This document shows, in pieces, positions 1 through 52,712 of a DNA stretch of 52,712 nucleotides (positions within the stretch are counted from its first letter, which is position 1; each line of letters starts with the position of its first letter). The notes below the pieces were generated by a model. That model was not told where the DNA came from and ran no database searches. It saw only the letters and a program-made list of their open reading frames with translations. The DNA is taken from the IMG/VR virus record IMGVR_UViG_3300049441_000044, positions 1 through 52,712 of that record; one strand, 5' to 3'. Source of the DNA: a virus. Its lineage: Duplodnaviria; Caudoviricetes. The translations under genes and the position numbers were made by a program.

Positions 1-295
1 CGCTCCGCGTGGGGGAGCTGGTGGCGCTCTCGTGAGCCCTTCGGTTTACGGGGGGTCTCGCCGGTGTCGAGCAGAGTGTTTCAATCCCTCGCAGGGGTGA
101 TGACGTTCCGCGCAGGTCAGAGGACTCGCGGGGTGCTCAGGTGCCCACCGGGGCCGTCCATCTGAATTATCGCACGGCTGGGTTCCGGTGTTACCCACAC
201 CCCGTCCGGGCGGCGTTCGGGACGCTGTGGTGGTGGCAGGAGTCGCCGACGCCCAGTTGGCGGTCCGAGCTTGGTCGAACCTAGAGTCACCCGGC

Positions 296-748
296 ATGGG
301 TCCGTTTGATCTATTGCTGGTGGCTCTCGCGAGCGCCAGGCTGACGAGGCTCACAACGCGCGACACGGTGACCGAGCCGGCCCGCAAGTGGGTCCTTCTC
401 CGGCTGACGTTCACCGCAGCGCAGCGCAGAGCCGTAGCTGAGCACCGTCAGCTGCCGCCACCGCCGCGCCCGAGGATTGCCCGCGCGCGGCTGTGGCTGG
501 TGGAGCTGCTGGGTTGCCCCTGGTGTGTCGGGGTGTGGTGGTGCTTCGCCGTGGCCACCGCGGCCTGGTTCTGGAATGACCACCCCGGGTTCCTGATCCC
601 GGCGATGGCCCTTGGCGCCTCCTACCTGGTCGGGTTCGTGGCCGTGCTGGAACCCAGCCCCGATATCGACGACGCGGACGACGGGGACGGCGAGCCCGTG
701 AGCCGCGACCAGACGGCCCTGGCCGGGCCGCTGCCCAGCTTCCCCTGA
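296..748 (+). CDS. DUF1360-like phage membrane protein
   Basis: RLTRLxxxD and LLGCPWCVGVW motifs with hydrophobic helices. ATG at 296 lies 8 nt after TAGAGT (282-287), a -10-like box. Confidence 0.7.
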   Translation: MGPFDLLLVALASARLTRLTTRDTVTEPARKWVLLRLTFTAAQRRAVAEHRQLPPPPRPRIARARLWLVELLGCPWCVGVWWCFAVATAAWFWNDHPGFLIPAMALGASYLVGFVAVLEPSPDIDDADDGDGEPVSRDQTALAGPLPSFP

Positions 749-753
749 CGGCT

Positions 754-1167
754 GTGACGACCGACGTCGCCACCACGGCGCAGCAGACCTGGCTGAGCTA
801 CGCCGAGCTCGCCGCGATTGGCGCCCTGATCACCGCTAACCGGCGGCTGCTCCGCAAACACTCGCGGGCGTTGCGCAACCGGGCGAACCGGCTGCGGCAG
901 GTGGACCCGCTGCACTGGCACACGATCCTGCCGGTGGTCGATATCGACGTTGACGAGCTGCTGCGCGGGGCGTTGGCCCTGTTCCACCGCACCGCCCCCA
1001 CCACCGGGGAGATCGCGAAGTGCGTGGGCGAGGCCATCGTCCTGTACCTTCAGACGATCATCGTGGCGCGGATCGCGCACGACCGTCAGGCCCTGGCCGG
1101 GGTGCTCATCGCGGCGGGGTGCCTGACCGAGTTGACGGATGCGCAGCCGCCCGGCCCGTTACAGTGA
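754..1167 (+). CDS. hypothetical helical protein
   Basis: 137-aa ORF packed between operon genes, with GC-rich third codon positions. Confidence 0.55.
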   Translation: MTTDVATTAQQTWLSYAELAAIGALITANRRLLRKHSRALRNRANRLRQVDPLHWHTILPVVDIDVDELLRGALALFHRTAPTTGEIAKCVGEAIVLYLQTIIVARIAHDRQALAGVLIAAGCLTELTDAQPPGPLQ

Positions 1168-1242
1168 GGCGACCGTGTGATCGTGTCGACTGGCGGCAGT
1201 GGCCGGGCACTGACCCTCGAGCATCGTGAGGGGTGGTGGCCC

Positions 1243-3663
1243 ATGCCCGACGACCAGGACCTCTGGCTGCCCGCCACCGAGCCGGCCCGGTCGGTGCTGG
1301 CGGCGGGCGAGACGCCGATGACGGCCGCCGTGGGCGCGGCGATGACCCGGTACCTCGACGCCGCCAGGGCTGCGGTACTGGCCCACGACACCACCGTCAC
1401 CGACACTCTTGTGGCCGACGCCGACCCTGCGGAGCTGCCCCCGAACTTGGACGCCTGGCCACCGCGGGTGGTGTGGGACGCCGCCACCGACCGGTTCCTG
1501 GCCCCGGTGGTGGCCCAGACTTGGCGGGCGGGCTGGACGGCGAACCTGGGTGCCGAGCAGATCGACGTGGTGTCCGACACCGGCTACCTCGCCGCGCACC
1601 TGGCCGACACCGCGACCCGGCTGACCGGTGCGACCTGGCCCGATGAGCTGTACAACGCGGTGCGGGCGGCGGTCGTGGAGTCGGTCGTGGCTGATGACAC
1701 CCCCGACCAGTTACGGACCAGGATCGCCCAGTTGCTGCATCTGGACACCTGGGCGCCCCGGGTGGCGACGATCGCCCGGACCGAGTTGCACGCCGCGTAC
1801 AGCACCGGCGCCTACCACGCCGGGCTGGCCCGGTCGGAGCAGTTCGGGGAGGAGCTGTCGCGTCAGTGGCTGGCCACCACGGACTCCCGGACCCGGCTGG
1901 CGCATCTGGTCGCGGACGGCATGGTCGCCGGGCCGGGGGAGAGTTTCGACGTGGGCGGTGAGGCGCTGGCCTACCCGCACGACCCGCGCGCCGGGGCAGG
2001 CAACTCGGTCAACTGCCGGTGCGTGCTGCTCTGGCTTGACGCCGCCGAAGCGCGGGCCGCCCGCGCCGCGTACAGCGAGTACCTGATCTCCCTGACGGAC
2101 ACCGAGGAGTTAGCCGTGACCGCTGCCGCCGGCGTCATGCTCGAACCCAGCACGGCCACCGCCACCACCACCGCGGCGGTGCAGGAGGGCGACTCCGGCG
2201 CCGGGGACGGTGAGGAGACCGCGCCGATGCCGACCTGCTGGTCGGGGCCGCTGATGGCGATGGAGTACCGCACCGGCGACAGCGGCATGATCCAGCGGGT
2301 GATCGGGATCCCGGACGACGGCTACCGGGTCACGAACCACCCGTGGCTGTGCTACCAGCGAGAATCCGCCCAAGGCCACGAAGGCAAGATCACCGTGGGG
2401 CGGCCGGAGGTGGTCTGGATCGCCGACGCCGACGTCGACGGGCAGATGGTGCCGCACCTGTGGGGGGCGGGCACGTTCGACCCGGGTGACGACGACGCCA
2501 TGGAAGTGGCCCGCAAGATCGGCGACGGGTACGCGGGCACCGTGTCAGCCGACCTGGACGATGCCCAAGCCGAGCTGCGGTGGCTCGACGCCGACGGTAA
2601 GCAGGTCGACGAACCCGACGACGACGAGTTCTGGGACTGGCTGGAGGGCAAGGACATCGGGAAAAGCCCCATCGAGTACTACCACTCGTGGCGTTTCGCC
2701 GGCGCGACCCTGGCCCAGGACCCGGCGTTCCACACCGGGTGGGTGCAGATCACCGACACCCCGCCGGGCGAGCTGGGTGGGGCCGACGCGGTGTGGCGGC
2801 TGGACACCGAGGCGCTGGTCGCGTCGGCGGCGCCCCCGACGGTGGCGGCGGTGACCGCCGCGACCCCGGGATCGGCGCAGTGGTGCGAGCTGGTCGCGGC
2901 CCGCTCCTGGGAAACCCCGGACCCGAGGTGTTTCCGCAACCCGAACCTGACCGGCATCACGAAGGTGACCGTCAGCGATGACGGGCGGTGGGTGTTCGGG
3001 CACGTCGCGGACTGGGACACCGTGCACGCGGTGTTCGGCTGCCCCCCGCCACGGTGCCCGCACGGCGGCAGCTACCCGCGTTTCCACCGCCACCCGGTGG
3101 TCACCACCGACGGGTCGGTGGTGCTGACCGGGCCGCTGACCGCTGACGGTCACGCCGGCACCGACGAGGGCGTCACCCTGGCCGCCGCCCAGATGTACTA
3201 CGACAACCCGCTGTTTGTGCTGGCCGACGTGGTCGCCGGGCAGGACGAGTTCGGCATCTGGGTGTCGGGGGTCCCCCGGCCGGGGGTATCGGCGGCGGGG
3301 GTGCTGTTCCTGCACCGCTACTCGTTCAGCGGGGACTGGCGGGACAACATGATGATCGCGGCGTGCGCGTGCAGCACCCCGGCGTTCCACGTCGCGCACG
3401 ACCCGGCGGTGGTGGCGCTGGTCGCCGCCGCCGGCGGGTCACGGCCGAGGTTGGCGCCGGCCCGGATCCGGTTGCGCCGCTACCCCGACGGGTCCCTCGC
3501 GGCGCTGGTGGCCTGCGGGGTCGTCGGGACCGGCGCGAAACACCGCAGCACCACCCGACGCCCGGGCGCGCCGGACGGGTGGCGGCTGTACCGGGACTTC
3601 CAGGCCGCCGCCACGGTCGACCGACGGGTCGCCGCCGCGGCGGCGCGGGTGCGGGGGAACTGA
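1243..3663 (+). CDS. MuF-like head morphogenesis domain fused to capsid maturation protease/scaffold
   Basis: MuF motifs IARTE, WLATTDSRTR..H, YPHDP and NCRC. The downstream region (GHEG..VGR, WGAGTFD, VSADLDD, FGHVA.W, GIWVSG, SGDWR) resembles cluster B-type actinophage MuF-protease fusions. Start uncertain (1177 or 1243). Confidence 0.8.
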   Translation: MPDDQDLWLPATEPARSVLAAGETPMTAAVGAAMTRYLDAARAAVLAHDTTVTDTLVADADPAELPPNLDAWPPRVVWDAATDRFLAPVVAQTWRAGWTANLGAEQIDVVSDTGYLAAHLADTATRLTGATWPDELYNAVRAAVVESVVADDTPDQLRTRIAQLLHLDTWAPRVATIARTELHAAYSTGAYHAGLARSEQFGEELSRQWLATTDSRTRLAHLVADGMVAGPGESFDVGGEALAYPHDPRAGAGNSVNCRCVLLWLDAAEARAARAAYSEYLISLTDTEELAVTAAAGVMLEPSTATATTTAAVQEGDSGAGDGEETAPMPTCWSGPLMAMEYRTGDSGMIQRVIGIPDDGYRVTNHPWLCYQRESAQGHEGKITVGRPEVVWIADADVDGQMVPHLWGAGTFDPGDDDAMEVARKIGDGYAGTVSADLDDAQAELRWLDADGKQVDEPDDDEFWDWLEGKDIGKSPIEYYHSWRFAGATLAQDPAFHTGWVQITDTPPGELGGADAVWRLDTEALVASAAPPTVAAVTAATPGSAQWCELVAARSWETPDPRCFRNPNLTGITKVTVSDDGRWVFGHVADWDTVHAVFGCPPPRCPHGGSYPRFHRHPVVTTDGSVVLTGPLTADGHAGTDEGVTLAAAQMYYDNPLFVLADVVAGQDEFGIWVSGVPRPGVSAAGVLFLHRYSFSGDWRDNMMIAACACSTPAFHVAHDPAVVALVAAAGGSRPRLAPARIRLRRYPDGSLAALVACGVVGTGAKHRSTTRRPGAPDGWRLYRDFQAAATVDRRVAAAAARVRGN

Positions 3664-3664
3664 G

Positions 3665-3904
3665 GTGGGATGCAACTGCGCGGGAGGAACAGCCGCCGCT
3701 CTCGTGCGCAGCGCGGTGTCCGGTGCCGTGGCTGCGCCCGGGAGCACCGCACCCCTGTACGAGGTCACCTACCCGAACGCGGTGGTCGTGACGTTTCCCC
3801 AGAAGTGGCAGGCGGCGCAGGCCACCGCCCTGTCCGGGGGCACGATGAAGGTTCTGCAGCCGACTCCAGGGAGTGAAACCGACACGCCCGGCGGGGGTGG
3901 CTGA
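3665..3904 (+). CDS. small MGCNC-type phage head-module protein
   Basis: N-terminal MGCNC motif and position between the protease and capsid genes. Confidence 0.6.
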   Translation: MGCNCAGGTAAALVRSAVSGAVAAPGSTAPLYEVTYPNAVVVTFPQKWQAAQATALSGGTMKVLQPTPGSETDTPGGGG

Positions 3905-4056
3905 GCGCGACGGTTCCCGATCGGGCTAGCATCGGCCAGCGGGTGACCGGCCCGACCTCCTTGGGAGCGTCGGCTGGCACCCCAGCGTCCATCGCATCGT
4001 CTGGAGCCATGTGTCCGGGTGCACCCACATCAGTGGTGTGTACGGAGGCTCCCCGG

Positions 4057-6288
4057 ATGGACCTTGAAGAGCTCCTCACGTTGGCTCTGGCCGCTGACGG
4101 TCCCGCCGCGGGGCAGGCCCGGATCGCGGCGCTCGCCGCTGCCCTGGCCCAAGCCCCCAGCCCCGACACCGACCTGGCCGCCCTGGAAGCGGGCGCGGTA
4201 GCCCAGTTCGAGGAGCTCTACGGGGACGGGCAGGGATACAACCCGGCCGACGCCCCCACCCTGGAGGCGTTGGCCGACGTGGCCGACGCCGTCCGCCTGG
4301 TCCGCGCTGACCGAGCCGCCCTCGCCGGGCGGGTCACGGCGATGGCCGACCGGGTGCGCACCGCACCCGTGGTGGTCGAGGCACCGGAACCGGACCTGAC
4401 GGTGGCTGGTGGGGTGGTCGCTGCGACGACTGACCCAGCGGCGACCGCTGGGCCCGGGTCAGCTGCTCCGTCCCCAGCGGAAATCGCCGCCGAGGCGACC
4501 GCCCCCGCCGCCGCGCTGGCGACGACCACCGCGCGGCCCAGCACCGCCGCGGTCGTCGTCGCCGCCGGCGGCGGGGCGGTGCCGGCCGTGTCCCCGGCGG
4601 GGGAGGTGGCGCCGTGGCGGCGTTACGTCATCACCGCGTCAGCGGAGGTCCCAAACATCGCGAGCGGCGCGAACCTGTCGATGACCGAGCTCGCGGCGGC
4701 CGCCGGAGCACGGTACGGCACGTTCCCGTCCGGGCAGCCCACCGGCAGCATGTACAAAGCCAACGTCGGGCTGGTGCACCGCGAGTTCGACCCGGAGCAC
4801 CGCCTCTCCGGTGACTACGGGGACCTCGCGGCGCTGGACCGGGTCGCGGACGAACGTCGCCTCGCCGGCGGTTCCCTGCTCGTGGCTCAGCGGGCGTTGA
4901 CCGCCGCGGCCGCCGCGCCCGGGGTCTACAACGACGTGTGGTGCACACCCAGCCAGACCGACTACACCCTGTGCCCGGCGTTGGCGACAGCGGAAGGCAT
5001 GATCGACCTCCCGACCACCGGGATGCCCAGCCGGGGCGGGATCCGGTACCCGGTGTGGACCCAGTACCCCGAGCAGCAGGTCGACTCGGCCCGCAACGGG
5101 TGGCACGGCACGGTCGTCACCTACCCGGACCCGCCGGCGGACCCGGGTGTCGGGTTGGACAACCCGACCTACTTTCACCGTGACGCTGCCGACGTCCCAC
5201 CCGGGACCGGGTTGGGCAACCTCAAACGCTGCATCAAGGGCCCGTGTGTGGCCTGGCGTGACACACGGGCCTCGGTCGCGTACCTGTGCGTGACGTCGGA
5301 TCTGCTGCGGGACCGGACCTTCCCGGAGGGCCTGGAGCGGTTCCTGTCCGAGGTGCTGGTGCACCACCAGCACTGGCTCAACGAAATGAAGATCGCCTAC
5401 CTGCAGGCGCACGGTGACCCGATCCCGCCGTTCAGCGTGCAGGCCGGGTCGGGGGCGATCGGGTCGACGTCGCTGACCGCCGTGGACCGGTTGTCGCTGC
5501 TGGTGACCTGGATGCGGAACCGGTACAAGATGGCGCTGCGCGCCACCCTGGAGATCATCGCCCCGGAGTGGTTCCGGGAGTACCTCAAACGCGACATCGA
5601 GAAGCGGCAGAGCCGGACCACCGGCGCGGTCTCCGACGGGGAGATCGCGGACCTGTTCGCCGCGTACGCCTCCCGGGTGCAGTGGGTGCGGGACTGGCAG
5701 GAGCTCGGCGACGGCGTCGCGGTCGGCGGCCGGATCATGCCTCCCGGTGGGTGGCCGAGCTCGGTCAACATGATGGCCTACCCGGCCGGGTCCTGGGTGT
5801 ACTCCGAAGGCAACATCCTCACGCTCGGGGTGCAGTACGACCCGTTGCAGCTGGAATCCAACGAGTACTCGGCGATGTTCACCGAGGACTCCTGGATGTT
5901 GCTGAACAGATGCAACCGCACGTTCGTGGTGTCGCTGACCGACTTGTGCGCCAACGGCGCCGTCGGCCCGAACCGGGACTCGTGCCTGATGGTGACGACC
6001 CTGTTGCCGGGCCCGTCGGGTCTGTCGGCGGGGACCCCGACCGCGACGACGGCGCCGCTGGTGTGGACGGCGGTCCCCGGCGCGGTCGGCTACCAGGTGC
6101 AGCGCTCGGTGAACGCGGGCGCCACCTGGACCGACGTCGTCACCGGCAGCGGTGGCACCCCGACGGCGGCGTTCACCACCGTCACCGGCCTGACCACGGC
6201 CACGGCCTACCACTTCCGGGTCATCGCGGTGAACGTCGACGGGGTCCGTGGCGCCCCGTCGGCCGCGATTCCCGTGACGACCACCTAA
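4057..6288 (+). CDS. major capsid protein (cluster B-like) with N-terminal scaffold-like region and C-terminal Fn3-like domain
   Basis: GGAGG RBS before ATG 4057. Ala-rich N-terminus, WCTPSQTDY and RGGIRY motifs. C-terminal W.AVPGA.GY.VQRS...VTGL...TAYHFRVIAVN Fn3 pattern. Confidence 0.8.
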   Translation: MDLEELLTLALAADGPAAGQARIAALAAALAQAPSPDTDLAALEAGAVAQFEELYGDGQGYNPADAPTLEALADVADAVRLVRADRAALAGRVTAMADRVRTAPVVVEAPEPDLTVAGGVVAATTDPAATAGPGSAAPSPAEIAAEATAPAAALATTTARPSTAAVVVAAGGGAVPAVSPAGEVAPWRRYVITASAEVPNIASGANLSMTELAAAAGARYGTFPSGQPTGSMYKANVGLVHREFDPEHRLSGDYGDLAALDRVADERRLAGGSLLVAQRALTAAAAAPGVYNDVWCTPSQTDYTLCPALATAEGMIDLPTTGMPSRGGIRYPVWTQYPEQQVDSARNGWHGTVVTYPDPPADPGVGLDNPTYFHRDAADVPPGTGLGNLKRCIKGPCVAWRDTRASVAYLCVTSDLLRDRTFPEGLERFLSEVLVHHQHWLNEMKIAYLQAHGDPIPPFSVQAGSGAIGSTSLTAVDRLSLLVTWMRNRYKMALRATLEIIAPEWFREYLKRDIEKRQSRTTGAVSDGEIADLFAAYASRVQWVRDWQELGDGVAVGGRIMPPGGWPSSVNMMAYPAGSWVYSEGNILTLGVQYDPLQLESNEYSAMFTEDSWMLLNRCNRTFVVSLTDLCANGAVGPNRDSCLMVTTLLPGPSGLSAGTPTATTAPLVWTAVPGAVGYQVQRSVNAGATWTDVVTGSGGTPTAAFTTVTGLTTATAYHFRVIAVNVDGVRGAPSAAIPVTTT

Positions 6289-6336
6289 ACCCGGGGGGCC
6301 AGGGGACAACCTGATGACGGCGATGGGTGTGAGCCG

Positions 6337-7191
6337 ATGAGCGCTCCGGTGGCGGCGCCTCGGATGCCCGTGCGGGCACCGGTCGCGTCGCCGCCGCACA
6401 AGTTCGGGTTGTTCTCCGTCGCGCTGATCCAGGAGGACGCCGACGCGCACACCCTCGGCGGTGTCGAGTACCAGGCGGTGTGCAGCACCCGCGTCGACCC
6501 GTACCCGGTGGCGTGCGAGACGACGGTGCCCCCGGAGCTGCTGGGCCAGCCGAAGGAAACCGACACCACCACCGGGATCACGGTCGGCACCCCGTTCGGG
6601 CTCTACGCCGGGGACTCGTGCGTGCTGGGCCGCACCCAACCCGAGGCCCGCAGCCAACTCCGGGCCCGGTTCCTGGCCGGGGAACAGGCCACCGTCGAGC
6701 GGGTGGTGTTCAGCGGGGAGCTGGGCAACGTCCCCAACCTGATCGAGGCCACCGTGCTGGCCTCACCGGCGGCACCGGATCTGCCCGACGCGGTCGGGTT
6801 GCTGGAGCAGTGGCTGGCGACGACGACCGGCGGGGTCGGGATCATCCACGCCCCCCGGTGGCTCGCGCCCCGGGCGTTCCTCCAGGTCCTGGCCCTGACC
6901 GCCGGCCCCCGGGCGATGACGGTGCTGGGGTCGTCGTGGGCGTTCGGCACGGGCTACCCGGGCAGCGCGCCGGCCGGGCAGTCCGCGGACACCGCGTTGT
7001 GGCTCTACGCCACCCCCCCGGTCACGGTCCGCCGCTCCGGGTTGATCGAACCAGCCGACTGGGCCTCCGGGGGGTTCGACCGGGAGCAGAACCTCGGGTT
7101 GCTGCTGGAGGAACGGCTCTACGTCGTGGACTGGCCGTGCATGTCGGTGGCGGCGATCAAAACCAGCCTGACCAGGCCAGGGCCGCCGTGA
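6337..7191 (+). CDS. second capsid-like protein (capsid pentamer-like)
   Basis: Follows the capsid gene. GLFSVA, PFGLYAGDSC, GEQ..VE and LLEQWLA...GIIH pattern recalled from cluster B-type phages. Confidence 0.6.
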   Translation: MSAPVAAPRMPVRAPVASPPHKFGLFSVALIQEDADAHTLGGVEYQAVCSTRVDPYPVACETTVPPELLGQPKETDTTTGITVGTPFGLYAGDSCVLGRTQPEARSQLRARFLAGEQATVERVVFSGELGNVPNLIEATVLASPAAPDLPDAVGLLEQWLATTTGGVGIIHAPRWLAPRAFLQVLALTAGPRAMTVLGSSWAFGTGYPGSAPAGQSADTALWLYATPPVTVRRSGLIEPADWASGGFDREQNLGLLLEERLYVVDWPCMSVAAIKTSLTRPGPP

Positions 7192-7328
7192 CGGGCCCAC
7201 CCGTGTTGTCCATCGGTTCCCCCGCCGGTGGATTCCGCCCCCTCTCGCGGGGTGGACCCGCCCTCGCCGGTTCTGCCCCACAGGCCGGCGGGGGCGCACC
7301 CTCTACCAGCACAGTGCAGGAGTGAGCC

Positions 7329-8363
7329 GTGACTGCTCCCGTGATCGCACCACCGTCGCTGTGCGCCTCGTTCATCGGCGCCCGACTCCTGCGGGTGACC
7401 CTCGTCGACGCCTGCGGGCGCCCCGTCTGGGGGCCGCTGAGCCAGGTCGTCAGCAAGGGTTTCGTGTCCGTGGAGATCGCCCCCGAAGTGGAGTCCGGCG
7501 AGTCGTTCAAAGTCAAGAACGCGGCCGGTGAGCTCTGCGTCAACGACCGGGGCCAGGACTCCGTGTCCTGGTACACGCTGACGATCGAGTTCTGCGCGGT
7601 TGACCCGGACCTGTTCCTGATGATGAACCGCACCTGGAAGCGGGTCACCGACGCGTCCCGGGTGACGACCACCGGGTGGCGCCAAGGCGAGCGGTTCTCC
7701 GACACCCTCGGGTACTCGCTGGAGCTGTGGCCGAAGGTGACCGGCGCCGGGGCGGGGCAGGCGTGCCTGCTCGACGCCGGGGTGGTCGTCGACCCGACCC
7801 TGGAACCCGGCGGGTACCTGCTGATGCCGTGGGTGGTGGCCCTAGCACCGGAAAGCGTCACGTTCGCGAACGCCGCCGTCAGTTTCAAGCAGAAGGGCCG
7901 CACCCGGCCGGGCAGCCTGTGGGGGGTGGGTCCCTACCTGGTGACCCGCGACGTCGACGGGGAACCGTCGCGGCTGCTGGACCCGATCGACCCCGGGTTC
8001 GACGTGCCGGGGCTGGACTTCCTCACCACCGGGGATCCCGACCACCTGCACACAGAGATCATCACCCTGGCCCCGCCGGTGGCGGTGTGCGGCGCGCAGC
8101 CGCTGTGGAACCCCGACGCCGTCGCCCCGATCCTCACCGCCACGGCGACGGTCGCGGTGGCCCGGTCGGTGGACCTGACGGTGACTAACTTCGTCCCGAT
8201 CGGGTCCTCCGGCACGGTGCACTGGGGTGACGGCACGTCCGAGGCGTTCACCACCGCCACCGAGTCGCACCTGTACGCGGTGGGGCTGGTCGGCCTGCCG
8301 CAGACCATCACGTTCTACGCCGCGAACGGCGCGGCGCCGGTGACGGCGATGTTCACCCCCTGA
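7329..8363 (+). CDS. major tail protein-like with C-terminal PKD-like module
   Basis: RVT.VDACGRP, GFVSVE, KNAAGELCV and FCAVDP motifs. C-terminal VHWGDG...H.Y. Confidence 0.72.
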   Translation: MTAPVIAPPSLCASFIGARLLRVTLVDACGRPVWGPLSQVVSKGFVSVEIAPEVESGESFKVKNAAGELCVNDRGQDSVSWYTLTIEFCAVDPDLFLMMNRTWKRVTDASRVTTTGWRQGERFSDTLGYSLELWPKVTGAGAGQACLLDAGVVVDPTLEPGGYLLMPWVVALAPESVTFANAAVSFKQKGRTRPGSLWGVGPYLVTRDVDGEPSRLLDPIDPGFDVPGLDFLTTGDPDHLHTEIITLAPPVAVCGAQPLWNPDAVAPILTATATVAVARSVDLTVTNFVPIGSSGTVHWGDGTSEAFTTATESHLYAVGLVGLPQTITFYAANGAAPVTAMFTP

Positions 8364-9250
8364 TGAGCTCACCCACCTACCAGGTCCACCCGGCGGCCGC
8401 GTCAGCGGCGGCGGAGCTGGCGGCGGCGGGTGGGGACGGGACCTGGGCGCTGACCGACCCGGACGGGCCGTGCCGCACCTGGCCGTTGGCGCCCGGCTGC
8501 GGGTGCCTGCCCCCGAACCCGGCGGTGTGGACCGAGCTGCACCGGCTCGCGGTGGAAGACGCCACCACCATCCTGTGGTCCCTGACGGCGGGGGTGTTCG
8601 GGCTGTGCCGGGTGACGGTGCGCCCCGGCCGGCACACCCCCTGCGGCGGTGCCGACGTCGGCTGGTGCGGCTGCCCGTACACCCCGGAGATCAAGTTACC
8701 GGGCCCGGTGTTCCGGGACCCGCCGGGTGTGTCGGCACCCAAGTACCCGATCGAGGTGTGGATCGACGGCGCCGCACTGCCAGCCACCGAGTACCGCCTG
8801 GTGGAACCGGACCGGCTGCTGCGGGTCGGGTGCGCCGGGTGGCCCGGCTGCCAGCACCTGGACCGGCCGCTGGAACCCGTCGACGGGCAACCGGACTCGG
8901 CTCTGGGCACCTTCGGGATCCGGTACTGGCGGGGCCGCCCGGTCCCTCCCGGCGGACGGCGGGCGGTGGCGTTGCTGGCCTGCGAGCTGTGGCGGGCCTG
9001 CACCGGGGACGCCGCGTGCCGCATCCCGGCCCGGGTCGAGCTGGTCGAACGGGAAGGCGTCACCTACCGGATCATCGACAAGCAGGAGTTCCTCAGTAAG
9101 GGCCGGATCGGGATCACCGAGATCGACACCTGGCTGGCGTCGGTCAACCCCCGGGCCCGCCGCGGCCCGCCGGCGGTGTTCTCGGTCGACGACCCGCCGC
9201 TGGTGGGCGAACGCACCGCCAGCACCTACCCGGGGGAGCCCGGGACGTGA
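8363..9250 (+). CDS. head-to-tail adaptor-like protein
   Basis: LWSLT...FGLC..TVRP, WP.CQ, LACEL, REGVT and GI.EID.WL..VNP motifs. Translationally coupled to the upstream gene. Confidence 0.68.
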   Translation: MSSPTYQVHPAAASAAAELAAAGGDGTWALTDPDGPCRTWPLAPGCGCLPPNPAVWTELHRLAVEDATTILWSLTAGVFGLCRVTVRPGRHTPCGGADVGWCGCPYTPEIKLPGPVFRDPPGVSAPKYPIEVWIDGAALPATEYRLVEPDRLLRVGCAGWPGCQHLDRPLEPVDGQPDSALGTFGIRYWRGRPVPPGGRRAVALLACELWRACTGDAACRIPARVELVEREGVTYRIIDKQEFLSKGRIGITEIDTWLASVNPRARRGPPAVFSVDDPPLVGERTASTYPGEPGT

Positions 9251-11124
9251 ACGGGGCGGGGGACCTGGTGCTGTGGCCGGTGTTGGAGGCGGTCCGTACC
9301 GGGGCGGCGGCCCAGCTCGGGCTCACCGGCCGCCCGGTGTGCCACTTCGTGATCTACCAGGCCGACCATGCGATGCCCGCCGACGACTGCGGCTGCGAGT
9401 GCCCCGGTGGTGGGCAGGGCGCCGGGTGGGTGCGGCTGCTCGGGGCCACCACCCAGCTGCCCGGGGTCGGCGCGCTGTCCAACCCGGCACCGTGCGCCGG
9501 GGGTCGGCTGCTGCTCAGTGTCGAGGTCGGGGTGCACCGCTGCGCCCCCACCCTGGCCGAGGACGCGACCACGATCCCCGACGAGGAGATGGACGAGTTC
9601 TCGGCGGGCATGGTCCTGGACCTCACCGCGCTGCACCGGGCGTTTTTGTGCGCGCCGTGGCTGGAGGACACCGCCTGGCAGCTGATCACCCTGATCACGT
9701 TGGGTCCGCTCGGGGGGTGCGCCGCCGCGGTCGCGCACGCCCAGCTGGTGCGTGAGAACTGCTGCCCGCTGACGCTGACACTGTCCTGGACCCCGAGCCC
9801 GGGGGCGATGCTCGCGGTGCAGATCACCGCTACCGGGTTCAGCCAGCACGGCGCGACCCTCGATTTCGGGGACGGGTCGCCGCTGATGTCGCTGGCGGCG
9901 GCGGGCACGGTCACTCACCTGTACCCGGCGGCGGGCAGCTACACGGTGACCGTCACCGACCGGGCCTGGCCCAGCAGCCGGGTGAGCACCCTCATCACCG
10001 TCGCCGACCACGCCCCGACAGCGACGGTGTTCACCGGCCCGGCGGACCCGTGGGCGGTGCTGCTGTGGCTGGACGAGCCCACCACGTCCGGGTACAGCGT
10101 CGACTGGGGAGACAACACCGTCCCGCAGCTGGAGCCCGGGCAGGGCAGCGACCCACCGGACCCGCGAGTGGGCCACTCCTACACCCGGGCCGGGCGGTGG
10201 ACGGTGGCCGTCACCGACATCGCGACCCGCCGGGTCACCACCACCGTGATCGACACCGGGGAGCTGGGTGTGCGGGTCAGCTTCGCGCCGGACTCCGCGC
10301 AGCCGCAGGTGCAGGTGGTGGGCCTGGCCGCCGGGTCGACCTGCGAGATCACCCTCGGCGCGGGCGACACCGTCGCGTTGGTCGCGCCCAGCTCGGGGCA
10401 GCTCACCCACACGAACCCCGACCCGCTGCCCGCTGGTGATCACCCGCTGCTCATCGAGGAGATCGTCGACGGGGACGTGCGGCGCCGGGCCACCCGCAGC
10501 GTCACCGTCCCCGACCAGGCCGACCCCCGCCTGGGTCTGGTCGTGACCTGGGCGCCCGCCGCCGGCGGCGTCGGGCAGACCGTCACCGTCCAGGCCACCG
10601 GCGCCCGGGTGGAGTGCACCGTCAGCTGGGGAGACGGCACCACCCCGAGCTCCTTGCCCGTCGGCGGTTCCGTGGACCACGACTACGTCCTGCCGGTCCC
10701 GGGCGGCGGGTACCTGGTGTGGGTCAGCGAGGTCGCGGCGGCGCTGCCCGACGGCGCGGTGCCCCGGCGGGCGACGCGGCTGGTCGGGGCGCCCCGGTAT
10801 GTGGGGGTGCCGCAGCTCTCAGCCCGGACACCGGGGGCGGTGGTGCTGCACATCGCCGGCGTCGACGGGCCCACCGGCGCCGATCAGTACCGGATCGACT
10901 GGGGTGACGGCACCGAACCGGACGAGGCGGGCGCGGTCGGCGCCTGGTACCCGGCGCGGCACGTCTACGCCGCCGACGGCGTCTACACGATCACGGTGGA
11001 CGGGCCGGGGATGCCGGACCCGGTGACCCGCCCGGTTCGGGTGCTGCGCTACCCCGCGCCGACCGCGCTGTACCCGGGCCTGGGCGTGTTCCCTTCCGAG
11101 CAGCTGTACCCGCAGGAGGTCTGA
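9247..11124 (+). CDS. tail-terminator-like domain fused to tandem PKD-like domains
   Basis: N-terminal ~170 aa with DDC.CEC..GQ..WVRL, VEVGV.RC and GP.GGC. Then repeated DFGDG/DWGD/SWGDG...H.Y...G.YTVTV units and an LYP..LYP C-terminus. Confidence 0.65.
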   Translation: MNGAGDLVLWPVLEAVRTGAAAQLGLTGRPVCHFVIYQADHAMPADDCGCECPGGGQGAGWVRLLGATTQLPGVGALSNPAPCAGGRLLLSVEVGVHRCAPTLAEDATTIPDEEMDEFSAGMVLDLTALHRAFLCAPWLEDTAWQLITLITLGPLGGCAAAVAHAQLVRENCCPLTLTLSWTPSPGAMLAVQITATGFSQHGATLDFGDGSPLMSLAAAGTVTHLYPAAGSYTVTVTDRAWPSSRVSTLITVADHAPTATVFTGPADPWAVLLWLDEPTTSGYSVDWGDNTVPQLEPGQGSDPPDPRVGHSYTRAGRWTVAVTDIATRRVTTTVIDTGELGVRVSFAPDSAQPQVQVVGLAAGSTCEITLGAGDTVALVAPSSGQLTHTNPDPLPAGDHPLLIEEIVDGDVRRRATRSVTVPDQADPRLGLVVTWAPAAGGVGQTVTVQATGARVECTVSWGDGTTPSSLPVGGSVDHDYVLPVPGGGYLVWVSEVAAALPDGAVPRRATRLVGAPRYVGVPQLSARTPGAVVLHIAGVDGPTGADQYRIDWGDGTEPDEAGAVGAWYPARHVYAADGVYTITVDGPGMPDPVTRPVRVLRYPAPTALYPGLGVFPSEQLYPQEV

Positions 11125-12942
11125 GTGACCTACGAACCGCAAACCTGGGTCGACGGGGAGGACGGCGGCACTCCGGTGTCCGGGGCCCGGCTCGCTCATT
11201 TGGAGGCCGGGGTCGCCGCCGCGGTGGCGCAGGACGACAACCTGGCCGACCTGGCCAGCCCGGCGGCGGCCCGGACGAATCTGGGTCTGGCGCCGGTCGC
11301 CGCGAGCGGCGTCTACACCGACCTGTCCGGCGCACCGGTGATCCCGGTGACCTACGCCGACCTGACCGGCACCGTCCCGCAGGCGGCGCTGCCCGCCCTG
11401 GCCCTCACCGAGTACCTCGGTGCGGTGGCCTCCCAGGCGGCGATGCTGGCCCTGACCGGGCAGCGGGGTGACTGGTGCACCCGCACCGACCTCGGCACCG
11501 ACTGGCAGCTGGTAGCCGACGCCCCGACGCTGCTGGTGTCGTGGCAAGAGCACCTGTACCCGGCGTCGCCGGTGCAGTCCGTCGCCGGGCGCACCGGCGC
11601 GGTCGTGCTCACCGAGGCCGACGTGAGCGGGCTGGTCGGCGACCTGGCCGGGGCGGCGCAGAAGGCAGCCAACCTGTCGGACCTGGCCAGCGCGGCGAGC
11701 GCACGGACCAGCCTCGGTTTGGCGACAGTCGCCGCCACCGGCGCCTATGCCGACCTCTCCGGTCGCCCGGCGATTCCCGCTGCCTACAGCGACCTCACCG
11801 GCACCGTGCCCCAAGGGGCGCTACCCGCCGTCGCACTCACCGAGTTCCTGGGCGCGGTGGGGTCGCAGGCCGCGATGTTGGCGCTGACCGGGCAGCGGGG
11901 TGACTGGTGTAGCCGCACCGATCTGGGCACCGACTGGCAGCTCATCGCGGATGCTCCGGCCCTGCTGGGTTCGTGGCGGGAGCACATCTACCCGGCCAGT
12001 CCGGTGTCCTCCGTCGCGGGCCGCACCGGCGCCGTGGTCCTCGGCGAATCGGACATCCCTGGTTTGGTCACGGACCTGGCAGCGAAGGCAGCCGACGCCC
12101 TGGTGGTGCACCTGGCGGGCACCGAAACCATCACCGGGGCCAAGACGTTCAGCACGGCACCCGTCGTGCCGGCCCCCTCAGCGGCGGGCAACCCGGTCCG
12201 CCACGACGACGTCCGCAACACCGACTCCCGGCCGCCCTCCGGTACGGCCAGCGGGTCCCTCGCGGGCGCCTACCCGGGCCCGTCCCTCGCGGCCGGTGCG
12301 GTCGGCGGGACCGAGATCGCCGCCGCCATCAAAGACCCGGCAGCCGCGACGGCTGGGTTGCGGACCCTGGGTACCGGTGCCGCGCAGGCCGCGGCGGGCA
12401 CCCACACCCACACCTCCGGGTCGGTCACCCCGGCCGATCATGGGCTGTTGTGCTGGTCGTGTGACCCGGCGGTCGCGGCGGGGTCCTCAGCCCTGATCAG
12501 CGGAACCGTGTATCTGGCACGGGTCCCTGTGCCGGCCGACGTGTCCGTCACCAAGATCTACTGGGGAGTCGGGAACCTGGCAGTATCCCCGGTCGCCGGT
12601 CAGAACGAGGTGGGGATCTACGACCCCTCCGGCAACAAGCTGGTCGCCGCCAACGTCGACGCAGTGGTCACGTCATCCGGGCTCAAAACGACAACAATCG
12701 CGTCAACCTCCCTGGTGGGTCTGGCGTTCGTGTGGGTGGCGTTCGTGTTCAACGCCGCCACCCCGCCCGGTTTGCAGCGCACCACGGCGACGATCAGCGG
12801 CGGATTCCTCAACGCCGGACTCACCGCCGCGGCCTCACGTGCGTCGACGAACGGGACTGCCAAGACGGTGCTGCCCACCTCGATCACACCGTCGGCGGCC
12901 ACCCAAGCAGCCAACGTGATCTTCGCGGCGTTGGGACTGTGA
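11125..12942 (+). CDS. tail fibre/minor tail-like protein
   Basis: MTYEPQTW.DG..GTP....L..LE.G N-terminus, NL.DL...ARTNLGL and VxSVAGRTGAVVL fibre motifs, and a beta-rich C-terminal domain. Confidence 0.7.
   Translation: MTYEPQTWVDGEDGGTPVSGARLAHLEAGVAAAVAQDDNLADLASPAAARTNLGLAPVAASGVYTDLSGAPVIPVTYADLTGTVPQAALPALALTEYLGAVASQAAMLALTGQRGDWCTRTDLGTDWQLVADAPTLLVSWQEHLYPASPVQSVAGRTGAVVLTEADVSGLVGDLAGAAQKAANLSDLASAASARTSLGLATVAATGAYADLSGRPAIPAAYSDLTGTVPQGALPAVALTEFLGAVGSQAAMLALTGQRGDWCSRTDLGTDWQLIADAPALLGSWREHIYPASPVSSVAGRTGAVVLGESDIPGLVTDLAAKAADALVVHLAGTETITGAKTFSTAPVVPAPSAAGNPVRHDDVRNTDSRPPSGTASGSLAGAYPGPSLAAGAVGGTEIAAAIKDPAAATAGLRTLGTGAAQAAAGTHTHTSGSVTPADHGLLCWSCDPAVAAGSSALISGTVYLARVPVPADVSVTKIYWGVGNLAVSPVAGQNEVGIYDPSGNKLVAANVDAVVTSSGLKTTTIASTSLVGLAFVWVAFVFNAATPPGLQRTTATISGGFLNAGLTAAASRASTNGTAKTVLPTSITPSAATQAANVIFAALGL
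11239..12102 (+). repeat. 432-bp (144-aa) diverged tandem duplication within the fibre gene
   Basis: Units start at AAC 11239 and AAC 11671. Both contain AMLALTGQRGDWC.RTDLGTDWQL. Confidence 0.9.
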
Positions 12943-12976
12943 CCGTGACCGGGTACCGGAGCGGGCGGTGGGTGTC

Positions 12977-13370
12977 ATGAGCGGGTGGGTGCAGTGACTC
13001 ATCACCGGCGCCGCCGTCGTGACCGCGATCGGGGATCTTGTGGGCCAAAATCATCCGCCCGTTGCTGGACCTGCGTGAGCAGCTCCGCAGGGCCATCCCC
13101 GCAGTTCAGGCCCTCACCAACGTGTTCGGCGGGAACGCGACCATGCTCAGCGTCCTCAACGAGATCGCGGCGCAGTTCAAGACCGACAGCGGCTCCAGTC
13201 TGCGGGACGTCGTGAACGGTCTCGCCGCCGCCGCCGAGGAGAACGGCCAGACCAGTGATCAGTTGCGGATCGGCGCGGAAGCCGCCCGGACACTCGCCGA
13301 ACGCGATCACCAGAAACTTAGGGCCGCCACCGGCCACAGCCCGCTACCCGGAACCGGGGTCCTGACATGA
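12977..13370 (+). pseudogene. disrupted phage membrane protein (GSSLRD type)
   Basis: ATG 12977 reads MSGWVQ*LITGAAVVTAIG, with TGA at 12995 and an extra G in GGGG at 13031-13034. Repairing both joins it to ILWAKIIRP...DSGSSLRDVVN. Confidence 0.6.
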
Positions 13371-13837
13371 CACCACCACAGGAGAGGCGGGTGGGTGTGC
13401 GCCGACGGACGTTCCGGCTGAACATCGAGTCCCCGACGTGGCCCGCGTCGGTCATCGCCGGGGCCTACGGGCTGCTGGGGCTGGCGATGCTGGGCCAGCC
13501 GCACCGGTTCGTGGTCACCGCCCCGTTCGGGATCCTCCTGGACATCATGCCGATCCGGGCCTGGGGTGCCGCGCACCTGGCGGTGGCGGCCCTGTTCCTG
13601 CTCTACGTCGCCGTGGCGCCGGGACGGACCGCCGCGCTGGCGGCGCACATCGCCGGGTTCGTCCTGACCACCCTGTGCCTGATCGCGTTCGTGGTGCGGT
13701 ACATCACCGACCCCGGCACCACGCCGACCAACGCGATCTCCTGGCTGGTGTACCTGTTCGTTTTGGCCCGCTCGGCGTCGCTGATACCCCGGGTCACCGC
13801 CCGGCACGGCACCCGTCGGGGATCGGGGGCGGTGTGA
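13367..13837 (+). CDS. multi-pass membrane protein (lysis region)
   Basis: About four hydrophobic segments; ATGA overlap with the upstream gene. Confidence 0.65.
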   Translation: MTPPQERRVGVRRRTFRLNIESPTWPASVIAGAYGLLGLAMLGQPHRFVVTAPFGILLDIMPIRAWGAAHLAVAALFLLYVAVAPGRTAALAAHIAGFVLTTLCLIAFVVRYITDPGTTPTNAISWLVYLFVLARSASLIPRVTARHGTRRGSGAV

Positions 13838-14253
13838 CACCCACCGAGATCACCCTGATGCTGGGCCTGGTCGTGACCCTGCTGTCCTCGGTCGGGGTCC
13901 CGCTGTACCTGAGGCGCCAGGCCGCCCGTCAGGCCGCGACGGAACGGAAGATCGCGGCCATGGCCGCCGAGAAGGCGGGGGAGGCACTGACCTGGGAGAA
14001 GATCAACCAGGCGATCGCCCGGGAACGGGACGCGCTGACCGTCGCCCTCAAAGAAGCGGTGATCGAGCACCGGACCGCGATCGTGGAGCTGCGCAAGTTC
14101 TTCGCCGAAGAGGCCGACCGGATCAAGCAGCGGACCGATTACGACCTGGACCGGGCCAACCTGCGGATCAGGCAGCTCGGTGAGGAGGTCTCGGGCCTGA
14201 TCCAGCGGCAGAGCACCGCCCAGCCGCCGCAACCCGGGGACAACCCGCCGTGA
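13834..14253 (+). CDS. membrane-anchored coiled-coil protein
   Basis: GTGA overlap. One N-terminal TM segment followed by a charged heptad-like helix. Confidence 0.65.
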   Translation: MTPTEITLMLGLVVTLLSSVGVPLYLRRQAARQAATERKIAAMAAEKAGEALTWEKINQAIARERDALTVALKEAVIEHRTAIVELRKFFAEEADRIKQRTDYDLDRANLRIRQLGEEVSGLIQRQSTAQPPQPGDNPP

Positions 14254-14450
14254 TCCTCCGCAGGGCGCGGCCGGGGTTGCGGCCCGCCGCGCTGACCGCG
14301 TCGCCGCTGCTGGTGGCCGCGCTGCTGACCTCACCAGCACCCCCGCTGGTGTGCCGACCGGGATGGGTCGAGCAGGTGTTGATCTGGCCCGGGGGTGACC
14401 GGGACCTGGTGTGCGCAGCACTGCCACCGGACCCCAGCAACGACGAGTGA
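14250..14450 (+). CDS. small putative secreted protein
   Basis: Signal-like N-terminus, two Cys residues, GTGA coupling. Confidence 0.4.
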   Translation: MILRRARPGLRPAALTASPLLVAALLTSPAPPLVCRPGWVEQVLIWPGGDRDLVCAALPPDPSNDE

Positions 14451-14466
14451 AGAGGAGGCGACGGCG

Positions 14467-14907
14467 ATGCCCGAGCCCCACAGCAACGGCCGGACCGGCA
14501 GGACCAGCCGAGCCGGCCGACCGCGCCCGCCCGCAGCGGCGGCCCACCCCGACGAGCCACCCGCAGCGGAACCCGTCCCGCCGGCACCACCACCACCGGC
14601 GGCGGACCCACCCGCACCGGCGGGGCAGGACGACCCGCCCGGGGACGACGCTGACGCCGGCCTCGACGGGGGCCTGAGCCACGTCACCGACGGGGAGTGG
14701 CGGGACGCGCACCTGCGGCTGATGGGCGACCTGCAGGGCGTCGTGCCGGCCGAGCAGCTGGACTTCGTCTGGGCGCCGGGGACCGCCGCGGACCGGGCCG
14801 ACACCACAGCGGTCGGGCAGCCCGACCCGGGGGAGGTACCCGACCACGGGAGTTTCGACGCGGCCGGGCCCGACGAACGATTCGAGGGAGGCGGGCACCG
14901 TGGCTGA
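14467..14907 (+). CDS. Pro/Asp-rich hypothetical protein
   Basis: GAGGAGG RBS before ATG 14467; overlaps the amidase start. Confidence 0.5.
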   Translation: MPEPHSNGRTGRTSRAGRPRPPAAAAHPDEPPAAEPVPPAPPPPAADPPAPAGQDDPPGDDADAGLDGGLSHVTDGEWRDAHLRLMGDLQGVVPAEQLDFVWAPGTAADRADTTAVGQPDPGEVPDHGSFDAAGPDERFEGGGHRG

Positions 14908-15772
14908 TGACGGCGACCGGCGCCGGATACGGGAGATCATCCAGCGGTTGCGCCACGACTACCGGATCGAGGTCCTGGAGCTCCCCGGCTGGCAGGACCG
15001 GGGCCTGACCTGGGCTCGGGTCCCGACCGGGGTGGTCGACCACCACGACGCCAGCTCCCGCAAGTCCGGGGAGTGGGGGTCGCTCGGTGTGATCCGCGAC
15101 GGGCGGGAGGGCATCCCGGGGCCGCTGAGCCAGTTCCAGATCGCCCGCTGCCTGGACGACGTACCGCGCCTGGCGGTCGTCGCCGCCGGGCGGGCCAACC
15201 ACGCCGGGAAAGGCGGCCCGCTGATCGGGATCCCCACCGACGCCGCGAACGCCTGGGTCTACGGGGTCGAGTCAGCGAACAACGGGGTCGACGAGGGCTA
15301 CACCTGGGCGTCGCACTTCTGCCACGACGCGCTGTTCCGGGTGCTGATGGAGGTGTGCCGGTTCGCGGTGACGCATGTGATCGGGCACCGGGAATGGACC
15401 ACCCGCAAGATCGACCCCCGTTACGACATGAACTGGCGGCGCAGAGGCGTCACTGGCGTGCAGCACCGCGAGGAGGACGACATGTTCGACGAAAACGACC
15501 GGATCATGCTCCGGCAGGTCCATCACGAATCCACTCTTCTCCTGCCCAACCGGCGAGGCGAAGGCGGCAGCGATAACGGCACCGGTCACCAGGACACCGT
15601 GCTGGGTTGGGCAGCGCACGCCGACGGGGCAGCGTGGCGGGCTGAGCACCGGCTACCGGCCGTGGAGGCCCAGCTCAGGGAGGTCCAGGCGGACCTGGCC
15701 ACGATCAAGACGATGCTCGCGGACCTGGTGACCGCCCACACCCCAAAAGCACCTGGCTCGCTACCCGTCTGA
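14900..15772 (+). CDS. endolysin, N-acetylmuramoyl-L-alanine amidase (Amidase_2-like)
   Basis: HHDAS, GPLSQ, ANHAG, GVESANNG and GHREW...KIDP motifs; GGAGG RBS. Confidence 0.85.
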   Translation: MADDGDRRRIREIIQRLRHDYRIEVLELPGWQDRGLTWARVPTGVVDHHDASSRKSGEWGSLGVIRDGREGIPGPLSQFQIARCLDDVPRLAVVAAGRANHAGKGGPLIGIPTDAANAWVYGVESANNGVDEGYTWASHFCHDALFRVLMEVCRFAVTHVIGHREWTTRKIDPRYDMNWRRRGVTGVQHREEDDMFDENDRIMLRQVHHESTLLLPNRRGEGGSDNGTGHQDTVLGWAAHADGAAWRAEHRLPAVEAQLREVQADLATIKTMLADLVTAHTPKAPGSLPV

Positions 15773-16257
15773 GCGCCGGATGGGTCGACGGCAAACGCGA
15801 GCTCCACAGCATCGTCATCCCGCAGATCCTGATCCAGCAGGCGGAGATCGCCGGGTGCCCGCTGGCGGTGGCCGCGACGCTGCTCGACGTCGAGAGCGGC
15901 GGCGGCCAAATGATCTACGGTCGGCCGCCGGGGCCGTGCGGGCAGCCGCACAAGTCCGTCGTGACCGAGGAGAACTACCGGGTCTACCTGGCCCAGCGCG
16001 CGACGTGCGGCACCCAGGGCGTCGGCGCGATGCAACTCACCTGGGGTCCCCTGCAGGACCTCGCCGACCAGCGAGGGGGCTGCTGGGTGCCGGCGGTGAA
16101 CGTGGCCGTCGGGCTTGGCGAGTTCGTCACACACCTGCAGGGCCACAGCATCCCGGAGGCCCTGAGCCTCTACAACACCGGCAAACCCGGCCCGTCGCCC
16201 TACGCCCTGCGGGCACTGGAACGGCTGCCTCGGTGGCAGCAGGTGATCACACCATGA
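15742..16257 (+). CDS. lytic transglycosylase/lysozyme-like domain with no suitable start codon of its own
   Basis: AEIAGCPLAVAATLLDVESGG, GVGAMQLT, NV..G and ALSLYNTG match the SLT motifs. The frame is open from 15646, but the first ATG/GTG is at 15868, inside the motif. Confidence 0.7.
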   Translation, partial: PKSTWLATRLSAGWVDGKRELHSIVIPQILIQQAEIAGCPLAVAATLLDVESGGGQMIYGRPPGPCGQPHKSVVTEENYRVYLAQRATCGTQGVGAMQLTWGPLQDLADQRGGCWVPAVNVAVGLGEFVTHLQGHSIPEALSLYNTGKPGPSPYALRALERLPRWQQVITP

Positions 16258-16514
16258 ACCATCCGACGCGAACAGGAGACCACCGTTTGATCACAGCCCG
16301 GGTGCGGTGCATCCGCAAAGACGAGCTCACCGACGGTGAGAACCGGACGACCATCGTCGTGTGGGAACCGGACTACCAGGCCGGCCTCAACCAGGAATGG
16401 GGCGGCCCGACCCCGAGCCTGCACTTCGAACTGGTCCTCCACGGCACCGCCGCGGACCAGTTCGCCGCCAACCAGAATTACACACTGACCGTCACCAAGG
16501 AGAACACCCCGTGA
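16254..16514 (+). CDS. small phage hypothetical protein
   Basis: ATGA overlap; N.EW...TPS....L.....A..F pattern seen in small phage proteins. Confidence 0.6.
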   Translation: MNHPTRTGDHRLITARVRCIRKDELTDGENRTTIVVWEPDYQAGLNQEWGGPTPSLHFELVLHGTAADQFAANQNYTLTVTKENTP

Positions 16515-16834
16515 GCAGGCCCTACGCAGATACCCGTCCCCGCCCCACCCCGTTGCGTGATGTCGCGCAACGGTGGGCGAGGATCACCGCCCCGGTGGGG
16601 GGCATCATCGCCGCGCTGGTCACCGCCACCACCCTGACCGTGGCCCAGGGCGACGCCCTGTCCGCCGGCCTGGTCGCCGTCAACCTGCTGTTCGGCGCCA
16701 TCACCGGGCTGGTCACCGCCGTGAGCGCCGCGGTCGCCGCGTTCAAGACGGCGAACAGTGGAGCAGAGCACGTCACACCCGTCGGGGACCCGCAGGACAA
16801 CCAGGGCCGAAGGCTGACCCCCGAGGGCACCTGA
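16511..16834 (+). CDS. holin-like membrane protein
   Basis: AAGGAG RBS, two hydrophobic segments, and a C-terminal VTPV..P typical of actinophage holins. Confidence 0.6.
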   Translation: MSRPYADTRPRPTPLRDVAQRWARITAPVGGIIAALVTATTLTVAQGDALSAGLVAVNLLFGAITGLVTAVSAAVAAFKTANSGAEHVTPVGDPQDNQGRRLTPEGT

Positions 16835-16868
16835 CAGCCCAGGCGGCCAGGAGAGGAACGGGGTCACC

Positions 16869-17336
16869 GTGGCGGTGGTGGTGCGCCTGAACCGGCGCCA
16901 GCTCGACGAGCTGGTACACGGGCCGGGAGGGCCCGTCGTCCGGATGGTCGAGCGGGTCACCCGGCAGGCCACCAACGCCGTGCGGGTCCGGGCGCCGGTC
17001 GACACCGGTGTGGGCCGGGCCTCGATCCGCTCCGACGTGCACATCGGGGCGGGCCGGATCACCGGGCGCATCTTCATGGCCCGCCACATGTGGTACCAGG
17101 CGAAGGGCACCGGCATCTACGGCCCCACCGGGTCCCCGATCCGGCCCAAGACCGGCACGGTGCTGGTGTTCCGGGCAAGCCGCACGATCGGGCCGCTGCG
17201 CCCCGGCCAGAAACACCCCGCGCCCGGCCGTCGGGGGCTGGTGTTCGCCAGGCAGGTCAAAGGCGTGCCCCCGAACGATTTCGTGATCGCCGGGGTCCGG
17301 GCAGCGGTGCCCTGGCCGGTGCGCCACAACCGGTGA
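16869..17336 (+). CDS. HK97 gp10-like neck/tail completion protein
   Basis: APVDTG..RASI, GTG, IRPK...VL.F and VFA..V.G..PN.F motifs. Confidence 0.75.
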   Translation: MAVVVRLNRRQLDELVHGPGGPVVRMVERVTRQATNAVRVRAPVDTGVGRASIRSDVHIGAGRITGRIFMARHMWYQAKGTGIYGPTGSPIRPKTGTVLVFRASRTIGPLRPGQKHPAPGRRGLVFARQVKGVPPNDFVIAGVRAAVPWPVRHNR

Positions 17337-17376
17337 AAGTGCGTGACGAGCAGGAAGGACCCGAAGTGTTGTGACC

Positions 17377-17946
17377 ATGCCCGATCCGCGGGAAAACGAA
17401 CGAGTCGCCGCGCTCAGATACGCGGTCGACCTGCACGCACCAGGAATCAGCCACCTCATCGACCGCGTCGGCGACCATCACAAAGCCGCTCTCGCCGTGG
17501 CCGACACCGCCACCGTGCTCTACGGCTGGCTCCGCGGCCCCTACACCCTGATCGTCACCATCAGCGTCTACGACCGGGAAACCGGACAACTTATCAGCGA
17601 AGGAGACACCAACATGGCTCAGATCACCACCATCCAGCGGGCTCACATCAAAGCCCGAGTGATCGACAAGGGTGGGTTCGGGATCCCCGACCGACCCGGC
17701 GATCCCACCGACGACATCGAGTACGCCATCGAGGGTGATGCCGGTGTGGTCACGCTGACGGTCAGCGACGACACCCGGGAGGCGTGGGGCGACCCGGCAG
17801 GACTGGGCTCCACGGTCATCCGGGTCACCTTCCCCACCGCCGAGGGGCCGAAAACCGCGACCGGCGCCATCGACGTCATCAACTCCGAGGCCGACCGGTT
17901 GGAGCTCACCATCGAGGCCGTGGAGCGGCCGGCCCCGGAGGGATGA
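17377..17946 (+). CDS. hypothetical protein with beta-rich C-terminal half
   Basis: Last gene of the + operon. Has an internal in-frame AAGGAG plus ATG at 17614. Confidence 0.55.
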   Translation: MPDPRENERVAALRYAVDLHAPGISHLIDRVGDHHKAALAVADTATVLYGWLRGPYTLIVTISVYDRETGQLISEGDTNMAQITTIQRAHIKARVIDKGGFGIPDRPGDPTDDIEYAIEGDAGVVTLTVSDDTREAWGDPAGLGSTVIRVTFPTAEGPKTATGAIDVINSEADRLELTIEAVERPAPEG

Positions 17947-17986
17947 CCGGGCTCGGGTAGGCAGGGGTCACAGAGCGGGGGCCTGG

Positions 17987-18042
17987 GTGTTACGCGATTC
18001 GTGTTACGTGAATCGCGTAACACGAATCGTGAATCGCGAATC
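17987..18042. repeat. array of eight 7-bp units (RYGWWWC) with overlapping inverted repeats
   Basis: GTGTTAC GCGATTC GTGTTAC GTGAATC GCGTAAC ACGAATC GTGAATC GCGAATC. Perfect 14-bp IR at 17987-18000/18010-18023. Confidence 0.85.
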
Positions 18043-18089
18043 GGGTTTCCGATGCACCTGGTCGACCAGCAGGGCGGGCGCCGGTCGTG

Positions 18090-18278
18090 TCACGCGACCG
18101 GCGCCTCCGCGCGGGCAACCAGCTCCCGCACCCACTCGGGGAAGTCCGACAGCTCCTCGGCGTCGGTCTCGGCGAACACCGCACGCAGCTGGCGCAGGGT
18201 GTCGTCGCTGACGTCCTCGAACCCGTAGAGGACACCCACGGCGGCGGCCAGGCGGTGCGACAACCCGGGTGGCAGCAC
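18090..18278 (-). CDS. small acidic protein, candidate immunity protein
   Basis: GGAG before GTG 18278, immediately after the stop of the ART-like gene; 62 aa, rich in D/E. Confidence 0.5.
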   Translation of the reverse strand: MLPPGLSHRLAAAVGVLYGFEDVSDDTLRQLRAVFAETDAEELSDFPEWVRELVARAEAPVA

Positions 18279-18279
18279 G

Positions 18280-19125
18280 TCACACGCTCCGGTCGACGAG
18301 CAGGGCACCCCGGTTGAGGACGACGACCTCGATCATGCCCTCCGACCAGCGGCCGGCCTCGACGAGGACCGCATCGTACCCGTTGAGCGCGGCCCACCTG
18401 CCAGGATCGCGATTCACTGTGATCCACGTATTGAGCATGTCCAACTGGTCCTCGAGGTCCCTGGTGTCGTCCTCGGCGGCCCGGATTTTCCGGCGCAGCG
18501 CGGCGCGTTCCTCCTTGAGCGTGTCCAGGTCGGCCTGCTGGAGTGGTTCGAGGTCGGGTGCGGTGATGGTGTACGGCCCTGGCGCGAACGTCATCCGGAT
18601 CCTGGCCGCACCATAGGCGCTGATGTCGTCCTGGAGATCCGCGGCACGGCCAGGGGAGTGCTCGACCAGCCCCAACGCGTAGGTCCCGTTGCCATGTATC
18701 CCGCTACCAGGGAAGTAGTCACCGGTCTTGAATTGCTCGACGTAGCGCTGCTCGGGAACCGCACGCCACATTTCGGGCTGGCCACCGTCGATCGCCGATT
18801 GGAACCGGTCGGGGTCGACGAGCTGAGGCAGTGCGTCGAAACCGTTCTGGCGGGCGATTTCCCCGAGGATCGGGTCGTCCCGGCCCAGCGGAGCGGAGCT
18901 GTCCCCGCCGCGCAACAGCGCCGCCATGCCCGCTGACACCCGGATCGCGGCGGGCGTGATCGCCACCCACCCGTGGCGCCACTGGTAGGGCTTGCGGCCG
19001 CCGACCAGCCCGATCCGGTGGGCGGCGGCGGTGACCCTGCGCCGCCGGGCGGCGGCGGCCTGGGTGTCCCGGTACAGCACCCACCCCAGAGACACCGCCC
19101 CGTCGGGTGGGGGGTAAGCAGACAC
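18280..19125 (-). CDS. ADP-ribosyltransferase-fold (PARP-like) protein with N-terminal peptide shared with the protease
   Basis: MWRAV, G.GIHGNGTY, GYDAV and EVVVLNR occur in the order expected for an ART-like fold. The family call is inference. Confidence 0.55.
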   Translation of the reverse strand: MSAYPPPDGAVSLGWVLYRDTQAAAARRRRVTAAAHRIGLVGGRKPYQWRHGWVAITPAAIRVSAGMAALLRGGDSSAPLGRDDPILGEIARQNGFDALPQLVDPDRFQSAIDGGQPEMWRAVPEQRYVEQFKTGDYFPGSGIHGNGTYALGLVEHSPGRAADLQDDISAYGAARIRMTFAPGPYTITAPDLEPLQQADLDTLKEERAALRRKIRAAEDDTRDLEDQLDMLNTWITVNRDPGRWAALNGYDAVLVEAGRWSEGMIEVVVLNRGALLVDRSV

Positions 19126-19230
19126 TGGGCACCGCCCTGATCAGGGGGTACCCGGCCACCACGTCGCCAGTCGGCACGATCACCGGCAGTGTAGCCAGCC
19201 CGGTGACCCGCCGGCCCGGGGACTGAGACC

Positions 19231-19443
19231 ATGCACGCCGTGAGCGAACCCGGTGAGATCGTCGCGGCCGACGGGACCCGCTGGGTGTGGAATGCGGACT
19301 GCGGGCTCTGGTTCGGATGGGTTGAGCCGGCCCCGGGCCAGGTGCTGGAACTGGGCGAGGACGCCCTGATGGAGAGGACGCCGCAGGAGATGGCTCGGGA
19401 ACACCCGGAGGTGCTGGCCTGCTCCGAGGTCGGTAAGACATGA
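19231..19443 (+). CDS. hypothetical protein
   Basis: 70 aa, Trp-rich, coupled to the next ORF. Confidence 0.45.
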   Translation: MHAVSEPGEIVAADGTRWVWNADCGLWFGWVEPAPGQVLELGEDALMERTPQEMAREHPEVLACSEVGKT

Positions 19444-19769
19444 GCATGATCGTGCACCGGTTGCGGGAGTTCCTGGCTAGCGCGGCGGGCCAGGAACTGG
19501 TGGCGCTGGTCGACTATTTCGAGGAGCATCCCGACGAGCTCGCCGCGCTGATCCAGGCGCAGGAGGCGGCGGGCTCGCCGACCTGCAGTTGCCTGTGCCC
19601 GTACTGGGGTCACCTGGGGGCGTGCACCACGGTGGCCACCGAAACCCGGGTGGTGCACTCACCACGGTTCGGACCGGTGCCGGTGCCGGTGCCGGTGGCG
19701 GTGGCGGTGTGCGGGCCGTGCGGGGCGGGCATCGACACCGGCCGGGTCACCGCCGACGGCGACCGCTGA
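19440..19769 (+). CDS. hypothetical Cys-containing protein
   Basis: ATGA overlap; CSCLC...H...C...CxxC. Confidence 0.45.
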   Translation: MSMIVHRLREFLASAAGQELVALVDYFEEHPDELAALIQAQEAAGSPTCSCLCPYWGHLGACTTVATETRVVHSPRFGPVPVPVPVAVAVCGPCGAGIDTGRVTADGDR

Positions 19770-20016
19770 GCAGCTCAGCGAGCTGGTCGAACTCGCTGAG
19801 CGCCAGGTCGGTCCGGCGACTCAGCTCACGACCGGTGATCCAGCGTCGGGCGTAGTAGCGGTGGCAGTCCGCGAGCCACAGCAACGACATCGCCACGTTG
19901 ACCGGGCCGTCGCGCTGGTCGACGGGCAACGTGCCGATGGTGCCGATCAGGGCGTCGATGTCCCGGTCGAGGCGCTCGGCGCAGTCCAGCGCCCACAGTT
20001 GCCGGATCGTCCTCAT
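19747..20016 (-). CDS. hypothetical protein
   Basis: Helical 89 aa, coupled to the upstream ORF. Confidence 0.45.
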   Translation of the reverse strand: MRTIRQLWALDCAERLDRDIDALIGTIGTLPVDQRDGPVNVAMSLLWLADCHRYYARRWITGRELSRRTDLALSEFDQLAELLSGRRRR

Positions 20017-20273
20017 GGTTCCCCCATGGTCCGCAGCGCTTCCTGCTCAGCCCGGAACGCCGGGTCGGTCTGGCGGCGGGCGCAAATGTCGTCGTCGTGC
20101 TGGGGTGCGAACAGGTCCGGGGTGTGACCGTCGCCGGGGTCGGTGCCGAACCACCCGCAGGAGGTGCAGCGCAGCAACACGGCCCGGAACCCGTCGCGGC
20201 GTTTGGGGCCGCACAGCTGCACCACCGCACTGGTCAGGACCGGCGGCAACGGTGGTAACGGTGGTGTCGTCAT
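20013..20273 (-). CDS. hypothetical protein with CxxC
   Basis: GGAGGG RBS upstream; LLRCTSCGW. Confidence 0.45.
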   Translation of the reverse strand: MTTPPLPPLPPVLTSAVVQLCGPKRRDGFRAVLLRCTSCGWFGTDPGDGHTPDLFAPQHDDDICARRQTDPAFRAEQEALRTMGEP

Positions 20274-20303
20274 CGTGGCCGTACCCCTCCGTCCTGACAG
20301 TCA

Positions 20304-20906
20304 CTACGGGACCGGCCCGAGCGCCGGCAGCCCAGCGACGATCACCTGGGCGATCAGGGCGGCCACCACACACGCCATCGCCGGGGTCGCGGCGAACTCG
20401 GTGGCCCCGTACGACACCGACACCAGGTGGTGGGCAGCGGTTTGGACGTCGACGTCGCAGTCGGTGGGCCGCGCCGGCCCGACCGTGGCCGAGTACCCGC
20501 CGAGGGTGGTCAGCGGACCCACCCCCGGCGCCCCGAAGGGCACCAGGTAGGGCTGCGCGAACGCGATCACCCGCAGCGTGCGATGCGCCGGGCTGGTGAT
20601 CGGGGCGTAGGACCACACACACACCGCGGACCCGAGGATCAGGTCGTCGTACTGGCGGGGCGCGCCGGGGAACCCGACCGAGGTGGCCTGCTCGACGGTC
20701 AACGCGTCGCAGGGTTGGGTCTGGAGCGCCGACACGTCCAGGGTCGGTGGCAGCACCGCCGGCGCGGCCGCGAGAGTGCCCGGTGCGGGCAGCGGCGCAG
20801 CGGAGGGGGGGTCGGCGCAGCCGGGCGCGAGGAGCACCAGCACCGCAACCGGGACGAGCCAGCCGGTCCAGCGGCGGGGTCGTCGGGGCGCGGCGGTCCG
20901 GGTCAT
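20304..20906 (-). CDS. DUF3558-like lipoprotein
   Basis: Lipobox-like LAPGC, PC.AL, C.W and paired C-terminal Cys pattern. Confidence 0.65.
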   Translation of the reverse strand: MTRTAAPRRPRRWTGWLVPVAVLVLLAPGCADPPSAAPLPAPGTLAAAPAVLPPTLDVSALQTQPCDALTVEQATSVGFPGAPRQYDDLILGSAVCVWSYAPITSPAHRTLRVIAFAQPYLVPFGAPGVGPLTTLGGYSATVGPARPTDCDVDVQTAAHHLVSVSYGATEFAATPAMACVVAALIAQVIVAGLPALGPVP

Positions 20907-21109
20907 GTCAACCCGGACCGGTCCGGGTCGGTGTGGTCGGCGAGCTGGATGACCTCGTCGACCATGTCGTCGAGGGTCAGCAGCTGGTGCCGCAACCGGT
21001 CCAGTTCCCGCCAGACGTAGCACAGGACACCGACAGCCACGCCCAGGGACACCAGGAGCAGCGTCGGGGGTCGTGTCGGTTCCCGGGTCGCCCCGCCGTG
21101 TCGGATCAT
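20903..21109 (-). CDS. small single-TM protein
   Basis: One hydrophobic helix plus an acidic tail; coupled to the lipoprotein gene. Confidence 0.45.
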   Translation of the reverse strand: MIRHGGATREPTRPPTLLLVSLGVAVGVLCYVWRELDRLRHQLLTLDDMVDEVIQLADHTDPDRSGLT

Positions 21110-21160
21110 CGGCCGCGCTCCCCGCCGGACCGGGGGCTCACGAACGCGGAGACGGCTGCC

Positions 21161-21217
21161 GGGCCTTACACGAGCGGCTGGGCCGATGCTCTCACCGGCC
21201 CAGCCGCTCACCGGCCC
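21161..21217. other. long intergenic hairpin
   Basis: Perfect 14-bp IR GAGCGGCTGGGCCG at 21172-21185/21196-21209, plus flanking GGGCC/GGCCC. Confidence 0.6.
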
Positions 21218-21341
21218 TCGAAACCGGGGTTCCTCGTCGTCCGATCAGTCGCTCACCCTATGGGCATTCTTGTTTCGCGGCACGCTATCACGCTGGGCCT
21301 GGGCTCCAGTTGGAGCCAGTTGGCGCCCACCTGGAAAAGGG

Positions 21342-21917
21342 TCAGCCCTCGGGGTCGGGCTGCTGCCGGTAGGCGAGCTGGGCGGCGGTGTGGCGGGAGC
21401 AGTCCGGGGCGTGGCCCCGTTCGCTGTCGTCGGGGTCACGCCCCGGGCCGCTGTCCTCGATCCGGCGCCGGCACTGGCCGCAGTTCCACCGCAGACCCGG
21501 CCGGTAGCAGGCGGAGCGCCGCGCGTCGTCGTCGCTGAGGGACTGACCGGGGCGGCGGCCCTGCACGACGAACAGGAACGCGGCCTGCCCGGGGGGCAGG
21601 TCATCCTCGGCGGCCGCGGCCAACAGGCCCAGCGGCTCCGCCAGGTCGTGCCAGGTGGCGCCCTGGCCCCGGAGCTGGCCCGCGTAGTCCCGGATCGCGG
21701 CGGTGGTGGCCTCCCGCAGGAACAACGCGGCCCGCAGCCCCCAGTCGGGTTGCACGTCGTGGAAGGCCGACGGCAGGCCCGGCAGGGTGCGCTGCACCCC
21801 GATCCTTTCGGAGTCGGCGAGTTCCTGGGCGACCAGGTGCAGGCCCCGGCGGGCGGCCCACCGGGCGCGTTCCTCGATGGTGGGGGGGCGGACAACGGGT
21901 TCGGCGGTCGAGTCCAC
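21342..21917 (-). CDS. hypothetical protein with HTH-like G.TW..LA..LG segment and C-terminal Cys/His cluster
   Basis: GAGGAG RBS before GTG 21917; W.C..C...I.D.GP and E.GH...C.RH. Confidence 0.6.
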   Translation of the reverse strand: MDSTAEPVVRPPTIEERARWAARRGLHLVAQELADSERIGVQRTLPGLPSAFHDVQPDWGLRAALFLREATTAAIRDYAGQLRGQGATWHDLAEPLGLLAAAAEDDLPPGQAAFLFVVQGRRPGQSLSDDDARRSACYRPGLRWNCGQCRRRIEDSGPGRDPDDSERGHAPDCSRHTAAQLAYRQQPDPEG

Positions 21918-21930
21918 GGGTCGGTTCTCC

Positions 21931-22971
21931 TCACTGCTGCTGGGCGAAGGTGGCGGCGGCGACCAGGTGAGCCGGGTCGGCCGCGAGGGAGTCCAGGGTG
22001 TCGTCGTAGAGCTGAGTGATCTCCGGGGAGGAGTGCCCCAAAGCGTGCTGACGGGCCTCCAGACCGGCGCCACGGGCCTTGGCGATCCGGTTGAACGCGT
22101 GCCGGCACGAATGCGGGGTGATCTCCTCGGGGCTGGGGATCTCGGCGGCGGTGGCGAGGGTGACGAGCAGGTGCGCGACCTGGTGGCGGGTGATCCGGCG
22201 CCCGTCGCGGTCGACGAGCAGCGCCAGCTCACCAGGGTCCGCGATGCGGTGCAGCCGCCACGCGTCGAGCAGCGGACCGAGCTGGGCCGGGATCGGCCGG
22301 ATCCGGACCACCCCGGCTTTCATCGCCAGCTGCGCGACCCGCCAGGTGGTGCCGGTGTGGTCGGTCCGGTGCCCCAGGTCGTGCAGGTCCAGGTTGCACA
22401 GCTCACTGACCCGTGCACCGAGGTCCAGCAGCAGGTGCACAGTCAACTGGGCGCACAGCGGCCCCCAGGTCCGGGGCGCCCGGGTGGTGGCCACCGCGCA
22501 CAAGGCCCTGGCCTCGGCCTCCGACAGGCCCCGGGTGCGGGAGGTGCGGCGCTCGTAGCGGGGCCGCTCGGCGTGCGCGGCCGGGTGGTAGTGCATCGCC
22601 CCGGCCCGGTTGAGGTGGGTGTACCAGCTACTCACCGACGCCAACGCCCGCGCGACCGTCCGGGGGGCGCGGGGTTTGCCGGTGCGGGCGCTGGGTGTGT
22701 CCGACAGCCACCGCCCGAAGACCTGCACCTCCGGCAGGCCCACCCGCAGCGGGTCGAGGCCGTGATCGGCGCACCACCCCAGGTACAGGCCCAGATCGGT
22801 CCGGTACGCCGCCGCGGTGTTCGCCTCGAACCCGGCCAGCCAGGAGGCGGCGAGCTGCTCCAGCCGGTACCCGCCCGGCGGCTGGTACACCTCCGGGGGG
22901 CGCGGCTCCGGGCGCTCCAGCGGCAACGCCATCACGGTCACCGCCCGCACGGCGGGGCCGTGGGCCGCCAC
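21931..22971 (-). CDS. tyrosine recombinase/integrase (Xer-like)
   Basis: N-terminal NT..AYRTDL core-binding region. Catalytic GAR.SE, HSCRH, LGHSS and T..Y. The true start may be about 22932-22941. Confidence 0.9.
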   Translation of the reverse strand: MAAHGPAVRAVTVMALPLERPEPRPPEVYQPPGGYRLEQLAASWLAGFEANTAAAYRTDLGLYLGWCADHGLDPLRVGLPEVQVFGRWLSDTPSARTGKPRAPRTVARALASVSSWYTHLNRAGAMHYHPAAHAERPRYERRTSRTRGLSEAEARALCAVATTRAPRTWGPLCAQLTVHLLLDLGARVSELCNLDLHDLGHRTDHTGTTWRVAQLAMKAGVVRIRPIPAQLGPLLDAWRLHRIADPGELALLVDRDGRRITRHQVAHLLVTLATAAEIPSPEEITPHSCRHAFNRIAKARGAGLEARQHALGHSSPEITQLYDDTLDSLAADPAHLVAAATFAQQQ

Positions 22972-23738
22972 CGGACGGCGGTGTGCCAGGTGGTGCTGGT
23001 GAGGAGGTACCCCTGGCTGATCAGCGCACGGCCGATCCCGGGCCCGTGACCGAGCCCCCAGATCATCACCAACGGCCGGGACCGTGGCGCGGCTAACGCC
23101 GCCCTGACCGCGACGTCGTTACGCACGTCGACCAACGCGTCCTCCCGCAGCCACCGCCGGCTTGACCGGTGGGCGCCGGGGAGCTGAGCGAACCGGGACA
23201 CCCGCGGCCCAAGGATGATCAGCCAGCGGAGCAGCGCCACGACCACCGCCGAGTACCGGGCGGGTAGCTCGTTGAGGATGTCGGGCAGCTCGTCGAAACC
23301 CCCCATCCCGGTGGGGTCGACGCCCGCGCCGAGGAGCCGCACGAGCTCCAATCTGGTCACGTCGGTGTTGATCCACTGCGGGCGGGGCCGTAACGCCCCC
23401 CGAGCCGACTGGTGGACCAGGCCCAGACACCGGGCGAAGATGCCCACCTGGCGGCGGGAGGTCACCATCGCCAGGGCCCGCAACGCGGCCAGCTCCTCGG
23501 CGGTGGCCGTGGCCATCTCCTCGGGTGAGGGCTTACGCAGCGCCTCGTAATGCACCAGGGCACGATGGCGCCGCTCGTCCCGGATCAGGGCGAACAACTC
23601 GGCGAAATACGCCGGTTCCCCAATGTGCACGGTGCACACCAGCACAATCCGGTGCCTGGTCACGGGGTGCTGATAGTGCAGTACCGGGGTCTGCAACCCG
23701 GCCAGGCGGGTGCGTCGGTGGGCCGCCCGCAGCGTCAT
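22938..23738 (-). CDS. TraB/GumN-superfamily-like hypothetical protein
   Basis: LV.TVHIGE..YF, VHYE, RN and WG.GH motif order. Confidence 0.5.
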   Translation of the reverse strand: MTLRAAHRRTRLAGLQTPVLHYQHPVTRHRIVLVCTVHIGEPAYFAELFALIRDERRHRALVHYEALRKPSPEEMATATAEELAALRALAMVTSRRQVGIFARCLGLVHQSARGALRPRPQWINTDVTRLELVRLLGAGVDPTGMGGFDELPDILNELPARYSAVVVALLRWLIILGPRVSRFAQLPGAHRSSRRWLREDALVDVRNDVAVRAALAAPRSRPLVMIWGLGHGPGIGRALISQGYLLTSTTWHTAVRWRPTAPPCGR

Positions 23739-23983
23739 CGCAGCGACACCCGCAACGGCTCAGCGGAGCAGCGGCGACACAGGGCGCTGACCACCGCGAC
23801 GGCGACTCCGGCGGCGATCAGCCCCACGGGCAGGGCCCGCCCGGGCCGCCACCGGCCGGCCGGGTCGTGCCGGGGCCAGCGGATGACCACGGTCGGCAGC
23901 GGGCACACGTAATGGTGGTTCGGGCCCCGGTAGTAGCCCACCCACCAGTCCGCCAGGTCCTGGTACACCGTCACCGGGCTCAC
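23735..23983 (-). CDS. small hypothetical protein
   Basis: Coupled to genes at both ends; D.WVG.Y...YVC.LP.V.I. Confidence 0.45.
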   Translation of the reverse strand: MSPVTVYQDLADWWVGYYRGPNHHYVCPLPTVVIRWPRHDPAGRWRPGRALPVGLIAAGVAVAVVSALCRRCSAEPLRVSLR

Positions 23984-24336
23984 CGCTCGAGCTCGGGGTT
24001 GGCGCCGGGCTCGAACCCCACCGGATACTCGGTGGTCCGGTTCTGGTGGAAACCGGCCCACAGGGTGCGGACACCGTTGGTCGTGGCCAGGGGACCGACG
24101 TGCTGTTGCAGGCCCCGCCAGTCCCCGACGTCGATCAGCGCCCGGCAGGGGCCGCAGGCGTAGAACCGGTCACCGCTGTCGAACGGCTCAGTGAGCGCGG
24201 GATGGGCGGCGACGAGCTGGAACGGCCGGACCGGGTAGAACACCACCGGGTCGAGCTCGCCGCAGAAGTCGCACAGCAGGCGCCCGTCTTCCCGGCGCGA
24301 ACCCATCGGCACGGCACCGTCGGCGGGGGCGGTCAC
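23980..24336 (-). CDS. hypothetical zinc-binding protein
   Basis: CDFC ... ACGPC..LI..GDW. Confidence 0.6.
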   Translation of the reverse strand: MTAPADGAVPMGSRREDGRLLCDFCGELDPVVFYPVRPFQLVAAHPALTEPFDSGDRFYACGPCRALIDVGDWRGLQQHVGPLATTNGVRTLWAGFHQNRTTEYPVGFEPGANPELER

Positions 24337-25316
24337 GGCTCTGTCCTGGGCACTGGGGAGGGCTGGCTGTGCGGGGTGGCGTAGAGGTCGGGAGTGCACA
24401 CCGGGCGGCCGTCCCAGCCGTAGCCGTCAGTCGGGTCGGCGGCGTCGCGCTCGCTGAACCCGCGGGCCAGCTCATCGGTGATCTGCCGGTCGTCGGCCAG
24501 CTGGTCGAAGTTGAGTTCCGACCAGACCTCCGTGCCACCAGGGTCGCCCGGTCTGGTGCACACCAGCCAGTCGAGCTGGTGCTGCACGTACCGTTCACCG
24601 GTTCCCGCACCGTCGGCGTCGGCGGCGACGTAGTAGCTGGACGTCAGCACCGACCATTGCCCGGGCTCACCCGGGGTGCGTGTGATCCAGCTCCGTTCCC
24701 AGGCGGTGCCGAGCTGCACGTCGCCGCCGACGTCGCCACCGTCGACCGGGCCGATCGGTTCCCGCTCCACCCACTGGTCGGGTTGCAGCTCCCACCAGAC
24801 CCGCAGGATCGCGTCGTAGTCGTTGATGCCGATATTCCGCTCGGTGACCGTGTCGAGCAGCGGCAGGTGCAGCTCGCGGTGCTCGACACCGATGAATGCC
24901 AGCCACACCATCGGCACCATCCGGTCCCAGACGGGTTCACCGTGCCCGGGTCGCCGGTAGCCGGTCAACGCGAACGGGGCGTCGACCTCCACGACCTGCG
25001 GCAGGTCCGCGAGTCGGGTGATGTCCTGGGTGTAGAGCCAGGCCAGGAAGGGCTCGAACAGGGGACACACCCAGATCCGGTGATGGTCGAGATCGCCCTT
25101 GGCGTACCCGCCGGGCGCAAAGAGAGCACCCTCCCCGGTCGCGAGGTCCATCACCCACAGGTGGTGACGAGCCCAGCCGAGGCGGTTCAGCAGCACCGAC
25201 GGCTCAGCGGGTGAGTCATCGACCTGGCTGCGCCACGCCCATTCCACGTCCATCACGCCGACCAGGAACTTGCCCCAGTTGCGGCCATTGGTGGCCTCGA
25301 ACAAGTAGGTCCTCAT
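24333..25316 (-). CDS. hypothetical multi-domain protein
   Basis: AAAGGA RBS; NWGKF, V.DL.TGEG and WVCPLFEPFL.WLY. Confidence 0.65.
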   Translation of the reverse strand: MRTYLFEATNGRNWGKFLVGVMDVEWAWRSQVDDSPAEPSVLLNRLGWARHHLWVMDLATGEGALFAPGGYAKGDLDHHRIWVCPLFEPFLAWLYTQDITRLADLPQVVEVDAPFALTGYRRPGHGEPVWDRMVPMVWLAFIGVEHRELHLPLLDTVTERNIGINDYDAILRVWWELQPDQWVEREPIGPVDGGDVGGDVQLGTAWERSWITRTPGEPGQWSVLTSSYYVAADADGAGTGERYVQHQLDWLVCTRPGDPGGTEVWSELNFDQLADDRQITDELARGFSERDAADPTDGYGWDGRPVCTPDLYATPHSQPSPVPRTEP

Positions 25317-25328
25317 CGGTTCCTTTCG

Positions 25329-26126
25329 TCAGTCACGGGTGTAGAAATGGGCAGACACTGAGTAGAAGAGTCCGTGACAACGCGAGTAGTGGTCATGGGC
25401 CAGGGCTCCGGGTTGCAGCCACTGATCGGCCACGATCCGCCACCCCGACGGGCCGGCGGTGTCGTCGCAGTAGTCCGACACCACGACGGCGAGGGTCTCC
25501 GCGAGCTCGGTGTACCGCTCGGGGTCGGTCACCCAGCGGCGCAGCACACCGACCAGCACCTCACGGGCAGCCGGGTCGACCCGCTGGACCGGACCAGCGG
25601 CGCGGCGGGCCGTGACGTTGAAAGCAGGGAGCGCCCGGGTGGGTTTGGCGAGGTTGAGTTCGTTACCGAACAGCACAATGTCGTGGAGCAGCGCGGATTC
25701 CCATGAGCCTTCCCGGCCGGCGGTCAGGGTGCGGCGAGCAAAGTCGTAGGAGGTGTCCGCCTGCAGCCCGCCGTGGGCCTCCCGGATCTCGTGGAACAGC
25801 TGCTCCAACGCCGCCGCCAGAGTGGTGATCGTCTTCCGGCCGGCCTTCTGGAAGGTGCTCACCAGCAACGCCCGGTCCGCGTCGGTGATCGGCTCCACCG
25901 GGCGGAGCGGGCCCCGGGTCGCGGCCAACTCGTCCAGGCCGCGCGGCGGCAGGTCCCGCTGGTAACGGGTGGCCGCGCCCGGGGGCGGCGGGTGGCCGTA
26001 ATCGGCCGCGTAGAGGACGGCGTCGCCGTCGGCGCCGGTGGGATGCCAGCCCTGGTTCTGGCTGTCGACGTACCGGCGGTGATAACGGGGCCGAGCGGGC
26101 GCGTCGGTGCGCTCAGGGCTGCTCAT
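25329..26126 (-). CDS. hypothetical protein, paralog of 39250..39954
   Basis: Shares GQGW/NQGW, RGPLRPV, TLAAAL, WES and WV.DP.RYTE with the paralog. Confidence 0.65.
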   Translation of the reverse strand: MSSPERTDAPARPRYHRRYVDSQNQGWHPTGADGDAVLYAADYGHPPPPGAATRYQRDLPPRGLDELAATRGPLRPVEPITDADRALLVSTFQKAGRKTITTLAAALEQLFHEIREAHGGLQADTSYDFARRTLTAGREGSWESALLHDIVLFGNELNLAKPTRALPAFNVTARRAAGPVQRVDPAAREVLVGVLRRWVTDPERYTELAETLAVVVSDYCDDTAGPSGWRIVADQWLQPGALAHDHYSRCHGLFYSVSAHFYTRD

Positions 26127-26461
26127 AGCTCGTACCCGCTCACGCCCTGGGCCTCGAACCGGTGGTCGCCATCGAAATGCGGGCGCCCGGCCGGGTGGGG
26201 GACAGCGCGGAGTTGGGGGGCAGGCTGGTCCAGGCCAGCGCCGACCGTGTAGCGGACCAGGGGGCGCCCGTCCTGGTCGAATCCGGCGACCTCCCCGTCG
26301 ACGTGGCGGCCCTCCAGCTCAGCGGCGAGTGACGCGGCGGTGGTGGCCACGGCGGCGCGGGCGCCGTCGAGGTGGGCGGGGTTGGTGATCAGGGCATGGA
26401 TCTCTAACGTCAGGTCGGTGTCGTCCTCGCCGGTGTCGTCGAGGGGGGCTGCGGTGGTCAT
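26123..26461 (-). CDS. hypothetical protein
   Basis: ATGA coupling at both ends. Confidence 0.5.
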   Translation of the reverse strand: MTTAAPLDDTGEDDTDLTLEIHALITNPAHLDGARAAVATTAASLAAELEGRHVDGEVAGFDQDGRPLVRYTVGAGLDQPAPQLRAVPHPAGRPHFDGDHRFEAQGVSGYEL

Positions 26462-27267
26462 GGGTCGGTCCCGTCTGGTGGTGGTGGGTCCTGCCCGAAC
26501 ACCGTCACGAGCTCGGTGTAGAGGGCGAGGCGCTGCTCGGTGACCGGGAGGCCCCGCAGCGACTTGCACGCCTGGTTCTCGACGTAGAGCAGCCCGGCGG
26601 GCTCGTCGAGGTGGATGGTCTCCCCGGCCACGGCCACGTGGGGCAGCACCCGCAGCCGACGGTAGAAACCGCCGAGGTCGGGTTCGTCGCGCAGCGGGAA
26701 GACAATGTCGTCCGGGAGGCCGAACGCCAACGTCCGGAGCATCCTGTCGACCAGCACGGCGCGCGGGTCCGCCTCGTCTGTCACACCCTCACGACCTGCG
26801 GCGATGCGCTGGCGGTACCGGTCGGAGTCGATCAGCACAAGGTCGGGGCCGCGCGGGCGGTCATCGCCCTGGTAGCGGGCCGTGCAGGCCCGGCAGAACG
26901 CCGACTGGTAGTCGCGGTCCATGACCTCGCCCTGCTGCCGGCAGTCGCCGCAGGCTGAGCACTCCGCGCACAGTGACTCCCCGAGGGTGCAGGTCTCGTC
27001 GTCGTGGAGCACCACGGCCACGGCCGGGACGTTCTGCAGGTGGTCGCGGACGCACAGCAGCGTCGGGTCGGGGTCGCCATCACGGTTCCGGGAGGTGACA
27101 TCACATTTCGGGCAGCCGAACAGCCGCCGGTCAGGTGAGAACCAGCGCTCGGGCCACCCGCAGGAGGGGCAGTCGGCGTCGATGCAGATCCGAAGCTCAC
27201 CGGCGGGCGCTGCCTCCGTGTCGACCGGCACGGTGGTCCCGGCGAGCGGTTCCGTCTCGTCTGTCAT
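26458..27267 (-). CDS. Cys-rich hypothetical protein
   Basis: Several CxxC pairs; ATG at 27267. Confidence 0.5.
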   Translation of the reverse strand: MTDETEPLAGTTVPVDTEAAPAGELRICIDADCPSCGWPERWFSPDRRLFGCPKCDVTSRNRDGDPDPTLLCVRDHLQNVPAVAVVLHDDETCTLGESLCAECSACGDCRQQGEVMDRDYQSAFCRACTARYQGDDRPRGPDLVLIDSDRYRQRIAAGREGVTDEADPRAVLVDRMLRTLAFGLPDDIVFPLRDEPDLGGFYRRLRVLPHVAVAGETIHLDEPAGLLYVENQACKSLRGLPVTEQRLALYTELVTVFGQDPPPPDGTDP

Positions 27268-27463
27268 CGCGCGGGAAGGGGTAGCGGACCGCCCTGGCGG
27301 AGCAGCACAGACTCCACGGTCCCGGGAAGCACGACGGCGCGGACCTGGTCCTCGGGGTACCCGCCGCCCTCGTCGGTGACATCGTGGTCGGCGAGGATTT
27401 CCGTGGCTGAGGCCGGGAGTCTTTATACTTACATTATATATATCGTTCCAGAGCTGCATTTCG

Positions 27464-27673
27464 TTACCCTTCATCGTCCGTTCGCAAGCCCTGAATCAAT
27501 GATTTCTCTTCATCAGTAACCACGATAGATCCGTCAATGATGCAGACAGAACCGCGAATATCCACGTACACTTCATCCTCGGTGGTCAATATGCGACGCA
27601 GAAGGCCAGCGAGGATGGCCTCCTCGCCGGAGGCGGCTTCGGCCGCCGATGTCTCTCTTGATGTGGTCGTCAT
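27464..27673 (-). CDS. small hypothetical protein
   Basis: AAGGAG RBS; lower-GC codons. Confidence 0.5.
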   Translation of the reverse strand: MTTTSRETSAAEAASGEEAILAGLLRRILTTEDEVYVDIRGSVCIIDGSIVVTDEEKSLIQGLRTDDEG

Positions 27674-27696
27674 CGTTCTCCTTCGTGTGACGGCGT

Positions 27697-28230
27697 TCAG
27701 AGCTCGGGTGGCGTGTCTTCGGGGCCGGCCATCCCGATCACCAGGTCACCCTCATGCCCGTCGGTGAGCACTCCCAGCCACCGCCCCGACGTGCTCAGGG
27801 CGTCCTCCAGGTCCTCCACCTGCCGGTAGAAGTCCTCACGCCCACTGGGATCCCGGGGGTCGGGTAGAACCCAGCGCCGGCCCCCGAATCGGATCGCCCG
27901 GCCCTGCACCGCGGCCAGGAATATCCGGCCGATCAGGTCGGCCCTCACCCACTGGGCTATCTCCTCCGCGGGTGGGGATTGCGCGGTGACCGAGACCCGG
28001 CCGGTGATGTCCAGGCCGTATGCCAGGCGCAGCTCGGCCAGCACCACCGTCAGCCAGTCCTGCGCCCAAGCCTGGGCCGCCAGCGGCTGGGGCGGCCACA
28101 CGATCCGCCAGGCCCAGCCCATCAGGGCGCAGTCACACAGCAGCTGCACTGGGGTCATGCCCGGGAGCAGGTCCCGGGGGGTGCGGACCTGCCCGGCATA
28201 GGGGCCGCCCACCATGGCGATCTGAATCAC
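27697..28230 (-). CDS. hypothetical protein
   Basis: AAGGAG RBS; N-terminal VGGPYAG. Confidence 0.55.
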   Translation of the reverse strand: MIQIAMVGGPYAGQVRTPRDLLPGMTPVQLLCDCALMGWAWRIVWPPQPLAAQAWAQDWLTVVLAELRLAYGLDITGRVSVTAQSPPAEEIAQWVRADLIGRIFLAAVQGRAIRFGGRRWVLPDPRDPSGREDFYRQVEDLEDALSTSGRWLGVLTDGHEGDLVIGMAGPEDTPPEL

Positions 28231-28305
28231 CTGCGTCTCCTTCCCTCAGTTACCCAGCGGCGAGGGGGCGCGTCGCACCTCCGTTGGCCGGTTTCGGTCA
28301 TCAAC

Positions 28306-28830
28306 TCACCCCTTCTTGGTCAACCGGGTGGGCGCAGGTCGGTACTGGTAGCGCTCGGCGGCCAAGCCGTAGCCGGTGGAGCCGACCGGCGCCCACGAGT
28401 CCTCTCCCGGCGGGTCGACCCGTGGCGCCTGGTCCGGCGGCATTAGGTGCCGGGCCAGGCGGACACCTGGCAGGTCGGTGTGGTACCGCACCGGCTCAGG
28501 CTGCGGCTCAGGTTCCCTGGCCACCCGGTACTCGACGGTGAGGCCGGATTCTGTGGCCACCTCCTCGACCAGGGCCGCGACGGCCGCCGCGACACAGGTC
28601 AACTCCTCGCTTCCGCGGGGCATGGCCCAGGCCAGTCGGGAACCGGAGGCCGGGACGTGCGCGGCGTCGGTGAAGGCGGCCAGCGCGTGCCAGCCGATCT
28701 CACCTGAAGAAGCGAGCAGCGCTCGGCGGAGCGCCTCTTTCTCGCCTACCTCAACGTCATCGGGAAACAGCGCCGCCAGGGTGACGTTGCGAGGCCGTGT
28801 CGGCTGATCGGTCATGTCAGTTTTCATCAT
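28306..28830 (-). CDS. hypothetical protein
   Basis: AAAGGAG RBS before ATG. Confidence 0.5.
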   Translation of the reverse strand: MMKTDMTDQPTRPRNVTLAALFPDDVEVGEKEALRRALLASSGEIGWHALAAFTDAAHVPASGSRLAWAMPRGSEELTCVAAAVAALVEEVATESGLTVEYRVAREPEPQPEPVRYHTDLPGVRLARHLMPPDQAPRVDPPGEDSWAPVGSTGYGLAAERYQYRPAPTRLTKKG

Positions 28831-29005
28831 TCTCCTTTCGGTGCCCCGGGTCGGGGGCTGGCTGGTTACAGGCCACCCGGACGGGACGGCCGATGGCCAG
28901 CGGGACGACAACGTGTCTCGCGTCAGAGCTCATGGCGTGTCCCGGGTTGGTGTGGCGGACATGGAGGGACGGCACGATCGCCCCGGCGGCGGCCTCGGTG
29001 ATTCC

Positions 29006-29398
29006 TCACGGACTCTCTTCCATCCATGTTGTTCCTATCGGATCGAAAAAGATCTTCCGCACTCGACGATTGTTACGCTCTTTTTCCAGCTCGGGCAGCC
29101 CTGCCAGGAGCTCGCGTGCGTAAATGTCGTCCGGCATGTCGCCGTCCGGATCATCGGCGTGAGTGAGCCCGCATTCGCGGATGATGTGCCGGTAGGCACT
29201 GAGCTGGCCGCACTCCTCATGCCACTGCGGGCTGAGAGACTCCGCATCGTGGTAACGGAGGAAGTGATGCACAAATCCCTTGGCGGCAATGACGCCGATG
29301 CGACGGCGCTCAGCCTCGGCTGCATCGATCACACCGCTGGGTACCAGCGGTGAGCGGGTAGAATCTGTGCCGCTCTTTGGTCGGTTCGGCATCGCCAC
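29006..29398 (-). CDS. hypothetical protein
   Basis: 130-aa ORF in a tight minus-strand array. Confidence 0.5.
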   Translation of the reverse strand: MAMPNRPKSGTDSTRSPLVPSGVIDAAEAERRRIGVIAAKGFVHHFLRYHDAESLSPQWHEECGQLSAYRHIIRECGLTHADDPDGDMPDDIYARELLAGLPELEKERNNRRVRKIFFDPIGTTWMEESP

Positions 29399-29400
29399 TT

Positions 29401-29967
29401 TTACCCCTCGGCTCTCTGTGTTTCCAGGTCAACCAGGCCCCGAGCTGCCGCACGCGGGGTGTGGCCCCACCCGTTGGTCGGGGCGGTGTACACATCGTGG
29501 GCTGCGTGTTGTGGCGAGATCGCCCACCAGGCACCCCCGGGGGTGCCGCGATTCACCACCGTTCCCAGGTGGCTGCCGTCCGGGCGGCTTACCCATTGCA
29601 GGCCGGGTGCGACCACCTCGAACGTCAGATGAGCGGTGACCGCGTCCACTTGCTTGATGCGCGCTGCTTCCGCCGAGGCAGCCTGCTGGGCCAGTTGCCA
29701 TTGCTCCACGGGCGCCATGGCGTGATCCACGATCGCCTGGTGTACGGCCTGCCAGGCAATCGACACTGCCTGCTCGGTGGCCCATGCCTCAAAGCGGCCC
29801 TGGTCGAGTAAGCCGAACGTCGCGGCACCCGGCGCCCCAGGCTCGGCGTAGACCCACGCGTTGCCTTGCTGGGCGATTCCGATCGCCGAGTCCGCCGGAA
29901 TGGGCGACACTCCGTGCTCGGAATTAGTGTCCGGCGCAAAGACCATCTCAGTCATGGTCACCCTCAT
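29401..29967 (-). CDS. hypothetical protein
   Basis: 188-aa ORF with protein-like composition. Confidence 0.5.
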   Translation of the reverse strand: MRVTMTEMVFAPDTNSEHGVSPIPADSAIGIAQQGNAWVYAEPGAPGAATFGLLDQGRFEAWATEQAVSIAWQAVHQAIVDHAMAPVEQWQLAQQAASAEAARIKQVDAVTAHLTFEVVAPGLQWVSRPDGSHLGTVVNRGTPGGAWWAISPQHAAHDVYTAPTNGWGHTPRAAARGLVDLETQRAEG

Positions 29968-30215
29968 GGGGCGGCAGTTTCGACGGGATAGGCCATGCTG
30001 TGCGCATTGTCTGCTGTGGCGGACGGGTCGGCTGATGAGGCCAGAGCGGCGGCGCGATGTACACCTATGCCCGGTCCGGCCAGTGTGTCAGGTGTGGCGT
30101 TCATAGTGTGATCTTACCACATAAGCAGGATTATGCTGGCTTAGGTAGGTCCGGCAGATCGGCCGCCACACCGACCGTATCCACCTGTCTGGGCGGCTGT
30201 CTGTACACTAGCGTC

Positions 30216-30833
30216 ATGACAGACGCCTCTTCACCGCGCCCGACCACTCGCCGCACAGCGCTAATGCTCACCACCACGGAGTTCAGGTCGTCGATGATGG
30301 ACACTTTCGACGACGCGCGCGCGGGTCACACCACCACGATCATGCGCAACGGTCGGGCGGTCGCGGCGGTCGTGCCGGTCGAGGTGGCGGCGGCGTACGC
30401 GGCCGACGGCTTCCAGCGCCAGGTGCTGGCCCGCAGCATCGGCCGGACCGTCGCCGGGGCCACCGAGCAGATCGCCGCCATCATGGACGCGCTCCGGCTG
30501 GCGGCGTTGCGGGTGTTCGTGCCGGCCGGGGAGGACTTCGGGGAGGCGTTGCGCGATCCGGGCCTGGAAGCGGTGGTCAAACTCGTCGAGGGCGAGACTC
30601 TGACTCCCGAGGAGCTGACCGCCGCGGCCAGGGTGCTGGAGCAGTACCGGGGGCTGCCGGTGGGCGCCCTGAATCCCGACGACGTGGCCCGGCTGGGCCT
30701 CTCGTCGGCCGGGGTGGGTGGGCACCGGGTGGAGGCGATGTCACGGTTGGACGCTCTCAGCGCGATCGCTGCCACCGAGGGCGACGGCGCGGTGCTCACC
30801 GGCCGGCTCGGAGGCCAGCATGACCAGTCCTGA
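30216..30833 (+). CDS. Phd/YefM-like DNA-binding domain with extended C-terminus
   Basis: LTTTEFRSSMMDTFDDARAG.TT.IMRNGRAVAAVVPVE fits the Phd/YefM pattern. TACACT lies 6 nt before the ATG. Confidence 0.7.
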   Translation: MTDASSPRPTTRRTALMLTTTEFRSSMMDTFDDARAGHTTTIMRNGRAVAAVVPVEVAAAYAADGFQRQVLARSIGRTVAGATEQIAAIMDALRLAALRVFVPAGEDFGEALRDPGLEAVVKLVEGETLTPEELTAAARVLEQYRGLPVGALNPDDVARLGLSSAGVGGHRVEAMSRLDALSAIAATEGDGAVLTGRLGGQHDQS

Positions 30834-31465
30834 CCATGCCCATGCCGGTTTCGAGCACGGCCCGGACCGCTACGGCCGGCCGGTGGACGGCGAGCTGCTC
30901 GGGCAGTTCACCGGCGCCGCGTTCGACGGCTGCACGACCTGCCAGGATGCGCTGCTCACCCGCATCGTCGACGACCCGCCCACCTGCGCCCGGCTGGTCG
31001 AGCTGGCGTGTGTGGCCACCCACGGCGCGTTCGGTGGTCTGCCGGCGAGCATGACCGACGAAACCAGCACCGACGGGGTGACCAGTCCCGAGTTCCGCCG
31101 GCTGGCCCACGCCGGCCTGGACGGCGCCAACGACGCCGTCTTCGCGCTGTGCGCACAGATGACCGTGGCCGAGCGGCGTGCTGCCGCGAACACAGCGGCG
31201 GACCTGCTCGTCGGTCACCTGCACCTACGCGGCCTACCGGGCGGGGGAGGTCGTCGAGGTCGACGGGGTCGCGCGGACCGTCGCCGGGGATGCGGTGGTG
31301 TCCGAGGACGGGCGGCTGCTGGTCGAGTTCGTGCCGGAGTGGGTCTGTTCCCCGGTCCGTCAGGGTGACGTGATCCAATTCGACGAGTCGGTGGGAGGGC
31401 GCAACCAGTTCTCGGCGCTGTTCTCCGAGCTCACGGGCGAGGGCCGGGCCGACGACGCCCGATAG
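30820..31465 (+). pseudogene. hypothetical gene with apparent frame break near 31215-31230
   Basis: Protein-like sequence runs in one frame to LLVGH, then continues protein-like (YRAGEVVEVDG...DDAR*) in another frame with no obvious start. Confidence 0.35.
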
Positions 31466-31501
31466 TGTCGGAGCGGCACGGCGGAGAGGTGGATCCCGAA
31501 A

Positions 31502-32461
31502 ATGAGCACCGACACCGACCAGGTGGGGGAGTACCTGCGCGAGCACCCGGGCGCGGCGGCCGCCGCGCTCCACGATCCGCTCGCTGCGGCGCGGCTGCAC
31601 TGGCTACGCGCGACGATCACGGCCACCGACAAGGCCCTCACCGAGGTCGGTGCGCACACCGACCTGCGGGACCGGGTGATCGAGTCGGTACTCGCGGCAA
31701 CGGTCGGGGACCTGCAGGCGCGCTGCGGTGCCGCGTGCGCGGTCCGGCGCGGCCTGGACACCCGGCGGGCCGTGGTGCTGATCAGCGACGTGCCACGGGA
31801 GGCGTTCCAGGTGCTGCGCGGGCAGCGACCCGCGACCCCGGGGCTGGCGGAGCAGGCCCGGCACGCCCTGGAGGTCAAGGACCGTCCGGGCGGGTTCGGT
31901 GACCCCGAGGTGCTGGCGGGCCTGACCAGGATGGGCGCCGAACTGGTCCTGGAGTGCCGGAGCCGCGCACCGGTCGGTCCGGGGCTGCCGGCCTCCGGTG
32001 CCTGGCTGTCGCGGGAGGACGGTGAGCGGCTCGCCTGGGCGCTGCTCACCGCCGGGATGTCCTACGAGGTCACCGCGGACGGGGGCGGGTACCGGGTGGA
32101 GTGGGACGAGGCTGACGGGGTGGTGCCCGGCGGGCCACGGCGGCGCCTGACGCTGTTCAACCGCGACGAGATGATCGAGTGGTGTGGTGGTCGGGCGCCC
32201 GAGGACCGGGGCAGCGACGTGATGCTGGTCGGCCCGCCGGGGGAGCAGCCCGGGGTGGTCATCCTGGGTGACCTGGTGGAGCATACCGCGCCGCGCCGGT
32301 TCCGGGCGTTCACCGTCGTGTGGCGCCTCGGGCCGGTCGAGCTGGGCCTGGTGCGCGCCGAGTGGACGGTAGAGCCCTCCTGCTCGGGCGGGACGGTCAC
32401 CGGGACGGTCTGCCTGAACGTGAACCCCGCCGGTACGGCGCCGGAGTGGGGCGGTCCGTGA
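31502..32461 (+). CDS. hypothetical protein
   Basis: 319 aa; GGAGAGG upstream. Confidence 0.55.
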   Translation: MSTDTDQVGEYLREHPGAAAAALHDPLAAARLHWLRATITATDKALTEVGAHTDLRDRVIESVLAATVGDLQARCGAACAVRRGLDTRRAVVLISDVPREAFQVLRGQRPATPGLAEQARHALEVKDRPGGFGDPEVLAGLTRMGAELVLECRSRAPVGPGLPASGAWLSREDGERLAWALLTAGMSYEVTADGGGYRVEWDEADGVVPGGPRRRLTLFNRDEMIEWCGGRAPEDRGSDVMLVGPPGEQPGVVILGDLVEHTAPRRFRAFTVVWRLGPVELGLVRAEWTVEPSCSGGTVTGTVCLNVNPAGTAPEWGGP

Positions 32462-32937
32462 TGCCCGGCGAGCTGGTGCCCGGCGGGGGCACCCGGCACC
32501 TCGTGATCCGCGGGTGCCCCGGGGTGCGGCTGCCTCGGCACCTGAACGGGCTGGTGATGCAGGTGCCCGTCCTGCTGTCGGGGGTGCCGGTGACCACGAT
32601 CCTGCTTCCCGGCGGCGGGCAGCCCGGGGTGCCGTGGGAGCTGGACGCGGTGATCGCCCGACGCACCAGCGGGTGCGAGCGCGTCGAGGGGCTGGTGTTC
32701 GAGGTGTGGGTGGTGTGCGCCCCGGTACCGCCGCTGCGGGCCCGGGCGCTGGCCGTGTGTGTGGTGACCGGCGCCGGGGTGTGCTGGGGGACCACTGTCG
32801 TCGCGCAGGCCCTGGCCGGCCCGGTCGTCGCCGGGCTGATCGGGTTGGTCTGCGGTCTGGTGTGGATGGTGGTCCTGGCCCACCGGTACGACCGGCGCCG
32901 CGCGACCGCGCGGCGGGACAGGGGGGTGGCCGGATGA
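32461..32937 (+). CDS. hypothetical protein with two C-terminal TM segments
   Basis: TGATG coupling; hydrophobic C-terminus. Confidence 0.45.
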   Translation: MPGELVPGGGTRHLVIRGCPGVRLPRHLNGLVMQVPVLLSGVPVTTILLPGGGQPGVPWELDAVIARRTSGCERVEGLVFEVWVVCAPVPPLRARALAVCVVTGAGVCWGTTVVAQALAGPVVAGLIGLVCGLVWMVVLAHRYDRRRATARRDRGVAG

Positions 32938-33197
32938 CCCGGTCGGGGTGGTGGCGGGCGGAGCTGGTCGCGGAGCTGACCGGGCCGAGGGACCCGGCGC
33001 GGGTCGAGGCGTTGGTCAGCGCGTACCTGGCGGCGAGCGAGTGGGAATCGCGGCCGTTCGAGCAGCGCCACCCTCGGGTGGACCGGGCGCTGGTGGTGAT
33101 GAGCTGGCCGAACCGGATCCTCACGGAGTACCTCACGCTGGTCGCGCGGCGGGTCGGTGACCTGGTCGGGTGCCGCTGGCTGGGCAGGTCGGGGTGA
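32934..33197 (+). CDS. hypothetical protein
   Basis: ATGA coupling. Confidence 0.45.
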   Translation: MTRSGWWRAELVAELTGPRDPARVEALVSAYLAASEWESRPFEQRHPRVDRALVVMSWPNRILTEYLTLVARRVGDLVGCRWLGRSG

Positions 33198-33676
33198 GCG
33201 GCCGGCCGGGGCCGGACGGGCGGTCCAGCGCGCAGGTCGCCCTGGACGGCTACCGGGCGTCGGTGATGGGCGCGTTCGACCGGGGAGAGCAGACCCTGCC
33301 GCCGGCGCGGCGGGATCGCCGGATCGTCGGGGTGTACCGGCGGCGGCGGGGTCGGCCGTTCGTCGAGGAGGCGCGGGGGGCGCGGGCGGTGGCGTCGTGC
33401 CCCGGGTGCGGCGCCCCGAACAACCACCACGACCCGTTCGACGGGAGCGAGCGAGTGCCCGAATCGGGTGACGCGTCGGTGTGCGAGCACTGCGGGACCA
33501 TCTCGGTGTTCCACACCGGCCCGTTCGGGGTGTTGTTCCTGCGGGCACCGGACCCCGCCGAGGCCGCCCGGTTCGCCAAGAGCCCCGCGATTCAGTGGGC
33601 GTCGGCGGACGTCCGCAGCGGCAAGCGACGCCGAAGGAGGACCACGCCCACCACGAGCGCAACCAGCAGGACGTAA
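33194..33676 (+). CDS. hypothetical zinc-ribbon protein
   Basis: CPGCG ... P..GD.SVC..CG...F. Confidence 0.5.
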   Translation: MSGRPGPDGRSSAQVALDGYRASVMGAFDRGEQTLPPARRDRRIVGVYRRRRGRPFVEEARGARAVASCPGCGAPNNHHDPFDGSERVPESGDASVCEHCGTISVFHTGPFGVLFLRAPDPAEAARFAKSPAIQWASADVRSGKRRRRRTTPTTSATSRT

Positions 33677-33734
33677 CGCAACCGGGGCGCGAAGATCAGG
33701 GCGGCGAACCCGAGGTCGTAGCCCCGGAGGCGGG

Positions 33735-34025
33735 TCACCGGCCGGTCTGGCGGTGGCCGTTGGTCCGGGCGGTGGCCGGGTTGGTGGACCGGCGGCGGTG
33801 AGCGCCACCGCGGGGCCGCACGGTGACGGTGGGCTCATCGGCCAGGACCCGCTGCACGAAGCCGTAGGAGCGTCCGGTGGCCTCGGCCAGCGCCCGGATG
33901 CTTTGCGGGTTGGGGCCGGTGTAGCCCCGGACGAGCTGGGCGATGAGCTGGGTACGGGCTGGGCCGGTGATCCGGGCGCCCTTCTTCACGGGTACCAAAA
34001 CAGTGGGTCCTTTCTGCGGCGTCAC
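33735..34025 (-). CDS. actinobacterial small HTH regulator (HTH_58-like)
   Basis: KKGARITG..R..L...Y....SIRALAE.TGRSYGFV.R.L....RPRGG. Confidence 0.8.
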   Translation of the reverse strand: MTPQKGPTVLVPVKKGARITGPARTQLIAQLVRGYTGPNPQSIRALAEATGRSYGFVQRVLADEPTVTVRPRGGAHRRRSTNPATARTNGHRQTGR

Positions 34026-34140
34026 CCGGGGAGCACTGTAGCCGCGTGGCCGGGTCCGGCGGGGCAGAATAGGCGATCTTCGGAAGTGGCGCCCGCCCTA
34101 CAACGTCTGACGGCGGTGCGGTAGAGCTCGTACGACTATC

Positions 34141-34320
34141 CGCGTGGGCGTTCAGGTGGGGGGAGTACCGGTCGGATGATGTGCGGCAGCGAGGTCGCGG
34201 GCCGTGCGTCGTGACGCGCAGAGGGACCCCAGACTGACACCGCCCGCTGCGTGTCCCTTGGGATCTTGTGTGTACCCGGGCTCCCGCGCTCAGCCCGCGA
34301 CCTCGCTCTGAACCCGAGCG
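34141..34320. ncRNA. candidate structured RNA or ssDNA element
   Basis: Nested stems at 34150-34155/34308-34313, 34188-34202/34293-34307 (perfect 15 bp) and 34213-34221/34247-34255. Confidence 0.35.
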
Positions 34321-34529
34321 GCGCCAGGGCGCTGACCTGCGGTAGGCAGGCCAGCGCGCCCCTGTGCGGGCCTGCCGCCGATCGGGCGTTTCCGTGGCTC
34401 TATAGTCACCGCGTCCTGTCACGCTCGGTGGGACCAGACGACGGTGTCCCCGCGCAGAGCCCGGTGAGGAGATCCCGCCATGAGGCGATCACCCGCGGAG
34501 CCGTACGGCAGGCCGGGGATGGGCCGGGG

Positions 34530-35309
34530 GTGAGGTCGCCGCTGCGGACCGCCCGCGCCGCGCTGATCATGCTGGTCGTGCTTGGGACGGCCCTGACCGT
34601 GATGCTGGTCGGGCTGCTGGCGGTCGCGTTGGTCGGCGGGCTGCTGGTCGAGTCGGTGGCCCGGTGGGTCACGTGGCCCTGGGGTTCAGCGACCGTCGGA
34701 GCGCTGATCACACTGCTGGGGCTGATCGGGTTCTGGTGGGCGCTGCGGGCCTGGCACGACTCCCGGACCTTCACCCGGCTCCGGACCTGGTCGTGGCGCC
34801 ACCTCGACGAACCCTTCCACGACCGGCGCCGCCCGGCCGGGCTGGAGTGGGTGTTCGCCCCGCACGACGCGCTGCCGTCCTTCTTCCCCACCGAGGACGA
34901 CGCCCGCCGCTGCGCCACCGCCTGGGTTCAGGCCCGGGGAGGCCCGCTACCGGAGGCGGGCGCGCACGGCCGCAGGGAAGGCCAGGTGCCGGTGTACTTC
35001 GACCAGGCCCGGCCGGCTGGGCATCAGTGGGTGTGCGCCGCGCCCGGCGCGCCACCGTTGGCGTTCGTCACCGAAGCGGCCGCGCGCCAGTGCGCGGCGG
35101 ACTGGCTCAGGGCGCGGGCGTTCGAGCGGGAGCAGCAGGAACGGGTGCTGTGGTGGCGCCGGGTGCTGGGCGTGTTGCGGTGGTGGCCGCCGACGCGGCG
35201 CAGCTCACGCGGCGGTGAGCCGCTCCCGGAGCTCGACGACGTCGGACCGGTCACCGAGCGGGTCGAGTATGGCGTTCAGGACCTGCAGTCGGGTGCCGAG
35301 GCGCCGTGA
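34530..35309 (+). CDS. membrane protein with duplicated F.TE..AR.CA..W motif
   Basis: Two N-terminal TM segments; FPTEDDARRCATAW and FVTEAAARQCAADW. Start uncertain. Confidence 0.5.
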   Translation: MRSPLRTARAALIMLVVLGTALTVMLVGLLAVALVGGLLVESVARWVTWPWGSATVGALITLLGLIGFWWALRAWHDSRTFTRLRTWSWRHLDEPFHDRRRPAGLEWVFAPHDALPSFFPTEDDARRCATAWVQARGGPLPEAGAHGRREGQVPVYFDQARPAGHQWVCAAPGAPPLAFVTEAAARQCAADWLRARAFEREQQERVLWWRRVLGVLRWWPPTRRSSRGGEPLPELDDVGPVTERVEYGVQDLQSGAEAP

Positions 35310-36659
35310 GGACATCGCCGCGACGGTGTCCACGGCCTGGTGACCCAGGGCCACGGCGGTGTCGACGTCGCCGGCGAGGGCGTGCGCTCCGGTGAGGTCG
35401 GGCAGGTACAACGCCCGGGACATGGGCCGGGGGTTGTCCACGGCCCGTCGTAGCAGCGTCACCGCCTTGTCGATGCAGCGGCGGTTTCCGGTGGCCCGAC
35501 CCAGCTCGTAGTAGGCGTGCCCCTGCCAGGTGGTGATCTTCACTTCGCCGTCCACGCACGCCCACGGGGTGGTGTCGGCCGGGTCGATGCGACCGAACGA
35601 GTCCTCGGCGTCGCCCAGCGCCCGCCGGCACGAGTCGAGCTCGCCGCGGGCGGCGTGCGCGAACGCGGCGTTGGTGGCCAGGCACGTCAGGGTCGACTGG
35701 GTCAGCGGGTGGGCGCCCACCCCGACGGTGGTCCCGATCTGCACCAGCCGCGACGCCTCGTCGGGCCGCCGCAGGTACAGGGCCTGCTGGGCCATCACGA
35801 ACAGCAGATGCGCGGTCAGGTCGGTGGTGTGCGGGTGGTCGGTGGCGCGGGCGATTTCCAGACCGACCGACCACAACCGGCGGGCCGCGTCGTGGTGGTC
35901 GACGTCCATGCTCATCCACCCGGCGAGCACCGCCAGGTGAGTGATCGCGATGTGCAGGCGGGGCGCGAGGTCCTCCGCCATCGGGCGGCCCAGCAGCGGC
36001 AGCGCGGCCTGGAGCTGGGCGACGGCGGCTTCCCGGGCCGCGCCGCCACCCAGGGTGAAGTTGCTCTGCTCGAACCCGGCGGTGGCGTGCTCGATCGCGG
36101 CGACGTCAGCGACACCGATCTGGCCGGTGTCGTCGGACTCGGTGTCGGGGTAGAGCAGCGCGATGAGCCGCTCCACGTCGATGTCCAGGGATCCGGCGGC
36201 GGCGAACGCCAGCGCGGCGATATCTGCGATGAAGTCTCTGCGGTCCACCCAACTTGTCCTTCCGTCAGCCCCTGCGATCACGGTAGCGGTCGAACCGAAC
36301 TTCAGGAGGCTGCTCGGGATACGCAGGCCCCGCACGACCCCGGCGACGAGTTGGATGTCCCGCAGCCGGTGCACCCCTCGCTCGATCTGCGAGACCCGGG
36401 CCTGGCCGAGGCCGGTGATCTCGCCGAGGGTGCCCTGGGTGCAGCCGGTCAGGCCGCGGACCTGGAGGAACAGCGCCCCGAAGTCGTAGTTACCGACCAC
36501 CGACTGGATGGTGCGGTCGGCGTAGAAGGTGGCGGGCAGCTCCAGGCGCGGGCTGTGCCCGGCGGCCTGGCAGGGGTCGCAGAGGGACCCGGATGTCTTG
36601 GTGCGGCGCAGCTGGGCCCGGCACACGGGGCAGCGGGGCAGCGGCTTCGAGGTCGCCAT
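35205..36659 (-). CDS. XRE-family HTH regulator with N-terminal Cys pairs and TPR-like C-terminal region
   Basis: TQ..LG..TGL.QARVSQIERG HTH, an RRDF segment, and the helical C-terminus typical of actinomycete XRE regulators. Confidence 0.85.
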   Translation of the reverse strand: MATSKPLPRCPVCRAQLRRTKTSGSLCDPCQAAGHSPRLELPATFYADRTIQSVVGNYDFGALFLQVRGLTGCTQGTLGEITGLGQARVSQIERGVHRLRDIQLVAGVVRGLRIPSSLLKFGSTATVIAGADGRTSWVDRRDFIADIAALAFAAAGSLDIDVERLIALLYPDTESDDTGQIGVADVAAIEHATAGFEQSNFTLGGGAAREAAVAQLQAALPLLGRPMAEDLAPRLHIAITHLAVLAGWMSMDVDHHDAARRLWSVGLEIARATDHPHTTDLTAHLLFVMAQQALYLRRPDEASRLVQIGTTVGVGAHPLTQSTLTCLATNAAFAHAARGELDSCRRALGDAEDSFGRIDPADTTPWACVDGEVKITTWQGHAYYELGRATGNRRCIDKAVTLLRRAVDNPRPMSRALYLPDLTGAHALAGDVDTAVALGHQAVDTVAAMSSRRLGTRLQVLNAILDPLGDRSDVVELRERLTAA

Positions 36660-36870
36660 TGGATCACCCTAGACCGGGCTCGGCCACAGCCGGTAGGGGG
36701 CCGTTATCACGATGTGAGGCCCAGCGCCACAGCACGTACGTGTAGTCGCCCGTCAGGTAGTGATTCCAGTCACCGTCGGGTGTTCTAGGTGCAGGCTCGT
36801 GGCGTGGGTGTGCCCACCCCGTCCACGCCACGAGCACGCCACGAGGACCCAAGCGGCGGGAGGTGAAGCG

Positions 36871-37479
36871 ATGACCGGGCGACCGAGCAGCGCGACCCGG
36901 TCGTCGTGCCCGCTGGTCCGGGACGGCGCGATCGCCGCGGCCGCGCACGGCTGGCCGGTCACACCCGGCACCTTCCTGCACCCGGTGCGGGAGCTCACCG
37001 TCTGGTACGGCCGCCCCCGCGCGAGCCGGTTGTGCCCGGCCACCGACGGCTGGCGGCAGAACCGGATCACCGACCCGGACCGGGCGGGGCAGCTGTGGAA
37101 ACACCGGCCCTACTCGGTGCTGCTGGTCTGCGGGTTCGGGGTCGACGCGCTGGTGGTCCCCCCCGAGGTCGCCGAAATCGCGCTGCCCGCCGTGGGCGGC
37201 GCGGGGCTGGCGGGGCCGATCGCGGCGGTCCCCGACCCGTGGCGGTGGCTGCTGTTCGTGGAATCCGGCGCCCCGCTGCACCCGGCGCTGCGGGCGGTGG
37301 GGGTCGAGCTGCGCGCCCGGGACCAGTGGGCGCCGCTTCCCCCGACGCATCTGGGGTCGACCCGGGCCCGCTGGCACCACCTCCCTGAGGGGTGGCAGCC
37401 ACCCGGGTCGGCCCCGGCCCAGGACGCGATCAGCCGCGCGCTGGAGGCGGGGTGTGATGCGGACCTGGCCCGGTGCTGA
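36871..37479 (+). CDS. bifunctional DNA primase/polymerase N-terminal-like protein
   Basis: A..GWPV.PG, TD......W..RPY.VLL.CG..DAL.VP, GP......W..FV and LPPT. Divergent from the XRE gene. Confidence 0.7.
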   Translation: MTGRPSSATRSSCPLVRDGAIAAAAHGWPVTPGTFLHPVRELTVWYGRPRASRLCPATDGWRQNRITDPDRAGQLWKHRPYSVLLVCGFGVDALVVPPEVAEIALPAVGGAGLAGPIAAVPDPWRWLLFVESGAPLHPALRAVGVELRARDQWAPLPPTHLGSTRARWHHLPEGWQPPGSAPAQDAISRALEAGCDADLARC

Positions 37480-37810
37480 GCCGCCGCCGTCGTGGGCGGC
37501 GCAGACGGTGCGGTGGGCGTACGCACCCGGGGATCTGCTGCACGCCCTGGAGGTCGTCGTGCAGCCCGTCATGCCGATGGTCGCGGCGTGCGGGCAGCCC
37601 GTTATCACTGTCTCGCTGCCGCCTCAGGGCGCGCAGCGGTGCCCGGGGTGTGTGCTGGCCTGCACCGCCCCGGGCCGCATCCACCGGCACCGTCGCGCGC
37701 CCCGGCCCGGGGTGTGGGCCCGACTGAGCGCCCGCGCCCGGGGCGGCGCCACCCGCAACCGCCGCCTCCGCGCTGTCTTGCCGGGGCATCGACCCGGCGC
37801 TGCGCGGTGA
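37454..37810 (+). CDS. small zinc-finger-like protein
   Basis: H...ACG......L..P....CPGC. Confidence 0.5.
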   Translation: MMRTWPGAEPPPSWAAQTVRWAYAPGDLLHALEVVVQPVMPMVAACGQPVITVSLPPQGAQRCPGCVLACTAPGRIHRHRRAPRPGVWARLSARARGGATRNRRLRAVLPGHRPGAAR

Positions 37811-37816
37811 GGACCG

Positions 37817-38332
37817 GTGCCGGGCCCGGGCGGCGCGTGGGTGGTGGTGCCACTGGCGGCCACCGCTCTGGTGTTGGTGGCGGCCTGGTGGGTGGCGCCG
37901 CGCCGGCGGTCGAGCCGCGCGGCCACCCATCGGGCGAAGTCCCTGGCCGCCCCGTGGGCCATTCCGGTGGCCTACCTCCAGGCCCGGCTCCGCGACGAGC
38001 GGCTCCAAACCCAACTGCTCGCCAAGCAGCGGCGGGCGCAACAGCCGAAACAGCCACGGCGGGTGACGGTGCTGTCCCGGGCGGTGCCGTCGCCGCGACC
38101 GGATCAGGGCAGCGAGGTGCACAATGAGAACTCGGAGAGTCACCGTCGGTCCCGACCTGTTCGTGGTGATGGGCTACCTTTTCGGCAGTCCGCTGCGGAT
38201 CACGGTCGCGGACTCCGTGCCGGCGGCGGCCGCCGCGGCGTGGTGGCTGGGGGAAGGAGCTCTCGGGGTGGACTGGTACTTACGCGACGACCTGACATAC
38301 CGGCGGCCGGTGCTGCTGCTCACCGGAACTGA
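37817..38332 (+). CDS. hypothetical single-TM protein (3' end uncertain)
   Basis: Hydrophobic N-terminus; overlaps the next gene by about 200 bp. Confidence 0.3.
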   Translation: MPGPGGAWVVVPLAATALVLVAAWWVAPRRRSSRAATHRAKSLAAPWAIPVAYLQARLRDERLQTQLLAKQRRAQQPKQPRRVTVLSRAVPSPRPDQGSEVHNENSESHRRSRPVRGDGLPFRQSAADHGRGLRAGGGRRGVVAGGRSSRGGLVLTRRPDIPAAGAAAHRN

Positions 38333-38585
38333 CCAGGGCACGACGCACGCCACGGTGCTGGTCCCGGGCACGCCGGTGTCCGAGCTGCGCACCGCGAGCT
38401 GCGGAGCCGACGTTGACCTGGCCCGGGTGTGGTGGCCCGGTGAGGGCACACCGTGCGGGCGGTGCGTGACCGCGCTGCACCCGATCCAGGCGGCGAAGGC
38501 CGTCGGGAACCACTGTGGGGCCGGGTGGGACCCCGACCTTGCCCGGCCCCACAGTGCCCTACCCGTCCCGGCGGGTGCGGCGTGA
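38124..38585 (+). CDS. hypothetical zinc-finger-like protein
   Basis: GAGG RBS; H...CG...G.PC.RC. Confidence 0.5.
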   Translation: MRTRRVTVGPDLFVVMGYLFGSPLRITVADSVPAAAAAAWWLGEGALGVDWYLRDDLTYRRPVLLLTGTDQGTTHATVLVPGTPVSELRTASCGADVDLARVWWPGEGTPCGRCVTALHPIQAAKAVGNHCGAGWDPDLARPHSALPVPAGAA

Positions 38586-39094
38586 GCCGGGGGCGCCGCG
38601 CGGCGCGGGACGCGCTGCCACCGGAGCTGGCGGAGCAGTTCGACCGGCTCCTGGCCGACGGGTTCCGGGTGTGGTGCTGCGGCCGTAAGAGCGACCCGAA
38701 CGCGTTGCTCGCGTCCTACGACTGGGACGGCTACGTCGACCTGGCGACGATGACGGCCCCGGAGTTTGAGGTGGTCACCACCGCCCGGGTGGTGCGACGC
38801 GGCACCGTGGACGTGTTCGACCCGAAAACGGTGGTCTGGGCGTTCCAGGGGGCCGCTGACGACGCGTTGCGGTCCCTGCTGGACCTGGTCCACCCGGACC
38901 ACCCCGCCGCGCCCAGGTTCGAGCACCCAGCGCCGCCCGCGATGGTGATCCCCCCCGACCTGCAGCGCCCCACGTCGATCAGGATTCCCTCGGCGGGTGC
39001 GGCGGGGGTGCGGGCGGTCCGGCTGGCGGCGCTGATGAAGGCCCCGGCCCCTTTGGAGGCCGCCGGGCTCACCGTTTCCGGGCAGCGGCCGTGA
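38582..39094 (+). CDS. actinomycete-type hypothetical protein
   Basis: GTGA coupling; CCG...P..L.A.Y.W..YVD, VVWA.QG and LL.L.HP.HP.AP. Confidence 0.65.
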   Translation: MSRGRRAARDALPPELAEQFDRLLADGFRVWCCGRKSDPNALLASYDWDGYVDLATMTAPEFEVVTTARVVRRGTVDVFDPKTVVWAFQGAADDALRSLLDLVHPDHPAAPRFEHPAPPAMVIPPDLQRPTSIRIPSAGAAGVRAVRLAALMKAPAPLEAAGLTVSGQRP

Positions 39095-39246
39095 CCGAGG
39101 CGATCACCGGTGGCGACTTCGCTGAGGAAAGAGCGGAGATCGACGCCATCGTCAACGAACACCTGGCTAGCGGAGACGAAGCCGCAGCCTTGAGAGCCGC
39201 CCGCGCCGGGACGGATTACCTCAACGCGCTGCGAAGGTACTCCTAA
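39091..39246 (+). CDS. small hypothetical protein (51 aa)
   Basis: GTGA coupling; reads MTEAITGGDFAEERAEIDAIV...RRYS*. Confidence 0.35.
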   Translation: MTEAITGGDFAEERAEIDAIVNEHLASGDEAAALRAARAGTDYLNALRRYS

Positions 39247-39249
39247 CCC

Positions 39250-39954
39250 CTAGGGGGGTGTTTCTGGCCGGGGCGCAGCCGGACCCGGAGCCGGTGCCGG
39301 CTTAGGTCGGGGGTCGGGGGCGAGGGCCTCACCGGCGAACACAGCGCAGAACAGGTCGGTGTCGACCATCAGGTACAGGTAGGCCAGCGCGGCCACACCG
39401 CGGGCGCAGTCCGCGCCGCCGGGGTGCAGCGGCGGGTCAGCGACCCGGGACCAGGCACGGTCCGGGCTGCCGGACCGGGTGCCGTCGGCGACCCGGCCGA
39501 ACCCGGCGGCGACCGTGGCGGCGACTTCGGTGTAGCGGTGCGGGTCGCTGACCCAGCCCCCGACCAGGGCGGCGAGCGTGTCGCGGCCGCTGGCGTCGAC
39601 GCGGGCGGGGGGGAGCTGGGCGCCCCAGGTGGCCAGGCGCAGCAACGCCCGGGATTCCCAGGCGTACCCGTCGCCGGCGACGAGGCTGCCCGGGGTCGGC
39701 TGGGCCGCGAGGGCGGCGGCGAGGGTGGCGACCGCGCGGTGCCCGGCGCCGGCCAGGGCCCGGTGCAGGGTGTCGAGGTCGGGGCCGGTGGCGGGACGCA
39801 CCGGGCGCAGCGGACCCCGCTGGGCGCTCAACGCGGGGTGACGCAGCGGACGAAGGCCCCGGTGGGGGCCGTAGTCGGGGAGGTAGAGCCCGTCGGGGGT
39901 GGGCGCCCAGCCCTGGCCGCCGGCGTCGACGACCCGTGGTGGGCGGCCCGTCAT
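39250..39954 (-). CDS. hypothetical protein, paralog of 25329..26126
   Basis: Motifs collinear with 25329..26126. Confidence 0.65.
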   Translation of the reverse strand: MTGRPPRVVDAGGQGWAPTPDGLYLPDYGPHRGLRPLRHPALSAQRGPLRPVRPATGPDLDTLHRALAGAGHRAVATLAAALAAQPTPGSLVAGDGYAWESRALLRLATWGAQLPPARVDASGRDTLAALVGGWVSDPHRYTEVAATVAAGFGRVADGTRSGSPDRAWSRVADPPLHPGGADCARGVAALAYLYLMVDTDLFCAVFAGEALAPDPRPKPAPAPGPAAPRPETPP

Positions 39955-39981
39955 CGACCGGGCAGCCTACCGTGAGCACCC

Positions 39982-40611
39982 ATGACAACGCCGCAGCGTG
40001 AACACGACGGGTTGTGGGTGTGCTCCCAGGTGCTGAGCAGCGGCCATTTCGGGGTGTCGGTGCACATCGGGCGCGAGCAGTGGGAACTGGTCGGGGACCA
40101 GGTCGTGGAGTACGCGAAGGCGTGTTTCACCCTCGCGACCGCCGCGGACTACGACGTGGCCGTGTTCCGGCTGCTCACCACCCGCCTCGGTCTCGAGCCC
40201 GCGCTGGCCCGTCGGGTGCTGGTGGGGGCGGTGCACTGGGACCGCCCCGAGTTGCACCAGGCCACCGCGCCGCTGCGGTTCACCGGGGTCATCGACCGGA
40301 CCAAGCACCCGCACCCGAACCCGGGGTCCTACGTGCCTCGGCTGTCGATGAGCGTGCACGGCCGGAAGCTCGGGTTGATCAGCCCCCAGGATTTGCGGAT
40401 CCACGCGGCGGGAGCCCTGGAGGTCCAAGCCGCCGCCACGATGGACTCCGCGTTTTCGGCGTCCCTGGCCGAGCACCTGGGCCTGGACAAGATCACAGCC
40501 CGGGGTGTGGTGCAGGACCTGCAGAACTACCTCCCGGAACCGGAGCAGTCGGCGCCGCTGCCGTCATCGTGGGGGGCAGCGGACCCTGGAACCCTTCCGG
40601 GCCCGGCATGA
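39982..40611 (+). CDS. hypothetical protein
   Basis: TACCGT 8 nt before the ATG; 209 aa. Confidence 0.6.
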   Translation: MTTPQREHDGLWVCSQVLSSGHFGVSVHIGREQWELVGDQVVEYAKACFTLATAADYDVAVFRLLTTRLGLEPALARRVLVGAVHWDRPELHQATAPLRFTGVIDRTKHPHPNPGSYVPRLSMSVHGRKLGLISPQDLRIHAAGALEVQAAATMDSAFSASLAEHLGLDKITARGVVQDLQNYLPEPEQSAPLPSSWGAADPGTLPGPA

Positions 40612-40918
40612 ACCGCACATCCCGCGCGGTGAGGTGGCGCTCCACCCAGTGCGGGTGGACCCAGGTCGCGCGGAACCCGAACGCGGTCGGTGCCCCGCCG
40701 GGGTTGCAGCCCAGCAGGTGTGACCGGGCCAGCGCCACCGCCAGGCTGGGGCCCTCGACCAGCGCGCCGCCCAGGAACCAGCCGTCAGCGTCGGTGAAGC
40801 TGAGCTGCCACCAGGTGAGCCGCCCCTGCGCGTCGGGGACCCGGGGGGTGAACCGGCGGGCGGCGGTGATCGCGTCCTCGGTGAGCCGGTCCAGCGCCAC
40901 CGGGTCCAGAGCGGTCAC
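40493..40918 (-). CDS. hypothetical protein
   Basis: WW.LSF.D...FLG...VE and G.NPGG motif of small phage proteins. Confidence 0.55.
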   Translation of the reverse strand: MTALDPVALDRLTEDAITAARRFTPRVPDAQGRLTWWQLSFTDADGWFLGGALVEGPSLAVALARSHLLGCNPGGAPTAFGFRATWVHPHWVERHLTARDVRFMPGPEGFQGPLPPTMTAAAPTAPVPGGSSAGPAPHPGL

Positions 40919-41151
40919 GGGCGCCTGACCGCGAACCGCCGCAGGTACCAGCCGGGCCCGTACACCACCAGCGCGGCGGCGGGCAGGAACGCGACCTGCC
41001 CGGCCAGCGGCCGCCAGAACCCGGGCAGCATGACCACCGCCAGGGCGATGAGGACCAACGCGACGAGCCCACCGCCGGCGCCAGCGGCGAACGCCACCCG
41101 CCGGTCACGGCGTGTGAGAGTCATCTCGGGCGGGTGGGATCTGGCGCTCAT
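40915..41151 (-). CDS. small two-TM protein
   Basis: Two hydrophobic segments; coupled to the next gene. Confidence 0.45.
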   Translation of the reverse strand: MSARSHPPEMTLTRRDRRVAFAAGAGGGLVALVLIALAVVMLPGFWRPLAGQVAFLPAAALVVYGPGWYLRRFAVRRP

Positions 41152-41444
41152 GGGTGACTTGGTACCACACGATCACGGTGAGTTCCTCGCCGCCCGGTAG
41201 CGGCGGGCCGGCCCGCTACACTGCGCCCTGAGTCACCCACCGGGACTGGCGTAGGCCGTGGCCGCCGGGATGCGGATCCCCGCCGTCCCGAAGGGCCACC
41301 GATGATCGTGCGGGCCGTCGTCAGCGGGGTGCTGGTCGTGCTGGTAACCAGGCTCCTGGACTGGCTGACCACACCGGACAAGCCGGTCCCCGACGGGGGT
41401 GGCTTGCAGGCCGGGTCGGTCCCGGCGGTTGAGCCGCGCGCCCC

Positions 41445-41762
41445 GTGAGCGGCGTCGTCCTCGGATGGGAACCGGGCCGGCTCACCGTCATCCTGGTCGA
41501 GGGCGGCCCCTGGCCCCTCGCGCTGGATGTCCCTCCGGACGCCCTGGCCGCCGGTGACCTCATCGAGCTGTGCTTTTACGGCGGAGCCGACGTGGTGTGG
41601 ACCGCGACGATCACCGGCAGCCGGGTGTCGTGGTCCAAGTCCATCGCGCAGGTCACCGAGATCATCCAGACCGGGCTGCGGCGGGCTGAGCTGCGCCACG
41701 TCCGGGTCGGGGCCGAACCGATCGTGTGGTACCGGGGCGACGTGCGGGTGGTGGAGCGGTGA
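41445..41762 (+). CDS. small beta-sandwich virion-associated protein (inferred)
   Basis: LGW.P..L...L..G, W.A.I.G....W and VWY.G.V; heads a coupled cassette. Confidence 0.5.
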   Translation: MSGVVLGWEPGRLTVILVEGGPWPLALDVPPDALAAGDLIELCFYGGADVVWTATITGSRVSWSKSIAQVTEIIQTGLRRAELRHVRVGAEPIVWYRGDVRVVER

Positions 41763-42277
41763 ACCTCTGCCTAGGTCCAGGTATGACCGTGCACGTCGTG
41801 CCCCCACCGCTGTGCACGATCCAGATGCCCGCCCCGCCGCGGTGCGTGGGGCACCTGGTGCCGGTCGCCGGCCCACCAGGCCCAACGGGGCCACCAGGGC
41901 CGGCCGGGTCCGGCGCGGCGGGGCAGGTGCGGCTCACCGGCGTCGCGGCGGTGGCCCTGTCGGGGCACCGGGCCGTGACCCGCCGACCCGACGGTCTCCT
42001 CGAGTACACCGACAACACCACCGCGGCGCACCTCAACGCCCCGATCTGGATCACGTTGGGTGCCGCCGCCGCGGGCTCGGTGGTCGAGGTACTGGCCTAC
42101 GGCACCCTCACCGAACCCAGCTGGGCCTGGCTACCCGGCCCGCTGTACCTCGGGTCGGGTGGGCTGATCACCCAAACGCCGCCGAGCCCGCCGGCGCTGT
42201 TCCTCGCCACGATCGGTGTCGCGACCGGTCCGAGCACCGTGTTCCTCGACCGACACCCGTCGATAGTCCTCATCTAA
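41759..42277 (+). CDS. virion decoration-like protein with short collagen-like repeat
   Basis: GPPGPTGPPGPAG; LSGHRAV and EPSW.W.PGP.YLG..G.ITQ.PP. Confidence 0.6.
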   Translation: MNLCLGPGMTVHVVPPPLCTIQMPAPPRCVGHLVPVAGPPGPTGPPGPAGSGAAGQVRLTGVAAVALSGHRAVTRRPDGLLEYTDNTTAAHLNAPIWITLGAAAAGSVVEVLAYGTLTEPSWAWLPGPLYLGSGGLITQTPPSPPALFLATIGVATGPSTVFLDRHPSIVLI

Positions 42278-42291
42278 AGGGAGCGTCACCG

Positions 42292-42801
42292 GTGGCAGAC
42301 AAATACCTCTACAACAGCGCGGGCACCCTCACCGAACGCGCCGGCCTGGTGACGTCGGCCGGGGCGGGAGACGCCGGCAAGATCCCGGCCCTGGACGGCA
42401 CCGGGCGGTTGGACAACTCGGTGATGCCGGTAGGCGTGGCCTCCAGCGACACCGCCCAAGTCACCGCGAGCGAGGCCCTGGCGGCCGGTGACTGGGTTAA
42501 CATCTGGAACAGCACCGGCGCGAAAGCCCGCAAGGCCGACGCCGGCGCCGCAGGCAAAGAGGCCGACGGGTTCGTGATAGCGGCGGTCTCCAGCTCGGCG
42601 ACGGCGACCGTGTACTTCGAGGGCACCAACACGCAGGTCACGGGGGCCACACCGGGGCCGGTGTACCTGTCCGCTACCACCCCGGGGCAGAGCACCGGCA
42701 CCGCACCGTCCGGCGCGGGGCAGGTCGTCCAACGTCTCGGGGTGGCAGTGTCGGCTACCGCGATCAACTTCGAGCGCGGCACCGCGATCGTGCTGGCCTG
42801 A
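42292..42801 (+). CDS. capsid cement/decoration-like protein
   Basis: AAGGGAG RBS; SAGAGDAGKI.ALD..GRLD, ASEALAAGD.VN, RKADA and A.VYFEG.N. Confidence 0.65.
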   Translation: MADKYLYNSAGTLTERAGLVTSAGAGDAGKIPALDGTGRLDNSVMPVGVASSDTAQVTASEALAAGDWVNIWNSTGAKARKADAGAAGKEADGFVIAAVSSSATATVYFEGTNTQVTGATPGPVYLSATTPGQSTGTAPSGAGQVVQRLGVAVSATAINFERGTAIVLA

Positions 42802-43217
42802 TGGCCGTCCGCCGACCCCTGGTCCTGGATTCGGGTCTCGTCCGGGAGTTCCCCACCGGGGATCTGATGCTGGGCACGATCCTGCCGCTGGTGGCGTACC
42901 CGGCGGTCACCCTCACCGACGCCGCGACGATCGCCACGAACGCCGCGTTGGGCAGCTACTTCCGGGTCACCCTCGGGGGGAACCGGACGTTGGGCGACCC
43001 GACGAACCCGACCGACACCCAACCGGTGATCTGGGAGTTCGCCCAGGACGGCACCGGCAGCCGAACCCTGACTCTGAGCTCGGCGTTCGTTTTCGGCGCC
43101 GACCTCACCGTGGTCACCCTGACCACCACGGCGAGCAAGCGGGACCTGATGGGCGCGATCTACCACGGCCCGACCAGCAAGTGGCTGGTCACCTTCTTCC
43201 TCAAAGGGTTCGCCTGA
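42801..43217 (+). CDS. virion-associated protein
   Basis: TGATG coupling; MAVRRPLVL..G...E.P.GD N-terminus; TLGGNRTL..PTN and QDGTGSRTLT fibre-tip-like motifs. Confidence 0.6.
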   Translation: MAVRRPLVLDSGLVREFPTGDLMLGTILPLVAYPAVTLTDAATIATNAALGSYFRVTLGGNRTLGDPTNPTDTQPVIWEFAQDGTGSRTLTLSSAFVFGADLTVVTLTTTASKRDLMGAIYHGPTSKWLVTFFLKGFA

Positions 43218-43900
43218 TGTTCCCGCGTGTGGTCACCGCCGCGAACAGCTCCCTGAACACGGCCGGGTCCACCCACCCGATCGCTATGCCGGCCGGGGTG
43301 GTGGCCGGGGACCTGCTGCTGGGGTTCTGCGCCGCGCAGGCCGCCGCCAGCGCCGCGATCACCTGGCCGGGGGTGTGGACGGAGCTGTTCGAGGCGGCCG
43401 CGACCACGGTCCCGTTCTCCACCGCCTACAAGTGGGCCGGGGCCGGGGAGGTCGGGTTCGACATCACCACCAGCGTCGCGGCCAGGTCCGCGACCCGGCT
43501 GCTGCGGATCGACCGGGCGCACCCGAGCACGCCCCCGGCGATCGGCACCGAAGTCGTGAACGTCGGTCTCGCGGCGAACCCGCCGTCGCTGAACCCGGCG
43601 GCGTGGGACGTCGAGGACACCCTGTGGATCACCGCGCTGCTGATCGCGTCGAACCTCGGGGTGGCCACCGCGGCGCCCGCGAACTACGGGGGGCTGGACA
43701 GCCACGGCAGCGGCGCCACCGCCGGCGGCGCGGCGGTGGCCACGGCGGTGCGGGAGCTGCGGGCCGCCAGCGACGACCCCGGGGTGTGGGCGTCGACGCC
43801 GTCGACGTCGTACCGGGTCAACACCGTGGCGGTGCGGCCCGTGGTCCCCACCGGGCTCGGCGCGCACGGTGGGGACTTCCTGCCGTTCTTCCATCGTTGA
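43217..43900 (+). CDS. minor tail/fibre-like beta protein
   Basis: TGATG coupling; PAGVVAGDLLL and W......YK.A pattern. Confidence 0.55.
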   Translation: MFPRVVTAANSSLNTAGSTHPIAMPAGVVAGDLLLGFCAAQAAASAAITWPGVWTELFEAAATTVPFSTAYKWAGAGEVGFDITTSVAARSATRLLRIDRAHPSTPPAIGTEVVNVGLAANPPSLNPAAWDVEDTLWITALLIASNLGVATAAPANYGGLDSHGSGATAGGAAVATAVRELRAASDDPGVWASTPSTSYRVNTVAVRPVVPTGLGAHGGDFLPFFHR

Positions 43901-43925
43901 TCGAGAGTTGAGAGAGGTGATCCCC

Positions 43926-44264
43926 ATGAGGGGACGTGCACTCCAGGGGGCGGCGGCGGCGGTCATCGCGGCGTTACTGGTGGTGTTCGGCGGCACCACC
44001 GCTACCGCCACCGCCACCGCCAGCGCCACCGAACCGGTCCACGCCGCACCACCGGCCCCAGCGGCCACCGCGGCCACGCCGGCACCACTGATCGGGCCGG
44101 AATGCCGGCCCAGTGTGGTCAGCGCCGTGCTGGCGGCGCTGGCCCGTAACGGGACACCGGTGGTGCCCGGGCAGCAGGTGCAGTACCTCCAGCTCACCCA
44201 AACCCCGGACGGCGCGTACCGGCTGGAGTTGTGCGTGGTGACGGTCCCGGACGGCGCGGCGTGA
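43926..44264 (+). CDS. putative secreted protein
   Basis: GAGG RBS, signal peptide, Thr/Ala linker. Confidence 0.5.
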   Translation: MRGRALQGAAAAVIAALLVVFGGTTATATATASATEPVHAAPPAPAATAATPAPLIGPECRPSVVSAVLAALARNGTPVVPGQQVQYLQLTQTPDGAYRLELCVVTVPDGAA

Positions 44265-44301
44265 TCAGCCACGGTCGGTGGGGGTCCCTACACTGGTCGC
44301 C

Positions 44302-44535
44302 GTGTCGCGGCAGCGTGCGGTGTTGACGCAGCCCGTCCTGGCCTACGTCACCTGGCCGGACGGGCTGGTCGGCGCGGCCTGGGAGCTCGCGGAGGGCACC
44401 GTGCTCGACGTCAGCTCAGTCACCCTGACCGACACCGGGTTCGTGCTCTGCGGGCACCCGGTGGACGCGCCGGAGCTGTTCACGGTCACCCAGGTCGCCG
44501 ACGTCGACCCGGTCGGGATCCCGGTCCCGTTCTGA
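44302..44535 (+). CDS. small hypothetical protein
   Basis: TACACT 7 nt before GTG 44302. Confidence 0.45.
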   Translation: MSRQRAVLTQPVLAYVTWPDGLVGAAWELAEGTVLDVSSVTLTDTGFVLCGHPVDAPELFTVTQVADVDPVGIPVPF

Positions 44536-44550
44536 GTATCAGGCCGGGGT

Positions 44551-45000
44551 TCAGACGGGAGCCGAGGCGGGGTCGGGGGCGCCAGGCTGGTTCGGTGACT
44601 CACCCCAGCCGGTGAGTTCGTCGGCGACGCGGCGGAGCAGGTCGGGAACCTCAGCGGATGTCGCGGCGACCCCGACCTCGTACTGCGCTGACTCGCCGAC
44701 CTGCAGGCGGACGGGCACACCACCATCGCAGCCGGTCCCGTCGGGAACGGCCAGCAGCTCCGGGCCGGGTTGGGCGATGTAGGTGGGCAGCTCACCCTCG
44801 ACGTCGGGCATCCGGGCCGCGACCCACTGTTGCCGGGCGAGCCAGGTGATCAGCGCCGACCACACGAAGCCGGGGACGACGAGCTGGTAAACGTCGGCGG
44901 TTTCGGGACCGCTGAGTCCACCGGTGTGCTCATCAGCAAGTGGCGGGGCACGAAAGACGAAACCGAGTGGCGGATCACCGTCTGCGGGTTGCCGGCTCAT
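44551..45000 (-). CDS. hypothetical protein
   Basis: Coupled to the upstream HTH gene. Confidence 0.5.
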   Translation of the reverse strand: MSRQPADGDPPLGFVFRAPPLADEHTGGLSGPETADVYQLVVPGFVWSALITWLARQQWVAARMPDVEGELPTYIAQPGPELLAVPDGTGCDGGVPVRLQVGESAQYEVGVAATSAEVPDLLRRVADELTGWGESPNQPGAPDPASAPV

Positions 45001-45263
45001 ACCGGGACTACCGCGAACGAGTAGACCGGCGCGGCGCCGGGTCTCTCCTGCACGGTCAGCGTGCCCCGGTTCAGGTGCGCGTTGATCGCGTCCTGGACCA
45101 GGTCCAGGTCATCGACCACGCACCGCTCCGCGAGGAGCTCCAGCGACGGGTAGGCGCCGGTTCCGTCGGGTTGGGCAAGGTCGGCGATGGCGAGCAGCAC
45201 GAGCCGTTCCAGGCCGGTGTCCGCCGGCGCGTGCCATGCCGTACGCAGCGCCTGGATGGACAT
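44997..45263 (-). CDS. stand-alone replication-initiator-type N-terminal winged-HTH protein
   Basis: MSI.A...AW...ERLVLLAIAD.A..DGTGAYPS...LA..C. Confidence 0.7.
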   Translation of the reverse strand: MSIQALRTAWHAPADTGLERLVLLAIADLAQPDGTGAYPSLELLAERCVVDDLDLVQDAINAHLNRGTLTVQERPGAAPVYSFAVVPV

Positions 45264-45316
45264 GCTTTCCCCCTAACGTGGGATGGGACCGGGCTGAGCA
45301 TAACCAGGGGTGGGGC

Positions 45317-46060
45317 TTAGACACCCCGTATTGACACCAGCGCCGCGACCAGCCGGTCACCGTCGGCGGCGGCGACCATCGCCGCCCGTAACGCCGGGAG
45401 GTCCCCTTCGGGCATCGCGGTCGCGGTGAGGATCAGCAGCACCCGCCGGGTCTTGCCGGCCGCCGCTAACCAGTCGGCGTCCAGCGGGGTGTCCGACTGG
45501 GCCTGCCACCACGCCCCGGTCCCGGGGCGCCAGATCTCGGTGAGGCACCCGCCGCGGAGCACGACCAGCCACCGGGTCAGCCGCACCGGGGGAATCCGGC
45601 CGGCGAAGTCCAGGCGCCCGAACCCCTGCGCCCGCATTTCCTCCACCGACTGGTCCCGGATCCGGGCCGGGCTTTCCACGAGCCGCAAGTTGCTCCCCGG
45701 GATGATCACCAGCGCCGGGTAGATCACGTCCTTGATCGAGACCAGGGTGGTGGCGGTGGTGTCGGGCACCAGGCAACAGGGGCCGTCGGTCGGGTCGTCG
45801 GGGCGGCCGTACCGGGCAGCGAGCTGGTAGTGCGGCAGGACCTCGCTGGGCCCGCACCGGTGGTGCACCCACACCACCGTCATGCTGACGTCGGTGGTGA
45901 GCAGCACCCCGCACGACGCGTCGCGGGTCAGGTCACCGTCGGTCCGGCACACCAGGCACTGGTACTGGGAGGTGGCGACCAGCTCCCCGGCGCGCAACCG
46001 GGTCGCGTTCTCGGCGCCGAGCAGGTCGACGACCTGGTCGGCCAGGTGGATCAGGCTCAC
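45317..46060 (-). CDS. hypothetical protein
   Basis: GAGG RBS before GTG 46060; YQCLVC and HHRC.PS.V. Confidence 0.55.
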   Translation of the reverse strand: MSLIHLADQVVDLLGAENATRLRAGELVATSQYQCLVCRTDGDLTRDASCGVLLTTDVSMTVVWVHHRCGPSEVLPHYQLAARYGRPDDPTDGPCCLVPDTTATTLVSIKDVIYPALVIIPGSNLRLVESPARIRDQSVEEMRAQGFGRLDFAGRIPPVRLTRWLVVLRGGCLTEIWRPGTGAWWQAQSDTPLDADWLAAAGKTRRVLLILTATAMPEGDLPALRAAMVAAADGDRLVAALVSIRGV

Positions 46061-46138
46061 AGGTGTCCTCGGGTGCGTCGTCCTCACGGGCCGGGGCGCC
46101 CACCGTCGAGGGCGGGACGCACGGCATGATCGCACACC

Positions 46139-46828
46139 ATGACCGACCGCAGCACTCTCGCGTTCGCGGACACCGAAACCACCAGCCTCGGGCCCCTCCG
46201 CCGGATCTGGAACATCGGCCTGATCCGGCGGAGCCCCACCGGCGTCGAGATCAGCGAAGAGATCATCATCAACAAAGTCGACCTGAGTACAGCCGACCGA
46301 AAGAGCCTGGAGGTCGGGCACTTCTGGCACCGGCACCCCGACCACGGAGGCATCCCGGGGGAAGGGTGCAAGGTCGTGGCCGACGAAGCCGAAGCGGCCC
46401 GGTGGCTGATGGCACGACTCCGCCCGCAGCTGGTCGGCGACGCCGCGGTTCCGGTGCACATCGTCGGGGCGGTCCCCTCCTTCGACGTCGAGTCCTTCAC
46501 CGCCCTGCTCGTCCGGAACCAGCAGTGCTGGCCCGGGCACTACCACCTCATCGACTCCGAGGTTCTCGCCGTCGGGGCCCTCGCCGCCCGAGGTGTGCGG
46601 ATGGACCCGCCCTACACCAGCGACGAGCTGTGCGCCCTGCTCGGCATCGACGGCACCCGCTACGCCAAGCACACCGCCCTCGGCGACACCCAGTGGACCA
46701 AGGACCTCTACGACGCGGCGATGCGCTCCGCCGACCGGGACCCGCCGGATGTTCGGGCCGCCCTCGCCGCCGCCCGCCGGGACCGGATGTTCGGGCCGCC
46801 CTCGCCGCCGCCCGCCGGGAACCGGTAG
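46139..46828 (+). CDS. DEDDh (DnaQ-like) 3'-5' exonuclease
   Basis: DTETT.L (Exo I), VGA.PSFD (Exo II), HTALGD (Exo III). Confidence 0.85.
   Translation: MTDRSTLAFADTETTSLGPLRRIWNIGLIRRSPTGVEISEEIIINKVDLSTADRKSLEVGHFWHRHPDHGGIPGEGCKVVADEAEAARWLMARLRPQLVGDAAVPVHIVGAVPSFDVESFTALLVRNQQCWPGHYHLIDSEVLAVGALAARGVRMDPPYTSDELCALLGIDGTRYAKHTALGDTQWTKDLYDAAMRSADRDPPDVRAALAAARRDRMFGPPSPPPAGNR
46745..46820. repeat. perfect 38-bp tandem duplication
   Basis: CCGGATGTTCGGGCCGCCCTCGCCGCCGCCCGCCGGGA at 46745-46782 and 46783-46820. Confidence 0.95.
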
Positions 46829-46830
46829 CT

Positions 46831-47058
46831 GTGGCCGGGGACGAGCTGACGATGTGGGTCGTGTACCAGCCCGCGACCGTGCCCGGTGGCCACCAGGCCC
46901 GGGAATGGGTGGTCACCGGGCACGGGTCGAGGTTGACCGGCCACTACATGGTCGGCCCGCTGGACCTGGTTCAGGGCTACCTCGCGGACCGGTTGGGGCT
47001 GACCCGGCTGGACCGCCACCCCGACGATGACTCCACCATCGTGGAGACCTGGCTCTAA
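46831..47058 (+). CDS. small phage-type domain (R.P.DD..IVETWL)
   Basis: VY.P...P....AR.W...L.R.P.DD..IVETWL. Would be in frame with the exonuclease if one repeat unit were removed. Confidence 0.55.
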   Translation: MAGDELTMWVVYQPATVPGGHQAREWVVTGHGSRLTGHYMVGPLDLVQGYLADRLGLTRLDRHPDDDSTIVETWL

Positions 47059-47159
47059 CCAGGCTGGCTGACGCACGGCCTCCACCTCCGTCCCGACCCG
47101 GTTTTCGATCACCCGTCGGCTGATGGAAGGGAACCCTACACCCCGGCCGACCACTAGAT

Positions 47160-47190
47160 ACGGGTGGTACCCGGGGGTACCACCCGTTTT
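47160..47190 (+). terminator. probable intrinsic terminator
   Basis: 13-bp IR ACGGGTGGTACCC/GGGTACCACCCGT ending in TTTT. Confidence 0.55.
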
Positions 47191-47302
47191 TGGCCGCCGG
47201 GGTGGCCGGTACGCTGAGCGATGATCGCCGAGAGGGCTCACCCCGGGGCCGAGAGGGGAGGGGGCGGCCGAGGGTGTGGGCCGTCTGTCATACTGGGGGG
47301 TT

Positions 47303-47773
47303 ATGGGTACGGAGGTCACGGAGGCGGTAGTCGGCCCGGCGGTGACCTCGCTGACCGGGTCGCTGAGCTCGGTCGAGCTGCGGCCGACGCTGCTGACGGT
47401 GTACGCCGAGGAGACGCTGCGGGCCTACCGGGCACGGTGGCGCCATTTCGCGGAGTGGTCGGCGGCGCAGGGCTACCAGGCCGACGTGGTGCAGCTGGCC
47501 CACGGACGGCTGCTGGAGTACGTCTCCGACCAGGTGAAGGTCGGTCGGCTGGCCCCGGCGACGCTCAAACAGACGTGCAACGCGGTGATCTATTACGCGG
47601 AGCGGGCGGGGGTGGCGGTGACCGACGCGCGGGAGGCCAAGGAACAGGTGCGCCGCTACCGGGAGGCCCGGGCCGCGGACGGGGTGCCACCGGCGTACCG
47701 GGTCGCGGGTCGGCGGACGGGGCAGCGGGCCCCCCGCCGGCGGGGCGTCACCGGGGTAGCGCCCCGGCCGTAG
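47303..47773 (+). CDS. integrase N-terminal (SAM-like core-binding) domain only
   Basis: ETLRAY...W..F..W...LL.YV...LAPATL. No catalytic R-H-R-Y region. Confidence 0.65.
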   Translation: MGTEVTEAVVGPAVTSLTGSLSSVELRPTLLTVYAEETLRAYRARWRHFAEWSAAQGYQADVVQLAHGRLLEYVSDQVKVGRLAPATLKQTCNAVIYYAERAGVAVTDAREAKEQVRRYREARAADGVPPAYRVAGRRTGQRAPRRRGVTGVAPRP

Positions 47774-47778
47774 CCGGG

Positions 47779-48642
47779 TCAGGCCACGGCGCCGGCCGGT
47801 GGCGGCTGGCGGTGGCGCAGCACCGAGCTCCGCGAACAGGCCAGCAGCGCCGCGCTTTCCGCCGTGCTCAGACCGGCGGCCCGGTGGGCGTGCGCGGCGA
47901 TCCAGCGGTGCTCCCGGGGCAGGCTCGACAGCGGCGCCTGGCCGTGGGCGACGGCGAGCACCACAGCCCGGTCCGGTGGTGTGAGCCCGGGCGGCTCCGG
48001 TGGTACCGGCGCGGGCGGGGGCGGGTGGGCGTCGCGGCGCTGCGCCCGCCGCTGGGCCCGGAGCTCGGTGTCGTGGCGGCGCCGGCACCAGCTGCCGCAG
48101 TACCGGTGGGTGCGATTGATCGGGGCGAAGCGGGCGGGGCAGTGCGCGCAGACCCGGTCAGGGAGCACGAGCGGGGCCGCCCGGCCCGGGCGGCGAGGGC
48201 GGGGTGGGCGCGGCGGGCGGGGTGGACGTCGGCACGACAGCCGGCAGTACCGGTGCCGGGAATCACGCTGGGTGAACGGGTCGCCGCAGCGGAGGCAGCG
48301 GGCCGGGCGCGGCGGGCGCGGCGGGCGGTGGCGAGGCGGCCGGCACGACGGCCGGCAGTACCGGTACTGGGAGCTCGGCGCCGCGAAGAAGTCCCCGCAG
48401 CCGAGGCAGCGGGCGGTGCGGGTGGGCTCGGGCACCGGCTCGCCGGCCCAGATTCCGCTGGTCGTCAGTGCGCCGCCGGGGTGGCACTGGTCACGGTCGG
48501 GGCAGGTCGAGCAGATCACCAGGGCCCGGCGGTGCCGGGCACGGCGGGTAGCGGGCTGTTCGCCGGGCACGGTGTCGTCCCACAGCGGCTCGGGGTAGCC
48601 GGCGCACGCGGCGTGGATGAGCAGCGGCAGCGCTGCGGACAC
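47779..48642 (-). CDS. WhiB-like domain + three zinc-ribbon repeats + C-terminal HTH-like segment
   Basis: AAC...IC..CP....C...GIWAG; three CxxC...F...RYC...CR units; GLS..ESAALL.CS.SSV.R. Confidence 0.7.
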   Translation of the reverse strand: MSAALPLLIHAACAGYPEPLWDDTVPGEQPATRRARHRRALVICSTCPDRDQCHPGGALTTSGIWAGEPVPEPTRTARCLGCGDFFAAPSSQYRYCRPSCRPPRHRPPRPPRPARCLRCGDPFTQRDSRHRYCRLSCRRPPRPPRPPRPRRPGRAAPLVLPDRVCAHCPARFAPINRTHRYCGSWCRRRHDTELRAQRRAQRRDAHPPPPAPVPPEPPGLTPPDRAVVLAVAHGQAPLSSLPREHRWIAAHAHRAAGLSTAESAALLACSRSSVLRHRQPPPAGAVA

Positions 48643-48645
48643 CGG

Positions 48646-49587
48646 TCACCACCACCCGGCCGGGATCGGCAGGTGTGAGGTCACCACCGCGGCGCCAGTG
48701 CTACCCGGTCGTGACCAGGTCGGAGCCATGACCGTGACGAGCACCGATCCTGGGCGGTGGGGGCCGCTCGCGCGCGTGCCCGCGTGCGGTCTGGGGGCCC
48801 GGGCCCTGGTGAGTCGTGCAGCAACCACCCGCCCAGAGCGACCACGATTTCCGGTTGCCTCGGCTCCCCGGTTTTGGGAGCCGAGGCAGTCGGGGGGTGC
48901 AGGGGGGGGCCCCCCTGCAGTACCTCGGACCGTTTCTCTTTCCAGGACTGTATTGGGGGTCTTGTAGTCCCCCCGGCCTGGGACTTGTAGTCCCCCCGCG
49001 AGGGGACTTGTAGTCCCCTCGCCGCTCGGGCCCAGGTCAGCGGCCGAGGGGACTTGTAGTCCCCCCGCCGGTTCGGGTGCAGGTGCGGGGCGGGCGGCTG
49101 GCGCGGGGTCGTCGGACCCGTCGTCGGCCGAGGGCTGACGGCGGGCTGTGCGGGGCGCTCGGGTGCGGGTGGTGCCCCGGTCGGCGCGGGTTTTGCGCGG
49201 CGGGGCGGGCGGCAGGGGAGGCCGGTCGGTCTCGGTGAGGGGCCCGGCGCCGCGGTCGGCGCGTTCGCGGTTGACCTGACCGAGCTGCGCGGCGCTGTAC
49301 CAGGAGAACGGGATCTGGAGGTCGTAGACCTGGGGCCGCTTGTCGGCGGGCAGGTGCTGAGCCAGCGCCTGGTCACCCAGAGCGATCATCCGGCGTTTGC
49401 GGAGCGCCCGAACGCGGCGCTCGATGGTCTTCTCGTCGCACAGCGCGTACCGCGACATCGTCTTGACGCTCGGGTAGGCGCCGGTCCCGTCGTTACGGGC
49501 GCGGTGCGACATCAGGGTGATGATCGCCCGTTCGTAGACGTCCGCGACAGGCGCCTCTTCGGCCCAGGCTTGCGCGAAGTAACTCAT
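48646..49587 (-). CDS. putative replication initiator (N-terminal winged HTH)
   Basis: A.AWA...DGTGAYPSV.T....C.E.T..R....L...GDQ...P.D.RP.VYDL, followed by a low-complexity region that contains the iterons. Confidence 0.75.
   Translation of the reverse strand: MSYFAQAWAEEAPVADVYERAIITLMSHRARNDGTGAYPSVKTMSRYALCDEKTIERRVRALRKRRMIALGDQALAQHLPADKRPQVYDLQIPFSWYSAAQLGQVNRERADRGAGPLTETDRPPLPPAPPRKTRADRGTTRTRAPRTARRQPSADDGSDDPAPAARPAPAPEPAGGLQVPSAADLGPSGEGTTSPLAGGLQVPGRGDYKTPNTVLERETVRGTAGGPPPAPPDCLGSQNRGAEATGNRGRSGRVVAARLTRARAPRPHAGTRASGPHRPGSVLVTVMAPTWSRPGSTGAAVVTSHLPIPAGWW
48956..49066. repeat. four palindromic iterons (GGGACT TGT AGTCCC), probable origin
   Basis: Core CTTGTAGTCCCC starts at 48961, 48984, 49007 and 49053. 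Confidence 0.85.
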
Positions 49588-50145
49588 GAGATCACCCGGC
49601 CGGGAGCGGCGGGTGCTGGTGGGTGGGGCACCGGGGGTCCTTCCCGGCCCCGCAGTCGACCCCTGTGCCCGCTGTGGCGATTGGCCCGAGCGGGCAACCA
49701 CCAGTTAGACTGGCGAGCGCGCGCGGCTCGGCGGCCGCGCTGGTGGGCCACCCGCAAGGCCATGCGGGTGGGTAAGGGAGCCACTTTCGCGAGCGGCTCG
49801 GGAGCCGGGACCTTGATCCCGAACGCGTCTTGTGGGTTGTCGCCCACGGGACGCGTTTCCGTTTCCGAACTCCTGCGGTGCAGGCTAGACCCCGAGTTCC
49901 GTGTCGGGGGGTAGACACCCCGAGGACGCTCGGGTGGGCCGGTCAGGGGCGGAGTGCTGGCATAGAGGTGCACAGCGGCCTTCCCGCACAGCGGTTCGGC
50001 CCGATCTCGGGTGAGGCGTGCGGTAGGCTCGGGTCAACCGGCAGTGCTATGAGTCAGTCCACGTGGCGGTGGGATAACGGATTCTGGGCTGTCGGGGGGT
50101 CGTTAACGGTGCCTTGCCTCGGCGGCGGTTCCTGTTACGGCGACG

Positions 50146-50179
50146 GGGAGCCCTGCGGTTCACACCCGCAGGGATTCCC
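50146..50179. other. intergenic hairpin
   Basis: CCCTGCGG 50151-50158 pairs with CCGCAGGG 50166-50173, plus flanking GGGAG/TTCCC. Confidence 0.5.
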
Positions 50180-50415
50180 TCCCTGTCATGAGTGAGATCC
50201 AACCACGGAACAGGATGGGTTGGGATCCGCTACCACCCCAGTCGGCCCGGCGTCGAGGGGCCGACGGGGTGGTCTTCCACGGTGCGGCACCAGACCGTCC
50301 TCCGGTCGGGTTTACCCCACCCGGGGCACCGACCGCGCCGCTGTGACCGAGGCATATCCGCCCGGTCTCCCGCGAGCACTACGGCCACCCCGACCGGCGG
50401 GCAGCGCGGGGCGGC

Positions 50416-51060
50416 TCAGGACTGGTCGGAGCCGGCCGGGTCGGTGGGCGCATCGGGGTCCGGGAACACACCCAAGTTGATCAGCACCCGTTTGTAGTCG
50501 GCGACCGCGCCCGCCGCGGCCAACTGGTACGCGTCCGGGCGTTCGAGCACCCGGTCCCGCACGGCTTCGACCAGCCCGACCTGGATGCCATTGAGGCCGA
50601 ACCGTACCGGCTGGCCCGAGTACACCAGGGCCAGAGCGGTCGCGGCTTCGCTGATGTCGAGGTGGGTCGGCACGTCGACGCGGAGCAGGGGGGTCCCGTC
50701 GGCCCGCTTGTAGCGGGCGATCCGTTTGGTCTGGGTGGGCTCCGGGGCCGGGGCGTCGGGGTCCCGGTCGGGGTCGGGGAACACCCCGTGGCCCAGCAGC
50801 TTGGCCCGGTAGGCGGCGACCAGGTCGGGGTCGGCGGACTCACGCCGCGACACCGACTCCAGAACCCGGTCGTGTCCGGCCTGCACCAGCCCGACCTGGG
50901 CGCTGTGCAACCCCTCCCGCACCGGCTGGCCCTGGTACACCAACGCCAGCGCGGTGGCCGCCTCGTCCAGGTCGACGAACAGGCGGCCCTCCACCCGCAG
51001 CAACGCCGCACCGTCGGACTGGCGCCGATGTTTGGCGTAGCGGCGGTGCTGCGGCGGCAT
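50416..51060 (-). CDS. hypothetical protein made of two tandem ~100-aa domains
   Basis: GGAGG RBS; LLRV, EAATALALVY.GQPVR.GL, QVGLV and GVFPDPD each occur twice. Confidence 0.7.
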   Translation of the reverse strand: MPPQHRRYAKHRRQSDGAALLRVEGRLFVDLDEAATALALVYQGQPVREGLHSAQVGLVQAGHDRVLESVSRRESADPDLVAAYRAKLLGHGVFPDPDRDPDAPAPEPTQTKRIARYKRADGTPLLRVDVPTHLDISEAATALALVYSGQPVRFGLNGIQVGLVEAVRDRVLERPDAYQLAAAGAVADYKRVLINLGVFPDPDAPTDPAGSDQS

Positions 51061-51283
51061 CGGCCCGTCCCTCCGGGTTGATAGCGTGGTATGATCTAGT
51101 CTACGGCACGCGATCATCACGGCAACAACCGGCCGCCGGCCCGGCCCGCCGCGGCCGCCACCGTCGGGGAGTGCGGCAGGAACGCCGCCAACCACTCATC
51201 CACCCAGGACACCCCGTCGGGGTCCAGGACGTGCTAGGGCCGGACCCGGTCGGTGCCGGGACCGTCGGTGTCCTCCGGGGCGG

Positions 51284-51790
51284 TCACGTACTCGGCCCCG
51301 GGTTCGGGCTGAGCAGCTCGTCCCAGGAGCCGGGCGGGACCGGGTCGAGGTCCAGCCCGGCGAGGGCGACGACCCAGCAGTCCTGCCAGGACCCGTCGGT
51401 CAGCAACGCGGCGGCCAGTTGCGCGTCGGGGTCGGTGAGCAGTTCGGGGTGGGCGGTGTAGAGGTCCTGGACCGGGCACAGCACCCGGTCCAGGACGGCC
51501 CGCTCGTCGGCGTGGAACGGCGCCCAGTGCCCGAGGGTGGTCACCGGGCGGTCCAGCAGGACCCGGGCCAGGGCAATGTCCTCGGTCTTGGTGGTCGGGG
51601 TGTGGTGGGCGTCGGCCAGCGCCCGGCGCAGCCGTTCCCGGTGGGTGGGGCCGGAGTCGTGGTCGAGCGCGCAGCCCAGACCCAGCAGGCACGGCCCCGG
51701 GTGGGTGCAGCGCTGCGGGTCCCGGCACAGTGGGCACCGGGCGCCGGGGTGCTCGGCGGTCTCGGTGGGCTCGGGCGGGGTGGGGCACAT
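51284..51790 (-). CDS. hypothetical protein
   Basis: AAGGA RBS before ATG 51790; Cys-rich N-terminus. Confidence 0.5.
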   Translation of the reverse strand: MCPTPPEPTETAEHPGARCPLCRDPQRCTHPGPCLLGLGCALDHDSGPTHRERLRRALADAHHTPTTKTEDIALARVLLDRPVTTLGHWAPFHADERAVLDRVLCPVQDLYTAHPELLTDPDAQLAAALLTDGSWQDCWVVALAGLDLDPVPPGSWDELLSPNPGPST

Positions 51791-51816
51791 GCTGGGGTCC
51801 TTTCCTTCGGGCCGGG

Positions 51817-52584
51817 TCAGCACCCGGCGGTGTGGTCGTAGCGGCCGTCGACGGCGGCGGCCCACTGGTGGAACAACTCGGCGGGGAACCGGGCACGCAG
51901 GGAGGTCCAAACCTCCGAGCCCGGGGTGATCCCGTCGGGGTTGACTTCCTCGGTGGCGGCGAGCAGCCCGGCGATCACGGCGGTCTCGTCGACGGACAGC
52001 GGCGGCTGGTGGGTGCGCCACACCGTCGGGGTCTGCGCGGTGGTGGAGATGTGGTCGATCAGGGACCCGGCGGCGTCGGCGGTTTCAGCGGCGGCGTCGT
52101 CGGCGGCTTCGTGCAGCGCCGTCAGCGACATACCCTCGGGACCTTCCTGGTCCCGACCATGGTCCTCCAGGTACCCGGCACGGGCGCTGTAGCCGGCCCG
52201 GACCCGTTCCCACCGGTGGTAGTCGCTCAGCAGGGTGTCCGCCCGGCAGGGTGGCGCGGTGGGGGCCGCCTGGCCGGTCAGCACGGCCAGGTACGCCCCG
52301 GGCTGGTGGCGGGCGAGGTCGACGAGTTCCTGGGCGACGATCCGGAGCCGGTCAGCGCCGTACGCGGCCAACGCCAGCACCCCGGTCTCGCCCCACCGCC
52401 GCCCGGCCTCAGCCAGGGCGGCCTGTTCGCGGCGGAGGTGCAGGGACAGGTCCGGGCCCCGGCAGGGGTCGTGCTCGGCGCAGTGGGTCACGTCGTACTC
52501 GGCCAGCAGCACCGCCAGGACGACCTGGTCGTCGGGGAGGGTGGTCGTGTCCAGGCCGTCGAGGTCGGCAGCGCAGGTGATCAT
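51817..52584 (-). CDS. hypothetical protein
   Basis: GAAAGG before ATG 52584; protein-like composition. Confidence 0.55.
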   Translation of the reverse strand: MITCAADLDGLDTTTLPDDQVVLAVLLAEYDVTHCAEHDPCRGPDLSLHLRREQAALAEAGRRWGETGVLALAAYGADRLRIVAQELVDLARHQPGAYLAVLTGQAAPTAPPCRADTLLSDYHRWERVRAGYSARAGYLEDHGRDQEGPEGMSLTALHEAADDAAAETADAAGSLIDHISTTAQTPTVWRTHQPPLSVDETAVIAGLLAATEEVNPDGITPGSEVWTSLRARFPAELFHQWAAAVDGRYDHTAGC

Positions 52585-52712
52585 GGGGGGCCTTTCCGGT
52601 GCGCGAGGGGGTGACGGGTGGCCCCGGGCCAGGGTGGCCCGGGGCGTCCGGTGGTGGCAGGCTGGAGCCCGGGCAGGGCAGCGACCCACCGGACCCGCCC
52701 CGGGCCACCCTG

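Follow-up and report, generated by a model that had tools for sequence, protein, structure and literature searches.

A candidate capsid-targeting peptide common to a MuF-protease tail and the N-terminus of a separate effector-like protein in a tailed phage

We analysed a 52,712-nt stretch of DNA from a soil phage (the window, meaning the stretch at its full length) and found homologous 25-residue peptides in two of its proteins, at the C-terminal tail of a capsid maturation protease that is joined to a MuF-like minor head protein and in the N-terminal region of a free-standing effector-like protein, P0003. The resemblance leads us to propose, at about even odds (roughly 0.5), that the peptide on the effector is a capsid-targeting propeptide like the T4 CTS, borrowed from the protease tail. 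Publications are cited by PMC number, and the features are collected in Table 1.

Table 1. Positions of the features discussed, in coordinates of the window
Feature	Position	Strand	Basis or remark
Fusion of a MuF-like minor head protein with a capsid maturation protease, 828 aa	1177..3663	+	Pfam, PHROG, tblastn
Conserved protease C-terminal tail PDGWRLYRDFQAAATVDRRVAAAAARVRGN	3568..3660	+	Contains the matched 25-mer
Protease-tail 25-mer GWRLYRDFQAAATVDRRVAAAAARV	3577-3651	+	Four codons before the stop of the 828-aa ORF
Major capsid (hexamer-type) protein	4057..6288	+	phrog_777 major head protein, E 1.8e-90; fn3; start inferred by alignment with relatives
Endolysin	14900-15772		Pfam/PHROG searches
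Acidic 72-aa ORF	18090..18308	-	Overlaps the effector 3' end by 29 nt; GC3 0.90
Free-standing effector-like ORF P0003, 281 aa	18280..19125	-	GC3 0.86; homologs P0005, P0006
Effector core domain, residues 84-279	18289..18876	-	tblastn to IMG/VR loci; common to MuF/polyvalent head proteins
N-terminal tail copy GWVLYRDTQAAAARRRRVTAAAHRI	19012-19086	-	Residues 14-38 of the effector ORF
Integrase	21931..22971	-	phrog_1, E 2.3e-28; context of a temperate phage

A peptide shared by the protease tail and the effector N-terminus

The positions of the two 25-mers and their ungapped identity at 17 of 25 residues, as given in an initial annotation, were confirmed. The pair reached a BLOSUM62 score of 78, against 33 for the second-best 25-mer across the six frames of the 52.7-kb window, and neither this six-frame scan nor a profile built from protease tails only detected a third copy in the window. 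When the protease tails of three related proviruses were compared in the same way with the rest of their own sequences, the top second matches scored 35, 29 and 41. The tails-only HMM, made from 12 protease tails, recovered the window ORF from a set of 3,478 sequences with E = 2.8e-5, whereas the first noise hit had E = 0.31. The search for other tagged proteins that the initial annotation had proposed yielded P0005, a homolog of the effector, and nothing else outside the proteases in that set. Because the profile recovers just the window ORF and P0005, which is 49% identical to it, we consider the peptide to be translated, old and conserved, and a genuine module that is portable, as the initial annotation had held.

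BLASTP with compositional adjustment aligned only the first 9 residues of the peptide (E = 0.29), because its second half is rich in Ala and Arg, and detected no further similarity between the protease and the effector ORF. A PDG triplet, said somewhat loosely to precede both peptides, is found in both proteins; in the protease the G of the triplet is also the first G of the peptide (..APDGWRLY), and in the effector ORF it lies 4 residues farther upstream (..PPDGAVSLGWVLY). At the DNA level, 53 of 75 nt are identical. Identical codons are used at 13 of the 17 conserved residues, compared with 9.0 expected (P about 0.03), and at 10 of 10 within the first 12 codons (P about 0.003, for a region chosen post hoc). 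We take this excess as a sign of intragenomic copying or gene conversion, and propose that the copy went from protease to effector. Weighing against a targeting role, the effector copy departs at two well-kept columns, with T where 13 of 14 peptides have F, M or L, and R at a column occupied by D in 12 of 14. Its helical hydrophobic moment is not above that of shuffled sequences (P = 0.41), and that of the tail is borderline (P = 0.053).

The protein that ends in the tail carries Pfam Phage_Mu_F at residues 161-284 (E 2.6e-10) and the PHROG families phrog_18402 (head maturation protease, 585-747) and phrog_859 (135-758), and tblastn matched it to the 'capsid maturation protease and MuF-like fusion protein' of cluster-B-type mycobacteriophages. 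Its database entry (P0154) starts 22 codons later. The tail motif was present in 11 of the 30 homologs examined (P0155-P0164, P0169), which are the closest ones and comprise every homolog in which the C-terminal query was covered to 92% or more; the other 19, more distant, have other tails, and the protease of one relative (G003) gave a weaker match of 26 bits. In many homologs an AAAxRV element is repeated after the motif. The tail is thus the extreme C-terminus of a maturation protease and is conserved among relatives, and since such a C-terminus fits published targeting roles, it may be a targeting element. Its role within the protease itself is an assumption, because MuF already offers a route into the head, of the SPP1 gp7 type (PMC5512222).

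The effector, its domain family and its genome context

The initial annotation had allowed that the true start of the effector ORF might lie downstream of the peptide. This is ruled out: between residue 16 and residue 52 there is no in-frame start, and use of the next ones, V52 or M67, would cut off KPYQWRHGW, a stretch invariant between the two homologs. The database version of the ORF (P0004) is 15 codons shorter, starts with VLYRD and keeps 22 of the 25 peptide residues.

Homologs of the effector include a single close one, P0005 (49% identity), followed by P0006 (30%). In P0005 the peptide stands at the same place; the tails-only profile matches it with 22.4 bits (E 1.3e-5), and the F and D columns as well as the DRRV.AAA.RV half are kept. 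None of the other 147 listed family members matched this profile below E 1. The tag, whose absence from homologs would have counted against it, is therefore kept in the closest homolog and missing from the rest of those listed. P0006 was considered as a tagged protein and rejected; it contains 'LYKKF', and its best similarity to a tail, 25, is at noise level. As just two tagged effectors were found and each is the nearest relative of the other, tagging counts as a single evolutionary event. Compared with the 12 tails, the P0003 peptide ranked the tail of its own genome first (score 72, 16/22), and the P0005 peptide was closer to the tails of P0163 (62) and P0160 (57) than to the N-terminal region of P0003, with which its best 22-residue window pair scored 46 and ran into the shared KPYQWR stretch. 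These rankings are suggestive of co-variation between tag and protease tail, which the initial annotation had expected.

With 2,165 representatives, the phage family of the effector's core domain is a large one, and the effector profile covers positions about 78-288 in 150 listed representatives. R121, Y149 and R272 are invariant, D251 and N271 nearly so. Members of this family usually form the C-terminal part of 'polyvalent' head proteins of the MuF or portal kind. At 18 IMG/VR loci it occurs 11 times as a C-terminal fusion to MuF-type head proteins (classed by eye, 3 of them checked with PHROG), twice as a portal fusion and five times as a stand-alone gene, in two of these cases after portal and MuF; in the cultured Gordonia phage Phendrix it lies within a 1,479-aa gene adjoining the portal gene. 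Across 185,579 bacterial species representatives, the family was found at one locus. In the window the effector is a separate ORF and MuF is fused to the protease. Given that phages normally attach this domain covalently to MuF or portal, a packaging role for the free-standing protein makes sense.

Short peptides recur around the domain. Multi-copy members (P0007, P0008, P0010, P0013, P0011) have conserved short peptides between the domain copies, and the stand-alone P0018 and P0021 keep the junction peptide of the MuF-fused P0027 and P0032, indicating that junction peptides travel with the domain. At four loci (L014, L016-L018) several neighbouring genes, including an effector homolog, each carry one conserved peptide of about 22 aa, and at the two annotated loci, L016 and L018, the tagged genes follow portal and MuF; these loci offer a precedent for tags common to several proteins. 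The types of tag seen are the protease tail in this phage, the ~22-aa KASFGGDRS.AGRYAA at L014 and L016-L018, and H.G.H[DN]Q..HG at module junctions. A regular-expression count of 'GRYAA' tags in the family was unusable, the domain itself containing a GR[WYF]AA motif.

The label 'ART-like' that the effector had been given fared poorly, since P0003 matched no ART family at E up to 1, and the remaining leads support it weakly. Among 67 stand-alone members there was one match each to ART-PolyVal (2.2e-8), ADPrib_exo_Tox and PARP; one domain copy of P0011 matched ART-PolyVal (PF18760) with E 4.7e-4, below the curated cut-off; and an Atlas feature match of 0.91 to an ART-PolyVal cluster is a lead only. 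Polyvalent-clade ARTs have a catalytic triad H-Y-D on strands 1, 2 and 5 (PMC5512222). The conserved R121, Y149 and D251 would form an R-Y-D pattern, in which strands are not assignable from sequence alone. A sequence search of the PDB with the effector returned 0 hits.

The effector cassette is leftward and variable, and lies between the lysis genes and the integrase, 15 kb from the protease and on the opposite strand, in a mosaic, non-syntenic part of the genome. This position is typical of lysogeny-expressed accessory genes, and late co-expression with the capsid proteins is therefore not assured. The acidic 72-aa ORF that overlaps the effector belongs to no Pfam family and has no match in four relatives (G001-G004); its position makes an immunity or partner protein possible. 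None of the five closest protease-bearing IMG/VR records contains the effector, and related proviruses without the effector have no second copy of their own tail. Searches for a genome with both partners gave no match for a P0003/P0005 alignment against metagenome contigs or for P0003 alone against viral contigs, and one unrelated short MAG contig for the family alignment against genome contigs. A degenerate DNA pattern encoding LYR[DEQ]x[QK]AA had 34 IMG/VR hits, among them no relative and none with the rest of the motif, and a peptide profile run against a 5.8-billion-protein set, a search limited by shared words, returned its own five source proteins only. The phage was present in four soil metagenome runs; no RNA runs containing it are listed. 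It was nearly unchanged across the four, so that no micro-co-variation could be read, and neither peptide had a supported variant, apart from a 4-nt insertion at 3635 that was called at low depth in a single run.

A proposed packaging tag and other explanations

The effector peptide is a short terminal peptide on a protein that is not a structural head protein, and it is shared with a MuF-protease expected to enter the prohead. In the model that we favour, the protease tail would bring the MuF-protease into the assembling prohead, and its copy in the first ~40 residues of the effector would load the effector into the head, from where it would enter the next host together with the DNA. The tag would thereby take the place of covalent fusion to MuF or portal, the arrangement in which other phages carry the same domain. 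We infer the steps of binding, encapsidation and ejection, and any cleavage, from these comparisons. The docking partner could be the protease tail itself or a scaffold-like N-domain of the capsid protein, the presumed partner, which has a helical N-terminal domain of ~100 aa, an Ala/Pro linker, an HK97-type body and a C-terminal FN3. A complex model of capsid residues 1-655 with effector residues 1-66, made without controls, gave no verdict (score 0.00) and speaks neither for nor against binding.

Recombination might have produced the same arrangement without any function, if a piece from the 3' end of the protease gene became attached to the effector gene during acquisition of the cassette, or during the break-up of an earlier MuF-protease-effector fusion, the peptide being a neutral extension. 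The codon identity of the first half, which suggests a copy made within the genome, would agree with such a relic, as would the loss of two conserved tail positions from the effector copy, the mosaic surroundings of the cassette and the junction peptides that accompany the domain in P0018 and P0021, as in P0027 and P0032. However, P0005, at 49% identity, keeps an in-frame peptide with as good a tails-only score as P0003, which is not expected of a neutral leader, and after a simple fission only one of the two products would carry the tail; we consider a relic unlikely. It is very improbable that the DNA is the functional unit, as a 75-bp imperfect inverted repeat serving as a recombination or regulator site, with the protein similarity as a by-product. 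The 53 identical nt, inverted and 15.4 kb apart, are what such a site would look like, but the longest exact runs are of about 13 nt, both copies lie in reading frames whose GC3 is close to 1, homologs on other contigs conserve them at the protein level, and the contigs of the four soil runs showed no well-supported inversion joint between the sites.

Another function for the peptide would be as a site where the maturation protease binds or cuts both its own tail and the effector, switching the latter on or off. The effector could then be a prophage abortive-infection toxin that the 72-aa ORF keeps in check until a related superinfecting phage triggers it through its protease, or the timing of its activity could be set late. 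A cassette on the opposite strand, flanked by the lysis genes and the integrase and containing a small acidic ORF at the usual place of an immunity gene, would suit this reading, and a 2026 preprint reports activation of CBASS by phage proteases (PMC12991175). The peptides between domain copies in multi-copy members point the same way, processing being plausible there because targeting would be redundant. No cleavage motif was identified, however, nor is one known for this protease clade, and the domain family, nearly missing from bacterial genomes and typical of virion head proteins, suits a delivered effector more than a resident defence toxin. We hold recognition by the protease to be slightly less probable than a relic; it is compatible with targeting, as the T4 CTS is both tag and cleavage site (PMC7411985). 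The two helices might also pair with each other, the effector riding on the MuF-protease rather than binding the coat. The conserved hydrophobic columns (L, F, A, V, A, V) recur every 3-4 residues, as in helix-helix packing, and the AAAxRV repetition in many protease homologs would agree with such pairing, but the copy number of the effector would be capped at that of the protease. We find this improbable as a separate explanation, and it would be a sub-case of the packaging model with the same function.

Beyond this phage, a modular address-tag system may operate in tailed phages, in which short peptides mark unrelated effectors and replace MuF or portal fusion, and recombination exchanges tags between cargo and assembly proteins. 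In this phage the origin of a tag in the assembly machinery would be visible for the first time. We put the general system forward tentatively, as possible but doubtful.

Comparison with known packaging systems

The known capsid-targeting signals come from a few model phages (T4, P1, HK97 and SPN3US), where genetics revealed each of them. Here, sequence alone points to the source of the tag, the conserved tail of the protease, and to a recruited cargo that relatives deliver as a MuF fusion. If the packaging-tag reading is true, it provides a tag of 25-40 residues for loading proteins into capsids of actinophages that have a MuF-protease and a capsid protein with a scaffold-like N-domain of its own, a way to spot packaged effectors in metagenomic phages by searching for copies of assembly-protein termini, and a natural case in which a fusion was replaced by a tag in effector delivery. 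Literature searches found no published tag common to a protease tail and a cargo protein.

Encapsulins likewise address cargo into an HK97-fold shell through a short terminal peptide. They are cellular compartments without DNA, whose cargo genes usually lie beside the shell gene, whereas the putative cargo gene here lies at a distance of 15 kb and the shell would be a phage capsid. Duda and colleagues, in 2013, are said to have described a C-terminal targeting role for the HK97 protease (gp4). In SPN3US, the C-terminal domain of gp245 has a prohead-targeting role (PMC7411985, section 3.5). The tail described here resembles both in being an extreme C-terminal segment on a maturation protease, for which prohead entry was proposed or shown in those phages; it differs in that our protease is also fused to MuF and that those phages are not known to have a second protein with the same segment.

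In P1, the N-terminal 30 residues of DarB suffice to send a reporter into the capsid, the major head protein has an N-terminal scaffold domain, comparable to the scaffold-like one here, and the DarB cargo is an anti-host effector (PMC9024508). In contrast to the window peptide, that study reported no consensus for the N-termini of the Dar proteins and no link to the protease. The T4 CTS is a short N-terminal propeptide on unrelated ejected anti-host proteins that mediates their incorporation into the prohead (PMC3012670, PMC7411985). As on IPI-III and the ADP-ribosyltransferase Alt of T4, a short N-terminal peptide here precedes a putative effector. In T4 the binding partner of the CTS is a separate scaffold core and gp21 cleaves the CTS off, neither of which is known to apply to the window peptide, and the CTS is common to several cargo proteins, whereas our peptide is found on one cargo and on the protease C-terminus, at opposite ends of two proteins. 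MuF polymorphic toxins and polyvalent proteins are effector domains delivered with the head (PMC5512222). The domain family of our effector is the same one that is fused elsewhere to MuF, portal and other modules; unlike those toxins, the effector in the window is a separate and distant gene, and it is the protease that has been joined to MuF.

The peptide match and the effector start

The initial annotation had described a 25-residue peptide at the C-terminus of the maturation protease that recurs at the N-terminus of an effector-like ORF on the opposite strand. Both peptides lie exactly where it had placed them, and the match is ungapped, with 17 of 25 residues identical and a BLOSUM62 score of 78. 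No unrelated 25-mer in the six reading frames of the Ala/Arg-rich window scored above 33, and the second-best matches to the own protease tail in three related records scored 35, 29 and 41. No second tail copy was detected in related records without the effector. BLASTP with compositional adjustment limited the alignment to the first nine residues (E 0.29), and the match therefore owes its significance to the empirical tests and the profile, not to BLAST. As the initial annotation had claimed, the two proteins proved to be otherwise unrelated, sharing nothing beyond the peptide by BLASTP.

A tails-only profile HMM, built from 12 protease tails, was searched against 3,478 sequences comprising all stored proteins and all ORFs of at least 50 aa from five genomes. 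The profile recovered every protease in this set. Its only non-protease matches were the window's effector, P0003 (21.3 bits, E 2.8e-5), and a close homolog with 49% identity, P0005 (22.4 bits, E 1.3e-5); the next match had an E of 0.31.

Of 30 homologs retrieved with the last 269 protease residues as query, 11 (P0155-P0164 and P0169; 37-63% identical across the full protein) share the C-terminal motif, approximately DG[WF]xL[YF]Rx[FM][QKR]xAxxxDxRVxAAxRRV and often with a second AAAxRV element behind it. The remaining 19, more distant, carried different and unrelated tails, so that this terminal element of the MuF-protease is conserved and specific to one clade. Among its conserved columns, the hydrophobic ones (L, F, A, V, A, V) lie 3-4 residues from each other. 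In HK97, work by Duda et al. in 2013 reportedly tied prohead entry to the C-terminal part of the maturation protease. The same link is made for the SPN3US maturation protease gp245 (PMC7411985).

On the effector side, the composition of P0003 is coding-type across the peptide, all 25 codons of which end in G or C. In-frame starts before the peptide end occur at codons 1, 11 and 16 only. A start downstream of the peptide, which the initial annotation had considered, is not what we find, because the next candidates, V52 and M67, would remove KPYQWRHGW, invariant between P0003 and P0005. The longest start appears to be favoured, since the alignment with P0005 extends upstream of the peptide (V.A[YF]..PD). 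A 72-aa ORF overlaps the effector stop by 29 nt, a place where immunity or antidote genes usually lie; family searches with it gave no match, and none of four related records contained a homolog.

Gene layout of the phage record

The window is one record of 52.7 kb, with a G+C content of 72% and no near DNA relatives among 50,697 phage records. Its left 16 kb form a head-tail-lysis module. No gene for a portal or a terminase turned up anywhere in the record, positions 1-1177 and 23000-52712 included, and it probably represents a temperate phage truncated on the left. Ten ORFs sampled right of the integrase matched no Pfam families. Synteny with G001-G004, four related (pro)virus records from IMG/VR, covers the structural genes from 188 to 11124; compared with these records, the stretch from ~11.1 kb to the integrase is mostly window-only sequence. 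Behind the capsid gene, the phrog_779 protein occupies a position presumably like that of the pentamer protein in cluster-B-type mycobacteriophages and Gordonia phages.

Features of the phage record and of the peptide pair
Feature	Position	Strand	Remarks
DUF1360 protein, then small ORF			first in head-tail-lysis module order
MuF + capsid-maturation-protease fusion, 828 aa	1177-3663	+	Pfam Phage_Mu_F residues 161-284; PHROG head maturation protease 585-747
Protease C-terminal peptide	3577-3651	+	
Small ORF, ~78 aa	3665-3901	+	between protease stop and likely capsid start 4057
Major capsid protein	4057-6288	+	'hexamer' type
phrog_779 protein	after capsid gene		function unassigned
Tail genes and amidase endolysin			end of head-tail-lysis module
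Acidic ORF, 72 aa	18090-18308	-	
Effector-like ORF P0003, 281 aa	18280-19125	-	
Effector N-terminal peptide	19086-19012	-	ORF residues 14-38
Integrase	21931-22971	-	

The small ORF behind the protease is weakly conserved (37-44%) at the same position in G001, G002 and G004. In the capsid protein, a ~95-residue linker rich in Ala and Pro joins the N-terminal helical domain to the HK97-type body, and a fibronectin type III domain lies at the C-terminus. At least two more soil metagenome runs (X2, X3), which belong to other studies, yielded contigs nearly identical to 3400-19300, with only ~12 supported single-letter differences.

The effector domain family and its boundary peptides

The core of P0003 (residues 84-279) falls into a large phage family without a Pfam model, for which an E limit of 1e-3 gave 2,165 representatives; among 150 listed representatives, 76 were at most 450 aa and 74 were longer. 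At 18 IMG/VR loci, the domain was C-terminal in MuF-type head-morphogenesis proteins in 11 (read by eye; all three tested were confirmed by PHROGs) and in giant portal fusions in two, one joining portal, 2H and MuF and the other a Mu-type portal and DUF3626; the other five loci encoded it as a stand-alone gene. In the cultured Gordonia phage Phendrix it lies inside a 1,479-aa gene adjoining the portal gene, whereas bacterial genomes hardly contain it (1 locus in 185,579 species representatives). These fusions, the Phendrix context and the near-absence from bacteria argue that the domain is carried in the phage head, as understood by Iyer et al. (PMC5512222). Five giant family proteins (P0007, P0008, P0010, P0011, P0013) contain 2-6 tandem domain copies, set apart by short conserved peptides of HPGPC or HGSHNQKxHG type. 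By eye, intein-like insertions break the MuF NC.C motif in several MuF fusions (P0032, P0166 and locus L002).

The initial annotation had called the effector ART-like. P0003 itself matched no ART model, and its identity as an ADP-ribosyltransferase is weakly supported. Of 67 stand-alone family members, one each matched ART-PolyVal, ADPrib_exo_Tox and PARP, and one domain copy of P0011 matched ART-PolyVal at E 4.7e-4, below the curated cut-off. In the protein Atlas, P0004, the shorter database entry of the effector, adjoins an ART-PolyVal cluster (feature score 0.91, 170 shared features), which we take as a lead. R121 and Y149 are invariant and D251 nearly so in the family, recalling the H-Y-D configuration of polyvalent ARTs (PMC5512222).

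Peptides of a parallel kind occur elsewhere in the family. Four low-G+C IMG/VR contigs (L014, L016-L018) carry stand-alone members in rows of 2-5 ORFs, with six peptide-bearing ORFs in L018 when one upstream of the portal gene is counted. Every ORF of these rows has a ~22-residue peptide, KASFGGDRS[AE]AGRYAANxRWQG, 30-90 residues from the ORF start and in some ORFs in a second internal copy. One row gene encodes an ADP-ribosyltransferase-exoenzyme-type domain, and in L016 and L018, the two annotated contigs, portal and MuF genes lie just upstream of the row (PHROGs). In another clade, an HLPGxHxQKxHG junction peptide connects MuF and the domain in two fusions, P0027 and P0032; in the stand-alone proteins P0018 and P0021 this peptide stands N-terminal, upstream of the domain. 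Short conserved peptides thus recur at the module boundaries of this cargo family, where they may serve in targeting, processing or both.

A putative loading tag and its alternatives

We propose that the tail would act as a signal for protease entry into the prohead, and that its copy on the effector would serve as a propeptide like the T4 capsid targeting sequence (CTS), loading the effector into the prohead for delivery together with the DNA. All of these functional steps we infer from sequence, and we give the proposal a probability of about 0.5. Against loading speak the place of the effector gene, which lies close to the integrase and shares a leftward accessory cassette with the acidic ORF, and the loss of two conserved columns, F to T and D to R, from the window's effector copy.

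In DNA, tail and effector copy are identical at 53 of 75 nt, with the same codon at 13 of 17 conserved residues where 9.0 are expected from genome codon usage (P about 0.03), and at 10 of 10 in the first 12 codons (P about 0.003, for a sub-window chosen post hoc). Of the 12 tails, that of its own genome is closest to the P0003 peptide (72; 16/22). The P0005 peptide scores 62 and 57 against the tails of the protease homologs P0163 and P0160, and is nearer to these than to any 22-residue window of the P0003 N-terminal region, the highest-scoring of which (46) extends into the KPYQWR stretch that both proteins share. Taken together, tail-matching scores and codon identity suggest an old association, already present in the common ancestor of P0003 and P0005, and a later homogenisation against the resident protease. 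A recombination relic seems possible though unlikely, and a DNA-level repeat very improbable. The co-variation of tag and tail that the initial annotation had anticipated is suggested by P0003, whose tag is nearest its own tail; no contig with both partners, apart from the window, came out of the searches of IMG/VR, genome and metagenome contigs.

That the peptide is an element for protease recognition or activation we regard as rather doubtful. That the effector piggy-backs on the protease tail, a sub-case of packaging, we consider improbable.

Capsid-targeting peptides as such are already known. In the literature covered we found no tag visibly common to the C-terminus of an assembly protease and the N-terminus of an accessory effector, and none replacing a MuF fusion. 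The CTS on T4 internal proteins and Alt (PMC3012670, PMC7411985) and the 30 N-terminal residues of P1 DarB (PMC9024508) provide direct functional precedents for the proposed loading.
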